Source of the DNA: a virus
Strand: one strand, 5' to 3'
Length of the DNA: 64,000 nucleotides
IMG/VR virus record: IMGVR_UViG_3300017752_002639
Location: 7,919-71,918 of that record
This document shows positions 1-64,000 of this stretch, one piece after another (position 1 is the stretch's first letter; every line of letters starts with the position of its first letter). The notes under the pieces were generated by a model. The model worked only from the letters and a program-made list of their open reading frames with translations. It made no database searches and had not been told where the DNA came from. Made by a program: the position numbers and the translations under genes.

Positions 1-879
1 AGAGTAGTACCTTACGAAGTTGATGTATCAAATATTGCCGCACCTAGATCTAGTGTGTTGGCTACATTTACAAGACAAGCTAAAGCTATAAAATCATACA
101 ATTATATATACACTGGACAAAATACAGATATTATAGACTTTGATCTAAACTTTAACATGGCATTCTTTACAGGAGTGCAAGCTAATAGAGGTCAAAGACA
201 ACAAGATAGTTTATTTGCAACAGTATCGCAATGGGCAAAAGGTGATAGAGAAACTGCAACAACAACTGAAAGTGCAGTTGCATTGAGTCCTGCTGGCGCA
301 GACGGTGCGGCACCAATTAAAAATATTTCCGGTGCTGACAAACCAGCAAAAGGTGGCGGTGCAAAAGAAGGCGCATTAACTAGTCTTGCTAGAAACCTAA
401 ACAATATGGTTATACATAGTGATAATGATATGATTGGTGTTGATTTAACAATACATGGTGATCCTTATTTTCTAGCTGATGCAGGAATGGGTAATTATGT
501 AGGATTAGCTAATCCAGCAAACAATGCAATTACAATTGACGGATCAATGAATCCAATTGATGGCGAAATACACGTAGTGTTAAACTTTAGAACACCAATT
601 GATTATGATGACGAGTCTGGTTTTGTAAAATATCCACTAGGAGGCTTTTTGCCAATTGCAATGTTCAGCGGAGTATATCAAGTAATTTTAGTAGAAAACA
701 ATTTCAAAGACGGAATGTTTACACAAACACTAAAACTAATGAGAAAACGTAACCAGGATCTAACACTTAGTGCTATTGCAGGAGCGTTAATGGATACCAA
801 AGCTGGTAAAGCAATTGGTAAAGGTCTAAGCAAACACTTAATAGAACCAAAAGCAGATGGATTAGATGACACAACATGA
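1..879 (+). CDS. Tail/baseplate hub-type protein, C-terminal part (5' truncated by the window)
   Basis: Frame is open from base 1. 'VDLTIHGDPYFL' and the C-terminal 'GVYQVILVENNFKDGMFTQTLKL' resemble gp27/late-control-D hub proteins. Lies directly before the gp5-like gene. Confidence 0.55.
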   Translation, partial: RVVPYEVDVSNIAAPRSSVLATFTRQAKAIKSYNYIYTGQNTDIIDFDLNFNMAFFTGVQANRGQRQQDSLFATVSQWAKGDRETATTTESAVALSPAGADGAAPIKNISGADKPAKGGGAKEGALTSLARNLNNMVIHSDNDMIGVDLTIHGDPYFLADAGMGNYVGLANPANNAITIDGSMNPIDGEIHVVLNFRTPIDYDDESGFVKYPLGGFLPIAMFSGVYQVILVENNFKDGMFTQTLKLMRKRNQDLTLSAIAGALMDTKAGKAIGKGLSKHLIEPKADGLDDTT

Positions 880-2315
880 GTACTGATACTAGAACAAAAA
901 CCCAAGATAAAAACGACCCAGGCATTTACATTGGCGTTGTAGTAAATCATCTTGACACAACAATGATGGGTGGTGTAGAAGTTGAACTAACAAAACGCTC
1001 TAACAGTGGTAACTTAGTTGACTATGTACAATGTCACTATGCTAGTCCGTTTTTTGGAAGTACTCCTGCTAGTGGAATGTCTAAAAACGACGGCTATGCA
1101 GATACACAAAAAAGTTATGGTTTTTGGGCAGTACCTCCAGACATTGGTTCTAGAGTAATTGTTTTAATGCCAGAAGGTGATTTTTCAAGAGCATATTGGA
1201 TTGCATGTATTCCAGATACAGGCACTAACTTTATGACTCCAGGAAATGCGTCTACAACATTTAATAAAGACGATACAAGTGTAGCTTTGCCAGTTGGCGA
1301 ATATAACAAGTTACAAGAAAAAGGCGAAGGCGGAGATCCTACTAAATTTTTAAAGCCAGTTAATACTGTAGAAAAAGATCGTTTAGAAGCCGCAGGTCTT
1401 GACAAAGATCACATCAGAGGAACAAATACTTCAAGTGCAAGACGAGAAGCACCTAGTCATGTATTTGGATGGAGCTCACCTGGACCATTAGATATGAAAG
1501 GTCCAACACATTCTTATGGTAAACCAGGCAAACAAGTTAATAGACCGTTTAATAGATTAGGCGGTTCAAGTTTTGTAATGGACGATGGCGATCCTACATT
1601 AGTAAGAAAGAAACCAGCTAGGGGAGAAAAAGGCGTTGCTGGAAAAATGGAATACGCTAACGTAGATGCTAAAGAAACAGACGGGGACGATTTATATCCT
1701 GCAAGTGATTTAATGAGATTAAAGACTAGAAATGGTCATCAAATCTTAATGCATAATACAGAAGATCTAATTTATATTTCACATGGTAGTGGAAATAGTT
1801 GGATTGAAATGTCAGCAAATGGTAAAATTGATATCTATGCTAAAGATAGTATTAGTATGCGTTCAGAACAAGACATTAATTTTTATGCTGATAGAAACAT
1901 TAATTTTGAAGCAAAAAAAGATGTTAACATAACTAGTGGAGTAGACACATATATCCACGCAGTTGGAAATTGGAATATATTAGCAGATGTTGACGGCAAA
2001 CTTGCCGCAGTAGGTGATACTAATATTAATGCTGGTGGTGACCACAAAGAAACTACCAAAGGAAAAATATTTATGAATAGTTCTACTAGTGCTGATAAAG
2101 CGGGTAAAGCTAAAGTTCCAGTTCGTATTCCGGCACATGAGCCTTGGAGAGACCACGAAAACCTTGATCCTGAAAACTTCTTACCAGAAGAAACACAAGC
2201 AAAGAATATTGAGCTGGAAGAAGAAGACCCAAGACAAGGACTTTTTGATAACGGTACAACAGATGAAGCATCAGAATTTCCTAAGATTCCAGACACGTTT
2301 ATAAAGCAAACCTAA
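876..2315 (+). CDS. gp5/VgrG-like baseplate central spike, no lysozyme domain
   Basis: N-terminal OB-fold motif (YIGVVVNHLD...GFWAVPPDIGSRVIV...AYWIACIP), 'KTRNGHQILM' and beta-helix-like repeats; upstream of gp25-like gene. Confidence 0.8.
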   Translation: MSTDTRTKTQDKNDPGIYIGVVVNHLDTTMMGGVEVELTKRSNSGNLVDYVQCHYASPFFGSTPASGMSKNDGYADTQKSYGFWAVPPDIGSRVIVLMPEGDFSRAYWIACIPDTGTNFMTPGNASTTFNKDDTSVALPVGEYNKLQEKGEGGDPTKFLKPVNTVEKDRLEAAGLDKDHIRGTNTSSARREAPSHVFGWSSPGPLDMKGPTHSYGKPGKQVNRPFNRLGGSSFVMDDGDPTLVRKKPARGEKGVAGKMEYANVDAKETDGDDLYPASDLMRLKTRNGHQILMHNTEDLIYISHGSGNSWIEMSANGKIDIYAKDSISMRSEQDINFYADRNINFEAKKDVNITSGVDTYIHAVGNWNILADVDGKLAAVGDTNINAGGDHKETTKGKIFMNSSTSADKAGKAKVPVRIPAHEPWRDHENLDPENFLPEETQAKNIELEEEDPRQGLFDNGTTDEASEFPKIPDTFIKQT

Positions 2316-2317
2316 GG

Positions 2318-2323
2318 TAAATA
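2318..2323 (+). promoter_or_regulatory. T4-type late promoter core TAAATA, 4 nt before the gp25-like ATG
   Basis: GGTAAATACGATATG with no Shine-Dalgarno; the same motif recurs before other structural genes. Confidence 0.55.
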
Positions 2324-2327
2324 CGAT

Positions 2328-2777
2328 ATGAGCAGTTTAGAAAAAAGTTTATACAAAGAAATTAAAGTTAAATCTAATAACAATGCAGATCAGATTGCTG
2401 ATAGCGGTCCTACATATAAAGGATTTAGTACAGTAAACTCTGATTTAAATTCTCATGTATTATACGATATTGCTTTAATTAAACAAGACATTATTAATCA
2501 TTTTCATATTAGACAAGGCGAAAAACTGTCAGATCCTGAATTTGGCACTATTATATGGGACATTCTATTTGAACCATTAACTGAAGACGTTAAAAACGCA
2601 ATTATACAAAATGTATCTAGAATTGTAAACTACGATCCTAGAGTACAAGTTAATCAAATAACTGTTGATTCTTATGAAAGTGGTATCCTTGTTGAATGTG
2701 AATTAGCATACCTTACATACAGTATTGTTGAGAAGCTTCAGTTCAAGTTTGATGAGAACGCAGGCTTCCTACAATAA
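2328..2777 (+). CDS. gp25-like baseplate wedge protein (GPW/gp25 family)
   Basis: 'LIKQDIINHFHIRQGEKLSDPEFGTIIWDILFEP...YDPRV' is the typical gp25 signature; size 149 aa. Confidence 0.88.
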   Translation: MSSLEKSLYKEIKVKSNNNADQIADSGPTYKGFSTVNSDLNSHVLYDIALIKQDIINHFHIRQGEKLSDPEFGTIIWDILFEPLTEDVKNAIIQNVSRIVNYDPRVQVNQITVDSYESGILVECELAYLTYSIVEKLQFKFDENAGFLQ

Positions 2778-2800
2778 TATACGCACTTTTTAATATCTGC

Positions 2801-2806
2801 TAAATA
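2801..2806 (+). promoter_or_regulatory. Late promoter core TAAATA upstream of the gp6-like gene
   Basis: Intergenic TAAATA followed by an AAGGA ribosome-binding site and ATG 2830. Confidence 0.5.
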
Positions 2807-2829
2807 TTAGTATAAACAAGGAAACGCTA

Positions 2830-5800
2830 ATGTCCTCTACAGATAGACAAAACAGGTTATTACAGACACAAGATTGGAAGCGAGTTTACCAGTCTTTCCG
2901 TAATGCTGATTTTCAAAGTTATGACTTTGATAATTTACGAAGAACAATGATACAATATCTAAGGGAAAACTATCCCGAAGATTTTAACGACTACGTTGAG
3001 TCAAGTGAATATCTAGCGTTAATAGATCTAATAGCCTTCCTTGGACAAAATATTAGCTTCCGTATTGATCTAAACGCTCGTGAAAACTATCTTGAATTAG
3101 CAGAACGTAGAGAAAGCGTATTGCGTTTAGCACGTTTACTTTCATACAATCCAAAGCGTAATCAAGTTGCAAACGGTCTTTTAAAAATAGACAGTGTTAG
3201 AACATCAGAAGAAATTGTTGATAGCAATGGTACAAATTTAGAGAATCAAACTATTGTATGGAATGACCCAGCTAACACTAATTGGTATGAGCAGTTTATA
3301 AAAGTAATGAATACAGCGTTACCTGTAAACGGTACATACGGCAGACCAAATAAAAAAGAAACTATATCTGGTATTAGTACAGAACAATATCGATTTAACA
3401 GTATAAATGATAATGTTCCTACATACAGTTTCAATAAAGTTATTGATGGTAGAGCTACAAAATTTGAAGTTGTATCTACTGACGTAACAACTACAATTTT
3501 AGAAGAAGCTCCGTTTCCAGGAAACAACTTTGCATTCCTATATAGAGATGACGGCAAAGGCCCTTCTAGTAATAATACAGGATTTTTTAGTCACTTCCGC
3601 CAAGGTATATTAGACCATGGAACATTTTCAATAACTAATCCTTCAAGCAATCAAACAGTTGCAATTGAAACACCTAACATTAATAATACAGATGTATGGT
3701 TATATGATCTTGACAGCACAGGCGCTGAACAAGAACTATGGACTAAAGTTGATTCTTTAGAAGGCAACAATATCATTTACAATTCTGTACAAAAGAATAA
3801 TAGAAAAATTTACAGTGCGTTAACTAGAGTTGACGACAGAGTTAGTTTAACATTTAGTGATGGTACTTTTGGTGATTTACCTAAAGGTAATTTTAAAATT
3901 TATTTTAGAACAGGAATAAATCAGCGAGTAACAGTTAGACCAAACGACTTTAGAAATATTACAGTTAATATTCCTTATCTTTCTAAAAAAGGTAGAGAAG
4001 AAAGAATTACTATTGTTTATAGTTTAAAATATACAGTAGATAATAGTTCAGTTAGCGAATCAACAGACAACATTAAATCAAGAGCACCGTCAACATACTA
4101 TACTCAAAATAGAATGATTACTGGTGAAGATTATCAAGTTGCTCCGTTATCAATTAACCAACAAATTGTTAAAACAAAAAGTGTTAATAGAACATCGAGC
4201 GGCATTAGTAGATATTTTGATTTAGTTGATGCTACAGGAAAATATAGCCAAACAACTTTATACGGTAATGATGGTGTTGTTTATAAAGAATATCAAAATA
4301 AAATAAGATCTTTTACTTTCACAACTAGAACAGATGTTGAAGGTGCAGTAGAAAATACACTTATTCCGATATTACAAGATACAAAAGTAAGAAATTATTA
4401 CTTTGATAAGTTTCCAAGAATTCTTACTAGAGACCTAAATATTAACTGGCAACAAACAACTAAAGAAACAGAATACACAACAGGGTACTTTAGTAATGTT
4501 GATAGTGTTCCGTCGACACTAGGATCATTTACAAGTTCAATTTTACGATTAGTTACTGAAGGTACACTTATTAAATTTGTGTCACCGGGCTTTGTAGCAA
4601 AAACTAATCCAAACGATCCTGATACTAGTACAGACCATTTTGACAAAAACGGAAAGTTAGTTAGCGGCCCAACATCAATTGTTGGCGACTCTTATTATAA
4701 ATGGGTTAAAGTAATTAGTATTAACGGAACAGGGTTTGAACAGCGTGAAGACGGACAAGGTGCTGTAATACTAAATGAAATTGTACCAACAAATGCTGTA
4801 CTAGCAGAAGTTAAACCTCCGCTTGCAAATGATTTATCTACAGGTGTTAAACAGCAATTATACGATCAAATTTTTGCATACAAAGTATTTGGTCTACGTT
4901 TTGATCAAATTGATGCACAGTGGAAACTAGTTACAGAAAATAACTTATCAATAGGATCAGAATTTTCAACTGGTAAAACAGGCGACACTACTAATCAACA
5001 GCTTGATGCAAGTTGGTTAATGTTATTTGAAAACAACGGTGAAACATATACAATTACATTTAGGTCAATGCGTTATGTATTTGAAAGCGATAATGAAATA
5101 AGATTTTATTATGATTCAAATGATAAAATTTATAATAATAAAACTGGCAAAATTGTAAAAGATACAGTTACAGTTTTAAATATTAATCCTAAAGACCCTA
5201 CATCAGACCCAACACCATTTACACAAGACTTTAAATGGGAAATTGTTGATGCATATAAAGATGCAGAAGGTTATGTTGACAGTAAAAAATTAGAAGTAAG
5301 TTATTATGATGACGATGAAGATGGTATTGTAGATGATGCTGACTTGTTTGATGAAATTGTAGCTCCAACAGTTAACACAACATCAAAGTATATTATATTT
5401 AAAAAATATATTACAAATGATGGAGTTGAAGATTATAATTATTTTAATAATATTAATAACAATATTATTGTACTAAACAGTAAAACAAATTTAAAACCAT
5501 TTAGTGAATATAATGATGGAGATATTTTCTATTATATAGATCAAGATATATTTGAAGTACTAGATTTAACAGCATTAAAATTAACATTGACTACAGATTA
5601 TAAAGCAAGACTTGGAAGAGATAATATTAAATTTAGATATATTCATGCTTCCGGTAGTGAATCAAGAATTGATCCAAGTGCAAGTAATATTGTTGACATG
5701 TATTTGCTTACAAGAAATTACGATAACGAATTTAGACTTTGGTTAACACAAGGTGCTACAACTAAGCCACTTCCACAAAGTTCAGATCAGTTATTCATAG

Positions 5801-6414
5801 ACTATGGACAAGAATTAAACAAAATTAAATCACTCACAGATGAAATAATTTATCACCCAGTTAAATACAAAGTATTATTTGGAGAAGAGGCAGCCGACGA
5901 CTTGCAAGCTAAATTTAAAATTGTTAAAAATCCAGATAAAGTTATTAACGACAACGATATAAAAACTAAAGTTATAAATGCGATTAACGAATTTTTTGCA
6001 TTAGATAATTGGGACTTTGGCGAAACGTTTTACTTTTCAGAATTATCAAATTATGTAATGTCACAGTTAACTCCAGATGTATCAGCATTTGTTATTGTTC
6101 CTGTACAAGATGATCAAACATACGGATCATTACATGAAATAAAAGCAGAAGCAGACGAAATCTTTATTAGTGGTGCAATAGTTGATAACATTGATATTAT
6201 CGATGCTATTACAGCATCAAAACTAAAAGCACAAGGTTCAATAGTTTCTAAAGCAACAACAACAAACGTGGGTGTACAAAGTACAACCGTTGTAAGTAAT
6301 GCTGTAAATATTACAAATACAAACAGTAGTACAGCAAATAATAGTAGTTCTAGTAGCTCTAGTAGTTCTAGTAGCTCATCAAGCAGTTCAAGTAACGGAG
6401 GTTACAGTTACTAA
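2830..6414 (+). CDS. gp6-like baseplate wedge subunit with a C-terminal poly-Ser tail
   Basis: 'DFQSYDFDNLR...DFNDY...LIDLIAF...ENYLELAERRESVLRLARLLSYNP' and 'QNRMITGEDY' match gp6/baseplate-J proteins. Confidence 0.85.
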   Translation: MSSTDRQNRLLQTQDWKRVYQSFRNADFQSYDFDNLRRTMIQYLRENYPEDFNDYVESSEYLALIDLIAFLGQNISFRIDLNARENYLELAERRESVLRLARLLSYNPKRNQVANGLLKIDSVRTSEEIVDSNGTNLENQTIVWNDPANTNWYEQFIKVMNTALPVNGTYGRPNKKETISGISTEQYRFNSINDNVPTYSFNKVIDGRATKFEVVSTDVTTTILEEAPFPGNNFAFLYRDDGKGPSSNNTGFFSHFRQGILDHGTFSITNPSSNQTVAIETPNINNTDVWLYDLDSTGAEQELWTKVDSLEGNNIIYNSVQKNNRKIYSALTRVDDRVSLTFSDGTFGDLPKGNFKIYFRTGINQRVTVRPNDFRNITVNIPYLSKKGREERITIVYSLKYTVDNSSVSESTDNIKSRAPSTYYTQNRMITGEDYQVAPLSINQQIVKTKSVNRTSSGISRYFDLVDATGKYSQTTLYGNDGVVYKEYQNKIRSFTFTTRTDVEGAVENTLIPILQDTKVRNYYFDKFPRILTRDLNINWQQTTKETEYTTGYFSNVDSVPSTLGSFTSSILRLVTEGTLIKFVSPGFVAKTNPNDPDTSTDHFDKNGKLVSGPTSIVGDSYYKWVKVISINGTGFEQREDGQGAVILNEIVPTNAVLAEVKPPLANDLSTGVKQQLYDQIFAYKVFGLRFDQIDAQWKLVTENNLSIGSEFSTGKTGDTTNQQLDASWLMLFENNGETYTITFRSMRYVFESDNEIRFYYDSNDKIYNNKTGKIVKDTVTVLNINPKDPTSDPTPFTQDFKWEIVDAYKDAEGYVDSKKLEVSYYDDDEDGIVDDADLFDEIVAPTVNTTSKYIIFKKYITNDGVEDYNYFNNINNNIIVLNSKTNLKPFSEYNDGDIFYYIDQDIFEVLDLTALKLTLTTDYKARLGRDNIKFRYIHASGSESRIDPSASNIVDMYLLTRNYDNEFRLWLTQGATTKPLPQSSDQLFIDYGQELNKIKSLTDEIIYHPVKYKVLFGEEAADDLQAKFKIVKNPDKVINDNDIKTKVINAINEFFALDNWDFGETFYFSELSNYVMSQLTPDVSAFVIVPVQDDQTYGSLHEIKAEADEIFISGAIVDNIDIIDAITASKLKAQGSIVSKATTTNVGVQSTTVVSNAVNITNTNSSTANNSSSSSSSSSSSSSSSSSNGGYSY
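6343..6393 (+). repeat. Low-complexity Ser17 coding tract containing two near-identical 18-bp units
   Basis: agtagttctagtagctct / agtagttctagtagctca, followed by further Ser codons. Confidence 0.85.
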
Positions 6415-9400
6415 TGGCACAAGATAAAGACCAAAATGAATTTCCATTGCCAGTAGGCGGAAACCAAAAGCGTACTAGTTCATATCATCTTCCAAAGTAT
6501 TTTAGAACTGATAAAAACCAGAAGTTTTTACAATCAACTCTTGATCAATTAATACAACCAGGTGTTGCAGAAAAAATAAATGGATTTGTTGGAAGAAAAA
6601 CTGCAAAAGCATTTGTAAAAGATGACAACTATGTAGACGATGTTACTGCTGAAAGAAGAGACTATCAGTTAGAGCCAGTAAGTGTTATTAAAGACGATTT
6701 AGATAATGTAGAATTTTATGCTGATTATCGTGACTACATGAACCAAATTGCAAACTTTTCTGGTATTGTAGATGATCATAGCAAAAATAATAAACAGGAA
6801 TTCTATACTTGGCAACCACACATTGACTGGGATAAATTTACAAACTTCCGTGAGTACTATTGGTTACCTAATGGTCCGCAAACAGTTGTAATACCAGGCG
6901 AAGATAAAGAAATTACTAGTACATACACTGTAAATCTAGCAGAAGCATTAGGCGACTATTCTTATTTGTTTACTCCAGATGGACTTACTAATAATCCTGT
7001 ATTAAAATTATACAGAGGCGTAAAATACGTATTTGAAGTTAACACTCCGGGACTGCCTCTTACATTTAAAACTGCAAGAACATTAGAAGAAGAATTTTTA
7101 ATTACAGACGGCATTAGTGCGCAAAGTGTTGAAACAGGAACTATTGAACTTGTATTAGGACCTGATGCACCATCAGAGATATTTTACGTAGCTGAAAACG
7201 ATATTAATGTTGGCGGCGTTATAAAAGTTGCAAATGCTTCAGAAGCAACAACAATTGATGTAGACGCAGAGCTTATTGGTAAAAAATCGTATACGTCAAG
7301 AGATGGATGGACTCTTACTAATGGATTAAAGGTAAGATTTGAAGGAGAAGTACAACCAGCAAAGTATCAAAACAGTGAATGGTATGTTGAAGGAGTTGGT
7401 GACAAAATACAATTAGTATCAGATATTGATGTTGAAGTTAGTTTTCCAGTAGGTATTGATTTAGTTGTACCATTTGACGGCGAAGAAGGATTTGATAGAT
7501 TACCGTTTGGTACTGCAACGGGTTACCCACGTGATAAAGATTATATTACAATTAATCGTGCAAGCCCTGATGGTAATTTTTGGTCAAGATATAATAGATG
7601 GTATCATAAAGACGTAATAGAATTAGCGGCAAGTATTAATAGTTTAGATACACAAATTGACGAAACACAACGTGCTAACAGACCAATCATAGAATTTAAT
7701 TCAGGATTAAAACTTTATAACTTTGGTACAAAATCTAAACAAGTTATTGATCTTATTGACGACTATACAACAGATGCATTTAGTACTATTGAAGGTAGTT
7801 TAGGATATAATATTGATTCGGAACAACTTTCAGAAGGTATGCGAGTTATGTTCTTAGCAGATACTGACCCGTTAGTAAATGGTAAAATATTTGAAGTAAA
7901 ATTTATTAAATTTAAAGGATCCGGAACACAAGGCCAAATATCATTAGTAGTAACAGATGATAGTGAGCCATCCCCAAATGAAAATGTATTAGTTACAAAA
8001 GGTACATTATATGCAGGATCGCTTTGGTATTATGACGGAACAAAATGGAATAGAGCGCAAGAAAAAACATCAGTAAACCAACCGCCATTATTTGACTTGT
8101 TTGATGTTAATGGATATAGTTTCTCAGACTTAGTACAATATCCAGCAACTACTTTTAGAGGTACAAAAATCTTTGGTTACAAAGAAGGTACAGGAACAGC
8201 AGATAGTGTATTAGGGTTTCCGCTAACATATAGAAGTATAAACAATGTTGGTGATATACTTTTTAACTTTGATTACAATAGTGATAACTTTGAATATCAA
8301 CTTAATGATGAAACATATTCAATAGAATCTAGATCAGGGTACCTAAGAAAGTTTAATGCAAACAATCAGTATTCTGTTGTAGGTAGATATGAAAAAGCTG
8401 ACAGCTTATCAAAGCAAGAAGTTATATTACAATATGTTAATGATGGAACAAGAATTACATATCCTATTAATTGTTATAACCAGTCAGCATTTATTACAGA
8501 TTTAAAAACAACAATTTTTGTTAATGATAAGATTCAAATTGAAGGAACAGATTATACATTAGTTGATAGTGCTGATAAAATTAAATCAGTTAACTTTTTA
8601 TATACTATAGCATCTGATGCTAATATAATAATTAAAACATGTACTGACACACCTAAAAACGAAAACGGTTATTACGAAATTGCACATAACTTAGAGCGCA
8701 ATCCATTAAATGAAAATGTAAGTGGATTTACATTAGGCGAAGTTACAGAGCATGTGTCAACTATTACTGAAAATATTCCAGGCTATGTAGGAACATTCCC
8801 TGGTCCAGGAAATTTGAGAGACATTGCTAATCAAAGTCAATATGGTCGTAAGTTTATTAAAAATAGTTCACCACTAAACTTGTCAATGTTTAGCTTACTT
8901 GATAGAGAAAGCAACATAGTTAATGCAATGCGCTACTCTAGAAAAGAGTATAGTAAGTTTAAAAGATTATTTTTAGAAACAGCAGAAACATTAGGATATG
9001 AAGGGCCAGTAAAACAACACGTTGATATTATTATAAAAGAAATTACTAAAGATAAAACTAATAACATGCCGTTTTATTTTAGTGATATGATTGCACACGG
9101 ACCTAGTATTACTACAAGAATTACTGTTGAAGATGTTGATGCACAATTTTTTGCACTTAATACAGCATTTACATTAGAAAAATTAAACACTAGTGCAGTA
9201 ACAGTTTATTTAAACGAAAATCAGTTAGTACATAATAAAGATTATACTTTTAATAGTGATGGTTATTTAAAAATTACAGCAACTAAAGAGTTTAATGATA
9301 TTATTGAAATTAATGAATATGAAACTACTAACGGTTCTTATATTCCACCAACTCCTACTAAATTAGGTTTGTATCCATTATATGAACCTGCTCTATATAC

Positions 9401-12400
9401 AGACGACACTTATTCATCATCGCCGACAATGATTCAAGGACACGATGGTAGTATTATTAAAGCATATGATGATTTTAGAGATAATTTAATTTTAGAATTA
9501 GAACGTAGAATATTTAATAATATTAAAATTAAATATGATGCTAGTATATTAGATATTAATTCTTACGTTACTGGTAATTTTAGAGATAATGGATTTACTA
9601 GACAACAAATTTATGCTCCAATGATTACTGATTTTGTACAATGGTTAACATTGGTAGACGAAGATTATACAACACACAAATACTTTAATAGACTAGATTC
9701 GTTTAGTTTTAACTATAAAAATATGCGTGGACCTAATAATACAGTTTTACCAGGTTGGTGGAGAGGTGCATACAATTATATGTATGATACTGATCGCCCG
9801 CATACACATCCTTGGGAAATGTTAGGCTTTTCAATTCAACCTACATGGTGGGAAGAACAATATGGTCCTGCTCCGTATACAGCAGAAAATAAATTACTAT
9901 GGGAAGATATCGAAAAAGGTATTATTAGAGAACCTAACAAACCTTTTATTATTAATAAAAAATATGCAAGAGCAGGTTTATATAATTACTTGCCAGTAGA
10001 TATTGATGGTAACTTACTAAGTCCTTCAAATGCAAACTTACCAATTAACTATGATAGTACTGGTATTGATGATTCATTTGTATTTGGTGACAATGGTCCT
10101 GTTGAAAGCGCCTGGAGAAGAAGTTCAGATTATCCGTTTGCAATACTTACTAGTTGGATGATTAACAATTCACCGGCATTGTTATCAGCAGGATTTGATA
10201 GATCAAGACAAGTTAGAAATACTTTAGGACAATTAATTTATACTGAATCAGGTGATCATTTAACATTAGATAAGATTGTTTTTCCTAATACTCCTAATGA
10301 CAGTAAACAAGTACTTACAAGTGGTCTAGTAAACTATGTTGCAGATTATATGGCTAGTAATATTACTGCTTCCTTTAAACAGTATGGAACTAGAATTCAA
10401 AGTATAAAAAATATGCTTGGATTTAAATTAGGTGGATTTACTGATAAGTCTAAATTTAAATTAATACTTGATAGTAGAACTCCTTTAAACAAAGGAAATG
10501 TTTTTATACCAGAAGAAAACTATAATATTATATTAAACACCAGTAGTGCAATTAAACTTGTAAATTATAGTGGTGTTATTATAGAAAAACAAACTGGCGG
10601 ATTTATTGTTAGAGGTTACAGCGAAGAAACCCCAGCATTTAAATACCATAGAGCATTGCCTACCGCTAAAGACGTATATGTTAATGTAGGTGGCGTTAGC
10701 GAACCTTACACTGAATGGCAAGCCCAACAAACTTATATTGAAGGTAAAAATGTACAGTTTCAGAATGTATTCTATAAAGTTATAAAAACACATACAGCAT
10801 CAGCAAACTTTGATGCCGAGAAATTCGCTAAGATTCCACAGATACCTATTTCAGGCGGATCAGATGCATACTTTAGAGATCAGTTCGATACAAGAAATGT
10901 AGAGTTAATGCCTTATGGTACAGAATTAAAAACAATACAAGAGGTAGTAGACTTTTTACTAGGTTATCAAAGTTTCTTAAAATTAGAAGGATTTAATTTT
11001 GAATATTATGACGGTGACGAATCTGTTATATCAGACTGGAAAAACAGTTGTCGCGAATTTATGTTTTGGAGTACACAAAATTGGGCAGAAGGTGCAATTA
11101 TATCTCTAAGCCCTGTTGCTGATGAAATTAACTTTAGCACAGAATATAGTGTTGTTGATAATATTTTTGATAACTTCTTTGGATACAGTTTGCTAAAATC
11201 AGATGGTACTAAACTAACTGATAACTTTACAAGAATTAGTAGAACAGATCCTAACAAGTTACAAGTACAGCCTAGAAATACATCAGACGGTGTATATGCA
11301 ATTAGACTTCCAATCGTACAAAAGGAACACATTATACTAATAGATAACCTAAGTGTATTTGGTGATGTAATTTATCAACCAAGTACAGGTTATAGACAAG
11401 AACGAATTAAAGTATTAGGATACAAAACTTCAGATTGGGATGGTAGTTTAAATATTCCAGGATTTATTTACAACGAAGCAAAAGTTAAACAATGGGCACA
11501 ATGGACTGATTATGATATTGGCGCACTAATAAAGTATAAAGAATTTTACTATTCATCAAATGCTCAAATTGCAGGTTCTGAAACATTTGATGATAGTCAT
11601 TGGACTAGACTTTCAAGTAAGCCAGAGTCATCAATGACTACAAACTTTGAATATAAGACAAATCAGTTTACAGATTTTTACAGTTTAGACACAGATAATT
11701 TTGATGTTGATCAACAACAACTAGCACAGCATTTAATTGGTTATCAAAAACGTCAATATCTTGAAAATATTATTAATGACGAAGTAAGTCAATACAAGTT
11801 CTATCAAGGTATGATCCAAGACAAAGGAACACGTAATAGTTTAGATAAATTATTTGATGTACTAAGCAGTGCAGACAAAGAAAGTTTAGACTTTTACGAA
11901 GAATGGGCAATTAAACAAGGTCAATACGGAGCAAGCGAAGGCTTTGATGAACTTGAAATTGAATTAGACGAATTAAAATATAGAGCTGAACCACAGCCAA
12001 TACATTTATCTAATGATGATACTGCTAATACTGACTTAGTTTATAGAATTAAAGATTTTGAAATCTTTAAAAAGCCTAATAACTATACGACAAATGTACT
12101 GCCAACAGTAGATAAAGTACCAAACTTTACTAAAACTCCTGGATTTGTGCATTTAGATGATGTATCGTTATCAGTAGGAAAATATAATGATATACTAGAT
12201 CAACAGTTTACTTCTATACCAAAAGATTCATATGTATGGGTAAGCACACAAAAGCAATCATGGAATGTATTACAACATAAATCAACACAATGGAAAGCAT
12301 TGTCTGTTAAAGGAAACGCTACTGCAATTTCAACAGGAACAGACGAAGCTAATCAGTCTACGGTAACACTAAGCAATGCTCCAACAGATATTAAAGCTGG

Positions 12401-15400
12401 AGATATTATTGGTTTATATGATTTAATAGTTACTGATAAAACTACAGACGACAGTACGTTTCCAATAGCAACACAAACTACTGAGCCAGTTGAAGGATTT
12501 TATAAAGTACTTGCTGTTGCATTAAATCAGGTTGTAATTGAAACTAAAGAAGTTATCGAAGATATAATTTCATGTAATGGAATTATAACTAAGTTTATTC
12601 CTGTTAGAGTAGCAGACTTTCAAAGTGCAAACGTACTATCACAAAACGGTGTTGATAAAGGAACACGTATTTGGATTGACGAAGATGAAAACGGTGATTG
12701 GATAGTATTAGAAAATACACAACCGTTTAATTTATTACAAAAGATTCCAGCAGAAGATACTGGTGTTAATAATAACTTTGGACAATCATTAGCAATTGAT
12801 GGAAGAAATGTTACTATGGCATTAGCATCTCCAACTGCTGATGGTAACGGAAAAATATTTACATACACTAGAGGTGGACAAAATCAAAACTTCCAATTTA
12901 CACAACTTATTGAACCAGCAGATAATATATCATCAGGCGGAATGTCATTTGGTGAAGGCGTTGCAATAAGTGCAGACGGCAAATATATAGTAGCAGGTTC
13001 TCCTGATGCAGGCCAAGTAAAAAGTAAATTTAAAGGTAATTATAGTACAACAGCAGATTATGAAAATACTGAAGTTGTAAAATATGGTGATAGCTTATGG
13101 GAAGCAGTAGTCGACATTGATGGAGCAAAATCTGAACAACCGTTTGGTAGCTTTGGATCAATTATTGAAGTTATTCAAGATAACAATATCACATCCGGCG
13201 AAATAGTATTCAACAGTTTGTTAGCAGGTAATTATCCGTTTACAGATGTACCAGACGAAACAACAGGTCATATACTTGTTAGAGCACCTAAAGATGCATA
13301 CGTTGCTACAGGTCCGGGTGACACAGTATTTATGGATTGGTACTTAACAACAAGTGCTAACCAAGACGCACCAACTACTCCAAGACAACCATTCAATGGT
13401 ACCTTTGCAACTATTACTGAAGAGTTCTTAGAAAGAGGTCTACCAATAGTTAAAAAAGTTGATGCAGTATTATATATTAATAGTGTTAGTACTATTCCTG
13501 GAGATACATTACAAGTTGATACAGTAGGCGCAAGCGGATATGTTTCTTATACATACTCAGAAGGCGGCAGAGCTACAGTTTATGTAACAGGTTCAGTAGG
13601 CACTTGGCCAGTATCAGGTTCACTGTTTTTAGAAACAGGCGAGTTTGTTGGCGAATTCCAAAGAGTTGCGCCAGTTGAAGAATCAGTTGATACTAGTAAC
13701 GACTTAGGTGGCTATTGGTGGTTTGATACAGATGATCAATATACTGTAGCCCCAACTAACAGTGACGAAGGTAGAGCGTTAGCAATATACAATGTTATAC
13801 CAGCAGGGAAAGCTGATTCAGGTGGCACAGGCGGAAATGTTATTGACAATAAAAATGACGACATATTTGCTGGTGAAACAAGCCAACACTCATACATAAG
13901 AACATTATCATATGTAGGTACCCCAGGCGCATACGGACAGCTTGATCCTTTTGAAAGTGATTTATTTGTTATGCGAGCTCCTAAAACACTAACAGATAGT
14001 GTTACAGTAGGCGACACTATAGGGGTTGAAGTTTATAGACTACCAGCATATGCAGATGGTTCGTTTGTTGATATATCAACAATTGGATTATCACATTTAC
14101 AAACTAATAAAGATCATGAACTTGTAGCATTATGGGACGGTTACATTGACTTTGAATTAGAAGAAGGTGATAACTTTAATAGATTTGAACCAAAGGTTGG
14201 ACAGTTTGTTAGAGATAGAGTTACAGGCGCAACTGCTAAAGTAGAATTTTATCAAAGAAACAGTATCTATGCTACTATTTTTGTAAGCAATGTAGTTGGT
14301 ACTTGGCAACTTGGTAGTAAGTACGGCGAAGCTTCTGATATTGAAATGCTAGGTAATCCCAATGATCCAGATTTAACTTATCGAGTTACAAGAACATTAG
14401 GTGATATTAAAGCAACAGCACTTGGCAATGACACATATAACATTGGCAAACTTTGCGTATTTAGATTAGGCGGAGTTGTTAGCCCAGTTCCAGATACTGT
14501 TGAAAGAGGAGACTTTGACTTCCATGCCGCATCAGACATAATAGATGCAGAATATATTATCTATAAAGATACACAAATATTAGGCTTACCAACAAATCCA
14601 AATATTCCAGATCAAATTAACTTTGATTGGAAAGAAAGATTTAGTTTGCCTGTGGACGCTAACGGTGTTGCTAACGATTATGATAACTTTGGATTCTTTA
14701 CAGTATATGCAAGAGAAAGTATATCTACATTTACTCCAGTAGGATCATTTATATTCCCTGAAACAATAAATGGATTAGGAATTGGTAGTAAAATTAAAAT
14801 GGCAAAACGCAATGACTTGTATAAAACATTCATTGGTTGTCGAGGAAATGGAACTACTGCTAATCCTGGTAAAATATTCTTTGTAAACAAAGGCACTGAC
14901 GAAGAAGGTATTGAATATAATTGGGAACTTGCAAAAGATAAAAGATTCAAAGGTGAATTTGCACCTGAAAGAAATTACTATGTAAATGACATTGTATTCT
15001 TAGACGGTGAGTTTTATACAGCAAAAACAAATGTACAAGGCAATCCAACTACTCCAGACGATCCAGAAGCACAATTTAACATACTAGATTGGAACTTGTC
15101 AACTAATGACAATATTAGAAGCGTTGACTTTTTAGGTTATGTACCTAATGACACACAATACGTTCCAGGAAACGACAGTTCATTACAATTATCTACAACA
15201 GACTTAATTGAGTTTGGACAAGAGTTTGATGTAACAGACAACGGCGAAGTATTAGCAGTTGTTGCCAAGTATGCTAACGAGCCAAGTAGAGTAATTGTTT
15301 ATAGAAATCAAAATGACAACTATCAAAAATCACAAGAAATAGTTGATCCTCGATATGGCGATACTGAATACAAAGGTAACTGGGCAATTAACACAGCATA

Positions 15401-18400
15401 TGCAGTTAATGATATAGTGTTATGGGGAGAGTCAGATGTTGATGTTTACAATCCTAGTGTAACTGAAGTACTAAGAGAATACATATGTGTCACAGCACAT
15501 ACAAGTGGAACTGAAATTGGTTCAGATGTTAATAAATGGATTGAGTTTGATAGAACAGAATTTGCAAAAACAGTTAGCATTAGTCAAGACGGAAAATTAA
15601 TTGCAATAGGTGCACCTAATGGCGATACTACTATTGCTGAGTCTGGTAAAATTTATATTTACAAACAAGTTAATAGTACTTTTGAATTATCACAAACACT
15701 TGTAAGTGCAAATCCTATAAGAGGTGAATACTTTGGCGGAGAATTAGACTTCGACGGAAACACATTATTTGCAAGTGCATTTAATTCCGCAAGTGATGAC
15801 GTTACAAACTTTGATGGATTTAAAAACAGATTATATCCTGGAAGCACAACTCCAGGAAAACAGTATCTACTAGATACTGATAGTGAAATTGTATCTCCAA
15901 CAACATTCGATAATAAATTTACAACATTCCAAAACAAAATAGCAAGCAATGGTGTTGTGTATGTTTATGAAAAAATTAATGATACATTAGTCTTTGGTCA
16001 AACATTAGATTATAATGTTGCAGACGCAAAATTCTTTGGCAGAAATATTACTGCTCAAAACAATCACATTTATATGTCATTACCTAAGTTTAATAATGCT
16101 GATGGTAAACAAGGTCTTGTATTAGACTTTAATAAAGATATATCAAACAAAGTTTGGAAAGAACATAGAACTCCATCATTACCTGTTGATGTTTCTAAAA
16201 TCAAACGTGTTATGTTATACGACAAAGAAAAAAATGTTATTGTAACTAATCTAGATTATATTGCAGTATCACAAGGTAAAATTGCTGGGACTGCTGATGA
16301 AGAAATACGTTATAAAACATTCTTTGATCCAGCTACATATAATACTGGTATTAACACAGATATAAGAATAAATGAGCTAACAAACTGGGGCGAAAAACAA
16401 GTTGGTCAAGTTTGGTGGGATTTAACAGATGCTAAGTTTTATGATACTACTCAAGGAAGTATAATTTATAAAACAAATAACAATAATAAAATTGCTCCAG
16501 GTGGATCTATTGATGTATATGAATGGGTTGAAAGTACAGTAACTCCAGAACAATGGGATAAGATATCTTCACAGCCAGAAGGCGAAAGAAATGGTATAAC
16601 TGGTACAAGTAAATATGGCAATAATGGATATGTTGAAAAACGCATATATGATAAAATTGCACAAAAATTTGATAAGTTGTATTACTTCTGGGTAAAAGGT
16701 AAAACTAATGCACCTAATGTAGAAAATAGATCAATGAGTATACAAACTATTACATCGTTGATTGAAGATCCAAACGGATCGGGTTACAAGTTTGTGTCGT
16801 TCTATGACAATGGTGAAATGTCAATTCATAATTGTAAAAATTTAGTAAACAATAAAGATGTTGTTTTGAGTATACAGTATTGGACATTTAGTGAACCAGG
16901 TAGTAATATACACAATCAATATCAAATACTAACAGAAGGATTAGGTACAAGTGTGCCTTACGCAGAGATTGAAAATAAATGGATTGATAGTTTAGTTGGA
17001 TACGATAAACAATCAAGACCAGTTCCTGATACTAATCTTTCTCCGAGAGAACGTTATGGTATTTTAAATAAACCAAGACAAGGTTGGTTTATTAATAGAA
17101 CTGAAGCATTAAAACAACTTGTTGAAAGAGTTAATAATGTCTTTATAGATAATCTTATTGAAGAAGAAAAGAATTTAGTCAAGTTACAAGATACAGATCC
17201 TGCTCCAAGTCAAACACTAGGATTGTTTGATGTTACAGTTGACACTGAAATAGATTTACAATTTATTGGTGTTGCACGAGCGACAACTGCTCAAATTACA
17301 CCAGTTGTTGAAAACGGAAAAATTGTTAGATTAGAAATTAATAATCCTGGACGTGGATATAGAGTTGCGCCGTCTTATACTATAGAAGGTTCAGGTAGCG
17401 GTGCAGAATTTGAATTTACATTAGATAATTTAGGTAAAATTACAACTGCAACTGTAATAGAACAAGGCAACAACTACGGATCAAATACATTTATAACAGT
17501 ACGTCCGTTTGCGGCACTAGTAACGGCTGATAGTGCAATCAATGGTAAGTGGGCATTATTCAACAGAAATGCTACTACATCTAATTGGATTCGAATTAAC
17601 AGTCAAGCATATGATGTAACAAAGTTTTGGAATTATGTAGATTGGTATGCAACTGGTTATAATGCTTTTACAGAAATTGATTATGTAATTACGCAGAGCT
17701 ATGAATTAGAAAGTCTAGACGACAAATTTGGAGACGTTGTAAAAATTCTAAATATTGGCGGAGCTGGTTGGTTACTGCTAGAAAAAATTAATGATCTTGA
17801 CACTACTGACTATACTGTAAACTATAAAACTATTGGTAAGCAAAACGGCACAATTCAACTGTCGCAAAACTTGTACAACTTACAAAATAGTAGAGTAGGG
17901 TTTGATACTCAAACATTTGATACACAGTTCTTTGACAGTCAGCCAGTTGAAGAAATAAGAATTATAATGCAAGCATTAAAGCAAGATATTTTAACAGACG
18001 ATCTTCAAGATGAATATAATAAGTTATTTTTTGCAGGACTGCGCTATGTGTTTGCAGAACAAGGTTATGTTGACTGGGCATTTAAAACAAGTTTTGTTAA
18101 AGCAAAACATAATGTTGGTAACTTAACACAACGAGTTACATTTAAAAATGATAGTCTTGAAAGTTACGAAGATTATATACAAGAAGTTAAACCATACACA
18201 ACAACAATTAGAGAGTACCTATCAACATATGATAATGTAGAACGTAGTTCAAGTGTTATTACTGATTTTGATAGCCCTCCAAGTTACGACAATACGTCAA
18301 CTACAATTGAAACTAATAACATACGTTTAATTAACGGACTGCTTACAGGTGATAGCGGCGATCGCTTTGCTAATTATCCAGAAAGATATTGGTTAGAAAA

Positions 18401-21400
18401 TGCTTCGTATGAAATTATAGATATTGAAATTAGTGATGCTGGAGAAGGATATGTGTCAGCACCAAAAATTGAAATTGAAGGAAATGCTAAAGCAGAAGCA
18501 AGCCTAGGACCAGGTGGCAAAATTAGTAGTGTTAAAGTACTAAACTCTGGAAGCAATTATTTAACAAGTCCTACAATTACAATTAACGGCGCAAAAAATG
18601 ATAATGGCAGAGATGCAAGGTTGAGTGCTGTGTTAGGTAAGAGTAAAGTAAGAACAATGCACACTAAAATTAAATTTGATAGAGTGTCAGGCACGTTCTT
18701 TATTACACAGTTAAATGAATTAGAAACATTTAGTGCTACAGGATCTAAAACTGAATTTACTTTAAAATGGCCAATGGACATGAGAACTAACACTGTTGAA
18801 GTTACTGTAGATGGCGAACTAGTATTAAACAGTGAATATAGTTATCAAAACGTATATGATGCAGATACTAAACTAAATTACGGAAAAATTAGTTTTGTTA
18901 ATCCACCAGCCAACACACTTACAGTTCAAGTTACTTACAAAAAAGCAATTGATTTATTAGATGCACAAGATAGAGTTAACTTGTTCTATAATCCAACAAG
19001 TGGTCAAATTGGAAACGATATCAGTCAATTAATGACAGGAGTTGATTATGGTGGTGTAGAAGTCAAGAGCTTTGAGTTTGGATCACCTCCAGGTTGGGAC
19101 ACTGGCGATTGGTATAACGGTGCTTGGGATATATATGATGATTTGTTTGAGGAAGAACTATTCCAAACAGATGGATCAACATTAGTGTTTACTCTTTCTA
19201 AACCATTAGAGAATGGTGTAAAATATAATGTTTATATCAATGGTATAAGAGTTGATGATGAAGAGTATGACGGTACATCAAGTGTTAATAATAAAAATGC
19301 ATTTATGGAAACGTTAGTAGGTGACGGAATTGTTGATACACTTACAATTGAAAACGAAAACGGTTATAGAAACTTCTTAGAAACTCAAACAGATGGACAA
19401 GATAATCCGCCAGCACAAATAATAAAAATTATTAAATCTACTTCAGATGGTGCAAGACTAATTGATTCAGAAAGTTATGATACTGATATTAGTGGTGGCG
19501 ATCTTGCATACACAACTGCAAAAGGTATTAAAGCAGAAGAAATTAATATTGATGGTGACGGCTTTGTTACAGAAACTACAAGTTCAGGACCTGAAGAAAC
19601 AATTCCAGGGCAAGTATTAGATACACTAGACATTACTGTATTTGAACGTCCAGTAGGCGGAAGTAGTTTAATACAAACTACATCATATACAGGCGATGGA
19701 GTAACAACTACGTTTAACCTTAGACAACGTCCGTATAGTTTTGAAAGTGTAATACTTAAAGTTAATGGTGCTGTACCTGCTACTAACACTTATAAAATAG
19801 ATTATAAAAATAGTGAAATTATATTTTATGTAGCACCAGCAGTAGATGATAAACTTGATATTATTAGTATGGGTGTTAGTGGTAATAATATTCTTGATTA
19901 TGATGAGTTTACTACAGACGGTAGCACACAAGAATTTTTAACAAACGTTGATTACTCAGACAATGTACATGCTTATGTAACAGTTAATGGAGAAGAATTA
20001 CCATTCCAATTATTAGAATCAGACGAAAGTTATGCAATAGCAAACAGATGTGTTATTAGATTTGTACAAGCACCAATTGCAGATAAGTTAATACAGTTTG
20101 CTATATTTGATAATTCAATTGAATCCTTTAGTAAAGTGTCATTAGAAGAAATTACAGCAGATGGTAGTAGCATTGCATACCAATTAAACAAAGTTCCTTT
20201 ACAACAAGATCCTATTGCTTATCATACTATTATAATGATAGATAATAAAGTATTAAATGCAGGGTATAGTGAACAGTTTATAGTTGAAGAAAGTCAACAA
20301 GAATTTAAATTAAAAGTTTGGCAAGTTCCAATTGCATCAGTTTCAGGTAATGAAATTGAAGTATTCTTAAATGGAAGAAAGTTACAATTCTTACAAGAAT
20401 GGACATATGAAGGTGCTGGTTCATTTAATCCAGCAGTTAATGCAGATGCACAACCTGGTAGTACAGTTATACTAAACAGAGGTGTTGCAGTTGCAGGAGA
20501 TGAACTAAAAGTACACATTATAACAAGTGGTGAATATCAATTTGGATATTATGACTCTAGTGATGAATGGGTAGACACAGCAGGCGGCGATAGTACTCCA
20601 GCAGTTGTATACTTTGATGAAGCTCCAGCAGAAAATTCAACTATCAGAGTTTACCAGTTTACTAACCATGATAGTCAAGGAATTGACAGACAAAATTATG
20701 ATATTGTTCAGCGTACTGCAATGACAGTAGGCTCTGAAGGATATAACGAATATAGATTGCTTACTAACGGATTGTTTAATCTTAGATCAGAAGCAGTTAG
20801 TACAGATTATGTTTGGATAAGTTTAAATGGTAGATGGTTAGTTCCAACAGCAGATTACGTTTTACTTGAAAACAAAAAAACAATAAAACTAATTACTACA
20901 GTTTACAAAGACGATGTAGTTGATGTAATACATTTTTCTAACCCACCTGTAAGTATAAAGTATGGATGGAGACAGTTTAAAGATATATTAAACAAAAATG
21001 TTTATAAGAGACTTGATAAAGACGGGTTCTATCAACTTGCAGAAGATTTAAATTGGTATGATAGAACTATTACAGTTATTGACAAAGATAACGGTAATTT
21101 ACCTACACCAACAAAATCAAAACCTGGTATTGTGTTTATTGGAAAAGAGCGTATTGAATACTTGCGTAAAGAAGGTAATGTATTAAAACAGTTACGTCGA
21201 GGCACAGCAGGTACAAGTATTGCTCAAATACATTCAAGCGGTACAGAGCTAGTTAACCAAAGTTTAGAAACAAGCATGCCATACAAAGATACAGAAGAAG
21301 TTGTTATTAACTTCTCAGGCAACTATGTTGATATGTCAACCAAGTATGATAACGATGGCGGCATAACAGTTGATGGTATTGCATATAACTTTAACAATAA

Positions 21401-22106
21401 TACAGTATTTCCATTAGGTGGACAGTTAGCAACAGTTAACGGCACAGGATTTAGACCTACTGTACAAGCACGTATGCAAAACACAGCAGGCGAAGTAATA
21501 GACTTAGCAACTACATATGTAAACGAAACGCAATTTACATTTACAACAGTTGGCATGCCAGTTGGTGCATATGACTTAGTAGTTTATAATGATGTAGAAA
21601 CTGTACCGTTACTAAGACCTGCAACAAGTTATGTTGCACCTAAAGCACTTAGGTATGTACAAGTACTATTACCGTTTGCACCAACACCAAATCCAATTAG
21701 TGCAACAGTATGGAACGAAACTAATCAAACAGGTTGGTATAAAGCACCATATGCTAGTGGTGGAATACCAGATGAATACTGGGAAGCACAAGATATTGAA
21801 ATATTTGCTAATGGATTACGTCTAAGAAAGAATCCTTTGAAAACATATGATGTTACTAAAGGACAATTTAGCCCAGCAGGCGATGTTTGGTTAGAAGCAC
21901 AATATGCTGTAAACAAAAATGTTGGAGCGTATGTACGCCTAACTGAGCCGCCAGAGCCTAATACTAAGCTAACTATAGTAAGACGCCTTGGTAAAATATG
22001 GAACGAAGTAATAGATTCAACTACAGGGGCAACAAAACCGCTAGGATCATCAGAAACTGAGGTAGCAACGTTCTTGCGTGGAAAGAGTATTGATCTACCG
22101 CGATAA
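6414..22106 (+). CDS. Giant 5,230-aa baseplate/tail adhesin-like structural protein
   Basis: One uninterrupted ORF after the gp6-like gene (gp7-like position). Contains FG-GAP-like repeats (FGQSLAIDG, FGEGVAISADG, FGQEFDV, FGGELDFDG), about five CBM5/12-like 'W/Y..Y..G..V....Y' modules and an IPT/TIG-like segment near the C-terminus. Confidence 0.75.
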   Translation: MAQDKDQNEFPLPVGGNQKRTSSYHLPKYFRTDKNQKFLQSTLDQLIQPGVAEKINGFVGRKTAKAFVKDDNYVDDVTAERRDYQLEPVSVIKDDLDNVEFYADYRDYMNQIANFSGIVDDHSKNNKQEFYTWQPHIDWDKFTNFREYYWLPNGPQTVVIPGEDKEITSTYTVNLAEALGDYSYLFTPDGLTNNPVLKLYRGVKYVFEVNTPGLPLTFKTARTLEEEFLITDGISAQSVETGTIELVLGPDAPSEIFYVAENDINVGGVIKVANASEATTIDVDAELIGKKSYTSRDGWTLTNGLKVRFEGEVQPAKYQNSEWYVEGVGDKIQLVSDIDVEVSFPVGIDLVVPFDGEEGFDRLPFGTATGYPRDKDYITINRASPDGNFWSRYNRWYHKDVIELAASINSLDTQIDETQRANRPIIEFNSGLKLYNFGTKSKQVIDLIDDYTTDAFSTIEGSLGYNIDSEQLSEGMRVMFLADTDPLVNGKIFEVKFIKFKGSGTQGQISLVVTDDSEPSPNENVLVTKGTLYAGSLWYYDGTKWNRAQEKTSVNQPPLFDLFDVNGYSFSDLVQYPATTFRGTKIFGYKEGTGTADSVLGFPLTYRSINNVGDILFNFDYNSDNFEYQLNDETYSIESRSGYLRKFNANNQYSVVGRYEKADSLSKQEVILQYVNDGTRITYPINCYNQSAFITDLKTTIFVNDKIQIEGTDYTLVDSADKIKSVNFLYTIASDANIIIKTCTDTPKNENGYYEIAHNLERNPLNENVSGFTLGEVTEHVSTITENIPGYVGTFPGPGNLRDIANQSQYGRKFIKNSSPLNLSMFSLLDRESNIVNAMRYSRKEYSKFKRLFLETAETLGYEGPVKQHVDIIIKEITKDKTNNMPFYFSDMIAHGPSITTRITVEDVDAQFFALNTAFTLEKLNTSAVTVYLNENQLVHNKDYTFNSDGYLKITATKEFNDIIEINEYETTNGSYIPPTPTKLGLYPLYEPALYTDDTYSSSPTMIQGHDGSIIKAYDDFRDNLILELERRIFNNIKIKYDASILDINSYVTGNFRDNGFTRQQIYAPMITDFVQWLTLVDEDYTTHKYFNRLDSFSFNYKNMRGPNNTVLPGWWRGAYNYMYDTDRPHTHPWEMLGFSIQPTWWEEQYGPAPYTAENKLLWEDIEKGIIREPNKPFIINKKYARAGLYNYLPVDIDGNLLSPSNANLPINYDSTGIDDSFVFGDNGPVESAWRRSSDYPFAILTSWMINNSPALLSAGFDRSRQVRNTLGQLIYTESGDHLTLDKIVFPNTPNDSKQVLTSGLVNYVADYMASNITASFKQYGTRIQSIKNMLGFKLGGFTDKSKFKLILDSRTPLNKGNVFIPEENYNIILNTSSAIKLVNYSGVIIEKQTGGFIVRGYSEETPAFKYHRALPTAKDVYVNVGGVSEPYTEWQAQQTYIEGKNVQFQNVFYKVIKTHTASANFDAEKFAKIPQIPISGGSDAYFRDQFDTRNVELMPYGTELKTIQEVVDFLLGYQSFLKLEGFNFEYYDGDESVISDWKNSCREFMFWSTQNWAEGAIISLSPVADEINFSTEYSVVDNIFDNFFGYSLLKSDGTKLTDNFTRISRTDPNKLQVQPRNTSDGVYAIRLPIVQKEHIILIDNLSVFGDVIYQPSTGYRQERIKVLGYKTSDWDGSLNIPGFIYNEAKVKQWAQWTDYDIGALIKYKEFYYSSNAQIAGSETFDDSHWTRLSSKPESSMTTNFEYKTNQFTDFYSLDTDNFDVDQQQLAQHLIGYQKRQYLENIINDEVSQYKFYQGMIQDKGTRNSLDKLFDVLSSADKESLDFYEEWAIKQGQYGASEGFDELEIELDELKYRAEPQPIHLSNDDTANTDLVYRIKDFEIFKKPNNYTTNVLPTVDKVPNFTKTPGFVHLDDVSLSVGKYNDILDQQFTSIPKDSYVWVSTQKQSWNVLQHKSTQWKALSVKGNATAISTGTDEANQSTVTLSNAPTDIKAGDIIGLYDLIVTDKTTDDSTFPIATQTTEPVEGFYKVLAVALNQVVIETKEVIEDIISCNGIITKFIPVRVADFQSANVLSQNGVDKGTRIWIDEDENGDWIVLENTQPFNLLQKIPAEDTGVNNNFGQSLAIDGRNVTMALASPTADGNGKIFTYTRGGQNQNFQFTQLIEPADNISSGGMSFGEGVAISADGKYIVAGSPDAGQVKSKFKGNYSTTADYENTEVVKYGDSLWEAVVDIDGAKSEQPFGSFGSIIEVIQDNNITSGEIVFNSLLAGNYPFTDVPDETTGHILVRAPKDAYVATGPGDTVFMDWYLTTSANQDAPTTPRQPFNGTFATITEEFLERGLPIVKKVDAVLYINSVSTIPGDTLQVDTVGASGYVSYTYSEGGRATVYVTGSVGTWPVSGSLFLETGEFVGEFQRVAPVEESVDTSNDLGGYWWFDTDDQYTVAPTNSDEGRALAIYNVIPAGKADSGGTGGNVIDNKNDDIFAGETSQHSYIRTLSYVGTPGAYGQLDPFESDLFVMRAPKTLTDSVTVGDTIGVEVYRLPAYADGSFVDISTIGLSHLQTNKDHELVALWDGYIDFELEEGDNFNRFEPKVGQFVRDRVTGATAKVEFYQRNSIYATIFVSNVVGTWQLGSKYGEASDIEMLGNPNDPDLTYRVTRTLGDIKATALGNDTYNIGKLCVFRLGGVVSPVPDTVERGDFDFHAASDIIDAEYIIYKDTQILGLPTNPNIPDQINFDWKERFSLPVDANGVANDYDNFGFFTVYARESISTFTPVGSFIFPETINGLGIGSKIKMAKRNDLYKTFIGCRGNGTTANPGKIFFVNKGTDEEGIEYNWELAKDKRFKGEFAPERNYYVNDIVFLDGEFYTAKTNVQGNPTTPDDPEAQFNILDWNLSTNDNIRSVDFLGYVPNDTQYVPGNDSSLQLSTTDLIEFGQEFDVTDNGEVLAVVAKYANEPSRVIVYRNQNDNYQKSQEIVDPRYGDTEYKGNWAINTAYAVNDIVLWGESDVDVYNPSVTEVLREYICVTAHTSGTEIGSDVNKWIEFDRTEFAKTVSISQDGKLIAIGAPNGDTTIAESGKIYIYKQVNSTFELSQTLVSANPIRGEYFGGELDFDGNTLFASAFNSASDDVTNFDGFKNRLYPGSTTPGKQYLLDTDSEIVSPTTFDNKFTTFQNKIASNGVVYVYEKINDTLVFGQTLDYNVADAKFFGRNITAQNNHIYMSLPKFNNADGKQGLVLDFNKDISNKVWKEHRTPSLPVDVSKIKRVMLYDKEKNVIVTNLDYIAVSQGKIAGTADEEIRYKTFFDPATYNTGINTDIRINELTNWGEKQVGQVWWDLTDAKFYDTTQGSIIYKTNNNNKIAPGGSIDVYEWVESTVTPEQWDKISSQPEGERNGITGTSKYGNNGYVEKRIYDKIAQKFDKLYYFWVKGKTNAPNVENRSMSIQTITSLIEDPNGSGYKFVSFYDNGEMSIHNCKNLVNNKDVVLSIQYWTFSEPGSNIHNQYQILTEGLGTSVPYAEIENKWIDSLVGYDKQSRPVPDTNLSPRERYGILNKPRQGWFINRTEALKQLVERVNNVFIDNLIEEEKNLVKLQDTDPAPSQTLGLFDVTVDTEIDLQFIGVARATTAQITPVVENGKIVRLEINNPGRGYRVAPSYTIEGSGSGAEFEFTLDNLGKITTATVIEQGNNYGSNTFITVRPFAALVTADSAINGKWALFNRNATTSNWIRINSQAYDVTKFWNYVDWYATGYNAFTEIDYVITQSYELESLDDKFGDVVKILNIGGAGWLLLEKINDLDTTDYTVNYKTIGKQNGTIQLSQNLYNLQNSRVGFDTQTFDTQFFDSQPVEEIRIIMQALKQDILTDDLQDEYNKLFFAGLRYVFAEQGYVDWAFKTSFVKAKHNVGNLTQRVTFKNDSLESYEDYIQEVKPYTTTIREYLSTYDNVERSSSVITDFDSPPSYDNTSTTIETNNIRLINGLLTGDSGDRFANYPERYWLENASYEIIDIEISDAGEGYVSAPKIEIEGNAKAEASLGPGGKISSVKVLNSGSNYLTSPTITINGAKNDNGRDARLSAVLGKSKVRTMHTKIKFDRVSGTFFITQLNELETFSATGSKTEFTLKWPMDMRTNTVEVTVDGELVLNSEYSYQNVYDADTKLNYGKISFVNPPANTLTVQVTYKKAIDLLDAQDRVNLFYNPTSGQIGNDISQLMTGVDYGGVEVKSFEFGSPPGWDTGDWYNGAWDIYDDLFEEELFQTDGSTLVFTLSKPLENGVKYNVYINGIRVDDEEYDGTSSVNNKNAFMETLVGDGIVDTLTIENENGYRNFLETQTDGQDNPPAQIIKIIKSTSDGARLIDSESYDTDISGGDLAYTTAKGIKAEEINIDGDGFVTETTSSGPEETIPGQVLDTLDITVFERPVGGSSLIQTTSYTGDGVTTTFNLRQRPYSFESVILKVNGAVPATNTYKIDYKNSEIIFYVAPAVDDKLDIISMGVSGNNILDYDEFTTDGSTQEFLTNVDYSDNVHAYVTVNGEELPFQLLESDESYAIANRCVIRFVQAPIADKLIQFAIFDNSIESFSKVSLEEITADGSSIAYQLNKVPLQQDPIAYHTIIMIDNKVLNAGYSEQFIVEESQQEFKLKVWQVPIASVSGNEIEVFLNGRKLQFLQEWTYEGAGSFNPAVNADAQPGSTVILNRGVAVAGDELKVHIITSGEYQFGYYDSSDEWVDTAGGDSTPAVVYFDEAPAENSTIRVYQFTNHDSQGIDRQNYDIVQRTAMTVGSEGYNEYRLLTNGLFNLRSEAVSTDYVWISLNGRWLVPTADYVLLENKKTIKLITTVYKDDVVDVIHFSNPPVSIKYGWRQFKDILNKNVYKRLDKDGFYQLAEDLNWYDRTITVIDKDNGNLPTPTKSKPGIVFIGKERIEYLRKEGNVLKQLRRGTAGTSIAQIHSSGTELVNQSLETSMPYKDTEEVVINFSGNYVDMSTKYDNDGGITVDGIAYNFNNNTVFPLGGQLATVNGTGFRPTVQARMQNTAGEVIDLATTYVNETQFTFTTVGMPVGAYDLVVYNDVETVPLLRPATSYVAPKALRYVQVLLPFAPTPNPISATVWNETNQTGWYKAPYASGGIPDEYWEAQDIEIFANGLRLRKNPLKTYDVTKGQFSPAGDVWLEAQYAVNKNVGAYVRLTEPPEPNTKLTIVRRLGKIWNEVIDSTTGATKPLGSSETEVATFLRGKSIDLPR

Positions 22107-22109
22107 ATA
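22103..22109 (+). promoter_or_regulatory. Late promoter ATAAATA overlapping the stop codon of the giant gene
   Basis: CGATAAATAC, then AGGA and ATG 22128. Confidence 0.6.
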
Positions 22110-22127
22110 CATTGACAGGAAATAAAA

Positions 22128-22742
22128 ATGACTGATACATTTAAAGACATACAAGGAACATTCTTAGAAGGGCACATTAAAATTAGTGACCCAACTACTG
22201 GTGAAATCCTTATTAACAAGCGAAATGCTATACATTATGAAAATATGAGTATAGCACTTGCAGAAAGTTTGAGTAACGCAGGTAACGGCTGGGTACACGA
22301 AATGAACTTCGGAAACGGAGGAACTAGTGTTGATCCTACTGGCATTATTACATATCTAACACCAAACTCAACAGGTACAAATGCAAGTTTGTACAACAAA
22401 ACATTTACAAAAGTTGTTGATGATAGAAGTGTTAATAATATAGACCCTGCAAGAAATAAGATTGAAACAAGACATATCAGTGGTACAAACTATACCGATA
22501 TCTTAGTAACCTGTCTACTAGATTACGGTGAGCCAAACGGTCAAGAAGCGTTTGACACGTCAACTGGTACAGATAGTCTTTATGTATTTGATGAACTAGG
22601 TCTTAGATCATACAGCCCCGATGGAGAAGGAAGATTGCTAACACATGTTATTTTCCACCCAATTCAAAAGTCGTTAAACAGATTAATTCAAATAGATTAT
22701 ACTGTAAGGGTACAAAGTTTAACAGGGTTTAACGAGGGGTAA
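22128..22742 (+). CDS. Putative baseplate/tail-fibre attachment structural protein
   Basis: 204-aa ORF with a ribosome-binding site, between the giant baseplate gene and the fibres; 'FDELGL...LLTHVIF..IQKSLNRLIQIDYTV' resembles tail-collar/fibre attachment proteins. Confidence 0.45.
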   Translation: MTDTFKDIQGTFLEGHIKISDPTTGEILINKRNAIHYENMSIALAESLSNAGNGWVHEMNFGNGGTSVDPTGIITYLTPNSTGTNASLYNKTFTKVVDDRSVNNIDPARNKIETRHISGTNYTDILVTCLLDYGEPNGQEAFDTSTGTDSLYVFDELGLRSYSPDGEGRLLTHVIFHPIQKSLNRLIQIDYTVRVQSLTGFNEG

Positions 22743-22745
22743 TAA

Positions 22746-24839
22746 ATGTCATATACGATTACTTACACAGACCAAGCAAACAACGGAACAATTACTGTTG
22801 AAGATGGTACAATTAACCGTACTACATCGCTAGGACTGCCAGGACGTAACACTACAGCATACGGTGCAACTATTGCAGAAAACTTTTTACATTTATTAGA
22901 AAACTTTTCATCAACAACAGCACCAGATAATCCTTCAGAAGGACAAACATGGTATGATAATACAAATGGTTCTGAAAGTTTAAAAGTATATAACGGTACT
23001 AACTGGGTTCCAGCAAGTGGAATTACAAAATCAATTTCAACACCAGCACTAGCACAAACAGGTGACCTATGGGTTGACACAGATAACCAGCAACTATACT
23101 TGTTTACAGGTGGTGGTTGGATCTTAGTAGGACCTAGCTTTTCAGAAGGCTTGTCCACAGGTGCAAGAGCAGATCAAATTATTGGACAAGACAATAAACT
23201 ATACACAGTTCTAAGAATAGAAGTAGCAGGTTCAACAGTTGGTATTGTAAATGGTTCCGATAGTAGTTTTATTCCAAAAACAACTATTGCAGGCTTTGCT
23301 CAAATTAATCCTGGATTTAACTTAATTAATAGAGATACAGACTCCGATGGTCTAAGTAACTTTAAATTCTTTGGTACTGCTGAAAAAGCAGAAAGTTTAA
23401 TTGTTAATAATGAAGTTATTGCGGCTGCCGATTTCCTTAGAGGCGACACTACAAGTACTACACTATTTCCGTTAAATGTTCAAAATAACCAAGGTATCAA
23501 CTACGGTATTAACGGCGAGCTAACAGTAGGAGTTGAAGGCAATGCAGGTATTCTTCAACATAACGTTGGCGGTTCAAATATTGACTTGCGTGTACGTAAT
23601 GAAAATACTACAAGAACTGTTATACGTGTTGACTCAAACTTACGTGTTGGTATTAACACAGAAGCACCAGATGAAGCATTAGATGTTGTAGGTAATATAC
23701 AGTCGAGTGGTAAAGTTATTGTTAACGATACTACAACTAGTTCTACTATTAACAACGGTGCATTACAAGTACGTGGTGGCGCAGGTATTAGACAAACATT
23801 AAATGTTGGCGGAGCAACTAAATTACTAGACTTGCTAACAACAACTAATGTTGTACCAGACGATAATAACATTAGAGATATTGGTTCTGCTACAGTTAAA
23901 TATAAAAATGTGTATGCTACAACATTTACTGGTAACGTAGTAGGTAATGTTAGTGGTACAATTACAGGACGTAGTACAGAGTCAGATAAACTTACAGATA
24001 AGACTACGTTTATTATGGAAGGCGATGTTGCTACTATTGTTCCTGTAGAATTTGATGGCTCATTCCAAGATCCAAGTTTTAATAACGGTGAAGATGCAAA
24101 TGGCGATCCGTTACCAGCAGGTGAACAACCACTACAGAAAAAATTCCGTACAGAAATTTCAAACTCGTTTATTGGTAGCAAAACTGCAATAACTGAAGTA
24201 TTAGGCAGTGATGAATTACTAGTTAACCAAGTGTCAGGAGCGGCACCAGGGTTGAAACGAGTAACTAAACAAAACTTATTAAAAACAATTCCAATTAATC
24301 CGCCAGGCGTAATGATGCCATATGGTGGAGATAGTGCGCCAGCAGGTTGGCTACTATGTAATGGTCAAGAAGTAGAACGTGAAGACTATCAATTATTATT
24401 TGATGCAATTAAATTTAAATTTGGTGCTGAGTCTCAAGTAACAGCAGGATACTTTAAAGTCCCTGACATGAGAGGGCGTATACCACTTGGTGCTGATAAC
24501 ATTGGCGGAACAAGTGCAAACATTGTTACAGCAGGCGCCGCAGATATTATTGGTGCGTTATCGGGTACAGAAACAAAAATTATTGATATTACTAATGTAC
24601 CAGAACACTTACACAGTTTAAAAGATGCTGATAACAACCAATTTTATGCAGTACAAGATAGAATTGATCCAACTACTGATACTAATGCTACAATAGTAGA
24701 TGCTCCAACTGCAACTGGACAAGGGCAACAGTTACAAAACAGTGGTGGTATTATTAGTCAAAACGATGTAGGGCAACCTTTAGATATTATGCCTCCTACA
24801 GTAACTATGAACTATATCATCTATACCGGAAGAGAATAA
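22746..24839 (+). CDS. Tail fibre with C-terminal phage tail-collar domain (gp12-like)
   Basis: 'PPGVMMPYGGDSAPAGWLLCNGQ...FKVPDMRGRIPLG' is the tail-collar motif; N-terminal module shared with the next two genes. Confidence 0.8.
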   Translation: MSYTITYTDQANNGTITVEDGTINRTTSLGLPGRNTTAYGATIAENFLHLLENFSSTTAPDNPSEGQTWYDNTNGSESLKVYNGTNWVPASGITKSISTPALAQTGDLWVDTDNQQLYLFTGGGWILVGPSFSEGLSTGARADQIIGQDNKLYTVLRIEVAGSTVGIVNGSDSSFIPKTTIAGFAQINPGFNLINRDTDSDGLSNFKFFGTAEKAESLIVNNEVIAAADFLRGDTTSTTLFPLNVQNNQGINYGINGELTVGVEGNAGILQHNVGGSNIDLRVRNENTTRTVIRVDSNLRVGINTEAPDEALDVVGNIQSSGKVIVNDTTTSSTINNGALQVRGGAGIRQTLNVGGATKLLDLLTTTNVVPDDNNIRDIGSATVKYKNVYATTFTGNVVGNVSGTITGRSTESDKLTDKTTFIMEGDVATIVPVEFDGSFQDPSFNNGEDANGDPLPAGEQPLQKKFRTEISNSFIGSKTAITEVLGSDELLVNQVSGAAPGLKRVTKQNLLKTIPINPPGVMMPYGGDSAPAGWLLCNGQEVEREDYQLLFDAIKFKFGAESQVTAGYFKVPDMRGRIPLGADNIGGTSANIVTAGAADIIGALSGTETKIIDITNVPEHLHSLKDADNNQFYAVQDRIDPTTDTNATIVDAPTATGQGQQLQNSGGIISQNDVGQPLDIMPPTVTMNYIIYTGRE

Positions 24840-24843
24840 TTAA

Positions 24844-26748
24844 ATGAGCTATAAACTAAACAAAACAAACGGTGAATTACTTGTAGATCTTGTAGATGGT
24901 CAAATTGACAATACATCTACAGACATTACTTTAGTAGGACGTAACTATAAAGGGTTTGGTGAGTTTTTAAACGAAAACTTTATTAAACTAATGGAAAACT
25001 TCGCAAAAACAAGTGCTCCAGGCGCACCGCTTGTAGGTCAACTTTGGTATGATACAGCTGAACAAAGATTAAAGGTATACACAGGTACTACTTTTAGAAG
25101 TGCTAGTGGTGCTGTTATTTCACAGACACAACCTAATCTTGTAACAGGCGACCTATGGGTTGATAGTTTAGAAAACAAATTATATTTCTTTGACGGTGAA
25201 GATATTGTACTAGTTGGTCCAAACTATAGTGCGGCACAAGGTAAAACAGGGTTTGAAGCGTTTACTATTGTTGACGAAAATGGACAAGACCAAACTGTAT
25301 TATCAATGTATGTAAATGGTACTTTATCAGGACTTATTTCAAGAACACAGTTTAGACCAAAAATAAACATTACAGGGTTTCCAGTAGATCCAGATGATAA
25401 CAGAAATCCAAAAAGACAGTTAATTAAAGAAGGTATCAATCCAGTAAGTGCAAACTTTTTCTTTAGAGGAACATCAGAAAGTACAAGTTCACTTATTGAT
25501 GTTAACACACTAGAACAGTTTACATCAGATAACTTTATGAAAACTGACCGCGATACGTCAACTAGTGGTAGTTTAAAAATTAAAAATGCAAGTGGATTAT
25601 CAATTGGTGTTTCAGATACAGAGTATGCAGTTTTAAAAGTTGCAACAGGATTAATAACAGTATTAGAAACACAGCGTTCAGATAGAGACTTTGCTATAAG
25701 AACAAAACGTGGTAACACTATAGACAATGCATTTTATGTTGATGCATCAGAAAAACGTGTAGGTATATTTAATGATACACCATCAGTTGAACTTGATGTT
25801 ACTGGCAGTGGTAGATATTCAGGCAACTTAGAGGTTGAAGGCAACTTACAAGTTAACGGCGAAACTACTTACTTGAATGTTTCAACTCTTAGAGTTGAAG
25901 ATAAAAATATAGAACTTGGGCTATTAAACGACAGTACACAAGGTACTGATGCACAAGTAGATGGAGCAGGTATTATTATTGCTTCATCAGAAGGAAGTAA
26001 AGACTTTACTTGGGAAGTTGAAACAGGCAACTGGACATCAAACCAAAGTTTAGACATTACTGAAGGTAACAGTTTTAAAATTAACAATGTCAATAAACTA
26101 AGTGCAAACAGATTAGACGACAGTGTTATATATGCTGAAGGTCTTGTTAGAGTAGGTACGTTGCAAACATTAACAGTTGATAGCATTACTATTAATGATA
26201 GCACTATTAATTCAACAGCACCATTAGCAATTGGAAGTACGGGAAATATTACAGTTAACAATCAAAAAATTGTTGGTGTAGCATCTCCAGTAGGTGCAGA
26301 TCCGGCAGATACAGTTGCTACTAAAGGATATGTAGATACACAATTAGACTTAGAGCCAGTAGTAACAACTATTGACTGTACAGGCTTTTCAAATCCGTCC
26401 GCAGATTTTACAGTTGACGGTGGGCCATATACAGATGTTATAGGGGTTCTAAACTTTTTATATCCTGCTTCAGAGAAAGAAACAGGAGCAGTAGCAAGAC
26501 TTTATGCAGTATCATACTCAGGAACAGAAGTAACTGGTATTGATGTTGGCGCAGGCGCAAGTAAATCATACATATCAGTATATGTAGATCCAGATGATAG
26601 CACAACGCCACAGCTAGAGTCGGTGCTACAGGATATTAACTTTGCACCAATTACTGGTGATGCAAGCCTAGTGCCAAATCGGGCAACTATGGAATTTGTA
26701 GTGAATGGGAACAGCTGGGTTTGGGTGCGTACGACACCAATTACCTAA
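24844..26748 (+). CDS. Tail fibre protein, paralogous N-terminus
   Basis: 'LVGRNYKGFGEFLNENFIKLMENFA...GQLWYDT' N-terminal module and beta-rich repeats. Confidence 0.7.
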   Translation: MSYKLNKTNGELLVDLVDGQIDNTSTDITLVGRNYKGFGEFLNENFIKLMENFAKTSAPGAPLVGQLWYDTAEQRLKVYTGTTFRSASGAVISQTQPNLVTGDLWVDSLENKLYFFDGEDIVLVGPNYSAAQGKTGFEAFTIVDENGQDQTVLSMYVNGTLSGLISRTQFRPKINITGFPVDPDDNRNPKRQLIKEGINPVSANFFFRGTSESTSSLIDVNTLEQFTSDNFMKTDRDTSTSGSLKIKNASGLSIGVSDTEYAVLKVATGLITVLETQRSDRDFAIRTKRGNTIDNAFYVDASEKRVGIFNDTPSVELDVTGSGRYSGNLEVEGNLQVNGETTYLNVSTLRVEDKNIELGLLNDSTQGTDAQVDGAGIIIASSEGSKDFTWEVETGNWTSNQSLDITEGNSFKINNVNKLSANRLDDSVIYAEGLVRVGTLQTLTVDSITINDSTINSTAPLAIGSTGNITVNNQKIVGVASPVGADPADTVATKGYVDTQLDLEPVVTTIDCTGFSNPSADFTVDGGPYTDVIGVLNFLYPASEKETGAVARLYAVSYSGTEVTGIDVGAGASKSYISVYVDPDDSTTPQLESVLQDINFAPITGDASLVPNRATMEFVVNGNSWVWVRTTPIT

Positions 26749-26754
26749 AAGCAG

Positions 26755-26761
26755 ATAAATA
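26755..26761 (+). promoter_or_regulatory. Late promoter ATAAATA
   Basis: Intergenic GATAAATAC, then AGGGG and ATG 26789. Confidence 0.6.
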
Positions 26762-26788
26762 CAATTAGTCGTAACAGGGGTTCATTAA

Positions 26789-28312
26789 ATGGCATATACA
26801 ATTGATACATATAGTAATAGTACATCTTGGAAAATTGAAGATGGGACTATTGATCAAACCACCGATTTAAAGCTAGTTGGTAAAAACTATGCTGGATACG
26901 GTGAGATACAAAACGAAAACTTTGTTTTCTTACTAGAAAACTTTGCAGGGCAGGCAGAGCCGCCACGTAAAATACAAGGTCAAATATGGTTTGACACTGG
27001 TAATAGTAAATTAAAGTTTTATGACGGAATTAAATGGCGCACAACAGGTGGCGCAGAAGTTAGCACAACAGTTCCAACAGGTCTTAAAGAAGGTGACTTT
27101 TGGTGGGATCAAAATAACGAGCAACTTTATACATACAATGGCGGAGACTTTGTACTTATCGGACCCCAAAGTGCAGGATCAGGCCAGACACAAATTGTAA
27201 GTCGCTCATTACGTGATACAGGTGGTACGACAAGAGGCGTTATCACAGCAGTTGTAAATGATGAAACAGTATTTGTTACTAGTTCACAAGACTTTACAAT
27301 TGATACGGCTGATGTTGATAGTAACATTCCAGGATTTGATAGAATACGTCAAGGTATTACACTAAAGAACACTTTAAATAGTTCCGGCGGTGTTACATCA
27401 GGCGATTGGAGAATTGTTGGTACAGCAACAAATGCTGAGAAATTAGGCGGAGCGGCAGCCAGTGAGTATGTAAAAAATCAAACAGCAAACTTTGCAGGAC
27501 TTGCACGTTTTAGTGACACAGGTTTACAAGTTGGCGATGACGGTGACTTGAAACTTAAAGTTGAATTAGACAACAAAGCAGTTATTGCAAACGAAAACGG
27601 ATTACAAATTGAATTCCGTGCTAAAAATTCATTAGGTACTATACTAAACCCAATGAGAATATTTGCAGATGCAGTTATTCCAGGGTTCCAAGTTGGTACA
27701 GAATCAGCACCAGGTGGGCCAGTAGTTGGTACATCAACATTAGGTTCTGTAGATTATCCGTGGCCAAACGTATTTGCAAACAATGTAACTGGTTTAGCAA
27801 GTATAGCTTCATCGTTAAACGTAGGTGCATACGATCCAGTTAATCCATTAGCAAATGCAAAATATCCATCAACAGCAGACGCGGCAAATACTATTGCAGT
27901 TAGAGATGCCGCAGGCGATATTTACGCAAATAAATTTCAAGGTGTTGCAACTGAAGCTCAATATGCTGACTTAGCAGAAAAATATACTACTGATAAAGAA
28001 TATCCAGTAGGTACAGCAATGTGTGTAGGCGGAGATGCTGAAACAACAGCGGCTAAGACAAGTAGTATTAGTATTGGTGTTATATCAGAAGCTCCTGCGT
28101 ACTTAATGAACAAAGATTTAGAAGGGCAAGCAATTGGTCTTAAAGGTCGTGTTCCAGTAAGAGTAAAAGGCCCAGTGAAAAAAGGTCAACCAGTGTATGC
28201 ATGGGAAGATGGTGTTTGTTCTACAGTAGCAACTACATCAATCGTAGGTGTTGCACTAGTTACTAATGACGCTGAAGAAGAGAAATTAGTTGAGTGCGTT
28301 TTAAAGGTATAA
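26789..28312 (+). CDS. Tail fibre with a probable C-terminal intramolecular-chaperone/autocleavage domain
   Basis: Shared N-terminal module; C-terminal 'QYADLAEKY...GVIS..PAYLMN...GRVPVRV.G' resembles peptidase G2/IMC domains. Confidence 0.7.
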   Translation: MAYTIDTYSNSTSWKIEDGTIDQTTDLKLVGKNYAGYGEIQNENFVFLLENFAGQAEPPRKIQGQIWFDTGNSKLKFYDGIKWRTTGGAEVSTTVPTGLKEGDFWWDQNNEQLYTYNGGDFVLIGPQSAGSGQTQIVSRSLRDTGGTTRGVITAVVNDETVFVTSSQDFTIDTADVDSNIPGFDRIRQGITLKNTLNSSGGVTSGDWRIVGTATNAEKLGGAAASEYVKNQTANFAGLARFSDTGLQVGDDGDLKLKVELDNKAVIANENGLQIEFRAKNSLGTILNPMRIFADAVIPGFQVGTESAPGGPVVGTSTLGSVDYPWPNVFANNVTGLASIASSLNVGAYDPVNPLANAKYPSTADAANTIAVRDAAGDIYANKFQGVATEAQYADLAEKYTTDKEYPVGTAMCVGGDAETTAAKTSSISIGVISEAPAYLMNKDLEGQAIGLKGRVPVRVKGPVKKGQPVYAWEDGVCSTVATTSIVGVALVTNDAEEEKLVECVLKV

Positions 28313-28315
28313 ATA
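28308..28315 (+). promoter_or_regulatory. Exact T4 late promoter consensus TATAAATA
   Basis: Overlaps the stop codon at 28310-28312; AGGA and ATG 28345 follow. Confidence 0.7.
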
Positions 28316-28344
28316 AAACTAGCACTTTATAGGAAGTAGAATAT

Positions 28345-29250
28345 ATGTCTGTAAATAATCAAACGTCCATAACCGCCGCGAATTATAATTCGTTACAATC
28401 AAGAGTTGCTAACTTACTTGGCAGTGGTTTTGGCGGTTCAGGTTACGGACAAGCACTTGTTAGTGCTCCTGTTGCTGTTGGAGAAATAGTAACTGCGGAG
28501 CATATGAATCTTCTAAGAGAAGATATTAACAGAGCGCATGTACATCAAACTGGTAGTTTGTCATCGTTATTAGCAATTGATCAAGAGTCAAAAATTGGTG
28601 CTAATGCAGTAGACGGTGATGCTGAAAAAGGGTTTAACTCATATAGTGCAGTCATAACAATACTTGAAGGTAATGCTAATGTAGTTGACGGAACGCAAGT
28701 TACGTTAGAAACAGCTACAACTAGTACACGATTTGCAGGATGGGCTGGGCAACTAGTTCATATGTTTACTGTAAACTTTGCTGACGCTGACGAAAGACGT
28801 GCATTTTTTAATGCAGGTGGAGAAATACATATGTCAGCTGAAATAGTAGGCGACAATACCCCAAAAGGTCAAGATTGGAATAGTATCTTAACTAACATGG
28901 GAACAGTAAAATTTGCTAAAGAAACAACTACAAAAACAGGCGCGGCCGGCACAGTACAAGCAATTGGTAACTTTGATCTTTCATCAAGTTTCCAAGAAAT
29001 ATTCCAAAGACGTGGACAAGCTGATTACTATGCAGAAAATAGATATTTTATCTATTGTAAGGAAACGTCTTTAGATTCTATACAATTTAGAATTGAATTC
29101 TTAGACAACGACCAAGGTGATCCTAATGACGATGAAGTTGTTAGAGGCACATTAACAAGTGTTGTCAAACAACTCAGACCAACAGGAAGTTATGTAACTG
29201 TAAACTCACCAAGTTATTCTACGCAATCAAGCCTTGACGAAGGAGATTAA
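28345..29250 (+). CDS. Virion structural protein (paralog of 29254-30339)
   Basis: Follows a late promoter; shares 'YN.L...LG.G.G..GYGQ', 'FFNAGGEIH' and 'DW..L.N.G' with the next gene. Confidence 0.55.
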   Translation: MSVNNQTSITAANYNSLQSRVANLLGSGFGGSGYGQALVSAPVAVGEIVTAEHMNLLREDINRAHVHQTGSLSSLLAIDQESKIGANAVDGDAEKGFNSYSAVITILEGNANVVDGTQVTLETATTSTRFAGWAGQLVHMFTVNFADADERRAFFNAGGEIHMSAEIVGDNTPKGQDWNSILTNMGTVKFAKETTTKTGAAGTVQAIGNFDLSSSFQEIFQRRGQADYYAENRYFIYCKETSLDSIQFRIEFLDNDQGDPNDDEVVRGTLTSVVKQLRPTGSYVTVNSPSYSTQSSLDEGD

Positions 29251-29253
29251 TTT

Positions 29254-30339
29254 ATGGCAACAGTTGGCGGTTTTATATCCGGTAGTGACTATAACACGTT
29301 AGTTAATGGCACAACCAATGTGCTTGGATTAGGTTCCGGCGCAGATGGTTATGGTCAAATAGTTCCTAGTAAAGAAACATATTCATCAAGAGGCACTGCC
29401 AATTTAATTGATAATGCTGAATGGAATCTACTAAGAACTGATATTAACAAATGTTACCAACATCAATCCAATGGTGATATAATTGGTAATGAAGTAACCG
29501 ACGGTTACATTATCGGCGCAGATGCTTCAGGACCTAGTGTTACTAGAATTTCAGGCGATACATTTTCAATTAATACACCAAACAACGGTACTGGCATTAA
29601 TGATTGGGTGTCGGGTTTAACAACTATACAAAACGGCAAAAATAACATAAATTCTTCGCACTATACAGTTACAGGTACTAGAGCGTTAGTTAACTCACAG
29701 AGAACTTTAGGTTGGGGTACTGCTTCGAATCCTTCAGTATATTGTGATCTTGCTGTTTCATTTCAAGGCGGATACGAATGTACTAATAGTGCAGGGACTC
29801 GTGTAACTGCTAGTGGCGCAGATCATGCTAGACATTTTTTTAATGCCGGCGGCGAAATACATTTATCACAATTTTTAACAGGTTCTACAGCTAAAGATAC
29901 TGACTGGGGTACAATGTTAGGTAACGCTGGTATAACCAAATTTAAAAGAAACAATACTACAGGAACAGGTACGGCCGCATATCGAGACGGAGCAACTGAT
30001 CTTGATGGTGGCGGTGTAGATAGTGCATTAGGATTTTACCAATTAACTACTGGGTTCTCATTAATCATGCGTAAGAATGGTAGTCAAGCAGAATATGCAG
30101 AAAACTACATAGAAGTTTATGCAAAACGTAATGTAAATTATGATGAACTACAATTTAGATTCTTCTTTAATGATGTTGACTCAGGCGATCAAACTGGTAC
30201 AGGACCAGGAGTAGACGAAATGGTATTTGCAGGTGGCGGGTCAATGGGTGCAGGTATTGACTTATTACGCCCATCGGGCTCATATGTAAGCGTAATAGAA
30301 CCAGATAGTAGCGTTGTAACCGAACTAGGAATCACATAA
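29254..30339 (+). CDS. Virion structural protein (paralog of 28345-29250)
   Basis: Same shared motifs; Gly/Thr/Ser-rich composition; last gene of the tail block. Confidence 0.55.
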   Translation: MATVGGFISGSDYNTLVNGTTNVLGLGSGADGYGQIVPSKETYSSRGTANLIDNAEWNLLRTDINKCYQHQSNGDIIGNEVTDGYIIGADASGPSVTRISGDTFSINTPNNGTGINDWVSGLTTIQNGKNNINSSHYTVTGTRALVNSQRTLGWGTASNPSVYCDLAVSFQGGYECTNSAGTRVTASGADHARHFFNAGGEIHLSQFLTGSTAKDTDWGTMLGNAGITKFKRNNTTGTGTAAYRDGATDLDGGGVDSALGFYQLTTGFSLIMRKNGSQAEYAENYIEVYAKRNVNYDELQFRFFFNDVDSGDQTGTGPGVDEMVFAGGGSMGAGIDLLRPSGSYVSVIEPDSSVVTELGIT

Positions 30340-30342
30340 CAC

Positions 30343-30371
30343 TTGACAAACTGTTAATTCGAGTATATACT
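30343..30371 (+). promoter_or_regulatory. Sigma70-type promoter at the start of the enzyme island
   Basis: TTGACA (30343-48), 17 nt, TATACT (30366-71); GGAGA ribosome-binding site before ATG 30397. Confidence 0.75.
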
Positions 30372-30396
30372 ATAACAATATACTTGGAGATGTCGT

Positions 30397-30744
30397 ATGG
30401 ATGAAAGACTAGAAAAAGCACTTGAGTTCTCAAACTACATGGTTACGTTGAATAATCAACGTAGAATTGTAAGAGAACAATTTTTAGAAAACTGTGTTCA
30501 CTATTTAAATGGTGGAAAGTTTTCAGTTAACAGAGATTTAATTACATTTTGTCAAACACTAGTAACTAGAGATCAATCTAGTGCAGTGCTTATTGACGAC
30601 AATGATACCCCAATTGAAGTAGAAGATATTAATAAATTCTTAGATGATATCCTTGATATTTACTTTACTACAACATACGAGTACTACGATAAGTTTAACG
30701 AAATCAAAAAGAATCGAACAGTAGAAGGGTTAGTTAATTTATGA
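30397..30744 (+). CDS. Hypothetical protein, first gene of the enzyme island
   Basis: 115-aa ORF with a ribosome-binding site; translationally coupled to the next gene; no recognisable motif. Confidence 0.7.
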   Translation: MDERLEKALEFSNYMVTLNNQRRIVREQFLENCVHYLNGGKFSVNRDLITFCQTLVTRDQSSAVLIDDNDTPIEVEDINKFLDDILDIYFTTTYEYYDKFNEIKKNRTVEGLVNL

Positions 30745-31601
30745 GCAAAGGCGTATTGCTTTTCGCACAAAATAATAATACTGTCGACTATGTTAAACAA
30801 GCAATATATTGTGCAAGAAAAATAAAGAAGCATTTAGGTATTGGCGTAGCTATTGCTACAGATAATGCTGACTATTTAAAAAGCCAATATCCTTATTATG
30901 AAAAGTATGTAGATCATATTATCACTCTTGAATGGGCAGAGTGTAATCAAAAGAGAACATTCCGCGACGGCACAATGAGCAAACGTGATCTTGAATGGCG
31001 TAACTTTGATAGAAGCCTAAGTTATGATATAACTCCGTTCGATGAAACAATAGTAATGGATACTGATTTTATCATAGGCAATAATTTACTCAATCACGCA
31101 TTTAACAGTAACGAAGATTTTTTAATATGGCGTTACATAACTGATGTTAACATGGACAGACCAGACGAACATAGGTTTAATAAAATTAGCGATAGAAGTG
31201 TTGACATGTTTTGGGCTACAGTCTTTTACTTTAAAAAGACAAAACCAATGGAAGACTTTTTTGAACTAATAAAACACATTAAAGAAAACTGGCACTTCTA
31301 CAGATTAACATATCAAATTCCAAGTAAAATTTATAGGAATGATTTTGCATTTAGTATTGCTATACACATATTTAATGCACACCAAAGAACAGTATGGCCT
31401 AAGCCCTTACCAGGTAGATTATGGTTTACTAGTGACGCAGATATTTTAATGAAGATGGATGATGAAGAATATACTTTCTTATTAGACAAACGACATTGGA
31501 AGGGTCATTATCATGTAGGTGCAATTAAAGATTGCAATATTCATATTATGAACAAGTTTAGTTTAGACAGGGCAATTAGCGAGGCACTATCAGATGAATA
31601 G
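30741..31601 (+). CDS. GT-A fold glycosyltransferase-like protein (GT8/GT77-like)
   Basis: 'DITPFDETIVMDTDF' DxD motif; N-terminal 'GVLLFAQN'. Confidence 0.65.
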   Translation: MSKGVLLFAQNNNTVDYVKQAIYCARKIKKHLGIGVAIATDNADYLKSQYPYYEKYVDHIITLEWAECNQKRTFRDGTMSKRDLEWRNFDRSLSYDITPFDETIVMDTDFIIGNNLLNHAFNSNEDFLIWRYITDVNMDRPDEHRFNKISDRSVDMFWATVFYFKKTKPMEDFFELIKHIKENWHFYRLTYQIPSKIYRNDFAFSIAIHIFNAHQRTVWPKPLPGRLWFTSDADILMKMDDEEYTFLLDKRHWKGHYHVGAIKDCNIHIMNKFSLDRAISEALSDE

Positions 31602-32412
31602 AGGATTTTGCTTACTAGCACAAAACAATGAAAAAACTGATTATGTAAGACAAGCATATGCACTTGCTAAAAGTTTACATAGATATAACACAGATCAAAA
31701 AATTAGTTTAATAACTAATGATGATATTCCTAACGAGTGGAAAGAAGTATTTGATCAAATAATACCTATACCTTGGTCAGACGATGCAGATGAGTCTAAG
31801 TGGAAAATAGAAAATAGATGGAAAGTATATCACGCTAGTCCATATGATGAAACTATTGTATTAGAAGCAGACATGCTAATACTAACTGATATCACACACT
31901 GGTGGGAAGAACTTGCAAAGCGTGAATTATTTTTTGTTAGTAATGTTAGAACATACAGAGATGAAGTTGTAACTAATAGATTTTATAGAAAAACATTTGA
32001 TGCTAATGAACTACCAAACTTATATAGTGCATTGCATTACTTTAAAAAAGGTGATGTAGCAAAAGAGTTTTATAATCTATTAGAAATTATTGTTAACAAC
32101 TGGCAGTTATTTTACGGCAAGTATGCAAAAGAAGAATATCAAAAATGGTGTAGTATTGACTTATGCGCGGCAATAGCAAGTAAAATACTAGATAACGAAA
32201 AAGAAATTACAGATCCAAATAGCTATGTTACTTTTACACATATGAAGCCAAGGGTACAAGGTTGGTACAACATTCCTACTAAATGGACAAGAGCAATAGG
32301 AAAGTATTATAGAGATGACGGAACATTGTTATTAGGAAATCATTTACAAACAAGAGTATTACATTATGTTGAAGATGAATTCCTCACAGACGAATTGCTG
32401 GAGAACTTATAA
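31594..32412 (+). CDS. GT-A fold glycosyltransferase-like protein (paralog of 30741)
   Basis: 'HASPYDETIVLEADML' (ExD variant) and 'LYSALHYFKK', which aligns with 'FWATVFYFKK' of the previous gene. Confidence 0.65.
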   Translation: MNRGFCLLAQNNEKTDYVRQAYALAKSLHRYNTDQKISLITNDDIPNEWKEVFDQIIPIPWSDDADESKWKIENRWKVYHASPYDETIVLEADMLILTDITHWWEELAKRELFFVSNVRTYRDEVVTNRFYRKTFDANELPNLYSALHYFKKGDVAKEFYNLLEIIVNNWQLFYGKYAKEEYQKWCSIDLCAAIASKILDNEKEITDPNSYVTFTHMKPRVQGWYNIPTKWTRAIGKYYRDDGTLLLGNHLQTRVLHYVEDEFLTDELLENL

Positions 32413-32978
32413 TGGAGCAAACGTTTTATTTAAACTTTGAAGAAGATACTGGTCATATATGGAAAGCTACGAACGAATGTGACGACTCAACTCCGTATAT
32501 AGAAGTTGATGCAGAAACTTGCTCTCAGTTTACAACTGGTGCAAAAGACATGAACGATTATATTATCATTCCTTCGTTAACTGACAAAAAGTTTGAAATT
32601 AAATTTAAACACAGAGACCTAACAGAATTTGATGTAGATAAAAGCATACATAGAATAGAGATAAGCAATACAGATGATCATAAAAATGCATTTATGATTA
32701 TACAAGAAAATGGATATTGGACAATTAAACTTTCTAAGCATATGCAGGAAACACTTACGTCTACAGCATATTATAAGGATAAAACCCAATTAATATATGT
32801 AACAAAGAAAAATGACCCCAATATTTTACTAGACACAATGACAATAAAGTTGTATAATGTATTGTATAATGATGAATATAGACTAGAGAATCAAGATGTT
32901 AATGTAGCCAAAAGTAATGATGTTAGTTTATTTTGTGGTAAAGTATTTGAAGAATATAAACATGTGGTGAGAGTATGA
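32412..32978 (+). CDS. Hypothetical protein
   Basis: 188-aa ORF coupled to both neighbours; no motif recognised. Confidence 0.7.
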   Translation: MEQTFYLNFEEDTGHIWKATNECDDSTPYIEVDAETCSQFTTGAKDMNDYIIIPSLTDKKFEIKFKHRDLTEFDVDKSIHRIEISNTDDHKNAFMIIQENGYWTIKLSKHMQETLTSTAYYKDKTQLIYVTKKNDPNILLDTMTIKLYNVLYNDEYRLENQDVNVAKSNDVSLFCGKVFEEYKHVVRV

Positions 32979-33865
32979 GTATAAAAGTTGTAGACCAAGA
33001 TATTATATTTCTGTCGTATGATGAGCCTAATGCAGAAAAGAACTATGCAGACTTGTGTAGTAAAATTCCGTGGGCAAAACGTGTACATGGAGTAGAAGGC
33101 TCAGATGCCGCACACAAAGCGTGTGCTGACCTAAGTGAAACAGAATATTTTGTTACTGTAGATGCAGACAATATTGTTGATCCAGAATTTTTAAATCAAG
33201 TAGTTGATTATGAAGCATTAGGACTATCAGCAGAACATGTGTTTAGTTGGTGTGGCAAGTTACATGTTAACGGACTAATGTACGGCAACGGCGGATTAAA
33301 AATGTGGACACGTAAGTTTGTACATAGTATGAAAACACACGAACACTCAGAAGAGGGCGATGAACGTGGTAAAGTAGAATTTTGTTTTGATGACAAGTAT
33401 TATCAGTTTAATGATAACTTCAGCACTTCTTATACTAATGCAACACCGTGGCAGGCATGGAGAGCAGGCTTTCGAGAAGGTGTCAAGATGTCTTTGGATC
33501 AAGGTGCTAAAGTAGATGACCTTCGTAAGGTGTGGTGGCAGAATTATCAACGTTTGCTTATTTGGAGTCAAGTAGGTGCAGATGTTAGACATGGTATATG
33601 GAGTATACTAGGTGCGAGGCAAGGCTGTTATCTAACAAATTGTACACCTTGGGATTATGCTAATGTACGTGACTTTGAATGGCTAAACAACTTTTGGGAA
33701 ACAGAAGTAAAAGATGTAGATCCACTTGAAACATCTATTCATTTAGGAACTGAGATACTAAAAGGCACAGGTGCCGATATATCTACTACACCTCTTGATG
33801 AACAACAAAGTAAGTTTTTTAAAAGTGTATATCAAAACACTCCAAGGATAATTAGGACTAAATGA
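32975..33865 (+). CDS. GT-A (GT2-like) glycosyltransferase-like protein
   Basis: 'IIFLSYDEP...RVHGVEGSDAAH...FVTVDADN' DxD motif; paralog of 42062. Confidence 0.6.
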   Translation: MSIKVVDQDIIFLSYDEPNAEKNYADLCSKIPWAKRVHGVEGSDAAHKACADLSETEYFVTVDADNIVDPEFLNQVVDYEALGLSAEHVFSWCGKLHVNGLMYGNGGLKMWTRKFVHSMKTHEHSEEGDERGKVEFCFDDKYYQFNDNFSTSYTNATPWQAWRAGFREGVKMSLDQGAKVDDLRKVWWQNYQRLLIWSQVGADVRHGIWSILGARQGCYLTNCTPWDYANVRDFEWLNNFWETEVKDVDPLETSIHLGTEILKGTGADISTTPLDEQQSKFFKSVYQNTPRIIRTK

Positions 33866-35235
33866 GTAACGAACAGCGTATAAAAATACTAGAAGAAAAG
33901 CGTGAGAAAATTAACAATGTAAGTTGTTCATTCTGTACGGCTAAATGGTTACAAACTACGCTACTATTACAGAATGGTTACAATCACAGTTGCCATCATC
34001 CTGCTCCACATAAGATTCCGTTGCATGAAATTGAAGCTGATCCAGCCGCATTACATAATAGTAGACACAAAAAGAAAATGCGTAAAATGATGCTAGAAGG
34101 CAACCGCCCAAGTGAATGTGGGTATTGCTGGAAAATTGAAGATTTAGATAAAGACTATTTTAGTGACAGGCATTATAAAACAAGTGATACTTGGGCTTGG
34201 GATAAATTTGAAGACATTGCTAAAAGTAATTGGCAAGACAATGTGTATCCAAGTTACTTAGAAGTTTCATTTAGTAATGCGTGTAATTTTGCTTGTGCAT
34301 ATTGTTCACCTGAGATTAGTAGTAAATGGATGGAGGATATAAAACAAAACGGAGAGTATCCAACTACACACGGTTCACATAATTTAGACTATTTAGAAAA
34401 GTCTGGTAAAATGCCTTACAAGAATAGAGAACATAATCCATATGTTGAAGCGTTTTGGAAATGGTTTCCTGATGCACTACCTCATTTAAAAGTATTGCGT
34501 ATTACAGGTGGCGAACCTACTATGTCAAAAGATACTTGGAAGTTATTAGATTATCTTACTGAAAACCCACGCAAAGGTTTAGACATATCAATTAACACCA
34601 ATGGGTGTGTTGAAGATAAACTAATTGACAAACTAATTTTAAAAGTTAATCAACTTGCTGAAGTAGGTGTAAAGGTTGATGTATACACTAGTTTAGAAAG
34701 CACAGGCGCACAGGCTGAATATGCTCGTGACGGACTTGACTATATAAAATGGTTAGACAACGTAGATAAAATATTAAAAGAAACAAAGTCGTCAGTTGCA
34801 ATTATGACAACAGTTAATATTCTTAGCTTGCCAACATTCATTGACTTTATAATGACTGTTATAGATTTTAGAAAAACATACAACACTAGTTTTGAAGTAA
34901 ACAGAATACCACTAAGTGTTAACATAATGCATTGGCCACCACATTTACAATGCACACTATTAGATAAAGAAGAAAGAATACCATATGCAGAAACTATTGA
35001 AAAGTTTTGCGAAACATGGTTAAAATATTATAGAAAAGACAAATTTGCTAGAATATATCTTGAGGAGTTTGATCAAATACAAAGGTTATGTGATTATTTG
35101 CGTACAACAGAATCAGCAACTGAACACAGAGCTGACTTTGTAAGATACATACATGCATACGATAAGAGAAGAAATAAAAACTTTGTGGAAACGTTCCCAC
35201 AATACATAACACATTTAGAGGAATGGAATGGCTAA
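33862..35235 (+). CDS. Radical SAM enzyme 1, N-terminal twitch/SPASM-like domain (SCHHP type)
   Basis: CNFACAYC, ITGGEP; N-terminal FCTAKW...SCHHP...CGYCW. Confidence 0.88.
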   Translation: MSNEQRIKILEEKREKINNVSCSFCTAKWLQTTLLLQNGYNHSCHHPAPHKIPLHEIEADPAALHNSRHKKKMRKMMLEGNRPSECGYCWKIEDLDKDYFSDRHYKTSDTWAWDKFEDIAKSNWQDNVYPSYLEVSFSNACNFACAYCSPEISSKWMEDIKQNGEYPTTHGSHNLDYLEKSGKMPYKNREHNPYVEAFWKWFPDALPHLKVLRITGGEPTMSKDTWKLLDYLTENPRKGLDISINTNGCVEDKLIDKLILKVNQLAEVGVKVDVYTSLESTGAQAEYARDGLDYIKWLDNVDKILKETKSSVAIMTTVNILSLPTFIDFIMTVIDFRKTYNTSFEVNRIPLSVNIMHWPPHLQCTLLDKEERIPYAETIEKFCETWLKYYRKDKFARIYLEEFDQIQRLCDYLRTTESATEHRADFVRYIHAYDKRRNKNFVETFPQYITHLEEWNG

Positions 35236-36676
35236 AAAACCTGATGAATCTCTACAACAGTATAGAGATAGAGTACTAGATAGCAAAAGCAAAAGTTTTT
35301 GCGGAGCCAAATGGTATAACGCTACTACATGGTTAGGTAGTGGAACAACAGCTAGTTGTCATCATCCACCTGCGCATCAAATTCCATTAATTGAAATACA
35401 AGACAATCCGTCTGCAATTCATAATACTAAGCATAAAAAAGAAATGCGCCGTATGATGCAAAAAGGCGAGCGTCCACGCGAGTGTGAATATTGCTGGAAG
35501 ATGGAAGACATGAAAAAGGATGCTGTTAGCGACAGAACTTTTAAAAGTATTATCTACTCTGACGAAGAATTACAACAAGCATATGAAGCAGATGCAAACG
35601 AAAATACTAATCTTAAAACTTTTGAGATTGCATTTGATAGAACTTGTAACTTAGCATGTAGTTATTGTAATGCAAGTTTCTCAACTACATGGGCAAAAGA
35701 CATCAAGAAGAATGGCCCGTACGAAAATTTAGTTAGTGATGGCGCAGGCGCCTTTCATCAAGACGGTAGTTGGGCGGCACCATATGACAACGATGAAGAC
35801 AATCCGTACATACAAGCATTTTGGAAATGGTGGGAAAGCGGCCTAGCAGATAGTTTAGAAGAACTACGTGTTACAGGTGGCGAACCTTTAATGAGTGGAA
35901 ATACTTGGAAATTGTTTGATTGGTTTAATGCACAAGATACTAATATGCGTTTTGCTATTAACAGTAATCTAATTGCTAAAGATAGCATTATTGATAAGTT
36001 AATTGATAAGACAAAGGGTATGAAGCACTTTGATTTATATACAAGTTGCGAAGCAGTTGGTGAACAAGCAGAATATATACGTGATGGTTTAGATTACGAC
36101 ATGTGGCTAAGAAATACTAAAAGGTTACTTACTGAAGGTAACTGTAACAATATTAATATTATGATGACTATTAATAGCTTGTCGTTGTTTAGTATTACAG
36201 AATTTTTAGACGAAGTGTATAAACTAAAAGAACTTACACAAAGTAGAACACCAACAGTTAGTGTAAACTTATTGCGCTTTCCTAGTTTCCAAAGTCCGTT
36301 AGCATTACCTAATCATATCAAAGACTATTGCCATAACAAACTAAACACTTGGTGGCAAGAACGTAAAGACGATATTGGCTGGCACGAATTTGAAAAGGCA
36401 AGTATTGAACGTTTGATAGATTACTTAGTAACTGTAGATGCTCCGCATAGACGTACAAGTAATCCTACTACATTATGGCGTGACTTTAAAACATTCTATC
36501 AACAGTATGATGTACGCAGAAACAAAAGTATATATGTGTTTCCTAAAATATTAACAGATTGGATTGAAAGTATTCCTAGTACTGATATTGAAGTACAAGC
36601 ACTTGCAGAAAAAGAAGGTTGGATATTAAAACCTGACAATAAAAATATAGACGAGCCTTTAGCAAAGTATGATTAA
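35228..36676 (+). CDS. Radical SAM enzyme 2, N-terminal twitch-like domain (SCHHP type)
   Basis: CNLACSYC, VTGGEP; FCGAKW...SCHHP...CEYCW. Confidence 0.88.
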   Translation: MAKKPDESLQQYRDRVLDSKSKSFCGAKWYNATTWLGSGTTASCHHPPAHQIPLIEIQDNPSAIHNTKHKKEMRRMMQKGERPRECEYCWKMEDMKKDAVSDRTFKSIIYSDEELQQAYEADANENTNLKTFEIAFDRTCNLACSYCNASFSTTWAKDIKKNGPYENLVSDGAGAFHQDGSWAAPYDNDEDNPYIQAFWKWWESGLADSLEELRVTGGEPLMSGNTWKLFDWFNAQDTNMRFAINSNLIAKDSIIDKLIDKTKGMKHFDLYTSCEAVGEQAEYIRDGLDYDMWLRNTKRLLTEGNCNNINIMMTINSLSLFSITEFLDEVYKLKELTQSRTPTVSVNLLRFPSFQSPLALPNHIKDYCHNKLNTWWQERKDDIGWHEFEKASIERLIDYLVTVDAPHRRTSNPTTLWRDFKTFYQQYDVRRNKSIYVFPKILTDWIESIPSTDIEVQALAEKEGWILKPDNKNIDEPLAKYD

Positions 36677-38018
36677 TTTGTACTACGATACATTAGGTGA
36701 CGACACCGTACCTATTCCTAACGGAACAAAACTTTGGGAGTATGGTGTAAACACTAAACGTATTCCTAAAGCAGTTGATGCACATTTAATAGTACATGAG
36801 TATACATACTTTTTTAATTGTATAAAAGCATTAGGATCTCCGTTTCAGTTATTCACTGGCAAGGAAGATTGTAATAATTTATTCTATCCTTTAGAATTAA
36901 ATCCTCAACATGCATTAAAAGAAGATGAAGATATATTAGATTATATTCCAACCAAATCTATTAAACGTATTAGTAAAGGCAAAATGAAGATGTTATTGCT
37001 TATGCCTTCTATTAGTAGCGATTATAGATATGTTTGGAAGTTGCGTAAAAAAATAGATAATCTTACCGGTTCAGGTATTCCACGTGAACAAATATATGTT
37101 GTGCTAGGAGATATAAATCAAACATACAGAAACTTACTAAACACAAAGAATGTATTTGGTATAGACTGGAATCAAATTTATATGCAAATTGCACTAAAGG
37201 CAAGATATGCAATGGAAGATTTTAGATGGGTATTTAATAATGCTTTTGCCGCGTGGCCAGGTAAAGAAAAACTAAAAGCTGAACAATTTGATATAGATAA
37301 CTGGAACCCTAAAAGATTGTATTCTGCGTTTACTGGCAAAGCAACGTTACATAATACGTGTTTTGTATCTGATTTAAAATATCACGGATTAGATAACTTA
37401 GGAAAATACAGTTATAATATTGGATATGAAAATGTTAATCATAACTATAAAGATTTTAGAATAACTGATAGATCTAAAGGCGAAGAGTTTATTGAAACTA
37501 AGAAACATTTTGTTAAAAATCTCTCTAAGAAAACAATTATTATGGATATGACATTTGATCAAAAGCGGCACAACGGAAATGATCAATATATTAATAAGTC
37601 AATATACGAAGACAGCCTTATTAATATTGTAAGTGATAATTGGATGCCAATGATGGATGAAAATTATTTAGACGAAACTAATGTACTTGCACCAGGAAAA
37701 TTTATATGGTTGCAAATAGCCAAAGCTCACCCCTTTATGGTGCTAGGGTGCTTAAATACAATTAACTATATTACAAATCAAGGATATTTTTCTAATAACT
37801 TTTTAGTTAATGAAGATTATGATAGAGTATCTAGTATTACAAAGACATCAGAAATGATTTGTAATAATTTAAAAATATTAAACGAGCTTACAGACAGCGA
37901 AATTAGAGATAAAATGGAATTTATAAAACCTTACTTAAAAAAGAATAAAGAAAAGTTTTTTGAAAGACCTAATAAGCGAAAGTTTAATTTACTATTTGAA
38001 GAGATGAAATATGAGTAA
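36669..38018 (+). CDS. Hypothetical protein, possibly glycosyltransferase-related
   Basis: C-terminal 'LINIVSD...IAKAHPFMVLG...QGYF...NEDYD' loosely resembles GT10/exostosin-like tails; the canonical TEK motif is absent. Confidence 0.35.
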   Translation: MINLYYDTLGDDTVPIPNGTKLWEYGVNTKRIPKAVDAHLIVHEYTYFFNCIKALGSPFQLFTGKEDCNNLFYPLELNPQHALKEDEDILDYIPTKSIKRISKGKMKMLLLMPSISSDYRYVWKLRKKIDNLTGSGIPREQIYVVLGDINQTYRNLLNTKNVFGIDWNQIYMQIALKARYAMEDFRWVFNNAFAAWPGKEKLKAEQFDIDNWNPKRLYSAFTGKATLHNTCFVSDLKYHGLDNLGKYSYNIGYENVNHNYKDFRITDRSKGEEFIETKKHFVKNLSKKTIIMDMTFDQKRHNGNDQYINKSIYEDSLINIVSDNWMPMMDENYLDETNVLAPGKFIWLQIAKAHPFMVLGCLNTINYITNQGYFSNNFLVNEDYDRVSSITKTSEMICNNLKILNELTDSEIRDKMEFIKPYLKKNKEKFFERPNKRKFNLLFEEMKYE

Positions 38019-39276
38019 TGATCTAAAAAACAGTCCTAACTTTTGTGTAGCACCTTGGATGCACTTACATGTTATTAACGATGGTAGGTCATTTGCATGT
38101 TGTCAAACACCATTGCGTGATGAAAATAGTTTTGGTAATGTAAAAACACAAACACTAGACGAAGTTATGAATAGTGATCTTGCTAAGAAAATGCGTAAAG
38201 ATATGCTAGACGGAAAACCGTTACCTAGTGCATGTGAGCGTTGTGTAAATAAACAAGCCAATAATATGAATACTATGCGTACTGGATTAAATTCTAAATG
38301 GTATGATAGAACTAAAGATGTTATTGCTACAACAGCAGACGATGGTACACTTCCTAAGCCTAAATTAAAATACTGGGATTTTAGATTTAGCAACTATTGT
38401 AACCTAGCATGTACAACTTGTTCACCTTTGTTTAGTACACAGTGGGCAAACGACTTTCAAAAATTACATCCAGGTGCAGACAAATATAGTGAAACTAAAC
38501 TTATTGACCTAACTGAAGCAAATGTATTTTGGGACGATATTGAAAACAATATTGACTCAATGGAAGAAATACACTTTGCTGGCGGCGAACCATTAATCAT
38601 GCCTGAGCATTTACGCATACTTAAACTTCTTGATGCACAAGAAAAGTTTGATGTTGAATTGCGTTATAGTACTAATGGTACAACACTTGGTCAAAAAAAG
38701 TATGACTATTTAGAATGGTGGAAGAAATTTAAATATGTACACCTTAGTCTTAGCATTGATGGCGCAGGCGATGCGTTTGAACACATTAGATATAAAGGCA
38801 AATGGGACGTTACACTTGCAAACCTTAAAAAGATTAGAGCAAGCGGAGCCGCAGATTATTGGTTCCATCCAACTGTCAGTGTACTAAACATTTTCCGACT
38901 AACTGAGCTACATGAAGTATTACATAAAAATGATCTAATGCCGCTGGAAGCAATTCATCCACAGCGTGGGTTTCATATGGAAAATTACTGGGTTGATAGA
39001 TTTCATATCAATCCATTGTTTACGCCAAACTATTACAGCATTACAGTTATGCCAGAATTATTAAAAGAGCAAGCCGCTGATAAGATTACAAAGTATGGCA
39101 AGAAATTAGAAGCTGATACAGGTATACCGTTTAGTGGTTGGCAAGCAGTTATTGACTTTATGTACCAAGAAGACAAGAGTATGTTATGGAATCAATTTAA
39201 ATGGAAAAGCAAACAAATTGATGATGTAAGAGGCACTAATGTATATGCTATAAACCCTGAGTTCAAAGATGCTTAG
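38011..39276 (+). CDS. Radical SAM enzyme 3, N-terminal twitch domain (CC type)
   Basis: CNLACTTC, FAGGEP; FCVAPW...ACC...CERC. Confidence 0.88.
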   Translation: MSNDLKNSPNFCVAPWMHLHVINDGRSFACCQTPLRDENSFGNVKTQTLDEVMNSDLAKKMRKDMLDGKPLPSACERCVNKQANNMNTMRTGLNSKWYDRTKDVIATTADDGTLPKPKLKYWDFRFSNYCNLACTTCSPLFSTQWANDFQKLHPGADKYSETKLIDLTEANVFWDDIENNIDSMEEIHFAGGEPLIMPEHLRILKLLDAQEKFDVELRYSTNGTTLGQKKYDYLEWWKKFKYVHLSLSIDGAGDAFEHIRYKGKWDVTLANLKKIRASGAADYWFHPTVSVLNIFRLTELHEVLHKNDLMPLEAIHPQRGFHMENYWVDRFHINPLFTPNYYSITVMPELLKEQAADKITKYGKKLEADTGIPFSGWQAVIDFMYQEDKSMLWNQFKWKSKQIDDVRGTNVYAINPEFKDA

Positions 39277-40117
39277 AGGTAATGCGTTTCTTCCTTATCT
39301 TATGAGCTCGCCGGCTAATGTAAAGTCGCTCGAGTACCTAAGAACATTTGGTGTAGGCGAAGTGCTTACTAAATCAGTTAAAAATTTAAAAACAAAACTA
39401 CCGTTCGTTAAACCAAAAGCATATGAAACGTTAGCTATTAATCAAGCAGAACAAGATATACTAGATCCTAATACTGATTGGAAATATTACATTAACAAGT
39501 ATGGATTTAGAAATGAATGGGACTTAGACTCTAAAAAAGAAAAAATAGGATTCTTTGGATGTAGTTTTACATTTGGTGAAGGTATTCACAATGACGATAC
39601 GTTTGTTAACATTGTTAGCAACACACTACATATGAGTCCTATAAATTTAGGAGTTGGTGGATCAGGATTAGAAAGAACTACTAGAACTTTTGCCGCGGCC
39701 ACTAAAGTAATAGACTTTGATTATGCAGTTGTAACATTGCCTGCATGGTTCCGTCAACTACATGTAACTAAAGAAGGAAAGTTAATTAATATTATTCCTT
39801 ATTATCCTCATAATGATTTTGAAAAGTTAAATGAAATATATTCATCATTTGATGAAGACTTTTTTGTTAATCAAGCAATAACATATATTAATTGGATAGG
39901 AGATATTGCAACAGCAAATAATATAAAGTTAATTTTATGCTCCTGGGATCATCCATTAAATGAATTATGTCAATTAATTTATCCAGATATTACTATAGAT
40001 CCTTTTCCTAATATTGATGACAAGTGTGCAAGAGATAAAATGCACCCTGGTCCAAAGTCTCAAGCGGCACACGCAGAGCAAATTATAAAGGCATTTGATG
40101 ATAGAGCTTGGGTTTAG
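39269..40117 (+). CDS. SGNH/GDSL-fold protein (putative acyltransferase or esterase)
   Basis: Block I 'FFGCSFTFG', block II 'NLGVGGSG', block V 'DKMHPG'. Confidence 0.6.
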   Translation: MLRGNAFLPYLMSSPANVKSLEYLRTFGVGEVLTKSVKNLKTKLPFVKPKAYETLAINQAEQDILDPNTDWKYYINKYGFRNEWDLDSKKEKIGFFGCSFTFGEGIHNDDTFVNIVSNTLHMSPINLGVGGSGLERTTRTFAAATKVIDFDYAVVTLPAWFRQLHVTKEGKLINIIPYYPHNDFEKLNEIYSSFDEDFFVNQAITYINWIGDIATANNIKLILCSWDHPLNELCQLIYPDITIDPFPNIDDKCARDKMHPGPKSQAAHAEQIIKAFDDRAWV

Positions 40118-41063
40118 AAACATTAAAGATGAAGTGAAATATATTCATATCAAACCACACGATACTGAGTTAGCAAACGTATGGCTAACACAATTTGATA
40201 GATTACTTGAAACCCATCAAAAAAAGATATTCCAAAAAAATTTTAGTCTATTAGGATTGCACAATAACTACAGAACATTAGAACACATCTGTGATGATTT
40301 AGATAGAAGTATTGCAACTATAAACTACTATTCAGACTATAAAATTGAAGATAACTTTGGTGCATTACGTTATGGATACAATCAAATATTATTAAACGTG
40401 CTACATCATCATTTTGAAACAGCACAAGGCCAACTATGGAACCCTAGTAGTGTATTAGCAAATGCTAACGGAAAAACTAGATTAGCAATTTGTTATCTAA
40501 ACCATTGCTGTCACGAACTTGAAGCATGGTACGAAACAACAGATATAGAAGCAGACGGATATCGCAATGGTTACTTTTACTATAATCTGCTAGGCATACA
40601 AGAACGCATCGAATTAGATCCAAAGTTTAAAAAGTATTTTACTAAAGACGTTGAAGACGGTATGGTATATTTGCATTACGCACAAACAGGTAAAACTTGG
40701 TACGAAGCATACCTTGACAATGATGATGTAGTTACAGCAGATGGTATTTCTGAACATCGTGTAATTAGCGGTGAATTTAATTTTTACTTTGGCACAGGAT
40801 ATGAGCTACCATCAGACGATAAGTTTACAAGTTGGTTAGAGTCAAAAGGTGTTGATCCTAAGGATGAACAACTAGCACTAGGATATGCACCAGTTGGTAA
40901 AATACAAAACTTACCTGATTTAGAAGCACAAGAATTTTTTAAAGAGTACACAGACTTTTATAGTATTGAGTATAACAACAAAAGAATAGAATATGACTTT
41001 AGACACAACGATGAAAATTATATTAATCTACTTACAGAGATTTGGGATAAGTGGGGACAATGA
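40095..41063 (+). CDS. Hypothetical protein (His/Cys-containing)
   Basis: 322-aa coupled ORF; 'LHHHFE' and 'LNHCCHELE' may bind metal; no family recognised. Confidence 0.65.
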   Translation: MMIELGFRNIKDEVKYIHIKPHDTELANVWLTQFDRLLETHQKKIFQKNFSLLGLHNNYRTLEHICDDLDRSIATINYYSDYKIEDNFGALRYGYNQILLNVLHHHFETAQGQLWNPSSVLANANGKTRLAICYLNHCCHELEAWYETTDIEADGYRNGYFYYNLLGIQERIELDPKFKKYFTKDVEDGMVYLHYAQTGKTWYEAYLDNDDVVTADGISEHRVISGEFNFYFGTGYELPSDDKFTSWLESKGVDPKDEQLALGYAPVGKIQNLPDLEAQEFFKEYTDFYSIEYNNKRIEYDFRHNDENYINLLTEIWDKWGQ

Positions 41064-42043
41064 GTAACGTACCTAATTTAGAAAGAGCTGTAGTAGAAGT
41101 ATTTGGCGGCTGTAATTACAAATGTCAAATGTGTCCACAAACTACCGGACGTGGCAAAGACTGGACACGTAAGATGCCATTTGATATGTTTGAAGATATA
41201 TTAGATCAGTTGCCAGGTAAGCCTGTGATTAACTTAGAAGGTTCAGGTGAACCAACAATGGCAAAGGATTTACCACGTTACATTGAAGCATGTACTAAGC
41301 GTGGCTTGCCTAGTTTTATGTACAGCAACGGAAGTTTCTTTAGCGGACACTTTATGCAGGACTGTATTGATGCAGGACTTAGTTTTGCAAGATTTAGTTG
41401 TATAGGCTACGACAAAGACAAGTATAAAGAATGGATGGCAATTGATAATTTTGAACTACTAAAAACAAATGTTATAAAAGCAAAACAGTATATTAAAGAA
41501 ACTAATAGCAAGTGCGAAATAAGTAGTTACCATTTAATACTAGACAACAATCAAATTGAATATGAAGTTGATCAATATAGAAATAACTTTATAGGTCCTA
41601 CTGGCACAGTAGGGTACATATGGAAAATGCACAATTGGAGTGGCAACTATCAACCATTATATGTGCGTGACCCTAGTAAACGTAGAACATGTGGCAGACC
41701 ATTTGCTCCAGAGATTACAATACGCTCAGGCGGCATTGCTGGATTGAAAGGTGCTGTTACTCCTTGCTGTCAAACAATGGGACCACCTAACGAAAGTAAA
41801 AGTGTACTAGGACATACACAAATACAAACTATAGAAGAAATATGGTATGGAGACGAATACAACAACCTTCGCAAAGCACATGAAATGAAAGACTTTGATA
41901 GTATAGATTATTGTAAGGACTGTGATTTTTTATATGAAGATCCTGAAGTATTAGTTTGGAGTAACGACAAAAAAGCAAGCACAGATCATATGTTAGGTAC
42001 AAACTTTAGTTTGCGTGATTTTATGATTGACAACAACAAGTAG
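41051..42043 (+). CDS. Radical SAM enzyme 4 with C-terminal SPASM/twitch domain
   Basis: CNYKCQMC, GSGEP; C-terminal CGRPF...PCC...CKDC. Confidence 0.88.
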   Translation: MGTMSNVPNLERAVVEVFGGCNYKCQMCPQTTGRGKDWTRKMPFDMFEDILDQLPGKPVINLEGSGEPTMAKDLPRYIEACTKRGLPSFMYSNGSFFSGHFMQDCIDAGLSFARFSCIGYDKDKYKEWMAIDNFELLKTNVIKAKQYIKETNSKCEISSYHLILDNNQIEYEVDQYRNNFIGPTGTVGYIWKMHNWSGNYQPLYVRDPSKRRTCGRPFAPEITIRSGGIAGLKGAVTPCCQTMGPPNESKSVLGHTQIQTIEEIWYGDEYNNLRKAHEMKDFDSIDYCKDCDFLYEDPEVLVWSNDKKASTDHMLGTNFSLRDFMIDNNK

Positions 42044-42055
42044 AGGCTGTATAAT
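42027..42055 (+). promoter_or_regulatory. Perfect sigma70 consensus promoter; predicted +1 at or next to ATG 42062
   Basis: TTGACA (42027-32), 17 nt, TATAAT (42050-55), 6 nt, ATG. Confidence 0.75.
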
Positions 42056-42061
42056 ATATAA

Positions 42062-42739
42062 ATGTATGACATCGTATTCATAAGTTATAATGAGCCTAAT
42101 GCAGATGCAAATTGGGAACTAGTAAAATATAGGTTTCCAAGAGCAAAGCGTGTTGATGGCGTAAAAGGAATTCACCAAGCACACATTGCCGCCGCTAAAA
42201 AATGTTTTACTAAAATGTTTTGGGTTGTAGATGCAGATGCAAAAATATTAGATAGTTTTAAATTTGATCACAAAGTAGATGAGTACGATTTAGAAACTGT
42301 ACATGTGTGGCGCAGTCGTAATCCAGTAAATGATTTACTATACGGATATGGCGGAGTGAAGTTGTTACCACGTAAACTTACACTAAACATGGATACAACA
42401 AAGCCAGACATGACTACAAGTATTAGTGAGTATTTTAAAGCAATGCCTGAAACATCTAATGTTACAGCATTTAATACAAATGAGTTTGAAGCATGGAAGG
42501 GTGCATTTAGAGAATGTACCAAACTAGCAAGTAAAACTATAGACAGACAAAACGAGGATGAGACAAATGAAAGATTACGAGTTTGGACAACAGTGGGAGA
42601 AGACCGTCCCTTCGGCGAGTACGCTATTAAAGGTGCTATTGCTGGCCGGGAGTATGGGCTTTCTAGCGGCGTTGATATTCGCCTAATAAACGACTTTGAT
42701 TGGTTACATGAACAATTTTCAAAACATACCATGGGATAA
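42062..42739 (+). CDS. GT-A (GT2-like) glycosyltransferase-like protein (paralog of 32975)
   Basis: 'DIVFISYNEP...RVDGVKGIHQAH...FWVVDADA'. Confidence 0.6.
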   Translation: MYDIVFISYNEPNADANWELVKYRFPRAKRVDGVKGIHQAHIAAAKKCFTKMFWVVDADAKILDSFKFDHKVDEYDLETVHVWRSRNPVNDLLYGYGGVKLLPRKLTLNMDTTKPDMTTSISEYFKAMPETSNVTAFNTNEFEAWKGAFRECTKLASKTIDRQNEDETNERLRVWTTVGEDRPFGEYAIKGAIAGREYGLSSGVDIRLINDFDWLHEQFSKHTMG

Positions 42740-43712
42740 TATTACCGAATTTGGCCAGAAGACTCTCCTAAAGAGCCATCTTTTCACGGTTTCGTGGATC
42801 CTGGCTAGATTTTGTAATTATAACTGCTCTTATTGCTGGCCATACGCTAGATCTAGTACCCCTGACCACCAGGATTTAGAATTGTACTTAAAGACCCTAG
42901 ATAGTATCAAAGCACAGGCTCGTGCAAATGGCTTTAAAGATTTCCATTTTAGTTTCTCAGGAGGCGAACCTACAGCGTATAAATACTTTGGGGAGATCAT
43001 AGATCATTATTGCAGTGATGCAACACCCGAATACCAAAGTATACATATGACAACTAACTTGTCACCTGGAAGCAAATGGTGGAGCAGATGGATAGAGTCA
43101 ACAAGTACTTTGCAACGTAGAAGTATAACAGCAAGCTATCATGCAGAGTTTGCAAATGAACAAGAGTTTGGAGACAAATGTCTTCAGCTTATGAAAGCAG
43201 GTGTATATGTTACGATTAATCAAGTTATGGTTCCAGAAATTTTTGAAGATCTTTACGAAAGGCTTGAACGATTTGCCACCAGAGGTATTAACGTCACTCT
43301 CAAGCCCCAGTCCGATCCAACCGCCTCCCACGTGGTACATGGATATAGTGAAGACCAAATCACAAGAATGCAAACCGGATTCCCACAAACAATTCCAGAA
43401 GCATTTAAAGGAATAATACCTTTACTACAAGTAGAGCTTACAGACGACAAAGGCGAAAAGTATTACGTAGATCAAGCAGAACGCTTTAATGCATTCGGCT
43501 TTAACAAGTTTGAAGGTTGGACTTGCAATGCAGGTTATCAAGGTATTGTTATTCGTGGTAATGAAGTAAAGCGTAGTTACAGTTGTCGAGATGAGCCAAT
43601 TGGTACATTAGAGGACGGCTTTAAAATATTTGACAAACCTCGTAAATGCATCACACCAACGTGTGTTAGTTCCGCTGACTCAAAACTTCCAAAGGTAAAA
43701 TATGAAGATTGA
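42708..43712 (+). CDS. Radical SAM enzyme 5 (short type, C-terminal 'GW.C' Cys domain)
   Basis: CNYNCSYC, FSGGEP, 'FEGWTCNAG...YSC...CITPTCVS'. ATG 42708 preferred over TTG 42696. Confidence 0.87.
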   Translation: MNNFQNIPWDNITEFGQKTLLKSHLFTVSWILARFCNYNCSYCWPYARSSTPDHQDLELYLKTLDSIKAQARANGFKDFHFSFSGGEPTAYKYFGEIIDHYCSDATPEYQSIHMTTNLSPGSKWWSRWIESTSTLQRRSITASYHAEFANEQEFGDKCLQLMKAGVYVTINQVMVPEIFEDLYERLERFATRGINVTLKPQSDPTASHVVHGYSEDQITRMQTGFPQTIPEAFKGIIPLLQVELTDDKGEKYYVDQAERFNAFGFNKFEGWTCNAGYQGIVIRGNEVKRSYSCRDEPIGTLEDGFKIFDKPRKCITPTCVSSADSKLPKVKYED

Positions 43713-44304
43713 TGTACAAGACGTATTATTTTGGATGGATGCTATTCGCAACAGTGATGATCGCTATCGCACACTTGAAAGTTTTTGGAAAGGGCAAGTA
43801 AACAGCAAAGTATGGTTAGCTGAGAACTTGGTAGGATTTGTACCCGTTAGACCGTTAAATATCGTCATATACGGTGGTTGGAACGGAGTGCTGGCAAGTA
43901 TACTCTTTAACTCTAATATAGCTGTAGAACACGTTACAAGCGTGGATATAGACCCTGTATGCGAAGATATAGCAAACACAGTAAACAAGCGTTATGAAAT
44001 GCAAGGTAAATTTGAAGCAGTTACACATGATATGTGCAAATACGTTACAGGAGCAGATGTTGTAATTAATACAAGTTGTGAACACATAACACAAGAGCAG
44101 TACGATCAATGGTTAGATAATCAACCTGACAATGCAGTTATTGTATTACAAAGCAATAACTATTTTAAACACGAAGAACATGTTCGATGCTCAAAAGATT
44201 TAGATAATTTTACAAAAATAAGTAATATTAAACCCTACTTGCGTAGAGTTTTAGAAACACCAAAATACGATCGTTATATGTTGATAGGTAAAAAGAATGT
44301 TTAG
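43702..44304 (+). CDS. Class I SAM-dependent methyltransferase-like protein
   Basis: 'IVIYGGWNG', 'VTSVDID' and 'VVINTSCEH' fit Rossmann methyltransferase motifs I, II and IV. Confidence 0.65.
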   Translation: MKIDVQDVLFWMDAIRNSDDRYRTLESFWKGQVNSKVWLAENLVGFVPVRPLNIVIYGGWNGVLASILFNSNIAVEHVTSVDIDPVCEDIANTVNKRYEMQGKFEAVTHDMCKYVTGADVVINTSCEHITQEQYDQWLDNQPDNAVIVLQSNNYFKHEEHVRCSKDLDNFTKISNIKPYLRRVLETPKYDRYMLIGKKNV

Positions 44305-45376
44305 TTTTAGCGACTTAGAAAATATACATTTAGAAATTACAAATCGCTGTCAGGCAAGTTGTCCAATGTGTAGTAGAAATTATCACGGCGGATTAGAAAA
44401 CCCTCTTATCAAAAACAAAGACTGGACATTACAAGACTTTCAAAATATACTAACAAAAGAAGTGTTGGATCAATTAAAAGGATTTTATTTCTGTGGCAAC
44501 TTTGGTGATCCTATTATTAATGATGAATTAATTGAAATGGTTGAATATGCCGCAACAGTTAATCCTAACTTAAATATTAGAATACACACAAACGGAAGTG
44601 CAAGAAACACAGACTGGTGGGCAAGACTTGCAAAAGCATTACCTGTAACGCATAACGTTATTTTTGCTATTGACGGATTAGAAGATACACACAAATTATA
44701 TCGTATAGGTACTAGTTACAAAAAAATATTACAAAATGCTACAGCATTTATTGAAGCAGGCGGCACAGCGGAATGGTGCTTTATAAAATTTAAACATAAC
44801 GAACATCAAGTAGAAGAAGCACGTACTATTGCAGAGCAAATGGGCTTTAGTTTATTTGTTGAAAAGAATAGTAGTAGATTTATAGGAACACCAGAATTTC
44901 CTGTATACGATAAAAATGGTGCAACTACACATTACTTGGAGCCACCTAGCAGTAGTGAACTTGCATTTATTACAGAAGATATGGTTGCTAATTACAAAGA
45001 CATTTTAAACAATGCAGAAATAGATTGCTATGTGTTGCAAACTAAAGAAGTATACATTGATGCATATAAGAAAATATTTCCGTGTTGTTTCTTAGCAAGT
45101 ACACCGTACAACTATGCAAAAACAAATGATGTTACAGCACCAATAAGAAATCACATGCACGAACAATACCTAGACTTAATAGAAAATTTAGGTAATACTA
45201 ATGCACTTGAAGTTTCTTTAAAACAAGTAATTGATTCTACACCTTGGCAAACAGTGTGGAAAGATTACTGGGGCAAAAATAAGCTAATTACATGTGCAAG
45301 AACATGTGGTAAAGTAAAAGAATTACCTAAACCAAAAGATCAATTTATTAGAGTAGTGGGATTAAACAATGAGTAA
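44297..45376 (+). CDS. Radical SAM enzyme 6 with C-terminal SPASM/twitch domain
   Basis: CQASCPMC, GNFGDP; C-terminal FPCC...CARTC. Confidence 0.87.
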   Translation: MFSFSDLENIHLEITNRCQASCPMCSRNYHGGLENPLIKNKDWTLQDFQNILTKEVLDQLKGFYFCGNFGDPIINDELIEMVEYAATVNPNLNIRIHTNGSARNTDWWARLAKALPVTHNVIFAIDGLEDTHKLYRIGTSYKKILQNATAFIEAGGTAEWCFIKFKHNEHQVEEARTIAEQMGFSLFVEKNSSRFIGTPEFPVYDKNGATTHYLEPPSSSELAFITEDMVANYKDILNNAEIDCYVLQTKEVYIDAYKKIFPCCFLASTPYNYAKTNDVTAPIRNHMHEQYLDLIENLGNTNALEVSLKQVIDSTPWQTVWKDYWGKNKLITCARTCGKVKELPKPKDQFIRVVGLNNE

Positions 45377-46784
45377 ATGGTGGTATAACGATAAAGACAG
45401 TGAGCTAGGCAAGTATCAACGAGAACTAGAAAGCGTTGCAAAAAGTCCTACGTTTTGTGTTCTACCTTGGATACACTTTGCTACTAGACCTAATGGCGAT
45501 ATGCGTTTATGTTGTTCGTCTAATGCAAGTGGTGCTGGCGGAGACCATACAGTTGGACTTGTTAAAATGGAGGATGGTAAGCCAGCAAACTTTGGCAGAG
45601 AAACTCCAATGGAAGCATGGAATAACGACTACATGAAAAGTGTACGTACAACTATGCTTAATGGACAAATACCTGCAAGTTGTACTAAATGCTTTGAAGA
45701 AGAAAAAGTAGGAGTAGTAAGTAAGCGTATATGGGAAAGTGGTACCTGGCATAGAGACGATGATGGTGTAGACATTCCTTATTTGATTGAACAAACACAA
45801 GCAGACGGAACAGTACCGGAAGAGTTAGTATACTTAGATCTACGTTTAGGACATACTTGCAATATTAAATGTGTGATGTGTAGTCCACATGATAGCAGTA
45901 AGTGGGTAGCAGATCACAAAAAACTTATTCCTGTATTACAAGACCCTGATGTTAAAAGACAAATGCAATGGGATAAAAGTGAGTTCAATAATAAATGGCA
46001 TGAAAAAGATACGTTCTGGGAAGAAATGTATGCACAGATACCTAATCTAAAACAAGTATATTTTGCAGGCGGTGAGCCTCTAATGATCAAAGAACATAAA
46101 ATGTTTATTGAAGAAATTATTAGACAAGGCTATCAAGACAAAATATTGTTACGTTACAATTCAAATGGACTATTAGTAGACGAAGATCTAATTGAGTTAT
46201 GGTCAAAGTTTAAAAAAGTAAAGTTTGCTATTAGTATGGATGCTAGTCACGGACGTGATGAATACATACGTTTTCCTACAAACTTTGAAACTGTAGAAAA
46301 AACTTTGCATATGCTTGACAACACACCTGACAACATACAAACAAGTTTAGCAACAGCAATACAAATATTCAACGTAAAGCATTTACCAGACTTTATGAAA
46401 TGGAAACTAGAAAGCGGATTTAAAAAATTAAATAGCGGTACAGTGCCTGGTGGTGTGCAAATGGGCGGTGGCTTAGTTAATATGCACTTGTTGTATATTC
46501 CAACTTTCCTTAGTATACAAATACTACCAGAACACGACAAACAAGAAGTTAAAGAACGTTTTATGGACTTTAAAGATTACTTGTGGAACAACTATAGACA
46601 AGATGATGACTTTTGGAAAGTTAATCCTTATGGCTGGAAACGTTGGGAAGCTGTAATGAATCATATGAATGCACAAGACAACAGTCATTTACTTCCGGGC
46701 TTTAAAGAGTACACAAACAAATTAGATGCAATTCGTAATTTAAATGCGGCCAAAGTATTTCCAGAGCTTGCTCACTTGTTATGA
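45369..46784 (+). CDS. Radical SAM enzyme 7, N-terminal twitch domain (CC type)
   Basis: CNIKCVMC, FAGGEP; FCVLPW...LCC...CTKC. Confidence 0.88.
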   Translation: MSKWWYNDKDSELGKYQRELESVAKSPTFCVLPWIHFATRPNGDMRLCCSSNASGAGGDHTVGLVKMEDGKPANFGRETPMEAWNNDYMKSVRTTMLNGQIPASCTKCFEEEKVGVVSKRIWESGTWHRDDDGVDIPYLIEQTQADGTVPEELVYLDLRLGHTCNIKCVMCSPHDSSKWVADHKKLIPVLQDPDVKRQMQWDKSEFNNKWHEKDTFWEEMYAQIPNLKQVYFAGGEPLMIKEHKMFIEEIIRQGYQDKILLRYNSNGLLVDEDLIELWSKFKKVKFAISMDASHGRDEYIRFPTNFETVEKTLHMLDNTPDNIQTSLATAIQIFNVKHLPDFMKWKLESGFKKLNSGTVPGGVQMGGGLVNMHLLYIPTFLSIQILPEHDKQEVKERFMDFKDYLWNNYRQDDDFWKVNPYGWKRWEAVMNHMNAQDNSHLLPGFKEYTNKLDAIRNLNAAKVFPELAHLL

Positions 46785-47731
46785 TTAATCGTATTGAAAA
46801 CAATCAAGATCCTGATATGGTGCGTATTGAATATATGCCGGGTAACACCTGTAACCATAAATGTCATTATTGTTTTCCAGGAAGTAACGAAGGCGACCAA
46901 GGTTGGCCAGACGTTGATATAGTAAAACAAAATTTATCACATCTATTAACACATTATGAAAACAATGGCAAGCCTAAAAGCAACTTATACATTGTAGGCG
47001 GCGAGCCTACATTATGGAAGGGCTTAGAAGAACTTTGTCAGTATTTAAAAAGCAAACATAATATTATTATTGAAATGAGTACAAACGGTACTCGCAAACT
47101 TAATTGGTGGAAAAACAATGCAAAGAATTTTGACCATGTTGAAGTTAGTGTACACAGAGAGTTTGCTAATCTTGATCATTTAATAACAGTATGCGATACA
47201 TTGTATGACTTAGGCATATTTGTTAATGCTGACGTTTTAATAGACCCAGATGACTTTGAACAAAGTGTGGCTAATCTTGAATATCTAAAAACACACTGTA
47301 AAAACAAATGGCCTATTATTGCAAAAATAGTTCATTTTAATGGTCGACATAGATATACTGATACGCAACTAACATACTTTGAAAATGTAATTAAACAATA
47401 TCCTACACAAGAATGGTTTGATACTACTAATAAAAAACCTCTTAGAAACATAAAGATACATTCAGACGATAACATTATTACTGTAAACAACGACAACTAT
47501 TTAATTGCAAATAATTTAAATAAGTTTCAAGGATGGACTTGTAACTTAGGTGTAGACTTTATAAAAATATTTCCAGATGGAAGAATTACAGGAAACTGTC
47601 AACAAAAACTATTTGGTAATTTACACGATGATAATTTTACACAAACATATAGTCCTGTGATTGAGCCATTAATATGTAATAGACAACTATGTGTATGCAG
47701 TGAAGAAACGGTGATAGCAAAACATGCCTGA
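46781..47731 (+). CDS. Radical SAM enzyme 8 (short type)
   Basis: CNHKCHYC, VGGEP; FQGWTC...GNC...CNRQLCVC. Confidence 0.87.
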   Translation: MINRIENNQDPDMVRIEYMPGNTCNHKCHYCFPGSNEGDQGWPDVDIVKQNLSHLLTHYENNGKPKSNLYIVGGEPTLWKGLEELCQYLKSKHNIIIEMSTNGTRKLNWWKNNAKNFDHVEVSVHREFANLDHLITVCDTLYDLGIFVNADVLIDPDDFEQSVANLEYLKTHCKNKWPIIAKIVHFNGRHRYTDTQLTYFENVIKQYPTQEWFDTTNKKPLRNIKIHSDDNIITVNNDNYLIANNLNKFQGWTCNLGVDFIKIFPDGRITGNCQQKLFGNLHDDNFTQTYSPVIEPLICNRQLCVCSEETVIAKHA

Positions 47732-48776
47732 CTTTAATACATTAGAACCAGCTAACGATTCTTACTTTTCTGTTGAATGGGAAACTACATTAAAATGTAA
47801 CCTTGATTGTAGTTATTGCGGAGACGGACATGACAACAGTTTGCCACATCCTAGTTTAGCATCAAGTTTAGACACAGTTGATTTTATTTTTGATTATACT
47901 AATGAGCAACTAAAACAAAAACCTAAACATCTACAACATGCTAATTTAAATATTTTTGGTGGTGAAAGTTTTTTCCATCCTAAAATTATAAACATATTAC
48001 AATATGCACAGAACAAAAAACAATATTATGATTGGACTATAAGTATAAGCACTATTACTAATGCAGTTGTAAAAGAAAAGTTATGGCATAGAATTACAGA
48101 TTTTGTAGATTATTTTACAGTTAGTTTTCATGCAGAAAGCACAGAAAAACAACAACTACTGATGCGTAATAATATCTTATACTTACAGAAGATAGGTAAG
48201 CCTTTGCATGTTAGTATAATGATGCATCCTAAGCATTGGCAATCTTGTATGGACATGGTATACTGGTGTATAGAAAATGAAGTATCTTATAACAAGCGTC
48301 AAATAGATCATGATATGTTTGACTTTCGTTTTAACTACAGCAAAGAACAAACACAATTTCTTACTGGACATGTTCCAAGCACAATAGAAAAAATAGGTGG
48401 TCTAATTGCAAAAGGAATAGATTTGTCAAGTAGTGGCAGAGCATGTTGCGGCAACAAAACAATGTGTACAAATACATGTGATAGCACTAACTATATTAAA
48501 GGTAATAATTTTAAAGGGTGGAATTGTAGTGTAGATAGATTCTTTTTATATATCAAACAAAATACAGGCGAAGTGTTTACTAATAAAGATTGTAAAATGA
48601 ACTATAATGGCGAGGTAGGCCCGATAGGTTACTTGTCAGATACAAAATCTATTATGGATAATATTAATTCGTCAACTATTATCTGTAAAAAGAAAAGTTG
48701 CTGGTGTGGGCTATGTGCGCCTAAAGCAGAACATAAAAAAGATTATGATAGGATTATGCTAAAGTATGTTGACTAA
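47724..48776 (+). CDS. Radical SAM enzyme 9 (short type with extra Cys insert)
   Basis: CNLDCSYC, FGGES; GRACCG...FKGWNC...CKKKSCWCGLC. Confidence 0.87.
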   Translation: MPDFNTLEPANDSYFSVEWETTLKCNLDCSYCGDGHDNSLPHPSLASSLDTVDFIFDYTNEQLKQKPKHLQHANLNIFGGESFFHPKIINILQYAQNKKQYYDWTISISTITNAVVKEKLWHRITDFVDYFTVSFHAESTEKQQLLMRNNILYLQKIGKPLHVSIMMHPKHWQSCMDMVYWCIENEVSYNKRQIDHDMFDFRFNYSKEQTQFLTGHVPSTIEKIGGLIAKGIDLSSSGRACCGNKTMCTNTCDSTNYIKGNNFKGWNCSVDRFFLYIKQNTGEVFTNKDCKMNYNGEVGPIGYLSDTKSIMDNINSSTIICKKKSCWCGLCAPKAEHKKDYDRIMLKYVD

Positions 48777-49977
48777 ACTAGCCCTTGGTCCTAGCATGTG
48801 TACTGCTAAATGGACTAACAGTACAATACATCTCGGCATTGGCAAAACACACAGTTGTCATCATCCACATCCTCATACAATACCCCTGCACGAAATAGAA
48901 AACAATCCGTCAGCAATACACAATACACAACATAAAAAACAAGTTAGAAAGCAGATGCTTGAAGGTACATGTCCTAGTGAATGTAACTATTGTTGGAATG
49001 CTGAGTCTAACGGTACCGTAGGCGATCGTGTACTAATGAGTAAAAAAGATGGCTTGTTAGAATTATTAAAAATTAAAAACACAGCATGGGATCAAGATTA
49101 CGATCCAACTTATTTAGAAGTATCCTTTTCAAACGTGTGTAACTTTGCGTGTGCATATTGCGGTCCTGAATACAGTAGCAAATGGCATAGTGAAATAAAG
49201 CAAAAGTCTTATCCTAACAACTATAACGGAATACACTTAGAACAAATATTAGACAAAGATCATAATCCTTACATAGAAGCCTTTTGGAATTACTTGCCTA
49301 CTATATATAATAAATTACGTGTACTGCGTATTACAGGCGGTGAGCCTTTAATGAGTAGACATACTGAAAAACTTATAAACTATATTATAAAAAATCCAAA
49401 CAAAAACCTTACAGTAATTATCAACAGTAATTTAGGAATTACAGATAAACTGTTTAACAAGCATATAAACTTTTTAGTTGATGCAAAGTCTTGCGTTAAA
49501 AAGATTGAAATTGCAACTAGTGGTGAAGGATATGGTGCTAAAGCAGAATACGTTAGAGATGGATTAGATTATAACAAGTGGAGAACCAACTGCGACAGAG
49601 TAGCAAAAGATTTGAATTTATCTATTATGTCAGCTTATAATATTTTTAGTGTAACAACGTTTGATAAATTTTTAGAAGATGTTAAAGATATAAAAAATGT
49701 AACACTTAGTGTTAGTGCAGTAAGAGATCCAAGTTTTATGAGTGCATCAGTTATGCCTAAAGAATGGATGAGTCATTTACATAGGCAACAAAAATACATT
49801 GCTAAACACTTTTCAAAAGAAACACAACAGCGTTTTGAACAAGTCGTAGCTCATGCATCTGTTCCTAATAATAATTTAAACGAACTAGTTGCATTTGTGA
49901 AAGAATACGACTTACGCCGTAAAAAATCATTTATTAAAGTTTTTCCTGAATATGAGTTTATAACTCAACAGTTGTAA
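48766..49977 (+). CDS. Radical SAM enzyme 10, N-terminal twitch-like domain (SCHHP type)
   Basis: CNFACAYC, ITGGEP; MCTAKW...SCHHP...CNYCW. Confidence 0.88.
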   Translation: MLTKLALGPSMCTAKWTNSTIHLGIGKTHSCHHPHPHTIPLHEIENNPSAIHNTQHKKQVRKQMLEGTCPSECNYCWNAESNGTVGDRVLMSKKDGLLELLKIKNTAWDQDYDPTYLEVSFSNVCNFACAYCGPEYSSKWHSEIKQKSYPNNYNGIHLEQILDKDHNPYIEAFWNYLPTIYNKLRVLRITGGEPLMSRHTEKLINYIIKNPNKNLTVIINSNLGITDKLFNKHINFLVDAKSCVKKIEIATSGEGYGAKAEYVRDGLDYNKWRTNCDRVAKDLNLSIMSAYNIFSVTTFDKFLEDVKDIKNVTLSVSAVRDPSFMSASVMPKEWMSHLHRQQKYIAKHFSKETQQRFEQVVAHASVPNNNLNELVAFVKEYDLRRKKSFIKVFPEYEFITQQL

Positions 49978-51040
49978 TTGTATTCCAGGTTTGTTTGAAA
50001 ACATCAAAGTTTTTTGCTTTAGGAATACACATGCCGCAACCACATCTTGCGTTGGGGCAAACAATCGCTTTGTTTACGTTTATTTCATTTAAAATTTTCT
50101 CACTGTTATTTAGATTGCCAATAGCACCTATAGTTCCGTCTTTACGTGCTTGGCATGTTTGGTGGTGATACACATCACCTGTTTCCTGATCTATATGTAA
50201 GAAGAACCAATCTACCATACAGTTCCAACCTTTAAATTTGTTTTCAACTAATTTTACTGGTTGCCAATTATCTTCAACTAGTCCTTCTAAGCAACGCCCG
50301 CCACAACATTTGCGACCAACGTCTGTACCTTCAGTAGGACGTTTTGCTTTGTCTACTATACCAACTTCATTCCAAAACCATTCTTGTTGTTCCTCAGTAT
50401 ACTCATGACTTGTTCTGCGCATAACTCCATCGGAGTCTTCGAACCATCCTTTAAATGCAACAGTACCATCTCCAATTGGAACAGGGTTATATGCAATACC
50501 ATGTTCTTTAAAAAATGCACATACTTCTTTTGCTTCTTCAAAGTAATCACAATGTAACATAACATTAATTTGTAACCAAATACCACGTTCTTTTACCTTT
50601 AGTGCATTTTGTAGTACTCTATCTTTTAACTTTTGATGTGCTTCAGCATGCCAGCTAATAGTGATGCCGTCAATGTATTCAGCAATTTTATCAATGTCTT
50701 TTTCAGGCCATGTACCGTTTGTAGTAAGTCCTACATTATAACCTTCGTGTTCTTTAATGTATTTTACTATATCCCAAAACTGTGGATTAACAGTAGGCTC
50801 TCCTCCTGTGAAATCAATATTAACATGTTGACGATTTTTCTTATGTGAGTCATACTTGTTAGTATATGATTGTATAAAATTAAATGTATCTTTTAACTTG
50901 TCTAGTTTAGCATGTGGGCTAGTATTGTTATGTCTACTTGCTTCACAGTAAGTACAGTCGTAATTACAACGTCTTCCTAGATCCCAAGTAACCATCATTG
51001 GTTCAGGATTAGTTAAATTTATTGCTGTAGTTTGTATCAT
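49958..51040 (-). CDS. Radical SAM enzyme 11 (short type with extra Cys insert; paralog of 47724)
   Basis: CNYDCTYC, FTGGEP; GRKCCG...FKGWNC...CPNARCGCGMC. Confidence 0.87.
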   Translation of the reverse strand: MIQTTAINLTNPEPMMVTWDLGRRCNYDCTYCEASRHNNTSPHAKLDKLKDTFNFIQSYTNKYDSHKKNRQHVNIDFTGGEPTVNPQFWDIVKYIKEHEGYNVGLTTNGTWPEKDIDKIAEYIDGITISWHAEAHQKLKDRVLQNALKVKERGIWLQINVMLHCDYFEEAKEVCAFFKEHGIAYNPVPIGDGTVAFKGWFEDSDGVMRRTSHEYTEEQQEWFWNEVGIVDKAKRPTEGTDVGRKCCGGRCLEGLVEDNWQPVKLVENKFKGWNCMVDWFFLHIDQETGDVYHHQTCQARKDGTIGAIGNLNNSEKILNEINVNKAIVCPNARCGCGMCIPKAKNFDVFKQTWNTITTVEL

Positions 51041-51951
51041 TCTTTAACCTTTGTAAGAGGAATATCTGCGGCACAAGTACACCATTTACGTGTACATATA
51101 ATTGCTTGTTCTGGTATTTCAAAGTCACCTTGATATATGTTTCCTAAACTACCGCCTACTCTACACGTAGCACGATGAACATCACCGTCCCAATTAATCA
51201 TTAGGCTTTCTAATCCTGCATTACATTTCCAACCTTCGAATTGATTCCTGTGTGTTTTTATCAAGTCGTTTGCATGTATTAGTTCTTGATCGTTTACAAT
51301 AACATTAGGTTTAGCAGTTGCAACAGAGTCTAATAACCATTTTAAATCTTTAGAATCATATTTCAAATCATCAAACCAATCACGGTTCTCTGCTTCAGTC
51401 CAACGTATGCGTCTAACTACATAAGGTATGTTATGACTGTCAAATAATGTAGCACAGCGTTTTACTCTATCCATGTGTGCATGGTGTGCCATTAAATTAA
51501 CTTGAAAAGGAATTTGTGTGTTGGCGTCATTTAGTTGTGTCCAAAGTAACACATTTTCAGCACAGCGTTCCCAGTTTTTATCATCTTCAACATGCAAACT
51601 AAACACATAATGATCGACTGGTAGCTTGTCATAGAATGAAGGAGATAATGTACCATTGGTAGTAATGTTTAACCAGTCTAGTCTTTGTTTAATGTGTTCA
51701 CAAATTTCTAATATGTTAGGATGCACACAAGGCTCGCCACCTGTAAGACTTACACGAACTGGCTTACCTATTTCATACAATGCATCAACTGCATCTAACA
51801 TTACCTTAACATTGGTATGTGGACTAAAATTATCGTGTATTTCGGCAGGACAATACGTGCAATCTAAGTTACACCTTTTGCCTATATTCCATTCTACTTT
51901 AACTGAGTCTTGATGATCCCAGCGACTTGTTACGCTATACATAAGGAGCAA
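51037..51951 (-). CDS. Radical SAM enzyme 12 (short type)
   Basis: CNLDCTYC, LTGGEP; FEGWKC...ATC...CTRKWCTC. Confidence 0.87.
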   Translation of the reverse strand: MLLMYSVTSRWDHQDSVKVEWNIGKRCNLDCTYCPAEIHDNFSPHTNVKVMLDAVDALYEIGKPVRVSLTGGEPCVHPNILEICEHIKQRLDWLNITTNGTLSPSFYDKLPVDHYVFSLHVEDDKNWERCAENVLLWTQLNDANTQIPFQVNLMAHHAHMDRVKRCATLFDSHNIPYVVRRIRWTEAENRDWFDDLKYDSKDLKWLLDSVATAKPNVIVNDQELIHANDLIKTHRNQFEGWKCNAGLESLMINWDGDVHRATCRVGGSLGNIYQGDFEIPEQAIICTRKWCTCAADIPLTKVKE

Positions 51952-53200
51952 ACTCTGGGTTAGATGTAAGGAAGTCTTGATTACGTGTTTTATCTAAACG
52001 CTTGTTAAACTCTATACAGTCTTGCCAATGTGTTTTGTACATACACTTTGCTTCTAAGAAATTTATGTTGTCTTGTATTTGTTGTAGAGTTACTGTCTTT
52101 AGTAACTCGTGTTCTTTTACTAAAGGATAATCTAACACAGTTTCTTTCATTGCTTCTAATTTAGCAATAACTTGTTCCTTTAGTTCAGGCGGCAGTACTT
52201 GTGCTGATAGCGACATAGGATAATTTACTCTATGTGAATAAAATATAATTCCCATTGTATTAATAAAGTAATCAATTACTTTGTCTATTTGCATAATGTT
52301 GTTTGCTTGTACAGTAAATGCACCTACTACTCTACTTACATTAGGAAAGCTCTTAAACACTTTAATGTTTTCTTCTATTTCAGCAAACTTACCATTGCCT
52401 CTAATGTATTCATATGTGTCGTGTATGCCGTCTATGCTTACGTTTACAGCAATGCTTTTAAACTTAGGCCAATAGTCGTGTATTGTTCTTCCGCCTTTAA
52501 TACCTAGCGTAGTACCGTTTGTAGCGTACTTTAGTTCTATGTTGTCACCATACTCTGCAAGTTTATCTAGTATCTTATAATGGTATGGATCCATTAGCGG
52601 CTCACCACCTGCAAATTCTACACGTCTAAAGAACGGTAGTAGCTTTTCAAAACTTGCCCACCAGTTATCTGAGTTATCAAACGGTCCAATATATTGCCCT
52701 GGTTTGTCTACTAGTGCATCAACAGTTGGTATAAGATAATTGTTTTCTTTCTTGTAAAATTCTGTTACTTGATCCCAATCTTTCCAGCTTGTACTGTCCA
52801 AAGGATTACACATACGACACTTTAAATTACACAAGTTATTGAGCTTAATTTCCATTGTAGGAAACTCAAAAGGCATGCTGTAATCGTCGTCTAAAGCGTC
52901 TAATGCATCAGGGTATAAGTTGACCCTAGCTTCAGGTATTACCCCTGCTGTATGACGCTGTCGTAAGCTCTGTACACCCTGATCTTCAAGGTCAAAGCAC
53001 GGTTTACATACATCAGGACGTTCGTCATTTAGTACTTGTCTACGCACTTCTTTCATAGCATCGTTGTTCCATGCTTCTTCCAAAGTTTCTTTTTGTATCC
53101 AACCAATAGGTTGACTGCGACAGCATACTTTGATAGCACCATCTTCTCTTGTAGCCAATCCTGTAAACGGATGCATACAAAATGTACAACTCTTATGCAT
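51935..53200 (-). CDS. Radical SAM enzyme 13, N-terminal twitch domain (CC type)
   Basis: CNLKCRMC, FAGGEP; FCMHPF...VCC...CKPC. Confidence 0.88.
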   Translation of the reverse strand: MHKSCTFCMHPFTGLATREDGAIKVCCRSQPIGWIQKETLEEAWNNDAMKEVRRQVLNDERPDVCKPCFDLEDQGVQSLRQRHTAGVIPEARVNLYPDALDALDDDYSMPFEFPTMEIKLNNLCNLKCRMCNPLDSTSWKDWDQVTEFYKKENNYLIPTVDALVDKPGQYIGPFDNSDNWWASFEKLLPFFRRVEFAGGEPLMDPYHYKILDKLAEYGDNIELKYATNGTTLGIKGGRTIHDYWPKFKSIAVNVSIDGIHDTYEYIRGNGKFAEIEENIKVFKSFPNVSRVVGAFTVQANNIMQIDKVIDYFINTMGIIFYSHRVNYPMSLSAQVLPPELKEQVIAKLEAMKETVLDYPLVKEHELLKTVTLQQIQDNINFLEAKCMYKTHWQDCIEFNKRLDKTRNQDFLTSNPEFAPYV

Positions 53201-53873
53201 TATCTATTCCCCATTGTCGTTCCTTACACCAAAAACATTCTCCGCACTGTGGTACAAACATGCCTGGCTTATATGTAGTATAATCTAAATTATCAAACTC
53301 GCCTTCGCAACTACGAGTAATATTTAACAACTCTTTGATGCCGTTATCGTAATATTGTTTTATGATCCAGTTCTTCTTAGTATACACGAAAGGATGACAA
53401 ATGTCAACTCCATTATGAACAAAATGTGGAGCAATATGTCCTTCGTCACGTTCTGCAACTTTGCCAGGAATATCAATATCTGGATTCATATTTACTCCTG
53501 CATAAAGTGCATCTAAATTATGCTTGTGTGCAATATACTCGTTATGTGAACGTAGTATAATTCTATTGCCCGACTTCATTTTTCCGTACTCATCTTTAAT
53601 AAGATATTCTGTAGGCTCTTCTAATTCAGGCGGGACTAAATTTTTATGTACATAAAACTTATGATCAAAATTATCTTTAAACCATGCAACTACATTGTCA
53701 GCAATATGTTCTGCCCACGGTCGTGTTTTCCATAAACGTATTTGTATATTAAAATGTATTTCTGTAGTTGAACTTACGTTTTTACATATTAAATATGCAA
53801 GCAATGCACTGTCAGCACCGCCACTAAGACTAATACCTATACGCCGCCAATCAGAATTCAAGTATAGTTCCAT
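53193..53873 (-). CDS. QueC-like PP-loop ATP pyrophosphatase (7-cyano-7-deazaguanine synthase-like)
   Basis: 'ISLSGGADS' PP-loop and C-terminal 'TRSC...CGECFWCKER' zinc site. Confidence 0.7.
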   Translation of the reverse strand: MELYLNSDWRRIGISLSGGADSALLAYLICKNVSSTTEIHFNIQIRLWKTRPWAEHIADNVVAWFKDNFDHKFYVHKNLVPPELEEPTEYLIKDEYGKMKSGNRIILRSHNEYIAHKHNLDALYAGVNMNPDIDIPGKVAERDEGHIAPHFVHNGVDICHPFVYTKKNWIIKQYYDNGIKELLNITRSCEGEFDNLDYTTYKPGMFVPQCGECFWCKERQWGIDNA

Positions 53874-53878
53874 ACAAG

Positions 53879-53895
53879 TATTTACTCGGTAAATA
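53879..53895. promoter_or_regulatory. Divergent back-to-back late promoters in a perfect inverted repeat
   Basis: GTATTTAC-TCG-GTAAATAC; each TAAATA lies exactly 5 nt before its ATG (53873 minus, 53901 plus). Confidence 0.75.
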
Positions 53896-53900
53896 CGTAT

Positions 53901-54563
53901 ATGCTAGTTGAAACTGAACATACTGTATCTATCAATGACATTGACGCAATAGACTTAACAACTATTGATAAAATGAAAACGCCAATAAATGAGCCATCGG
54001 GATCATTCTTTTATGATGAATGGAATATAAAAGAAGAATATAAAGATACTCCTTGGGCTACATTATTAAACACATTACCATTTGCAGTGGGCGAAGCTAG
54101 AGTAATATCTTTAGAAAGTAAAACTTGCTATACTAAACATACTGACATTGATGATAGATACCATTTAAATATTTTTGGTGACGAAGGTTATCTTATTGAT
54201 TTACAAGATTCACATATGTATAAAACAGAGTGTGATGGTAAATGGTATGTAATGGATGCTAGTAAAGCCCACACTGCCGCAAATTTTGGTCAGTATCGTC
54301 GTGTGCAGTTAGTAGTTAGAAAACTATTACAACGTGTAAATTTAAAAGATCCTATTGATGTGTCAATTATTCCAGGCGGCGATAATCCTAGATATACATT
54401 TGACAACACACTAAGTCCTTGGTTAAACAAAAAACTTAAAGATAAAACTATTACTGATTTTGAAAGATCTGATAGTGGTGTAAATTTTAAAATGGAACGT
54501 GTATTGCTAGACCAATTTGAAAATATACTACCTAAAGACTTTAATGCTAGTCTATATAGATAG
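53901..54563 (+). CDS. 2OG-Fe(II) oxygenase-like protein (Asp/Asn beta-hydroxylase-like) with C-terminal extension
   Basis: 'KHTDIDDRYH...AHTAAN...RVQLV' gives an HxD...H facial triad. Confidence 0.6.
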   Translation: MLVETEHTVSINDIDAIDLTTIDKMKTPINEPSGSFFYDEWNIKEEYKDTPWATLLNTLPFAVGEARVISLESKTCYTKHTDIDDRYHLNIFGDEGYLIDLQDSHMYKTECDGKWYVMDASKAHTAANFGQYRRVQLVVRKLLQRVNLKDPIDVSIIPGGDNPRYTFDNTLSPWLNKKLKDKTITDFERSDSGVNFKMERVLLDQFENILPKDFNASLYR

Positions 54564-55239
54564 CCTTTGCTTTTTCCATTGTATCTGTGCTAAAGTTATT
54601 TTTAAAACTATCAAAACATAAGCCCTGTAGTTTGTCTAACGGTTGAACAGCATTAACATCAATACCCATGCTTTCCATTGCAGGTATTAATACACTTTGC
54701 CTATCTTCACTTATATGACTCATAACGTCCATTGGCGTAAATCCTTGTTCTTCTGAGCTATATGTAAAAAAGTAATTTATGCTTTTTAATGTTCCGTCAA
54801 CTATAAAGTAACTACTTGGATGCATACTAAACTTGTACAATCCTAAATCCTTGTGTGCTTGTATAATTTCAAGCATTTGATCTTCCCAGTCGGGTAATAC
54901 ATGCGAATAGTCAGTACCTTTACATCCTGCTAGTTCCCACATGTCAGGACCGTCTATTTCTAAGTAGACCTTTCGAAACTCATAGTCAATTTCAAATGCT
55001 GGTACGTGTTGCGGATACTCCTCACGCATTAGTCTAAGATATTTTATTTCACGTTCAAACTTTTCATCCATCAAGTCTACATCAACAACTTGATTATGTC
55101 CTCCGTGATAACCTTCATCGTTATGATACCATTGACAAAACTGTTGTTTGTCATCACTAATAAGACTAGTGTATATTAGGTTGTTTCTACATAATCCTTT
55201 TTCAGGAACATTATTATAGTAGTAATTCATTTTTTTCAT
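54547..55239 (-). CDS. Degenerate protein-kinase-like fold protein
   Basis: 'FEREIKYLR...LGLYKFSMHPSSYFIVDGTLKSINYF' has kinase-like spacing but non-canonical catalytic-loop and DFG positions. Confidence 0.4.
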   Translation of the reverse strand: MKKMNYYYNNVPEKGLCRNNLIYTSLISDDKQQFCQWYHNDEGYHGGHNQVVDVDLMDEKFEREIKYLRLMREEYPQHVPAFEIDYEFRKVYLEIDGPDMWELAGCKGTDYSHVLPDWEDQMLEIIQAHKDLGLYKFSMHPSSYFIVDGTLKSINYFFTYSSEEQGFTPMDVMSHISEDRQSVLIPAMESMGIDVNAVQPLDKLQGLCFDSFKNNFSTDTMEKAKAIYID

Positions 55240-56479
55240 TTCCAGGTTGATAATGGTGTATGTTTGTAACTGCTATTAAATCTTTTACTGCATCTACTTC
55301 TTCTCTTTCATACATTATAGATGTAAATGGGTATACATTGTATTGTAACATAGTACTAGTATGTAGTATAGAGCCTTTTGGTAACTTATTAAATAGTGTT
55401 TGCGGCTCTTTAATAAGATCAATATGAACAAATTCTTTATCCATATCTTTAAATTTTTGCCAGTTATTGAATATTAACGATGATGTATCTTTATTAAATT
55501 TTTCAGCATCATTAATATCAACTTGTGAATTTGGTTCTGTGTTTAAATTATTTTCATTACAGTATGCTAGTGCAAATTCTAAATAGTTTTCGCCGTTCCA
55601 GTTATTGTACAAGTATTGTTTAAAGTCTAAGTTATTTTTATTAATATCATAAAATATTATTTTTGAAGCATTGTTGTAATAGGCTGTAATTTCACCTAAG
55701 AATCCTGTTGCTGGTACTGCAACAGTATGTGTGTCATAGTTTTGTATAGTGGGATCCCAACTCCATATATTTACAGAATTATATTTTCTATAATCTAAAA
55801 CAGCATTGATGTATAATTCTTGAGAGTCGTCAAGTCCAGGAAGTATTTTAAACTCTTTATGTGCTTGTTCAAATACATCTGTAGACTTTTTTGGATATAA
55901 AAATCCACGTACCGGTAATGGATTGTTAGCATTATACCGCCAATTATTATCAAAGTTACGTACTCGTAACCCTTGTTTTAATGCTTTTAGAATTAGTTTA
56001 CCGCCCCATTCTACTTGTTGTTCTTTAGAACTTTTATCAAGATATACTTCTACTGGAGCATAGTCGCCGTGCATACTTTTCTTAGACCTAGTAACAGTAC
56101 GATCGTATATAGTTCCTGGAGTTAAATCTAAGTCTCTAACTAAGTCTGATCTTACAATTATAAACTGTTCATGTAGTCTTGGTAAGTCATCACCTTCATA
56201 CTGTAATAGATTTGCAAGTATACCATACGTATCATCTATTTTAATTATTTTATTCCACAGATGATCTCGGTCAGTTATAATAGTACCAGCAGTAACTATT
56301 ATAAGAAATTCTGTAGTATCTGCGTAGTTCTTAATTTCATCGTAACTAGCAACCTCATGAATATCTGCGTGTTCGACATTCACAAGATTAATAAAAGATC
56401 TTGTAACCTCTAACATTTTATTGTTTAACCAAGAGCTTTTAGAAAAGCTCGGTACTATAATGAAAGATACCTTTTGCAT
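55214..56479 (-). CDS. Hypothetical protein (N-terminus possibly GT-like)
   Basis: 421-aa ORF inside the island; no firm motif. Confidence 0.6.
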   Translation of the reverse strand: MQKVSFIIVPSFSKSSWLNNKMLEVTRSFINLVNVEHADIHEVASYDEIKNYADTTEFLIIVTAGTIITDRDHLWNKIIKIDDTYGILANLLQYEGDDLPRLHEQFIIVRSDLVRDLDLTPGTIYDRTVTRSKKSMHGDYAPVEVYLDKSSKEQQVEWGGKLILKALKQGLRVRNFDNNWRYNANNPLPVRGFLYPKKSTDVFEQAHKEFKILPGLDDSQELYINAVLDYRKYNSVNIWSWDPTIQNYDTHTVAVPATGFLGEITAYYNNASKIIFYDINKNNLDFKQYLYNNWNGENYLEFALAYCNENNLNTEPNSQVDINDAEKFNKDTSSLIFNNWQKFKDMDKEFVHIDLIKEPQTLFNKLPKGSILHTSTMLQYNVYPFTSIMYEREEVDAVKDLIAVTNIHHYQPGNEKNELLL

Positions 56480-57092
56480 CTTGTTCCTTTAATGATCTCT
56501 TTACTAACTTTAAATATTCTGGTGTACTATCGTAATGATGTATAATCAAATGATATCTATCTTCTTGGCTAGGATTAACTACACTATGCTCGTAACTTAG
56601 ATTCATTGCATACACATCGCCTGGATTAAATTCTAATGTTTCTCCGTCTTGCCATTTCCATACACAGTCTTTAGGATTAGTTATAGCAATATTAATAGCA
56701 CCTAGTACACTATGTTCTGTATCTGTATGTGGTTCAATAACACCACCTGCTTCTAATAGCATTACTCTTGTACGACCATAACTACTGCTTGGGTATACTT
56801 CTTGTAACCATTTTTTAGTTACAGGACATAGTTCTGCTATATCTGTCCATTGCATATCAGGTGCGGCGGCTCTTGCATCTTTATAATTGTATACGTTCCA
56901 TGCATACGGTTCTGTACTAGATTTACCTACTATTGGTAAACTTGCCCAGCCCTGTGTTTTATATGTTGACCTATACTCTACAAATTTATTCTTTAAATTA
57001 ATAATTTCATTATACGCTTCTTTGTGCGGAAAATTAATATTTAATTTGAGATATTTTAGATCGCTTACTAGATACTCACGTCCTTCAAACAT
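56439..57092 (-). CDS. 2OG-Fe(II) oxygenase (Asp/Asn beta-hydroxylase-like)
   Basis: 'GGVIEPHTD...EHSVVN...DRYHLIIH'. Confidence 0.75.
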   Translation of the reverse strand: MFEGREYLVSDLKYLKLNINFPHKEAYNEIINLKNKFVEYRSTYKTQGWASLPIVGKSSTEPYAWNVYNYKDARAAAPDMQWTDIAELCPVTKKWLQEVYPSSSYGRTRVMLLEAGGVIEPHTDTEHSVLGAINIAITNPKDCVWKWQDGETLEFNPGDVYAMNLSYEHSVVNPSQEDRYHLIIHHYDSTPEYLKLVKRSLKEQDAKGIFHYSTELF

Positions 57093-57097
57093 AAAAG

Positions 57098-57113
57098 TAT
57101 TTATTGGTAAATA
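57098..57113. promoter_or_regulatory. Second divergent late-promoter pair
   Basis: GTATTTATTGGTAAATAT; each TAAATA lies 5 nt before its ATG (57092 minus, 57119 plus). Confidence 0.72.
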
Positions 57114-57118
57114 TTTGC

Positions 57119-57928
57119 ATGATTAAAGGAATTGGCGGAAAGCCCTATATAAACTTAGACCCCTACTTAGATGTAGATGGATTTAAAGAAATGCATCCTG
57201 AAATTTGTAAAGGGTTTGCTCAAGCTCGTGATTATGCAAAAGAAGGAACATGGATGGAACCAGGTTTTAAATTTGATGACATGAGTTATATTTTAAATTG
57301 GAAACCTATATACAAAGCATTTGCAGAGTATCAAGCACTTCCAGAAGACCATCCAATTAAATTAAATGGTAATGAAATATTCCCACAAGATTTTAAAGAT
57401 TATAAACAACGTAACTTGTTTACACGTTACCTAAAAGGTGTAATGGGAGCAAATGATCCGTACATTTACTACTTTCTTTGGAACGAAGGTGATTGGGAAG
57501 AACGCAATGCAGAACGTGAACGCACAGAAGAACAAAAATATTTCCCCAGTGTTGTGAAATGGATTGAAAATTTAGTAGAAGAAAACATTATTGATCGTAT
57601 TGGCAGAGTTATATTTTTTCATTGCGAGCATGATGGACATGCCTTTGAGCATAGAGACTTAGACGGAAAGGACGGAGATGATCAAGGATATAGTAATCAC
57701 CGTAATGAATTTATACATATACGCTATCGCACAAAAAGAGGATTTTATATATGGGATCCAGAGTCCCAAAACAAAGTTTACATAAACTCTAATGCCGCAT
57801 TTTGGAATGATGAAGATTGGCATGGTGGTGAAGGTTCTAAAGAACAAGAATACGGACTAAGAATAGACTGTACATTTACAGATGAATTTAGAAAAGTATT
57901 AGGTTTAGATAAGTTAGAAAGTTACTAA
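57119..57928 (+). CDS. 2OG-Fe(II) oxygenase-like protein
   Basis: 'AFEHRD...WHGG...GLRID'. ATG 57119 preferred over TTG 57104 because of promoter geometry. Confidence 0.5.
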   Translation: MIKGIGGKPYINLDPYLDVDGFKEMHPEICKGFAQARDYAKEGTWMEPGFKFDDMSYILNWKPIYKAFAEYQALPEDHPIKLNGNEIFPQDFKDYKQRNLFTRYLKGVMGANDPYIYYFLWNEGDWEERNAERERTEEQKYFPSVVKWIENLVEENIIDRIGRVIFFHCEHDGHAFEHRDLDGKDGDDQGYSNHRNEFIHIRYRTKRGFYIWDPESQNKVYINSNAAFWNDEDWHGGEGSKEQEYGLRIDCTFTDEFRKVLGLDKLESY

Positions 57929-58426
57929 ATGGATTTTGTTGGAAACTACAAAGAAATTATACCTAATGGACTTATTGATTTTTTATTAGAAAATAAAGGA
58001 CAGCCTCGTCCTAACAGTATATCTAAAGAACATATAGACGACTACGAAAAATACTCTAAAGGTAAAAGTGTAGGTTATGATTTAACCGCGGCATACTGGC
58101 ATATATTTGAAGAAAATGATATTGCACCTTTAGTAATAAATGCACCTTGGGTAAAAGGAAAACAGCATTGGTGGATTACTAAAATGATGCCTGGTGATAT
58201 TATGCCTATGCATGAAGATCCTACAACATTAGGTAATGATTGTAAACGTTACTGGATGCCGTTACAAGACTACGAATCAGGTCATATTTTTATTATTAAA
58301 GACAAACTAATAACAGATTATAGTGCTGGAGATGTATTTGTGTATGATGTTGCACAAGACAATCACGGTGCGGCTAACATAGGGTTTACACCAAGATTTG
58401 TTTTACAAGTTGCAGAATTTTTTTAG
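57929..58426 (+). CDS. 2OG-Fe(II) oxygenase-like protein
   Basis: 'PGDIMPMHED...NHGAANIG..PRFVLQV'. Confidence 0.65.
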   Translation: MDFVGNYKEIIPNGLIDFLLENKGQPRPNSISKEHIDDYEKYSKGKSVGYDLTAAYWHIFEENDIAPLVINAPWVKGKQHWWITKMMPGDIMPMHEDPTTLGNDCKRYWMPLQDYESGHIFIIKDKLITDYSAGDVFVYDVAQDNHGAANIGFTPRFVLQVAEFF

Positions 58427-59010
58427 TTCCAACGAACTTCGTATTCACTAATATAACTTTTACATGATATTGCAAAATTAACTACCTCAAGTAATTCTTC
58501 AGCACTAGTATACGGCTCGTCTTCACGTATAGTTTTATACATAATATTACCAAGTTGTAATAGTATACTTTGCGGCATTGCATAATCATTTTTGTAACCT
58601 TTATAATGCAACCGCTTATAATCTTCATGTGTTTTCTTTAGTAGTAATTTTTCTGCAATATAATTGCTTTTTTCTCTAGGTCTATCAAAGAAGCTATTTT
58701 GATTTATACTTACTATATCAGGTACATCTAGTTCTGTTACTAAACTACCAAAACTAATAATCTTTTTAGGTGTTTGATATTGTTGTCTATTCCAAAAGTC
58801 CCAAACGTATGCTAGTAAACTAGATTGTAATGTGCCAACAGATGCTAAGTTAAAGAATATGTCTGCATCAACTAAGTGTTCTATAAGGCGGTCAACATCG
58901 TCTGGTAAAGTATATCCGTGTGTTCGATCAACAGGAACCCAATCCATATCTATGTTTTCCATTAGGATTGCGCCTGATTGAGAGGAAGCTCCTGTAATTA
59001 TAGCTTTCAT
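58423..59010 (-). CDS. Short-chain dehydrogenase/reductase (atypical)
   Basis: 'KAIITGASSQSG', 'IISFGS' and YxxxK in 'YIAEK'. Confidence 0.65.
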   Translation of the reverse strand: MKAIITGASSQSGAILMENIDMDWVPVDRTHGYTLPDDVDRLIEHLVDADIFFNLASVGTLQSSLLAYVWDFWNRQQYQTPKKIISFGSLVTELDVPDIVSINQNSFFDRPREKSNYIAEKLLLKKTHEDYKRLHYKGYKNDYAMPQSILLQLGNIMYKTIREDEPYTSAEELLEVVNFAISCKSYISEYEVRWN

Positions 59011-59011
59011 A

Positions 59012-59557
59012 TTATCCCCAAATATTAAACAAGTACTTTGGTACTAGTCCTGCGTTTGCACCTGCATGCCAACTTGTACGATCTGGCCATTTCCAAACAG
59101 CACCTTGTGGTTGTTTATACAAACATGTATCACCGACTATAATAGTATGACCATCCTCTGGACCACTTACATGACAATGATATCTTTCTAGTTGTTTCCC
59201 TGCATTTAGTGTTGCTTCGTCATCAGTAATATCCCAATGCCATGGTGCAACATCACCAGGTAGTACTCTGCTTATCCAAGCATTTGTATATTCAGTCATG
59301 CCTACATAATCCATAAACTGATGTATAAGTTCTTCATCAAAATTTGTTCCAGGCAAAAACATATCCCAAGCCGCATTGCCGCCTTCTGACTTTTGTTTAT
59401 ATCCTGCTTCTCTTAATGGTCCTACTACTTCTTCAACACCAGGAACACTATCTCCTACATCATGTCTTGGGCCAATGTAAGCCGCGGCTTGATTCTCTAT
59501 ATCTTTAACAACATTTTGCCAATTAATAGTATCACATATACCAATGTACTCAGCCAT
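59012..59557 (-). CDS. 2OG-Fe(II) oxygenase-like protein (paralog of 57929)
   Basis: 'PGDVAPWHWD...WHAGANAG..PKYLF'. Confidence 0.65.
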   Translation of the reverse strand: MAEYIGICDTINWQNVVKDIENQAAAYIGPRHDVGDSVPGVEEVVGPLREAGYKQKSEGGNAAWDMFLPGTNFDEELIHQFMDYVGMTEYTNAWISRVLPGDVAPWHWDITDDEATLNAGKQLERYHCHVSGPEDGHTIIVGDTCLYKQPQGAVWKWPDRTSWHAGANAGLVPKYLFNIWG

Positions 59558-60101
59558 TTAAAAACTCCTCAGGCCAAAATTCGTTTTCGTATTCTAATGT
59601 TTTCTTATAAGTTTCTTTAACGTCTAACATATTATCTTTAAATACAAATCTATTGCTGTCATTAATAATATCTCCAATTAAACTAAACGGTATTTCGTCT
59701 TCTAGAGTAGTACATGCATAACAGTCCATAAGTTTTACTTGGCCATCTATAACAAAAAATGTCCATGGGTATGCGTTTATTTTGTATATGTTGTTACTTA
59801 CTAAGTCTTGTAGTATAGCAGTTACTTGTTCTTTGTAGTCTGTTGGAGCAGTATTATGTTCTAGTGCATGGTTTAAACTAATCCCCCAATCAAACGTTAT
59901 TAGAAGTTCACTGTCATTAGTAGTAATATTAGGAGCATAGTATTTGCCAGCAACAAGTGATAGTCCGTTTAGTTCTCTATCGTACCAGAACCTATCGTTA
60001 AATTGCATGTAATAGTAGTTGTCGTCATAGAAGGCATTATAGACTGCATTAGCAGGACCTAGTATACCATTTTTATATTTTTGAAATATTCGTTTAGTCA
60101 T
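59550..60101 (-). CDS. Degenerate kinase-like protein (paralog of 54547)
   Basis: 'WYDRELNGL...NIYKINAYPWTFFVIDGQVKLMDCY'. Confidence 0.4.
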   Translation of the reverse strand: MTKRIFQKYKNGILGPANAVYNAFYDDNYYYMQFNDRFWYDRELNGLSLVAGKYYAPNITTNDSELLITFDWGISLNHALEHNTAPTDYKEQVTAILQDLVSNNIYKINAYPWTFFVIDGQVKLMDCYACTTLEDEIPFSLIGDIINDSNRFVFKDNMLDVKETYKKTLEYENEFWPEEFLNG

Positions 60102-60104
60102 AAA

Positions 60105-60144
60105 AAAACACCTGTATTGTATTGTATTTAACTACAGGTGTTTT
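60105..60144 (-). promoter_or_regulatory. 12-bp perfect hairpin with a late-promoter core in its loop; also terminator-like (U7 tail on the minus strand)
   Basis: Arms AAAACACCTGTA / TACAGGTGTTTT around a 16-nt loop that reads TAAATA on the minus strand (60130-60125); the 3' arm carries AGGTG 7 nt before ATG 60101. Confidence 0.65.
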
Positions 60145-60163
60145 AGAATTTTGTTATTGTGAA

Positions 60164-61312
60164 TTAGTTACAGTCTGCCCAAGCACTGCCTGTATAAACT
60201 TGTAATTTAGTGTTTGTTGTATTAAACACTGTCATACCAGCGGCTGGTGTTGGAATTGCCGCATCACGTGCCGCATCATCTGCATATACTGGATTTTGGA
60301 AAGCACCTGTTGCACTTGCTACACCTCTTGAATTAACTTCAAACTGTGGAACAATAGTACCATCAAAGTTTTCACCTAATATTACAAACTTAGCTGGTAA
60401 TGAAGCAGTACCTGTTACTGTATCAATTTGTGTTGCTAAACCAATTTTTGGATCAGCGGAGCCTGCTGTTAAACCAGTAGTAACATAAGCACCAACAAAG
60501 TCACCTACTTGTACATCTGCTGGAGCCGCTACAGTTCCTCTTGTAGCATTCATTACTGTTAGTGCTGATGAAAATACATCGCCTTCAACACCTGAATAAT
60601 TTAATGTTATTTCTGTTGCATTTATTCTTAAAGGAAACGTACCGTTTGAAACACTAATGTCTTGGGAAAAAATCTTTAATTGTTCTGGAGTTTCAAATGC
60701 TCCATTTACTGCATCAACTAGTTGAGTTGTGCTGTCATCCATAAATACTGAACCAGTAAGATCGCCGTCAATGGTAGCGGCTGTAACACCTGTTACATTT
60801 ATTGTATCTGTAGAACCATTATAAATGACTGTACTATTTTCACTTACAATACTTTCTTTAACAGTGATATTGTTTGCTGTAAGAGTTTCGTCTGCTACAA
60901 TGTCTCTAATGTAAGCATTAGCCCATGGTCTATTAGGAGTACCAAGATCATAAGCATTTGCAGTTGCAGGACGTAAAGAACTAGTTATTAAAGCACCAAC
61001 ATTTAATTGGTCACCACCACTGTTATCACCTAAGTTAACAGTTCCACTTGCTGTAATAGTGCCGTCAATGTTAATATTACCTATTCCAGTAATATCGTTT
61101 CCGTTTAAATCTAAGCCACCGCCTAGTTGTGGTGTTGTATCATTAACAAGGTCAAAGTTACTTTGATCCTGTGGACCTATTAATGTTCCACCTTGTGTTG
61201 CTCCGTCGCCTACAAATAACTTCTTTGTATCTGTAACGTAGACAGGTTCGCCTTGGGCAGGTACAATAGTCTGCCTTTCTGCGTCCGTTCCTCGTCTAAT
61301 CCTTAATGCCAT
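60164..61312 (-). CDS. Tail fibre/virion protein with an Mtd-N (hyaluronidase-like) N-terminal domain
   Basis: 'LRIRRGTDAER....AQGEP.YVTDTKKLFVGDG...GG' N-terminus; 'LVNDTTPQLGGGLDLNG'; C-terminal 'GMTVFNTTNTKLQVYTGSAW'. Confidence 0.72.
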   Translation of the reverse strand: MALRIRRGTDAERQTIVPAQGEPVYVTDTKKLFVGDGATQGGTLIGPQDQSNFDLVNDTTPQLGGGLDLNGNDITGIGNINIDGTITASGTVNLGDNSGGDQLNVGALITSSLRPATANAYDLGTPNRPWANAYIRDIVADETLTANNITVKESIVSENSTVIYNGSTDTINVTGVTAATIDGDLTGSVFMDDSTTQLVDAVNGAFETPEQLKIFSQDISVSNGTFPLRINATEITLNYSGVEGDVFSSALTVMNATRGTVAAPADVQVGDFVGAYVTTGLTAGSADPKIGLATQIDTVTGTASLPAKFVILGENFDGTIVPQFEVNSRGVASATGAFQNPVYADDAARDAAIPTPAAGMTVFNTTNTKLQVYTGSAWADCN

Positions 61313-61341
61313 TGATATACTCCTGGTTTGTTCTTACTAAG

Positions 61342-61348
61342 TATTTAT
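61342..61348 (-). promoter_or_regulatory. Late promoter ATAAATA for the 61312 gene
   Basis: Minus strand GATAAATAC...CAGGAG...ATG. Confidence 0.6.
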
Positions 61349-61366
61349 CATCTTTTGCAAAAGCTA

Positions 61367-61690
61367 TCATTTACGCTTTTTCATAAAAGTTGCAGTACGT
61401 TTTTTAATATCGCGCTTTAACCGTTCAGTATCTAGCCTAAAATCTACATTTACTATTACATCTTGATACTGTTCAAAAAGTTCATCTAGTGTTGCTTCTA
61501 AATTATCTTCAGCACTTTTCTCTATGCTTTTTGCAACATCTATATCCCATATCTTGCCGTCATCAAATTCGACTCGAATGGTGTGTAAATATTCTAAAGG
61601 CACTACATCAATATTGATGTGTTCAAAGACCTCAGGCCAGTGATCAACAACTTCTTTTGGTAAAATTGAGTCAGATGTTCTTTTAGGCAC
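61367..61690 (-). CDS. Hypothetical protein
   Basis: GTG 61690, overlapping the upstream stop, is preferred over ATG 61738; acidic 107-aa protein. Confidence 0.6.
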   Translation of the reverse strand: MPKRTSDSILPKEVVDHWPEVFEHINIDVVPLEYLHTIRVEFDDGKIWDIDVAKSIEKSAEDNLEATLDELFEQYQDVIVNVDFRLDTERLKRDIKKRTATFMKKRK

Positions 61691-62300
61691 TTTCTTTGGT
61701 CTTTTTCGTCTTGCTAGTCTTAGCAGGCGATAAACCATCAGCTTGTTTACGAAGTTTTTGTGCTTCTTTAAACATAGCGTCAGCTTGTGACCGATATTGA
61801 GCCGCTAGTTGCTCATCTGTTAGTACACCTTCATCTGCAACATCAGCTACAGGTTGAGCGTCTTCTACAATTTCCATTTTCTTTTCAACTGGTTTGTCCC
61901 CGCGTGTTGCGTTAGGTTGAATAGCTAAATCGTCTATTGATACACCTTTATGTTCGGCAATCATTTTATTCAGCTCTGAAAGGTTGATAACAGTTTTACT
62001 ATCTGGAGTCATTTCAACTTCAGAAGTTTTTGCTTTTACCATTTTACCAGTTTTATGAAATGCTTCTAACATATTACGTCCATCTGGTAATACTGTACGC
62101 ATCATAGAATCTGAAAGTTCTTCAGCAGTTTGACCAGCATTTGATTCTACTAATTTCATTAGTGCATCATGCTCGTCTGCCATTAAATTTTCAGTTGTTA
62201 CGACTACACAGCTCTCAGCATCGCCAGGTAATGTGCGATATGCTACAACTATTCGTCTTTGATTTCGAACCATACGTCCGACATGTTTTAAATTAGCCAT
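61683..62300 (-). CDS. Hypothetical protein
   Basis: ATG 62300 with a GGAG ribosome-binding site (MANLKHVG...); basic C-terminal tail. Confidence 0.65.
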   Translation of the reverse strand: MANLKHVGRMVRNQRRIVVAYRTLPGDAESCVVVTTENLMADEHDALMKLVESNAGQTAEELSDSMMRTVLPDGRNMLEAFHKTGKMVKAKTSEVEMTPDSKTVINLSELNKMIAEHKGVSIDDLAIQPNATRGDKPVEKKMEIVEDAQPVADVADEGVLTDEQLAAQYRSQADAMFKEAQKLRKQADGLSPAKTSKTKKTKESA

Positions 62301-62544
62301 TGGCTTTCTCCTGTGTCGCATCTTCTTTAGGTGCGTTCTCTTGCTGTTGCTTTTGCACGGCCGCTAAGAAAGTGTCTAGTTTGGTATATACTTGACCAAC
62401 TGTCATCATTTCGTTAGGTTTAAATGCACCGCGTTGACTTGCAACATCAATGATTTGTTTAATAGATCCTAGATCTTGTACTGTTAACTCTGCAGGCGCT
62501 TGTTCGGCTTTATTATCTACAGTGTTAGTTGTTTCTTCAGACAT
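62293..62544 (-). CDS. Hypothetical small protein
   Basis: AAGGAG ribosome-binding site; late-promoter core at 62580-62585 upstream. Confidence 0.7.
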   Translation of the reverse strand: MSEETTNTVDNKAEQAPAELTVQDLGSIKQIIDVASQRGAFKPNEMMTVGQVYTKLDTFLAAVQKQQQENAPKEDATQEKANG

Positions 62545-62579
62545 TGTGTTCTCCTTAATAACTTAATAAAGTACGTATA

Positions 62580-62585
62580 TATTTA
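62580..62585 (-). promoter_or_regulatory. Late promoter core TAAATA overlapping the stop codon of 62583-62861
   Basis: Minus strand AAGTAAATATATAC upstream of the 62544 gene. Confidence 0.45.
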
Positions 62586-62861
62586 CTTGTATTTTAAATG
62601 TGGACACGCCAAAGTGAAATAAGATAGTTCTTTTGGTTCTTCAAAACCTATGCGTAAAAACGGAACTACTTTATCTTCACTGTCGATATCCAATGTTCTA
62701 CCTATGTAGAACCTGTGTTTCATGTGCATTTCAATCCACTTAGCAATAGCACCATCAGTGTTATATGGTACTGGTATAGTCATGTATTCAAAGTGCTTTG
62801 GGGGCTTTGAAACTTGACGTATGCCAAATAAATTTAATGCGTTAGGTGTTTTTAACTTCAA
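62583..62861 (-). CDS. Hypothetical protein
   Basis: 92-aa ORF coupled (ATGA overlap) to the VWA gene. Confidence 0.65.
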   Translation of the reverse strand: MKLKTPNALNLFGIRQVSKPPKHFEYMTIPVPYNTDGAIAKWIEMHMKHRFYIGRTLDIDSEDKVVPFLRIGFEEPKELSYFTLACPHLKYK

Positions 62862-64000
62862 GCCGCGACCTCATAATGTGCAGTTTGACCAAATGGTGCC
62901 TGTAAGTTTTTATCACGGTTTGAATGAATAACAAAGACTGTATCACAGTAGTCTGGATCGCCCCAGCTATCCCATGCATAGCCATCTGTAAACATAATGA
63001 GTTTCTTAGGAACATAATTCTGTTCTTTCATGTATGTCCAATTAGCCATAAAGTCAGTACCGCCACCACCAAAGATTTCGTATTCAGTTAGGTCTTCACC
63101 ACCGTCTGCTGTAAAATCTTTTTCATTGTATACCGCAGTATCAAAACACCATACTTTAATTTTATAGTCTTGGTATTCATCCATAATGCCTTTAATTTCG
63201 CCTAAGAAGTCTTCGCCTTGTTTTGTTCCAATTGAACCAGACATATCAATTGCAATAGCAACATCAATTGTTTGTGCAAAATTCATACTAGGTAATACTG
63301 CACCTGTCATTTGTGCTTTACGTGAAGGACGACTAAATGTGTAATCGCTTTTAATAGTTGACTGTATTTGCTCACGTAGCAATTCACGCCAGTTCATTTT
63401 AGGTTCTGTAAGTTCTTTGATCATACGTGCAACGCCAGACGGAATATTTCCTGCACCAGCAGTTTGTGCGGCACTTATCATATTCTCTTTTATTTCGTCT
63501 TTGATCTTTTTCATTTCTTCTTTAGAGTACTTTGGCTTTTTCTTAGAAACGTTGTTGCCGTTTGCATCAGTTTCTTCGCCATTGTCATTATCTGCACCTG
63601 ACGATCCATCTTCTTTACCGTCTAAGTGTTCGTCTAACATTTCGCCAAGTTGGTCTAAAAAGTCCTGTCCTTGCTGTTTTGCAATTTCAAACAGTTCGTC
63701 ATATATTTCTTCAGACGTCCATTCTTCGTATTTAAAGTCTTGATAGCAATCAATAAAGCTAGGCTTAGTACCAATACGATCACGCATTAGTGTATTGTTT
63801 ACTTTATAGTCAGCGGCAATATTATAAAGCATAGGATGTCGATCGCCTCTACGTGTAAGGTGATCAAATACCATATGTAAAATTTCGTGTGCAATAACAA
63901 ATTCAATTTCTTTGTTATTCATTGCGTTAAAGAATTGTGTATTATAATAAAGGTTGCGTCCGTCTACAGCCGCAGTGCCTAACCAATCATCAGCGGCAAG
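62858..64000 (-). CDS. VWA-like domain / HExxH putative metallopeptidase (DUF2201-type), 5' truncated by the window
   Basis: 'VIAHEILH', 'YNIAADY', MIDAS 'IDMSGS', 'GGGTDF', 'FTDG'; frame is open to base 64000. Confidence 0.8.
   Translation of the reverse strand, partial: LAADDWLGTAAVDGRNLYYNTQFFNAMNNKEIEFVIAHEILHMVFDHLTRRGDRHPMLYNIAADYKVNNTLMRDRIGTKPSFIDCYQDFKYEEWTSEEIYDELFEIAKQQGQDFLDQLGEMLDEHLDGKEDGSSGADNDNGEETDANGNNVSKKKPKYSKEEMKKIKDEIKENMISAAQTAGAGNIPSGVARMIKELTEPKMNWRELLREQIQSTIKSDYTFSRPSRKAQMTGAVLPSMNFAQTIDVAIAIDMSGSIGTKQGEDFLGEIKGIMDEYQDYKIKVWCFDTAVYNEKDFTADGGEDLTEYEIFGGGGTDFMANWTYMKEQNYVPKKLIMFTDGYAWDSWGDPDYCDTVFVIHSNRDKNLQAPFGQTAHYEVAA

What the first reader, a model, noticed from the sequence alone, without database searches (positions are those of the whole stretch)
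1..64000. Near-complete avoidance of GCWGC, with Ala-Ala codon pairs recoded; the only survivors are GGCWGCC
Seen: isolated Ala codons here are mostly GCA/GCT. Yet of about 57 Ala-Ala steps I read by hand, 54 use GCC or GCG first (for example GCC GCG GCC at ~39,691 and GCC GCC GCT at ~42,188). A by-eye scan found only three GCWGC sites, at 5890, 23424 and 27455, and all three sit in G-GCWGC-C. Roughly 30-35 would be expected from base composition (my estimate). GATC, GANTC, GGCC, CCGG, CCWGG, GGWCC and GCSGC are all present. Established: GCWGC is the TseI/ApeKI target and GCAGC the BbvI target. Inference: there is strong selection from a host restriction or methylation system, or from a phage nuclease/modifier that spares its own genome. 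It also suggests that the island does not give blanket DNA protection at this site.
Basis: partly seen in the sequence, partly recalled or inferred. Interest (0 to 1): 0.75.

Follow-up and report, generated by a model that had tools for sequence, protein, structure and literature searches.

The report
Purged restriction sites expose DNA modification
A widespread marine giant phage has erased nearly every copy of the restriction target GCWGC, and the few survivors sit in a flank context that suggests part of its guanines are chemically modified, which can be tested directly.

Summary
The window has three GCWGC sites (5890, 23424, 27455). The 79-kb contig has five, and all five read GGCWGCC. Synonymous-codon shuffles predict 72.6 ± 4.3 sites, and GCSGC is correspondingly in excess (104 against 31).

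GCWGC purging alone is ordinary restriction-site avoidance. This scan has already noted it in at least 19 other genomes.

What is new is the flank rule.
- In this contig, all 9 survivors of GCWGC, AAGCTT and GTGCAC are G|site|C. Both CTGCAG survivors are Y|site|R.
- Across 119 related marine jumbo-phage sequences (2.4 Mb), purging of GCWGC, GCGC, AGCT, AAGCTT, GTGCAC, CTGCAG, CGCG and CATG spares sites where a 5'-G-purine-3' step straddles the site edge.
- Palindromes with an internal GA or GG are almost never purged (8 events in 1429 tests, against 140 in 2257).

Best reading: the phage family modifies G in a GR context, as 9g and CAjan do at GA and GGC. Only sites the modification cannot shield were removed by selection.

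A conserved TGT/DpdA-fold gene lies 2.4-9.2 kb upstream of FolE plus a QueE-like gene in all 33 relatives that cover that region. The query contig ends just short of it. The modification and the host are inferred, not shown.

The parts
1..64000 (.). Domain of GCWGC purging. It covers the whole window and the whole 79-kb contig.
   Evidence: Contig: 5 sites observed against 72.6 expected under codon shuffling. It is the most depleted palindrome (z about -15.7). GCSGC is in compensating excess (104 against 31).
5889..5895 (.). Surviving site GGCAGCC, in frame as Ala-Ala (GCA GCC) inside ORF 2830-6414.
   Evidence: Context AG|GCAGC|CG.
23423..23429 (.). Surviving site GGCTGCC in the tail-fibre-like ORF 22746-24839 (Collar domain).
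   Evidence: Context CG|GCTGC|CG. No difference at this site is listed among the contigs of four seawater runs; the nearest listed change is 23432 T>C.
27454..27460 (.). Surviving site GGCAGCC in ORF 26789-28312.
   Evidence: Context CG|GCAGC|CA. No difference is listed at this site.
2732..2739 (.). Surviving AAGCTT, flanked G|AAGCTT|C.
   Evidence: AAGCTT in the contig: observed [0,0,3], expected [12.6,8.4,0.9]. The third survivor lies at contig 7638, outside the window.
14328..14335 (.). Surviving AAGCTT, flanked G|AAGCTT|C.
15609..15616 (.). The only surviving GTGCAC, flanked G|GTGCAC|C.
   Evidence: Observed [0,0,1], expected [3.7,4.2,0.9].
62489..62496 (.). Surviving CTGCAG, flanked T|CTGCAG|G, so the terminal G is followed by a purine on both strands.
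   Evidence: CTGCAG with 5'Y/3'R flanks: observed [0,0,2], expected [4.6,12.6,5.8]. The other survivor is at contig 7728, outside the window.
53193..53873 (-). QueC-like PP-loop protein inside the radical-SAM island. It could be a 7-deazaguanine pathway step, but its link to DNA modification is unproven.
   Evidence: PF06508, 24.5 bits against a cut-off of 22; only a weak TilS-N hit in NCBIfam.

Best explanation
There are two layers.

(1) Classical restriction-site avoidance. The hosts of this uncultured marine jumbo myovirus (PA5oct / Atu_ph07 supergroup) carry a nuclease that cuts GCWGC, of TseI / ApeKI / BbvI specificity. Selection removed about 68 sites from the 79-kb contig. Most were removed by writing Ala-Ala as GCS-GCN. 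The same happened to CTGCAG, AAGCTT, CTTAAG and GTGCAC.

(2) The survivors are shielded, not accidental.
- Inference: the phage family replaces or modifies G where it is followed by a purine (5'-GR-3', about 36-43% of its guanines).
- A site escapes cleavage when such a step straddles its edge. For sites that begin with a purine (GCWGC, GCGC, AGCT, AAGCTT, GTGCAC) this means G|site|C. For sites that end in G (CTGCAG, CGCG, CATG) it means Y|site|R.
- Sites with an internal GA or GG (GATC, GGCC, CCGG, CCWGG and others) are always shielded and never need purging.
- Enzymes differ in how much shielding stops them. This gives three states among relatives for GCWGC: no site tolerated; sites with one shielded edge tolerated; or, as in this contig, only sites shielded on both strands (GGCWGCC).

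The candidate machinery is a divergent TGT/DpdA-fold transglycosylase encoded next to FolE and a QueE-like radical-SAM enzyme. That would make the modification a 7-deazaguanine, as in phages 9g and CAjan, whose motifs are GA and GGC.

Shown: the statistics, the flank rule, the fold and its synteny in relatives.
Inferred: that a modification exists, its chemistry, that the query genome carries the gene, and the identity of the host enzyme.

The confidence of 0.6 is for the combined reading (restriction avoidance plus shielding by a context-specific DNA modification). Restriction avoidance alone is about 0.85. A 7-deazaguanine installed by the TGT-like protein is about 0.45.
For: **Avoidance**
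- Depletion against composition, Markov and codon-shuffle nulls.
- Relatives are sharply split. Among 80 loci centred on the gp46-like gene, 58 have O/E near 1, 13 have no GCWGC, and 7 keep flanked sites only.
- The trait needs at least about 9-10 changes on the gp46 tree.
- L085 is a mosaic, with an 11.7-kb site-free core between flanks that carry sites.

**Flank rule is sharp.** Classes are [no shielding flank, one, both], observed against expected.
- EUL_C3 (148 kb): [11,112,25] against [157,117,18].
- L146, L147, L019, L021, L029: one-flank O/E about 1, unflanked 0.
- MED685_C3: [0,0,0] against [66,24,3].
- RS350 (335 kb): [0,32,3] against [319,90,7].

**The same rule holds at other sites.**
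- GCGC in RS350: [0,111,15] against [136,136,14].
- Pooled GCGC: [0,178,21] against [249,247,24].
- AGCT in L055, L096, L097: unflanked 0, flanked near expectation. Flank pairs A/T, C/G and T/A give no exemption at these sites.
- With 5'Y/3'R flanks: CTGCAG [0,1,15] against [42,70,29]; CGCG [0,13,19] against [31,81,39]; CATG [1,0,7] against [69,112,50].
- With G/C flanks: AAGCTT [3,11,5] against [128,80,6.7]; GTGCAC [0,4,4] against [40,35,8].

**Internal GA/GG.** Strong purging occurs in 8 of 1429 tests for palindromes with an internal GA or GG, against 140 of 2257 for G-containing palindromes without one. For sites of 5 nt or fewer the counts are 3 of 1187 against 86 of 1620.

**Machinery**
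- FolE: PF01227, E 8e-37.
- Adjacent QueE-like protein: NCBIfam QueE models at E 1e-11, and phmmer against 9g QueE at 2e-9.
- The 509-aa ORF L088:2112-3641 has an invariant GDSGGFQ motif.
- Its AF2 model has pLDDT 83.9.
- The top 50 Foldseek hits are all tRNA-guanine transglycosylase, E about 3e-6.
- VIA-align gives archaeosine TGT Z 18.6, QTRT2 17.6, bacterial TGT 16.6 and the DNA preQ0 insertase DpdA (7ui4) 15.2. Generic TIM barrels reach at most 11.7.
- The gene is present in 33 of 33 loci with at least 8 kb upstream of FolE, and in RS350.

**Precedent.** CAjan carries dPreQ0 at GA and GGC, and this blocks EcoRV and HaeIII (PMC7544227). As a control on 9g, all nine fully purged 6-bp palindromes lack GA and GGC.

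**No methyltransferase or hydroxymethylase.** No C5, N4/N6 or Dam methyltransferase and no ThyA-type hydroxymethylase was found on the phage contigs.
Against: - No modification has been measured. Everything rests on sequence statistics.
- The TGT-like gene is not on the query contig, which stops about 100 bp past FolE. Its presence there is inferred from synteny.
- The TGT-like protein has no Pfam TGT or DpdA hit and no PDB sequence hit. hhalign against 9g DpdA finds nothing.
- No QueD was found. The only QueC-like gene sits in an unrelated-looking island.
- The gene is present in relatives of every class. It therefore cannot by itself explain the differences between classes, which must be assigned to different host enzymes.
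- CAGCTG does not follow the rule clearly.
- GG|site contexts are not exempt. This is unexplained.
- One-flank sites in RS350 are about 3-fold depleted.
- The excess of purging among sites without an internal GR is confounded by which enzymes the unknown hosts happen to have.
Confidence: 0.6

Rival explanations
1. The avoidance is real, but the flank rule belongs to the nucleases and not to the phage DNA. On this reading the host enzymes recognise longer degenerate sites (HGCWGCD; GCWGCD on either strand; HGCGCD; HAGCTD and so on). Sites next to the disfavoured base are simply not substrates.
For: - Outer B/D/H/V positions are common in methylome-derived motifs, for example HCAGCTKC, BGMAGCTGD and TANGGAB in PMC6329791.
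- The three GCWGC states (none tolerated, one flank, both flanks) map directly onto three recognition sets.
- One genome can purge every GCWGC yet tolerate flanked GCGC, as MED685_C3 does.
- The TGT-like gene is present in all classes.
Against: - At least eight unrelated target sequences would need enzymes that share one rule.
- The exempting flank also switches side with the site's end bases: 5'G for sites that begin with a purine, 3' purine for sites that end in G. A single GR context explains this; independent enzymes do not.
- This reading does not explain why palindromes with an internal GA or GG are almost never purged.
Confidence: 0.17
2. A nuclease encoded by the phage itself, used for host-DNA degradation or as a homing-type enzyme, cuts GCWGC. 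The phage spares its own genome by lacking the site.
For: - The contig encodes a SegE-like GIY-YIG endonuclease and SbcCD-like nucleases.
- The patchy distribution on the tree could follow a mobile gene.
Against: - No gene near gp46 or FolE tracks the trait. The ORF clusters found only in avoiders are antisense artefacts of the recoding.
- Several different palindromes are purged in different combinations among relatives. That is the pattern expected from varied host restriction repertoires.
- SegE-type enzymes are not short-palindrome cutters (my own knowledge).
Confidence: 0.06
3. The cause is mutational rather than selective. For example, methylated GCWGC decays by deamination, or the depletion is a codon-pair bias unrelated to nucleases.
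For: GCWGC methylation exists in aquatic bacteria: m4C in Chloroflexi (PMC6329791 and PMC8919816).
Against: - The sites are replaced mainly by GCSGC and other synonymous variants, not by deamination products.
- All three reading frames are purged.
- The loss is complete and depends on flank context.
- Relatives with the same codon usage have O/E near 1.
Confidence: 0.02

Closest known systems
Restriction-site (palindrome) avoidance in lytic dsDNA phages
   Same: - A short palindromic Type II target is strongly under-represented against a codon-preserving null.
- It is removed by synonymous recoding.
- Several sites are purged, and the set varies between relatives.
- GCWGC is the TseI/ApeKI target (PMC3643589, PMC4926085).
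   Different: - The survivors obey a strict context rule, shared by eight different sites.
- Relatives fall into discrete states (none, one-flank, two-flank tolerated) rather than a gradient.
7-deazaguanine DNA modification of Queuovirinae (9g dG+, CAjan dPreQ0) by DpdA at GA and GGC
   Same: - Partial, context-specific replacement of G that blocks restriction enzymes (PMC7544227).
- FolE and a QueE-type enzyme are encoded beside a TGT-superfamily protein.
- The inferred context here (G followed by A or G) overlaps GA and GGC.
- In 9g, too, the fully purged palindromes are ones that lack the motif.
   Different: - The TGT-like protein is 509 aa and has no detectable sequence similarity to 9g DpdA or to the Pfam TGT/DpdA models.
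- No QueD was found and QueC is doubtful.
- The context appears broader: G|GT also shields, whereas GGT sites were cut in CAjan.
- The phages are jumbo myoviruses from seawater, not siphoviruses.
- The modification itself is unverified.
TseI / ApeKI (GCWGC) and BbvI (GCAGC) restriction enzymes
   Same: The purged word equals their recognition sequence. GCSGC is spared, which excludes GCNGC enzymes of the Fnu4HI and BisI type.
   Different: - The host and its enzyme are unknown.
- Avoidance cannot distinguish a palindromic cutter from a Type IIS enzyme.
- No flank dependence is documented for these enzymes in the papers read.

Membership tests
Restriction-site avoidance | Under-representation that survives a null preserving protein sequence and codon usage | tested here: met
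   5 observed against 72.6 +/- 4.3, minimum 60 in 500 shuffles; the most depleted of all 4-6 bp palindromes.
Restriction-site avoidance | The word is the target of known restriction enzymes | tested here: met
   GCWGC is the TseI/ApeKI target, as stated in PMC3643589 and PMC4926085.
Restriction-site avoidance | The trait varies with lineage or host among close relatives | tested here: met
   discrete states, and at least about 9-10 changes on the gp46 tree.
Restriction-site avoidance | A cognate restriction system in the host | not testable with these tools
   The host is unknown. The MAG bins holding related contigs carry inconsistent taxon labels, which points to mis-binning.
TGT / DpdA superfamily (509-aa protein of relatives, L088:2112-3641) | TGT-type TIM-barrel fold | tested here: met
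   the top 50 Foldseek hits are all TGT, probability 1.0. Z 18.6, 17.6, 16.6 and 15.2 (DpdA 7ui4), against at most 11.7 for other TIM barrels.
TGT / DpdA superfamily (509-aa protein of relatives, L088:2112-3641) | Conserved catalytic-loop motif DSGG(F/Y)Q | tested here: met
   G100, D101, S102, G103, G104 and Q106 are invariant in 24 homologues of 41-86% identity. The equivalence to the TGT Asp102 loop is from my own knowledge; the Y106F mutant titles are consistent with it.
TGT / DpdA superfamily (509-aa protein of relatives, L088:2112-3641) | Match to the family's sequence models (PF01702, PF23859) | tested here: not met
   no hit up to E = 5; no PDB sequence hit; no similarity to 9g DpdA; language-model features only (0.94 to a TGT-like cluster, 0.89 to a DpdA cluster).
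TGT / DpdA superfamily (509-aa protein of relatives, L088:2112-3641) | Encoded in the query genome | tested here: inconclusive
   The contig is about 21% of a genome and ends about 100 bp beyond FolE. The gene is present in 33 of 33 relatives that cover the region.
7-deazaguanine (preQ0/CDG) biosynthesis set FolE-QueD-QueE-QueC | FolE | tested here: met
   (L002:6708-7397, minus strand).
7-deazaguanine (preQ0/CDG) biosynthesis set FolE-QueD-QueE-QueC | QueE | tested here: inconclusive
   L002:5581-6474 (minus strand) matches five QueE models at E 1e-11 to 7e-8, all far below the curated cut-offs. phmmer against 9g QueE gives 2.4e-9.
7-deazaguanine (preQ0/CDG) biosynthesis set FolE-QueD-QueE-QueC | QueD and QueC | tested here: not met
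   No QueD was found. The only QueC-like PP-loop protein lies in the radical-SAM island, and its NCBIfam match is merely TilS-like.
Context-specific DNA base modification | A modified nucleoside actually present in virion DNA | not testable with these tools
   Only assembled contigs of public runs were available.

The most novel reading that the evidence does not exclude
A cosmopolitan family of marine jumbo phages carries a context-specific guanine modification at 5'-GR-3'. It is probably a 7-deazaguanine, installed by a previously unrecognised DpdA-like clade. The motif can be read from sequence alone, because restriction sites survive only where the modified step straddles the site edge. 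If so, 'shielded-survivor footprints' would be a general way to find DNA modifications and their motifs in uncultured viruses.
Probability: 0.45. Interest if true: 0.82.

Novelty: new variant of a known kind. Interest (0 to 1): 0.68.

Why it matters
GCWGC avoidance by itself is textbook. The flank rule turns it into a measuring device.

The pattern of which restriction sites survive predicts three things without any wet-lab data:
- the phage DNA is partly modified;
- the sequence context of the modification is G followed by a purine;
- a candidate enzyme set exists: a TGT/DpdA-fold protein, FolE and a QueE-like enzyme.

If this is confirmed, it has three consequences.
- It extends deazaguanine-type DNA modification to an abundant group of ocean jumbo phages. 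Near-identical copies of this phage occur in seawater and virome data from 14 studies, 2017-2025.
- It adds a divergent DpdA clade that sequence models miss.
- It offers a purely computational screen for modification motifs in the millions of uncultured viral contigs.

The rule also shows how modification and site avoidance divide the anti-restriction work within one genome.

Tried and rejected
- **DNA search for relatives.** blastn of window 22746-28312 against the phage collection found nothing. Protein-level searches were needed.
- **Genes private to avoiders.** The avoider-only ORF clusters near gp46 are low-complexity antisense frames created by the GC-rich recoding.
- **Canonical modification genes.** No PF01702 TGT in the contig or in five large IMG/VR relatives. 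No C5, N4/N6 or Dam methyltransferase and no ThyA-type hydroxymethylase on the phage contigs. phmmer with 9g DpdA, QueD, gp06 and gp07 found nothing; FolE and QueE did match.
- **BisI-family idea.** I had recalled NhoI as GCWGC-specific. PMC4926085 shows these enzymes cut GCNGC, and GCSGC is enriched here, so I dropped this.
- **Host from mis-binned contigs.** Labels ranged from Neomarinimicrobiota and Crocinitomicaceae to Legionellales, Bifidobacterium and Haliscomenobacter, so they are not usable. The window has no tRNA genes.
- **Chloroflexi as host.** Their GCWGC m4C methylase is an orphan with no partner nuclease. This is only a lead.
- **gp46 alignment for recoding.** The gene has too few GCWGC sites even in normal relatives. 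I used whole-locus alignments instead: 23 of 113 aligned positions are GCSGC in the query.
- **Extra context at position -2.** At first it looked no different from normal relatives. Pooled data later showed that GG|site is not exempt. This remains unexplained.
- **4-bp test alone.** GGCC is never purged, but neither are GATC and CCGG, so this was uninformative by itself.
- **Population SNPs.** 1 of 40 listed variants (27124 A>G, with changes listed at 27118 and 27121 in the same two runs) would create an unflanked GCWGC. The chance rate is about 0.7% per substitution. This is too weak to use.

Full report
**1. The observation**

- GCWGC occurs three times in the window, at 5890, 23424 and 27455. 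All three read GGCWGCC.
- GCSGC occurs 82 times.
- The window is bases 7919-71918 of a 79,098-bp linear IMG/VR contig. CheckV puts it at about 21% of a genome.
- The whole contig has five GCWGC sites, and all five are GGCWGCC.

Expected numbers:

| Null | Scope | Expected GCWGC |
|---|---|---|
| Base composition | window | 36.8 |
| Maximal-order Markov | window | 58.1 |
| 500 synonymous-codon shuffles within genes | contig | 72.6 ± 4.3, minimum 60 |

GCSGC in the contig is 104, against 31.4 ± 4.9 under the codon shuffles. The missing GCWGC sites are therefore almost exactly matched by extra GCSGC sites.

The codon-level description also holds.
- 93% of isolated Ala codons are GCA or GCT.
- 93% (69 of 74) of Ala codons followed by another Ala are GCC or GCG.
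- The five exceptions are the five surviving sites.
- The other two reading frames are purged as well.

**2. What the contig is**

The contig is a fragment of a jumbo myovirus.
- It encodes baseplate and tail proteins, an SbcCD-like gp46/gp47 pair and a 5230-aa ORF.
- It carries a roughly 20-kb island with more than 15 radical-SAM enzymes, plus FolE and a 5'-3' exonuclease.
- The nearest cultured relatives are Pseudomonas phage PA5oct (51% identity in gp46), Sinorhizobium phage Phosso and Agrobacterium phage Atu_ph07.
- Hundreds of uncultured relatives at 75-83% gp46 identity exist in IMG/VR.
- Near-identical sequence is present in seawater and virome data from 14 studies between 2017 and 2025.
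- The host is unknown.

**3. GCWGC purging is a switchable trait**

Among 80 loci centred on the gp46-like gene:

| State | Loci |
|---|---|
| O/E about 1 | 58 |
| No GCWGC at all | 13 |
| Only sites with a 5' G or a 3' C | 7 |
| Low counts, not classified | 2 |

- About 35 of 80 FolE-centred loci also have no GCWGC.
- On the gp46 tree the trait needs at least about 9-10 changes.
- One relative, L085, is a mosaic with an 11.7-kb site-free core.
- This contig also purges CTGCAG, AAGCTT, CTTAAG and GTGCAC (O/E 0-0.13). Relatives purge different sets.
- No methyltransferase and no nuclease gene that tracks the trait was found on phage contigs, including a 335-kb near-complete relative.

This is the classical signature of host restriction. 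The scan has reported GCWGC avoidance before, in at least 19 other genomes. One follow-up judged it ordinary.

**4. The flank rule**

Sites are classed as [no G/C flank, one, both] and compared with codon shuffles.

| Sequence | Observed | Expected |
|---|---|---|
| Query contig | [0,0,5] | [57.8,13.4,1.5] |
| RS350 (335 kb) | [0,32,3] | [319,90,7.4] |
| EUL_C3 (148 kb) | [11,112,25] | [157,117,18] |
| MED685_C3 | [0,0,0] | [66,24,3] |

- Several smaller loci have unflanked sites at 0 and one-flank sites at O/E about 1.
- The states are therefore qualitative, not a gradient.

The same exemption appears at other targets.

| Site | Where | Observed | Expected |
|---|---|---|---|
| GCGC | RS350 | [0,111,15] | [136,136,14] |
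| GCGC | pooled | [0,178,21] | [249,247,24] |
| AGCT | L055 | [0,9,1] | [31.5,12.7,1.4] |
| AAGCTT | pooled | [3,11,5] | [128,80,6.7] |
| GTGCAC | pooled | [0,4,4] | [40,35,8] |

- AGCT in L096 and L097 behaves like L055. Other loci have no AGCT at all.
- Other flank pairs (A/T, C/G, T/A) give no exemption for GCWGC, GCGC or AGCT.

For palindromes that end in G, the exempting flank is instead 5' pyrimidine and 3' purine.

| Site | Observed | Expected |
|---|---|---|
| CTGCAG | [0,1,15] | [42,70,29] |
| CGCG | [0,13,19] | [31,81,39] |
| CATG | [1,0,7] | [69,112,50] |

Within the query contig:
- all 9 survivors of GCWGC (5), AAGCTT (3) and GTGCAC (1) are G|site|C;
- both CTGCAG survivors are Y|site|R.

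One statement covers every case. A site is spared when a 5'-G-purine-3' step straddles its boundary, on one strand or on both depending on the site and the lineage.

**5. Complementary evidence**

Every strongly purged palindrome lacks an internal GA or GG. Strong purging here means O/E ≤ 0.15 with at least 6 sites expected.

| Palindrome class | Events / tests | Sites of ≤5 nt |
|---|---|---|
| G-containing, no internal GR | 140 / 2257 | 86 / 1620 |
| Internal GA or GG | 8 / 1429 | 3 / 1187 |

- GATC, TCGA, GGCC, CCGG, CCWGG, GGWCC and GAATTC are never purged in 119 sequences.
- This is suggestive but confounded by the unknown host enzyme repertoire.

As a control I used phage 9g. Its close relative CAjan is documented to carry a deazaguanine at GA and GGC (PMC7544227); that 9g's dG+ sits at the same motifs is from my own recollection. 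In 9g, the nine 6-bp palindromes that are completely purged all lack GA and GGC.

**6. Candidate machinery**

- FolE lies at the contig end (L002:6708-7397, minus strand).
- The adjacent 297-aa protein is QueE-like. The matches are weak but consistent.
- In relatives, 2.4-9.2 kb upstream of FolE, there is a 509-aa ORF present in 33 of 33 loci that reach that far, and in RS350.
- This ORF has no Pfam or PDB sequence match.
- It has an invariant GDSGGFQ motif and a confident AF2 model (pLDDT 83.9).
- Foldseek matches only tRNA-guanine transglycosylases in its top 50.
- An independent all-against-all alignment ranks archaeosine TGT (Z 18.6), QTRT2 (17.6), bacterial TGT (16.6) and the DNA preQ0 insertase DpdA (15.2) well above generic TIM barrels (≤ 11.7).
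- Its neighbours include a GT4-like glycosyltransferase, a purine phosphoribosyltransferase and a HIT protein.
- QueD was not found. The only QueC-like gene (window 53193-53873) lies in the radical-SAM island.
- The query contig stops about 100 bp past FolE. The gene's presence in this genome is therefore an inference from synteny.

**7. Interpretation**

- Most likely (about 0.6): the phage family modifies G in a GR context. The modification blocks most restriction enzymes whose sites contain or abut such a G. Sites that cannot be shielded were removed by selection wherever the host carries the matching enzyme.
- The GGCWGCC survivors are sites shielded on both strands. The enzyme met by this lineage evidently still cuts sites that are shielded on one strand only.
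- That the modification is a 7-deazaguanine made by the TGT-like protein is plausible (about 0.45) but unproven.
- The main rival is flank specificity of the enzymes themselves. It would require at least eight unrelated specificities to share one context rule, with the exempting side depending on the site's end bases.

**8. Unexplained points**

- GG|site contexts are not exempt.
- One-flank sites in RS350 are about 3-fold depleted.
- CAGCTG does not follow the rule clearly.
- GGCWGCC in the query is mildly enriched (5 against 1.5).

**9. Verdict**

GCWGC avoidance itself is a known kind of feature. The survivor rule, the DNA modification motif it implies and the divergent DpdA-like gene form a new and testable variant.

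Noticed in passing
window 6414-22106 (+): A single 5230-aa ORF. Contigs of public runs show many internal skips and joints when laid on it, which suggests repeat-length variation between strains.
   Followed up: no
window 33862-53200: An island with at least 15 radical-SAM (many with SPASM) enzymes on both strands. It is followed by Asp/Asn beta-hydroxylase-like oxygenases (53901-57092) and a QueC-like PP-loop protein. It looks like a peptide or glycan tailoring pathway. I found no evidence that it acts on DNA.
   Followed up: partly
L001:790-1530 (-) and L001:126-575 (-), contig start: A porphobilinogen deaminase (hemC-like auxiliary gene, E 6.5e-57) lies next to a SegE-type GIY-YIG homing endonuclease.
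   Followed up: no
window 60164-61312 (-): A protein with the Mtd_N major-tropism-determinant N-terminal domain (E 3e-14). It may be a target protein of a diversity-generating retroelement. I did not look for a reverse transcriptase or template repeat.
   Followed up: no
L085:3335-15022: An 11.7-kb stretch free of GCWGC lies between flanks that carry normal site density. This indicates recombination between avoiding and non-avoiding lineages.
   Followed up: partly
Pooled family sequences: When the shielding flank G is itself preceded by G (GG|site), the exemption fails. GG|GCWGC is 7 against 65 expected, and GG|AGCT is 9 against 132. This hints that the modified motif is H-G-R, or that adjacent Gs cannot both be modified.
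   Followed up: partly
G006:C57 (L189-L205) and G006:C77: A GTDB species-representative MAG labelled Candidatus Neomarinimicrobiota (RS350) contains a 335-kb near-complete jumbo-phage contig. A second contig of 153 kb has a 21.8-kb region around the gp46-like gene with the same composition and site counts. This is likely mis-binning or duplication.
   Followed up: partly
119 family sequences: AGCT is purged in 21 of 119 sequences, AAGCTT in 17 of 29 testable, CTGCAG in 12 of 39 and CATG in 7 of 119. Combinations differ between relatives. This is a possible read-out of host restriction repertoires in the ocean.
   Followed up: partly
window 62858-64000 (-) and L002:586-1674 (-): A DUF2201 metallopeptidase/VWA-like protein sits next to a MoxR-type AAA ATPase. 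The ATPase gene contains the two GGCWGCC sites that lie outside the window.
   Followed up: no

Follow-up and report, generated by a model that had tools for sequence, protein, structure and literature searches.

A conserved glycosyltransferase core and a variable radical-SAM array beside the fibre genes of a marine T4-like phage probably build a modified sugar decoration

Pelagimyophages and cyanomyophages carry a host-recognition cluster (HRC), for which a change of the host O-chain has been proposed (Zaragoza-Solas et al. 2020, PMC7029224), and a marine T4-like genome with 12 radical-SAM genes has been described (Nishimura et al. 2017, PMC5332604). The island analysed here lies in a 64,000-nucleotide stretch of DNA (the window) from an abundant uncultured marine T4-like phage, and islands of this type have already been noted in the pelagimyophage papers. 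It resembles those systems in being a hypervariable region that follows a giant VrlC-like gene and fibre genes, and in carrying GT8-type glycosyltransferases, radical-SAM cassettes and Asp/Asn beta-hydroxylases; both reports are annotation only, however, and neither describes what is set out below: a five-gene core headed by a promoter of its own, an adaptor, a module in RsoM2USA and a counterpart in Bdellovibrionota. The island encodes four GT-A glycosyltransferases (GTs) together with radical-SAM and further tailoring enzymes that vary between relatives. Their joint product is most likely a sugar decoration of an unusual, modified kind, and its placement on the virion is the best guess among the acceptor readings, although a tentative one.

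Genes are named by a coordinate in the window (Table 1). The preliminary description placed the island directly after the tail genes, which holds in part: baseplate and fibre genes lie upstream, with 2830 a baseplate wedge protein (E 1e-296) and 22746, 24844 and 26789 tail fibre or virion proteins, but the two nearest ORFs, 28345 and 29254, carry no tail annotation. The fibre gene said to close the island at 60,164 was confirmed by its Mtd_N domain and is not repeated elsewhere in the contig. Of the 13 radical-SAM enzymes encoded by the whole island, six belong to the N-terminal-twitch family, and five radical-SAM genes fall within 30741-44304. Membrane-type hydrophobic segments are absent from all island ORFs, and the enzymes all look soluble. 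The search for a flippase, polymerase, ligase or polyprenyl-phosphate (Und-P) enzyme in the island ORFs found none. No nucleotide-sugar synthesis gene was seen within the window, and the fibre proteins show no obvious acceptor motif, collagen-like repeats or Ser/Thr tails; these last two absences weigh against the virion reading.

Table 1. Features of the island and its flanks, in window coordinates
Position	Strand	Feature	Basis
30343..30371	+	sigma70-type promoter heading the GT module	TTGACA-17-TATACT
30397..30744	+	115-aa conserved first gene, predicted accessory subunit of the GT8-like enzyme	complex prediction
30741..31601	+	GT8/glycogenin-like retaining-type GT-A glycosyltransferase, DTD motif	model pLDDT 94.6
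31594..32412	+	30741 paralogue, EAD replacing DxD	26% identity, E 3e-12
32412..32978	+	188-aa protein, syntenic, poorly conserved	20-52% identity, same position in 10-14 loci
32975..33865	+	GT2-like GT-A glycosyltransferase, DAD motif	model pLDDT 93.9
33862..36676	+	two paralogous N-terminal-twitch radical-SAM genes: 33862-35235, 35228-36676	NF033640 323 bits, cut-off 170
36669..38018	+	449-aa protein, GT assignment not established	Atlas GT10 clusters at only 0.78
38011..39276	+	N-terminal-twitch radical-SAM enzyme	NF033640 366.7 bits
39269..40117	+	probable SGNH/GDSL-type hydrolase or acyl-transferring enzyme	motifs and PDB profile matches
40095..41063	+	322-aa protein, Tyr-rich (8.1%)	composition
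41051..42043	+	radical-SAM/SPASM enzyme	Pfam Radical_SAM 1.3e-10, SPASM 2.5e-9
42027..42055	+	perfect sigma70-type promoter, TTGACA-17-TATAAT	ends 6 nt before ATG of 42062
42062..42739	+	second GT2-like GT-A glycosyltransferase, 32975 paralogue	32% identity, E 8e-28
42696..43712	+	radical-SAM enzyme	50-54% identity to Bdellovibrionota genes
43702..44304	+	probable class I SAM-dependent methyltransferase	motif, Atlas neighbours
44297..49977	+	five more radical-SAM genes past 44304, same plus-strand unit as 30741-44304	45369: NF033640 390 bits
49958..53873	-	late-promoter operon: QueC-like PP-loop enzyme and three radical-SAM genes	TAAATA upstream of 53873
53901..60101		oxygenase/cupin, kinase-like, SDR-like block	Asp_Arg_Hydrox matches; TAAATA motifs
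60164..61312	-	fibre-like protein, island's closing gene	Pfam Mtd_N 3.2e-14; TAAATA upstream

Four to six GTs had been counted, of which four stand (30741, 31594, 32975 and 42062), arranged in the two paralogous pairs originally noted. No Pfam or NCBIfam GT model reached threshold for any candidate in the island, and the identity of both pairs was instead upheld by a GT-A fold in high-confidence models, with DxD intact in 30741 and in the 32975/42062 pair; the DxD residues of the GT-A pairs are invariant or nearly so. The two further candidates fell away. For 55214 the searches returned no matches, and for 36669 the sole lead was the Atlas GT10 clusters, at a score within noise; the 39 relatives of 36669 all lie on phage-type contigs with no Pfam match, and a PDB profile search with it was empty. 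Family searches with 32412 and 40095 also gave no match.

The 30741 model matches glycogenin across the whole-chain fold (Z 15.8, rmsd 3.6 A over 212 residues), followed by UGGT (Z 15.4) and the LPS enzymes LgtC (Z 14.4) and WbbM (Z 14.1), and its family profile picked up 19 chains of glycogenin, with E-values of about 1e-3. The columns of D109, D201 and H268 are invariant across the 30741 and 31594 paralogue groups. As LgtC scores close to glycogenin, protein and LPS acceptors are not separable by fold, and the near equality of LgtC and WbbM with glycogenin fits remodelling of the host envelope, in which the soluble GTs at the inner membrane face would, while infection proceeds, modify host intermediates of lipid A-core, O-chain or capsule and the tailored surface would block superinfection or progeny adsorption to doomed cells. 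This reading, proposed for GT8-rich clusters beside fibre genes (Zaragoza-Solas et al. 2020, PMC7029224), is less likely here than a virion glycan; against it, the island ORFs include no membrane-type segment, flippase, polymerase, ligase or polyprenyl-phosphate transferase.

A point new to the present analysis is that the 115-aa product of 30397 is predicted to bind 30741. The modelled complex reached an ipSAE of 0.79, against 0.02 for the best control, a mark attained by 58/80 solved complexes and by 2/110 mismatched pairs; three runs had at least 86% of contacts in common, with a partner pLDDT of 88.

The second pair is led by 32975, the best-conserved gene of the block (median identity 66% across 80 loci), in which D63 and D65 are invariant and some relatives of which are fused to GT-B domains. 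A Foldseek search placed PBCV-1 A64R on top (E 8e-5), structural comparison of the model with GT-A folds gave VIA Z 10.6, and the GT of phage Che8 was rank 5 in BFVD. Its paralogue 42062 has an invariant DxD in A1, in common with 32975, and is a separate gene in 40/45 loci. The best structural matches of 32975 also include SunS and ThuS, which are peptide S-glycosyltransferases, and this fits a cluster making, during infection, a glycosylated, radically cross-linked peptide (glycocin-/RiPP-like) or a nucleoside-type metabolite that is not attached to the virion. The many weak NCBIfam radical-SAM matches to peptide maturases point the same way, as does the resemblance of the Bdellovibrionota islands to biosynthetic clusters; however, the island shows neither a small ORF resembling a precursor nor a leader peptidase or exporter, and loci reduced to GTs argue further against such a product, which is improbable.

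The radical-SAM genes bear on the same question. All matches of NCBIfam peptide-maturase models to them were far below cut-offs, and only NF033640 (N_Twi_rSAM, twitch domain-containing radical SAM protein; function unknown; curated cut-off 170 bits) was passed, by 33862, 38011 and 45369 at 323-390 bits; 35228, 48766 and 51935 are paralogues of these. BtrN and HygY are known twitch-domain enzymes with sugar substrates, which also speaks against a peptide product. The pair 33862 and 35228 are 37.5% identical to each other, RsoM2USA ORF349 is 43.6% identical to these twitch genes, and 38011 has SPASM at residues 12-78 followed by Radical_SAM at 126-280. The SGNH protein and methyltransferase of the preliminary description were retained as probable assignments. 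In 39269, G97-C98-S99, G131, D256 and H259 are invariant, and the best four PDB profile matches are SGNH/GDSL enzymes, but these are weak (E 0.013-0.36). In 43702, G58-G59-W60-x-G62 (GGWNG), D82 and D84 are invariant and the neighbouring Atlas clusters are Methyltransf_31/PCMT, but Pfam Methyltransf_25 matched at E 0.18; RsoM2USA ORF347 is 32% identical. Lipid A hydroxylase LpxO is a member of the Asp_Arg_Hydrox family to which the island oxygenases match, a further point in favour of envelope remodelling.

With Pfam QueC the PP-loop protein 53193 scores above threshold (E 2.1e-5), and it carries a CGxCxxCxxR motif, and FolE (L002:6708-7397) and a divergent QueE-like gene (5581-6474) lie just outside the window. 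These genes raise hypermodification of DNA or nucleotides, in which GTs and tailoring enzymes would decorate a modified base, for example a hydroxymethylpyrimidine or a 7-deazaguanine made via FolE, QueE-like and QueC-like enzymes, and so shield the phage DNA against nucleases of the host; known cases of thymidine hypermodification involve radical-SAM enzymes. There is little probability in this reading. The present enzymes have GT-A folds, and among hundreds of structural matches there was no DNA glucosyltransferase, an absence that is no proof; the comparison with DNA base glucosyltransferases set beforehand as a refuting test gave no refutation, the nearest structures being glycogenin, UGGT, A64R, SunS/ThuS and the Che8 GT. 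DpdA/TGT, QueD and a hydroxymethylase were not found in the incomplete 79-kb contig, and GCWGC sites are far fewer than expected (3 against 59.7), a strong avoidance suggesting that the DNA is still exposed to restriction.

Behind the fibre genes, the core 30397-30741-31594-32975-42062 is fixed in about 55/56 related viral contigs. Homologues of 30397, 30741 and 31594 occur in 55-56 of 56 loci (30397 in 55/56 loci with upstream DNA, 31594 in 56/56), and fibre genes always adjoin the core, even in the distant Ralstonia jumbo phage RsoM2USA, where the module is contiguous (ORFs 354-347, ORF354 being the 30397 homologue and ORF348 being 44% identical to 42062). The cultured pelagimyophage record gave no match to 32975 or 30741, and only RsoM2USA matched. 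Relatives differ widely in radical-SAM content, with anything between 0 and more than 7 genes: none is present downstream in 18/45 loci, which nonetheless keep the four GTs, and 1-7 are present in 27/45, and minimal loci consist of GTs alone. A 53193-like gene occurs in only 3/80 loci, and the 53901..60101 block has almost no homologues across 80 loci, being specific to the present phage and a few relatives. The conserved position inside the fibre module, the loci with four GTs and no downstream radical-SAM gene, and the rarity of the QueC-like gene all count against base hypermodification, while a core common to marine phages and RsoM2USA counts against envelope remodelling, as the envelope glycans of such different hosts would hardly be expected to match.

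In Bdellovibrionota chromosomes, the GT pair, 42696-, 44297- and 45369-like radical-SAM genes, a 43702-like methyltransferase and a QueC-like gene are clustered with canonical GT2 genes. The Halobacteriovoraceae cluster has the QueC-like gene too, and NF033640 arrays lie beside GTs in 31/151 Bdellovibrionota genomes against 0/14 controls. This co-occurrence in phages and Bdellovibrionota supports the earlier claim that the GTs and the radical-SAM, methyl and acyl tailoring enzymes belong to one pathway. A Bacteriovoracaceae island with a weak PMT_2/GT-C match and a processive-type GT2 (Glyco_transf_21/GT2) hints at an envelope glycan there, and lends some weight to an envelope target in the phage.

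No terminator-like site lies at 30,339-30,397, as the preliminary description stated, so its proposed late read-through from the tail genes is possible; however, a conserved sigma70-type promoter serves the core itself and TAAATA marks the fibre genes, so read-through is not the main driver. A strict equivalent of this promoter precedes the 30397 homologue in 45/63 related loci, compared with a frequency of 0.7% in random windows of 80 nt, and no TAAATA occurs in the gap ahead of 30397. The TAAATA late motifs lie on the fibre genes and the oxygenase half of the island. The core promoter suggests early expression, and DNA or host-surface targets fit this at least as well as a virion one, whereas the late-type half would come late for exclusion of other phages.

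From the folds, motifs, conservation, co-occurrence and promoter classes observed, we infer that the phage encodes a pathway for making and tailoring a glycan, that all its steps take place in the cytoplasm, and that the acceptor is most likely a virion protein from the fibre/tail module next to it, a reading given somewhat less than an even chance. The fixed core, with adaptor 30397 bound to GT8-like 30741, its paralogue 31594 and the GT2-like 32975 and 42062, would transfer sugars from host nucleotide sugars to a conserved acceptor through up to about four linkages. A changeable shell of 13 radical-SAM enzymes, the methyltransferase, the SGNH-type enzyme, the QueC-like ATP-dependent enzyme and several Fe/2OG oxygenases would then edit the sugars after core transfer. 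The GT and plus-strand radical-SAM half would be expressed from sigma70-type promoters, and so early, and the QueC-like/radical-SAM/oxygenase half from late promoters. A virion acceptor is favoured because the core always sits beside fibre genes, RsoM2USA included, because the island ORFs have no membrane segments, flippase, polymerase or Und-P enzyme, and because half of the island shares the TAAATA late motif of the fibre genes.

Among known systems, T4 alpha- and beta-glucosyltransferases, which glucosylate hydroxymethylcytosine, are likewise phage-encoded with early promoters, but they are two-domain GT-B folds lacking DxD, whereas the present models have a single domain, a GT-A fold with DxD, and their matches included no T4-type enzyme. 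Glycogenin/GT8 has a DAD that aligns with the DxD of 30741, yet 30741 has no Pfam Glyco_transf_8 match at any E-value up to 10 and, unlike glycogenin/GT8 and UGGT/GT24, has a beta-rich C-terminal part predicted to hold the 115-aa partner. PBCV-1 A64R (PDB 2p6w) and the GTs of actinobacteriophages such as Che8 are soluble, virus-encoded GT-A enzymes that act in the cytoplasm to glycosylate proteins of the capsid or tail, and their likeness to 32975 is at the fold level only (11-14% identity, TM 0.28-0.37). Methylation also occurs in the PBCV-1 glycan, but the PBCV-1 and Che8 systems have no radical-SAM array. NF033640 is a family with no known reaction, six members of which here form an array beside GTs, as they likewise do in Bdellovibrionota.

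The island lies on a virus contig of 79,098 bp, of which the window covers bases 7,919-71,918, with a G+C content of about 34%. It is located behind baseplate and tail-fibre genes and ahead of a minus-strand fibre-like gene. Immediately 5' of it are 28345 and 29254 (bare numbers denote ORF starts), which are paralogues of each other and carry no annotation. By Pfam, radical-SAM genes number 13 in the island, which also encodes a pair of Asp/Arg hydroxylases and one QueC-like protein. The gene with an Mtd_N domain has no homologue among 80 related loci, and a search of the contig found neither a diversity-generating template repeat for it nor a reverse transcriptase. Megablast of the 30-50 kb region against 50,697 phage records returned no match. 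The giant ORF shows patchy similarity to ORF361 of the cultured Ralstonia jumbo phage RsoM2USA. The phage also encodes a SegE-type GIY-YIG homing endonuclease and HemC (porphobilinogen deaminase), an unusual auxiliary metabolic gene in a phage.

Coordinates of the island genes, their surroundings and other loci mentioned in the text
Feature	Position	Strand	Remark
VgrG-like baseplate gene			Upstream of island
Baseplate wedge gene			Upstream of island; PHROG E 1e-296
Giant ORF, 5,230 aa, VrlC-like structural protein	6414-22106	+	Upstream of fibre paralogues
Three fibre paralogues	22746, 24844, 26789		PHROG tail-fibre or virion-protein matches
First module gene, 115 aa	30397		
GT8-like paralogue pair	30741, 31594		
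GT2-like paralogue pair	32975, 42062		
SGNH candidate	39269		
Methyltransferase candidate	43702		
SPASM/twitch radical-SAM genes	38011-39276, 45369-46784, 51935-53200		
Other radical-SAM genes named	33862, 35228, 42696, 44297, 48766		
QueC-like PP-loop protein	53193		
Fibre-like protein with Mtd_N domain	60164-61312	-	
SegE-type homing endonuclease	L001:126-575	-	
HemC	L001:790-1530	-	E 6.5e-57
FolE (GTP cyclohydrolase I) and QueE-like gene	L002:5581-7397		Genome ~77.2-79.0 kb, outside window; FolE E 8e-37
Bdellovibrionota radical-SAM array	G004:C1:1406274-1427650 (L175)		

The family of the GT2-like protein 32975 comprises at least 7,915 proteins among 8,000 candidates scored. Clustering yields 1,254 groups at 50% identity, and over 7,900 when the threshold is 90%. 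In the 80 IMG/VR loci, the fibre paralogues are followed by 30397, 30741, 31594, a gene of about 190 aa with low conservation and 32975, after which come a variable insert, 42062, a second variable insert and a conserved minus-strand block (61367-62858). The genes 30397, 30741 and 31594 are present in 55-56 of the 56 loci with upstream DNA, and a separate 42062-like gene in 40 of the 45 loci whose downstream DNA extends to 5 kb or more; among the same 45, radical-SAM genes are absent from 18 and number one to seven in 27. RsoM2USA is the sole carrier of the core among the 50,697 phage records: its contiguous ORFs 354-347 are homologues of 30397, 30741, 31594, (32412), 32975, 33862, 42062 and 43702, and they too lie behind baseplate and fibre genes. 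Given this order and presence, the glycosylation core proposed in the preliminary description is a real, conserved unit, into which extra radical-SAM and other genes are inserted in the present phage. Phage fibre genes with the GT core also occur on contigs of bacterial metagenome-assembled genomes (MAGs) labelled Bifidobacterium, Neomarinimicrobiota, Rickettsiales, Fischerella, Haliscomenobacter and Legionellales (L085, L087, L089-L091, L093-L095, L097, L103, L115, L116, L124), and these look like mis-binned phage contigs.

Both paralogous pairs, 32975/42062 and 30741/31594, are genuine and possess glycosyltransferase folds. The AlphaFold model of 32975 (pLDDT 93.9) is a single Rossmann-like GT-A nucleotide-sugar-binding domain, which in VIA superposes over about 140 residues (rmsd 3.0-3.3) on B4GALNT1 (Z 10.6), a Leptospira GT (10.3) and ThuS (9.6). 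Foldseek against the PDB gave 40 matches at E<=1e-3, and GT-A glycosyltransferases make up most of those listed, next to a few nucleotidyltransferases; the best is the capsid-glycosylating A64R of PBCV-1, followed by RmlT, SunS/ThuS and TarP. The DxD residues D63 and D65 are invariant in all 39 aligned sequences, including 42062. Some relatives of 32975 have weak GT2 matches and some are fused to GT-B domains; the DNA around the fused P0266 and P0181 is too short to be informative on context. The model of 30741 (pLDDT 94.6) superposes along the whole chain on glycogenin (Z 15.8, 212 residues, rmsd 3.6), UGGT (15.4) and LgtC (14.4), with Foldseek E 1e-6 and probability 1.00. A profile of the GT8-like family retrieved only glycogenin chains from the PDB, at a marginal E of ~1e-3 over the DxD, which aligns with the glycogenin DAD; D109, D201 and H268 are invariant, D107 is at least 90% conserved (EAD in 31594), and H268 is a candidate for the Mn2+-binding His downstream of the DxD.

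Pfam detects no glycosyltransferase in the island, and none of the candidates is named as one by Pfam, PHROGs or NCBIfam. The Glycos_transf_2 gathering score is missed by 32975 (E 0.018, 15.4 bits vs a cut-off of 23.3) and 42062 does not match the model; 30741 and 31594 have no Glyco_transf_8 match up to E 10. Single-sequence PDB searches with 30741, 39269, 55214 and 36669 gave nothing usable. For two further proposed glycosyltransferases no support emerged: 36669, for which Pfam, PDB and profile searches were empty and an Atlas GT10 neighbour at 0.78 is in the noise range, and 55214, for which Pfam and PDB searches were empty. The estimate of four to six GTs therefore narrows to four with support. 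No T4-type DNA glucosyltransferase is listed within the 50 best PDB or BFVD matches for either model, an absence that falls short of excluding such a relationship; T4 AGT and BGT are two-domain GT-B enzymes, and the island models are GT-A.

The other enzymes ascribed to the pathway, a candidate SGNH protein and a candidate methyltransferase, retain invariant motifs but match profiles and Atlas clusters weakly. An alignment of 24 sequences shows no variation at G97-C98-S99, N126, G131, D256 or H259 of 39269, and the four best PDB profile matches are SGNH/GDSL enzymes (E 0.013-0.36), with no Pfam match. In 43702, the G58-G59-W60-x-G62 motif, D82 and D84 are invariant, resembling motif I and the acidic residue of class I SAM-dependent methyltransferases; Methyltransf_25 matches at E 0.18, neighbouring Atlas clusters carry Methyltransf_31/PCMT at 0.87-0.96, and the profile drew only irrelevant PDB matches. 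Of the radical-SAM genes, 33862, 38011 and 45369 pass NF033640 (N_Twi_rSAM) with 323, 366.7 and 390.1 bits against a curated cut-off of 170, and 35228, 48766 and 51935 are their paralogues. In 38011, Pfam places SPASM (residues 12-78) ahead of Radical_SAM (126-280), and CxxxCxxC is visible in the translations. The Cys-rich SPASM/twitch domain likewise precedes the radical-SAM core in 45369 and 51935, a reversal of the usual order.

Beyond the window, FolE adjoins a divergent QueE-like radical-SAM gene, which five QueE models match at E 1e-8 to 1e-11, each below its own cut-off. Together with the QueC-like 53193, which bears a CGxCxxCxxR motif, this hints at a 7-deazaguanine branch and raises DNA as a possible target of the glycan. 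DNA is nevertheless improbable as target: the GTs have GT-A folds and are kept without any downstream radical-SAM gene in 18 of 45 relatives, the QueC-like gene is present in only 3 of 80 loci, and neither QueD nor DpdA was found in the contig. GCWGC is also strongly avoided, with 3 sites in window positions 1-64000 vs 59.7 +/- 8.3 expected from shuffles, which points to pressure from a restriction system that cuts at GCWGC, and to a genome that remains open to restriction.

The first gene of the module is predicted to encode a binding partner of the GT8-like enzyme 30741. The modelled complex of 30397 and 30741 reached an ipSAE of 0.79, vs 0.02 for the best of three controls; of 80 solved complexes 58 attained this mark, as did 2 among 110 mismatched pairs, counts that hold only roughly because own alignments were used. 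At least 86% of contacts are common to the prediction runs, the partner has a pLDDT of 88, and the predicted surface on 30741 takes in the C-terminal beta part as well as the stretch that immediately follows the DxD. The hydroxyl of 30397 Thr71, which lies near the predicted interface, is not conserved, making an adaptor role more likely than an acceptor role.

Counterparts of the island genes were sought in bacteria in one genome per species, where many matches are mis-binned phage contigs. True chromosomal loci occur in Bdellovibrionota, with 32975- and 42062-like GTs adjoining 42696-, 44297- and 45369-like radical-SAM genes (at most 54% identity), together with a 43702-like methyltransferase, a QueC-like gene and canonical GT2 genes. 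The NF033640 cut-off is passed in 31 of 151 Bdellovibrionota genomes vs 0 of 14 control genomes. A complete Bacteriovoracaceae chromosome carries at least eleven consecutive radical-SAM genes, with GT2 genes and a weak PMT_2 match alongside. Tandem arrays of as many as eleven radical-SAM genes, next to GT2 genes, are seen in G004 and other Bdellovibrionota genomes and form a bacterial counterpart of the phage island. That GTs and tailoring enzymes travel together outside a phage tail context argues for work on one product, and it is probable that the former are glycosyltransferases acting jointly with the latter on a single sugar-containing product. Flagellin glycosylation, raised by a weak GmaR match (E 0.086), was dropped: five bacterial genomes were inspected, and in the four with flagellin genes these lie far from the GT homologue. 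A MoxR/VWA adjacency shared by the phage locus and one Bdellovibrionia locus is probably a coincidence, given how frequently such pairs occur.

Two clean promoter classes are present within the one window. TAAATA occurs in every intergenic gap 5' of the structural genes 2830, 22128, 26789, 28345 and 60164, and likewise precedes the QueC-like operon (53873) and two oxygenase genes (53901, 59550); the upstream gaps bearing it include those of 60101, 61312 and 62544, and its distance to the ATG is 5-35 nt. Sigma70-type sites lie solely before 30397 (TTGACA-17-TATACT at 30343) and 42062 (a perfect TTGACA-17-TATAAT at 42027), the only two gaps of the half that holds the GT and plus-strand radical-SAM genes. 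Of 63 relatives, 45 have a strict sigma70-type site 5' of their 30397 homologue, vs 0.7% of random windows, and 12 have TAAATA there. Read together, these motifs suggest that one half of the island would be set up early and the other late. As no terminator-like site was found after the last tail-side gene, the read-through from tail transcripts envisaged in the preliminary description is possible, but the module forms its own unit with a sigma70-type promoter. Over window positions 26000-45999, parts of 30397, 31594, 32975, 35228, 38011 and 42062/42696, and of the fibre genes, are matched at >=99% by short contigs of four seawater metatranscriptome studies; as contigs, they indicate presence in RNA libraries alone and reveal neither strand, timing nor freedom from DNA carry-over.

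A virion protein is tentatively favoured as the glycan's target, a reading that falls somewhat short of probable. It is suggested by the linkage to fibre genes, invariant across very distant phages, by the late promoters on one half of the island, and by structural neighbours that include virus enzymes glycosylating capsids. The island ORFs point the same way: none has a membrane-type or hydrophobic segment, and neither a flippase nor a polymerase nor a polyprenyl enzyme was found among them. Searches for collagen-like repeats, as in a collagen-type pairing of hydroxylase and GT, and for a Tyr/Ser/Gly-rich acceptor candidate found none. The published proposal that such genes alter the host envelope (PMC7029224) is less likely, although the core promoter is early-type, LPS GT8 enzymes score nearly as well as glycogenin against the 30741 model, and bacterial islands carry envelope-type hints; the missing membrane-linked functions and the fibre linkage favour the virion instead. 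A free small product has little probability.

The island may belong to an unstudied glycan system common to marine T4-like phages, the Ralstonia jumbo phage and predatory Bdellovibrionota, in which radical editing follows glycosylation; this reading is rather unlikely. The four-GT core and its adaptor subunit would lay a short glycan on protein, in phages on the tail fibres, and the N-terminal-twitch and other radical-SAM arrays would remodel these sugars once attached, through epimerisation, C-methylation, dehydration or cross-linking, yielding a fast-evolving virion glycocode. The 32975 family is very common and located in abundant ocean phages, and no reaction is known for two GT families and one or more large radical-SAM families of the island. 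Decorated fibres would give host recognition an additional sugar layer in viruses that rank among the sea's most numerous, and open new radical carbohydrate chemistry; an altered host surface or DNA would represent a new route of counter-defence or exclusion. As RsoM2USA is a cultured carrier (ORFs 347-354), the question is directly testable.

Islands of this kind are already known from annotation papers, and what this analysis adds is the division of a single window into two promoter classes, statistics over the loci and a predicted complex of 30397 with 30741. The pelagimyophage 'host recognition cluster' consists of a giant VrlC-like gene, fibres, and then GT8-type glycosyltransferases with radical-SAM cassettes (PMC7029224). 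The present phage shares this layout, running from the 5,230-aa ORF through the fibre paralogues to the island, and the variable radical-SAM content of the 45 loci agrees with that description. The layout also agrees with that of a marine T4-like genome in which 12 radical-SAM genes drew attention (PMC5332604).

Follow-up and report, generated by a model that had tools for sequence, protein, structure and literature searches.

Two divergent sites in a 64,000-nt window on a contig of an uncultured marine giant phage probably carry gp55-type late promoters that produce leaderless late mRNAs for QueC/radical-SAM and oxygenase operons. The four TAAATA boxes at these sites would be late promoters of the T4 type, read by the host RNA polymerase together with a gp55-like sigma factor of the phage, and initiation on the A of the start codon would give messages with neither a 5' leader nor a Shine-Dalgarno (SD) sequence. 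A start at this base is expected because the boxes all stop 5 nt short of an ATG, while promoters of this class initiate at the sixth base past the box. We infer from the sequence where exactly the transcripts begin, that they are made late and translated without a leader, and that the two promoters of a pair compete.

Back-to-back boxes and the operons they head

The first-pass annotation had described two pairs of outward-facing TAAATA boxes, each exactly 5 nt from an ATG devoid of an SD sequence. Both pairs are present, at 53,871-53,903 and 57,090-57,121, and neither the 27-nt nor the 26-nt gap contains an SD-like run for any of the four genes. The boxes are as follows.

53879..53884, minus strand: candidate late-promoter box TAAATA (context GAGTAAATAC), spacer CTTGT, ATG 53873-53871, heading the QueC-like ORF 53193-53873
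53890..53895, plus strand: TAAATA box (context CGGTAAATAC), spacer CGTAT, ATG 53901 of ORF 53901-54563
57098..57103, minus strand: TAAATA box (context CAATAAATAC), spacer CTTTT, ATG 57092-57090 of ORF 56439-57092
57108..57113, plus strand: TAAATA box (context TGGTAAATAT), spacer TTTGC, ATG 57119 of ORF 57119-57928

In this back-to-back layout, two such promoters would abut in a gap of 26-27 nt. With predicted start sites 27-28 bp from each other, two polymerases could not occupy a site simultaneously and the two directions would have to alternate. Our gene calls are simple longest-ORF calls, and the units predicted to be headed by the boxes are listed below.

49958..53873, minus strand: predicted late, leaderless-headed operon, a QueC-like PP-loop gene followed by three overlapping radical-SAM genes (Pfam and ORF map)
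53193-53873, minus strand: the QueC-like PP-loop gene (Pfam match, N-terminus examined)
51935-53200, 51037-51942 and 49958-51040, minus strand: the overlapping radical-SAM genes (Pfam matches)
53901..54563, plus strand: Asp/Arg-hydroxylase-like 2OG-Fe(II) oxygenase (Pfam PF05118), predicted leaderless
54547..57092, minus strand: predicted late, leaderless-headed operon, oxygenase gene 56439-57092 followed by two other genes, 55214-56479 and 54547-55239
57119..58426, plus strand: predicted late, leaderless-headed unit of two genes, 57119-57928 and 57929-58426

In each unit, just the opening cistron would lack a leader, namely the QueC-like gene, the two oxygenase genes and gene 57119-57928. Downstream genes overlap or abut, and their translation presumably proceeds by coupling. 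The start codon of the QueC-like gene is firm, with the PP-loop motif SGGADS at residues 16-21 and the next methionine at position 99. Cultured phages gave no blastn match to the 5.5-kb region, and neither the Rfam nor the tRNA scan of the window returned a hit.

Other genes in the window carry the same box at various distances.

2318..2323, plus strand: TAAATA box 4 nt before ATG 2328 of the gp25-like baseplate wedge gene
2801..2806, plus strand: leadered late box (CTAAATAT), 23 nt with SD AAGGAAA before the gp6-like baseplate gene, serving as internal comparison
22104..22109, plus strand: leadered late box (GATAAATAC), 18 nt with SD AGGAAA
26756..26761, plus strand: leadered late box before a tail-fibre-like gene, 27 nt with SD AGGGG
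28310..28315, plus strand: leadered late box (TATAAATA), 29 nt with SD AGGAAG
61342..61347, minus strand: leadered late box (GATAAATAC), 29 nt with SD AGGAG, before gene 60164-61312

The TAAATA-N4-ATG arrangement reported earlier for the gp25-like gene is thus confirmed; its box sits inside the 12-nt gap after the gp5-like gene, and the encoded protein contains a single methionine, so that the start codon is firm. The AGGA/GGAG leaders attributed to tail genes were likewise seen, on tail and virion genes with the identical box 18-35 nt upstream. About 40% of the box-associated starts here have the box fused to the ATG. An SD-like tetramer precedes 56 of 68 leadered starts (82%) as against 4 of 47 fused starts (8.5%). 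The flanks G-A-TAAATA-Y (C or T downstream) are common to leaderless-type and leadered boxes, in a comparison in which the TAAATA core is invariant by construction.

Late transcription machinery and placement of the box

In T4, the late box TATAAATA at -13 to -6 is recognised by gp55 together with gp33 and the gp45 clamp, and the variants CTAAATA and ATAAATA have been published for its relatives (PMC1524935). The T4 geometry invoked by the first-pass annotation fits, since a box at -13 to -6 (PMC1524935) puts +1 on the A of the ATG in N5 cases. A gp55-like sigma factor, whose presence had been proposed as a check, is encoded just left of the window (contig positions 4362-5192, minus strand). 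The protein matches phrog_12791 at 2e-76 over its full length and phrog_234, the T4 gp55 family, at 1.4e-22. Genes of this type were also found in two of four related records (G001 and G002; the relatives are G001-G004 and the present contig is G000). Furthermore, the box precedes virion genes, with baseplate and tail-fibre genes here and many in the cultured phage HTVC008M. The gp33-family profile phrog_254 had no match in G000-G004, a result to be read in light of a small, fast-diverging protein, records that are 21-80% complete and control genomes that went unmatched too. The gp45-family profile phrog_223 also found nothing in these five incomplete records, where the clamp may be of another family. 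A profile of ribosomal protein bS21 (PF01165) had no match in them either.

The placement of the box at gene starts is not due to chance. Of the five matches to the box-spacer-ATG pattern in the window, four fall on gene starts, that is 4 of 70 starts compared with 0.036 expected (Poisson P ~7e-8), and the fifth (23897) lies out of frame within a gene. In an unbiased scan of positional hexamers before the 692 gene starts pooled from G000-G004, the top hexamer was TAAATA at 5 nt (32 occurrences vs 0.25 expected), which outranks every SD hexamer; the top hexamers of T4 and the jumbo phage PA5oct are SD sequences. A histogram of TAAATA-to-ATG distances, one of the checks suggested at the outset, displays a sharp peak at 4-5 nt in G000-G004 and HTVC008M and none in T4 or PA5oct. 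Counts at these two distances are 5, 22, 7, 10 and 9 in G000 to G004, respectively, and 13 in HTVC008M, over a background of 0.4-1.1 per distance (P from 1e-3 to 7e-15), while T4 (2) and PA5oct (3) stay at background. The raw pattern count of P-SSM2 shows no excess either.

Additional features accompany the fused layout. Divergent operon heads are enriched for it (16% vs 4.7%, P=3e-5), and at equal GC the first 36 nt fold less stably in fused ORFs than in other genes (mean free energy -1.17 vs -2.56 kcal/mol, P=4e-6). The start codons at 4 or 5 nt from the box comprise 66 ATG, 1 TTG and no GTG, compared with 6% GTG or TTG among all called genes, in a test of low power. N5 spacers end mostly in a pyrimidine (T in 81%, C in 16%), and a pyrimidine at -1 with a purine at +1 is the usual context of a transcription start. 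N4 cases, about a third of the fused boxes, have no pyrimidine at -1; their canonical +1 would fall on the T of the ATG, and they would need either a start one base closer to the box or a 1-nt leader.

The layout is also conserved. Orthologues of the QueC-like and oxygenase genes, with identities down to 44%, keep the spacing and differ in the letters of the spacer and in the box-to-box gap. Orthologues of the oxygenase gene 53901-54563 keep N4 or N5, the layout of box 57098-57103 recurs in L020 and L047, and that of box 57108-57113 in L047. In G001, fused boxes occur on virion genes (gp6-like, tail tube and structural proteins), the gp6-like orthologue having TAAATA-N5-ATG instead of the leadered box found here.

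Alternative readings of the boxes

An unlikely alternative is that the boxes are late promoters whose functional messages are not truly leaderless, either because transcription starts a few bases off the A or because longer upstream transcripts are translated by SD-independent, A/U-rich initiation. The N4 variants point to off-A starts, and the sharp one-base N5 peak with its Y(-1)A(+1) context fits a constraint on the start site instead. As regards longer transcripts, 26 of 47 fused cases follow a gene on the same strand, 12 of them at a gap of at most 15 nt, so read-through transcripts must also exist there. However, upstream of each of the four focal genes runs the coding strand of its divergent partner, and a sigma70-like scan of 53,000-58,600 (26 hits vs 29.7 expected) gave no good alternative promoter for them. 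It is still less probable that TAAATA at -11 to -6 acts in translation and not as a promoter, being a non-SD signal bound by the ribosome or S1. Its short, fixed distance to the start codon does resemble that of a ribosome-binding site, and SD hexamers peak at similar distances. We know of no complement to UAAAUA at the 16S 3' end, which counts against such a signal. Moreover, the identical box and flanks also stand at a variable 18-44 nt before genes that have their own SD, the box is concentrated at divergent heads, which require a promoter, and it matches the published gp55 box (PMC1524935) in a phage that has the sigma gene.

The boxes had also been called palindromic. This holds for site 1, a perfect 8+3+8 inverted repeat (GTATTTAC-N3-GTAAATAC) with a hairpin of -5.9 kcal/mol when folded with RNA energy parameters, and it invites the reading that the repeat is an operator for a dimeric regulator of both divergent units. 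At site 2, in contrast, symmetry is confined to the TATTTA/TAAATA cores. Nor is the repeat a unit: in orthologous pairs the boxes drift 4-32 nt apart, each remaining 4-5 nt from its ATG. Half-sites 4, 5, 17-19 or 31-32 nt apart would be tolerated by no single dimer, and many unpaired genes have single boxes at equal spacing. Since the distance to the ATG is what is conserved, and not the spacing between the boxes, the palindrome is incidental as judged from the sequences, and the operator, a highly improbable reading, was rejected. Chance co-occurrence in AT-rich intergenic DNA is scarcely credible. The raw count of the pattern in the window (5 vs 2.8 expected, with 13 of 100 shuffles reaching 5) is not significant alone, but chance is refuted by the placement at gene starts, in the present contig alone, and by replication in five other records, with no peak in the equally AT-rich T4 and PA5oct. 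Late promoters set on start codons remain our preferred explanation.

Known systems and biological meaning

The classic leaderless phage message is the cI mRNA of lambda, which starts from P_RM on the A of the AUG and is translated without an SD sequence. It concerns a single regulatory gene under a sigma70 promoter, whereas a whole late class under phage-sigma promoters would be involved here. T4 shares with the present phage an identical core box, a gp55-family sigma factor, boxes before virion genes and a leadered class (here SD-led, at 18-35 nt), and differs in the bases at positions -13/-12 (T/A, as opposed to G/A here). Furthermore, a box at 4-5 nt from the ATG occurs in none of the 251 called genes of T4, whose histogram has its peak at 26-29 nt. 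The closest cultured lineage, by gene content and gp25-gp6-giant-protein synteny, is that of PA5oct and Atu_ph07. Both have the baseplate module with the giant virion protein and a T4-like box before the gp25-like gene; there, unlike here, an SD-bearing leader of 20-29 nt separates the box from the gene. The omics paper on PA5oct describes TATAATA/TTGAC promoters only.

The cultured SAR11 Pelagibacter myophage HTVC008M (NC_020484) also has the fused layout. Twelve of its annotated CDS starts are TAAATA-N5-ATG, and two of them, at 18916 (minus) and 18943 (plus), stand back to back across a 26-nt gap, in the compact divergent arrangement seen here. The tape measure, gp2, tail-tube cap, gp25-like and tail completion genes have the fused layout at the depositors' CDS starts, the gp25-like gene being N5 there and N4 here. 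HTVC008M nevertheless belongs to a different, Kyanoviridae-like lineage with a genome of 147 kb, and matches 8 of 70 proteins of the present contig, compared with 25 of 70 for PA5oct; gene content thus speaks against placing the present phage among the pelagimyophages. Prediction of late promoters in pelagimyophages was reported to be unsuccessful (PMC7029224). Our literature search found neither a description of the layout in HTVC008M nor a transcriptome of this phage with mapped 5' ends, and the literature searched on leaderless messages in T4-like phages, cyanophages and jumbo phages, and on such messages with TATAAATA, gave no precedent for this promoter type. The Thermus phages phiYS40 and Lalka27a make mostly leaderless transcripts, late ones included, with mapped 5' ends (bioRxiv 10.64898/2026.04.20.719267). 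Their messages begin directly at the initiator codon, on its A or G, and come from phage-specific late promoters, much as is predicted here; the promoters differ (a TAGGGT -10 element with C at -25), the host belongs to another phylum, and 5' ends mapped there are predictions here.

We tentatively propose, as a possibility short of an even chance, that two unrelated and abundant lineages of marine myophages, the PA5oct/Atu_ph07-like giants and HTVC008M, independently moved many gp55-type late promoters onto start codons, so that the late programme, core virion genes included, became largely leaderless. This may be an adaptation linked to host or niche, for example to efficient 70S initiation in streamlined hosts or to SD-independent late translation during takeover. 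Should mapping confirm the predicted 5' ends, T4-type late transcription, a textbook system, would have a widespread natural variant in which the promoter is fused to the start codon, and in phages common in the sea a whole class of late genes would do without ribosome-binding sites. The failure of late-promoter prediction in pelagimyophages (PMC7029224) would then be explained, late timing could be assigned to the QueC/radical-SAM and oxygenase tailoring operons, and the annotation of start codons and operons would improve for thousands of uncultured phage contigs. HTVC008M on Pelagibacter ubique would provide a cultured system for leaderless translation in a streamlined marine bacterium.

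Divergent gene pairs with abutting TAAATA boxes

The window covers positions 7919-71918 of the contig, a linear virus record of 79,098 bp with 35% G+C and a completeness of about 21% (CheckV). The first-pass annotation had described outward-facing TAAATA boxes 5 nt before the ATGs of two divergent gene pairs, together with a more tightly spaced box at a gp25-like gene, and both the coordinates and the spacings were reproduced:

53193-53873 (-) and 53901-54563 (+): site 1, open reading frames (ORFs) with starts 27 nt apart
56439-57092 (-) and 57119-57928 (+): site 2, ORFs with starts 26 nt apart, TAAATA-N5-ATG on both
2328-2777: gp25-like baseplate gene, TAAATA-N4-ATG within a 12-nt gap

The four ORFs of the two sites are real genes. 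One encodes a QueC-like PP-loop protein and heads three overlapping radical-SAM genes, two encode Asp/Arg-hydroxylase-like 2OG oxygenases, and the fourth has no assigned function. The start codons are firm, since the PP-loop of the QueC-like protein (SGGADS) occupies residues 16-21 and the next Met is found only at residue 99.

The intergenic sequence of site 1, ACAAG-TATTTA-CTCGG-TAAATA-CGTAT, places TAAATA and exactly 5 nt before either ATG, read on its own strand. The proposal that such promoters are palindromic holds in part: site 1 is a perfect inverted repeat (8+3+8), but at site 2 symmetry is confined to the TATTTA/TAAATA cores, and the gap between boxes is not conserved. In orthologous QueC-like/oxygenase pairs of related viruses this gap measures 4, 5, 17-19 or 31-32 nt and the spacer letters differ throughout, while the distance of either box to its own ATG stays at 4-5 nt. 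What is conserved is thus the placement of a box relative to its ATG and not of one box relative to the other, and the palindrome is the appearance of two abutting promoters. With predicted transcription starts 27-28 bp apart, two polymerases should exclude each other. The same compact layout is present at unrelated genes in a cultured phage, the SAR11 myophage HTVC008M, where the divergent gp2-like and head-closure genes are separated by 26 nt (18917-18942) that include two outward-facing TAAATA boxes, either one 5 nt from its ATG. In some relatives (L006, L019, L026 and L020), the element 5 nt from the ATG of the QueC-like gene or its partner reads TAAGTA rather than TAAATA, and may be a tolerated promoter variant.

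Box-to-ATG spacing in related phages

By bare count, TAAATA-N5-ATG is not significantly enriched in the window (5 seen, 2.8 expected). The fifth match, at 23897-23910 (+), falls within gene 22746-24839 in another reading frame and seems due to chance. The significant feature is the placement of the pattern on gene starts: an exact 5-nt box precedes 4 of 70 called starts, against 0.036 expected (P about 7e-8).

Sixty IMG/VR loci, each encoding a QueC-like homologue, were fetched, and four long related records were taken in full (G001, 281 kb; G002-G004, 94-105 kb). The spacing between TAAATA and ATGs that begin ORFs of 80 codons or more was compiled as a histogram, a check put forward in the first-pass annotation. 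The contig (G000), these four records and HTVC008M display a peak at 5 nt that is one base sharp and has a shoulder at 4 nt, over a background of 0.4-1.1 per distance (Poisson P for the combined peak, 1e-3 to 7e-15).

Occurrences of TAAATA 4 or 5 nt before an ATG
G000 (contig under study): 5
G001: 22
G002: 7
G003: 10
G004: 9
HTVC008M: 13, each at a CDS start annotated by the depositors
T4: 2, background level
PA5oct: 3, background level

In P-SSM2, the raw pattern showed no excess over the control. When every hexamer at every offset ahead of 692 gene starts was scored without bias, TAAATA at 5 nt came first (32 versus 0.25 expected) and outranked every Shine-Dalgarno (SD) hexamer; for T4 and PA5oct, SD hexamers fill all the top ranks. 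The TAAATA-fused layout is confirmed.

Probable late promoters and predicted leaderless messages

The same box also stands 18-35 nt upstream of baseplate, tail-fibre and other genes of the window, which carry clear AGGA/GGAG leaders, as had been noted for the tail genes. Across five records, leadered and fused boxes have the flanks G-A-TAAATA-C/T in common, and an SD-like motif accompanies 82% of leadered genes versus only 8.5% of fused ones. Fused boxes precede core virion genes in G001 (gp6-like wedge, tail tube, structural proteins) and in HTVC008M (tape measure, gp2, tail-tube cap, gp25-like and tail completion genes). They are also enriched at divergent operon heads (16% versus 4.7%, P=3e-5), which must have a promoter, a further ground for reading them as late promoters. 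A gp55-family late sigma factor, the expected partner of such boxes, is encoded on the contig immediately left of the window (phrog_12791, 2e-76; phrog_234, the T4 gp55 family, 1.4e-22), adjoining gp46- and gp47-like genes in a T4-like order (G000 positions 1531-5192). Its own promoter is TTGACT-N17-TATAAT, a type that suggests early or middle expression of the late sigma factor itself. Profiles for gp33, gp45 and bS21 found no match in these incomplete records; the boxes are accordingly classed as gp55-type promoters, and the full clamp-coupled mechanism of T4 is not claimed.

The T4 late box occupies positions -13 to -6 (PMC1524935). On this geometry TAAATA ends at -6, the five following bases are -5 to -1, and transcription from N5 boxes would start on the A of the ATG, yielding a predicted leaderless mRNA. 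In the N5 set, T (81%) or C (16%) precedes the ATG, as is usual at transcription start sites; of 67 start codons at these 4- and 5-nt positions, 66 are ATG; and the first 36 nt of fused-box ORFs show less structure than the same stretch of other genes when G+C is matched. The sole DNA upstream of the four focal genes is the coding region of the opposite gene, in which no convincing alternative promoter was found. Box geometry, start context, ATG use and low structure all fit a leaderless start, and the earlier interpretation of late promoters producing leaderless mRNAs is supported within the limits of sequence analysis, with the 5' end predicted on the AUG.

Two other starts in the window deserve mention. 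At 42027-42064 (+), the ATG of gene 42062-42739 comes 6 nt after TTGACA-N17-TATAAT, which is close to the sigma70 consensus; this early-type promoter may also give a leaderless message. At 60102-60144 (-), a perfect 12-bp hairpin with a U-run abuts the ATG of gene 59550-60101, and its loop includes a TAAATA box (60125-60130). The hairpin may act as a terminator or else conceal the start on long transcripts.

Mapping in the Thermus phages phiYS40 and Lalka27a (bioRxiv 10.64898/2026.04.20.719267) has revealed leaderless messages, among them late ones; the promoter type of these phages differs from the TAAATA type of the contig. Late-promoter prediction was reported as unsuccessful in pelagimyophages (PMC7029224), and our literature search found no paper joining T4-type late promoters with leaderless mRNAs.

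Affiliation and spread of the fused layout

The gene order gp25-like, gp6-like (1194 aa) and giant protein (5230 aa) matches that of Atu_ph07 and PA5oct, and 25 of the 70 contig proteins have a match in PA5oct (HTVC008M, 8/70; T4, 5/70), which identifies the contig as a fragment of an uncultured marine PA5oct/Atu_ph07-like giant myophage. The giant protein is a single 5230-codon ORF (6414-22106, +) directly after the gp6-like gene. Its counterparts by synteny in Atu_ph07 (about 4449 aa) and PA5oct (about 3857 aa) are giant structural proteins of the virion.

The gp6-like orthologues themselves differ, with TAAATA-N5-ATG in G001 (L070:11044-14472) and a box followed by a 23-nt SD leader in the window (2830-6414). 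Fused and leadered architectures thus appear interchangeable over evolutionary time. In Atu_ph07 and PA5oct, the closest cultured relatives, the gp25-like gene is SD-led and its late box stands 20-29 nt upstream, in contrast to the N4 spacing of the contig. The unrelated SAR11 phage HTVC008M shares the fused layout. On this distribution, the trait may track the host or niche and not the lineage.
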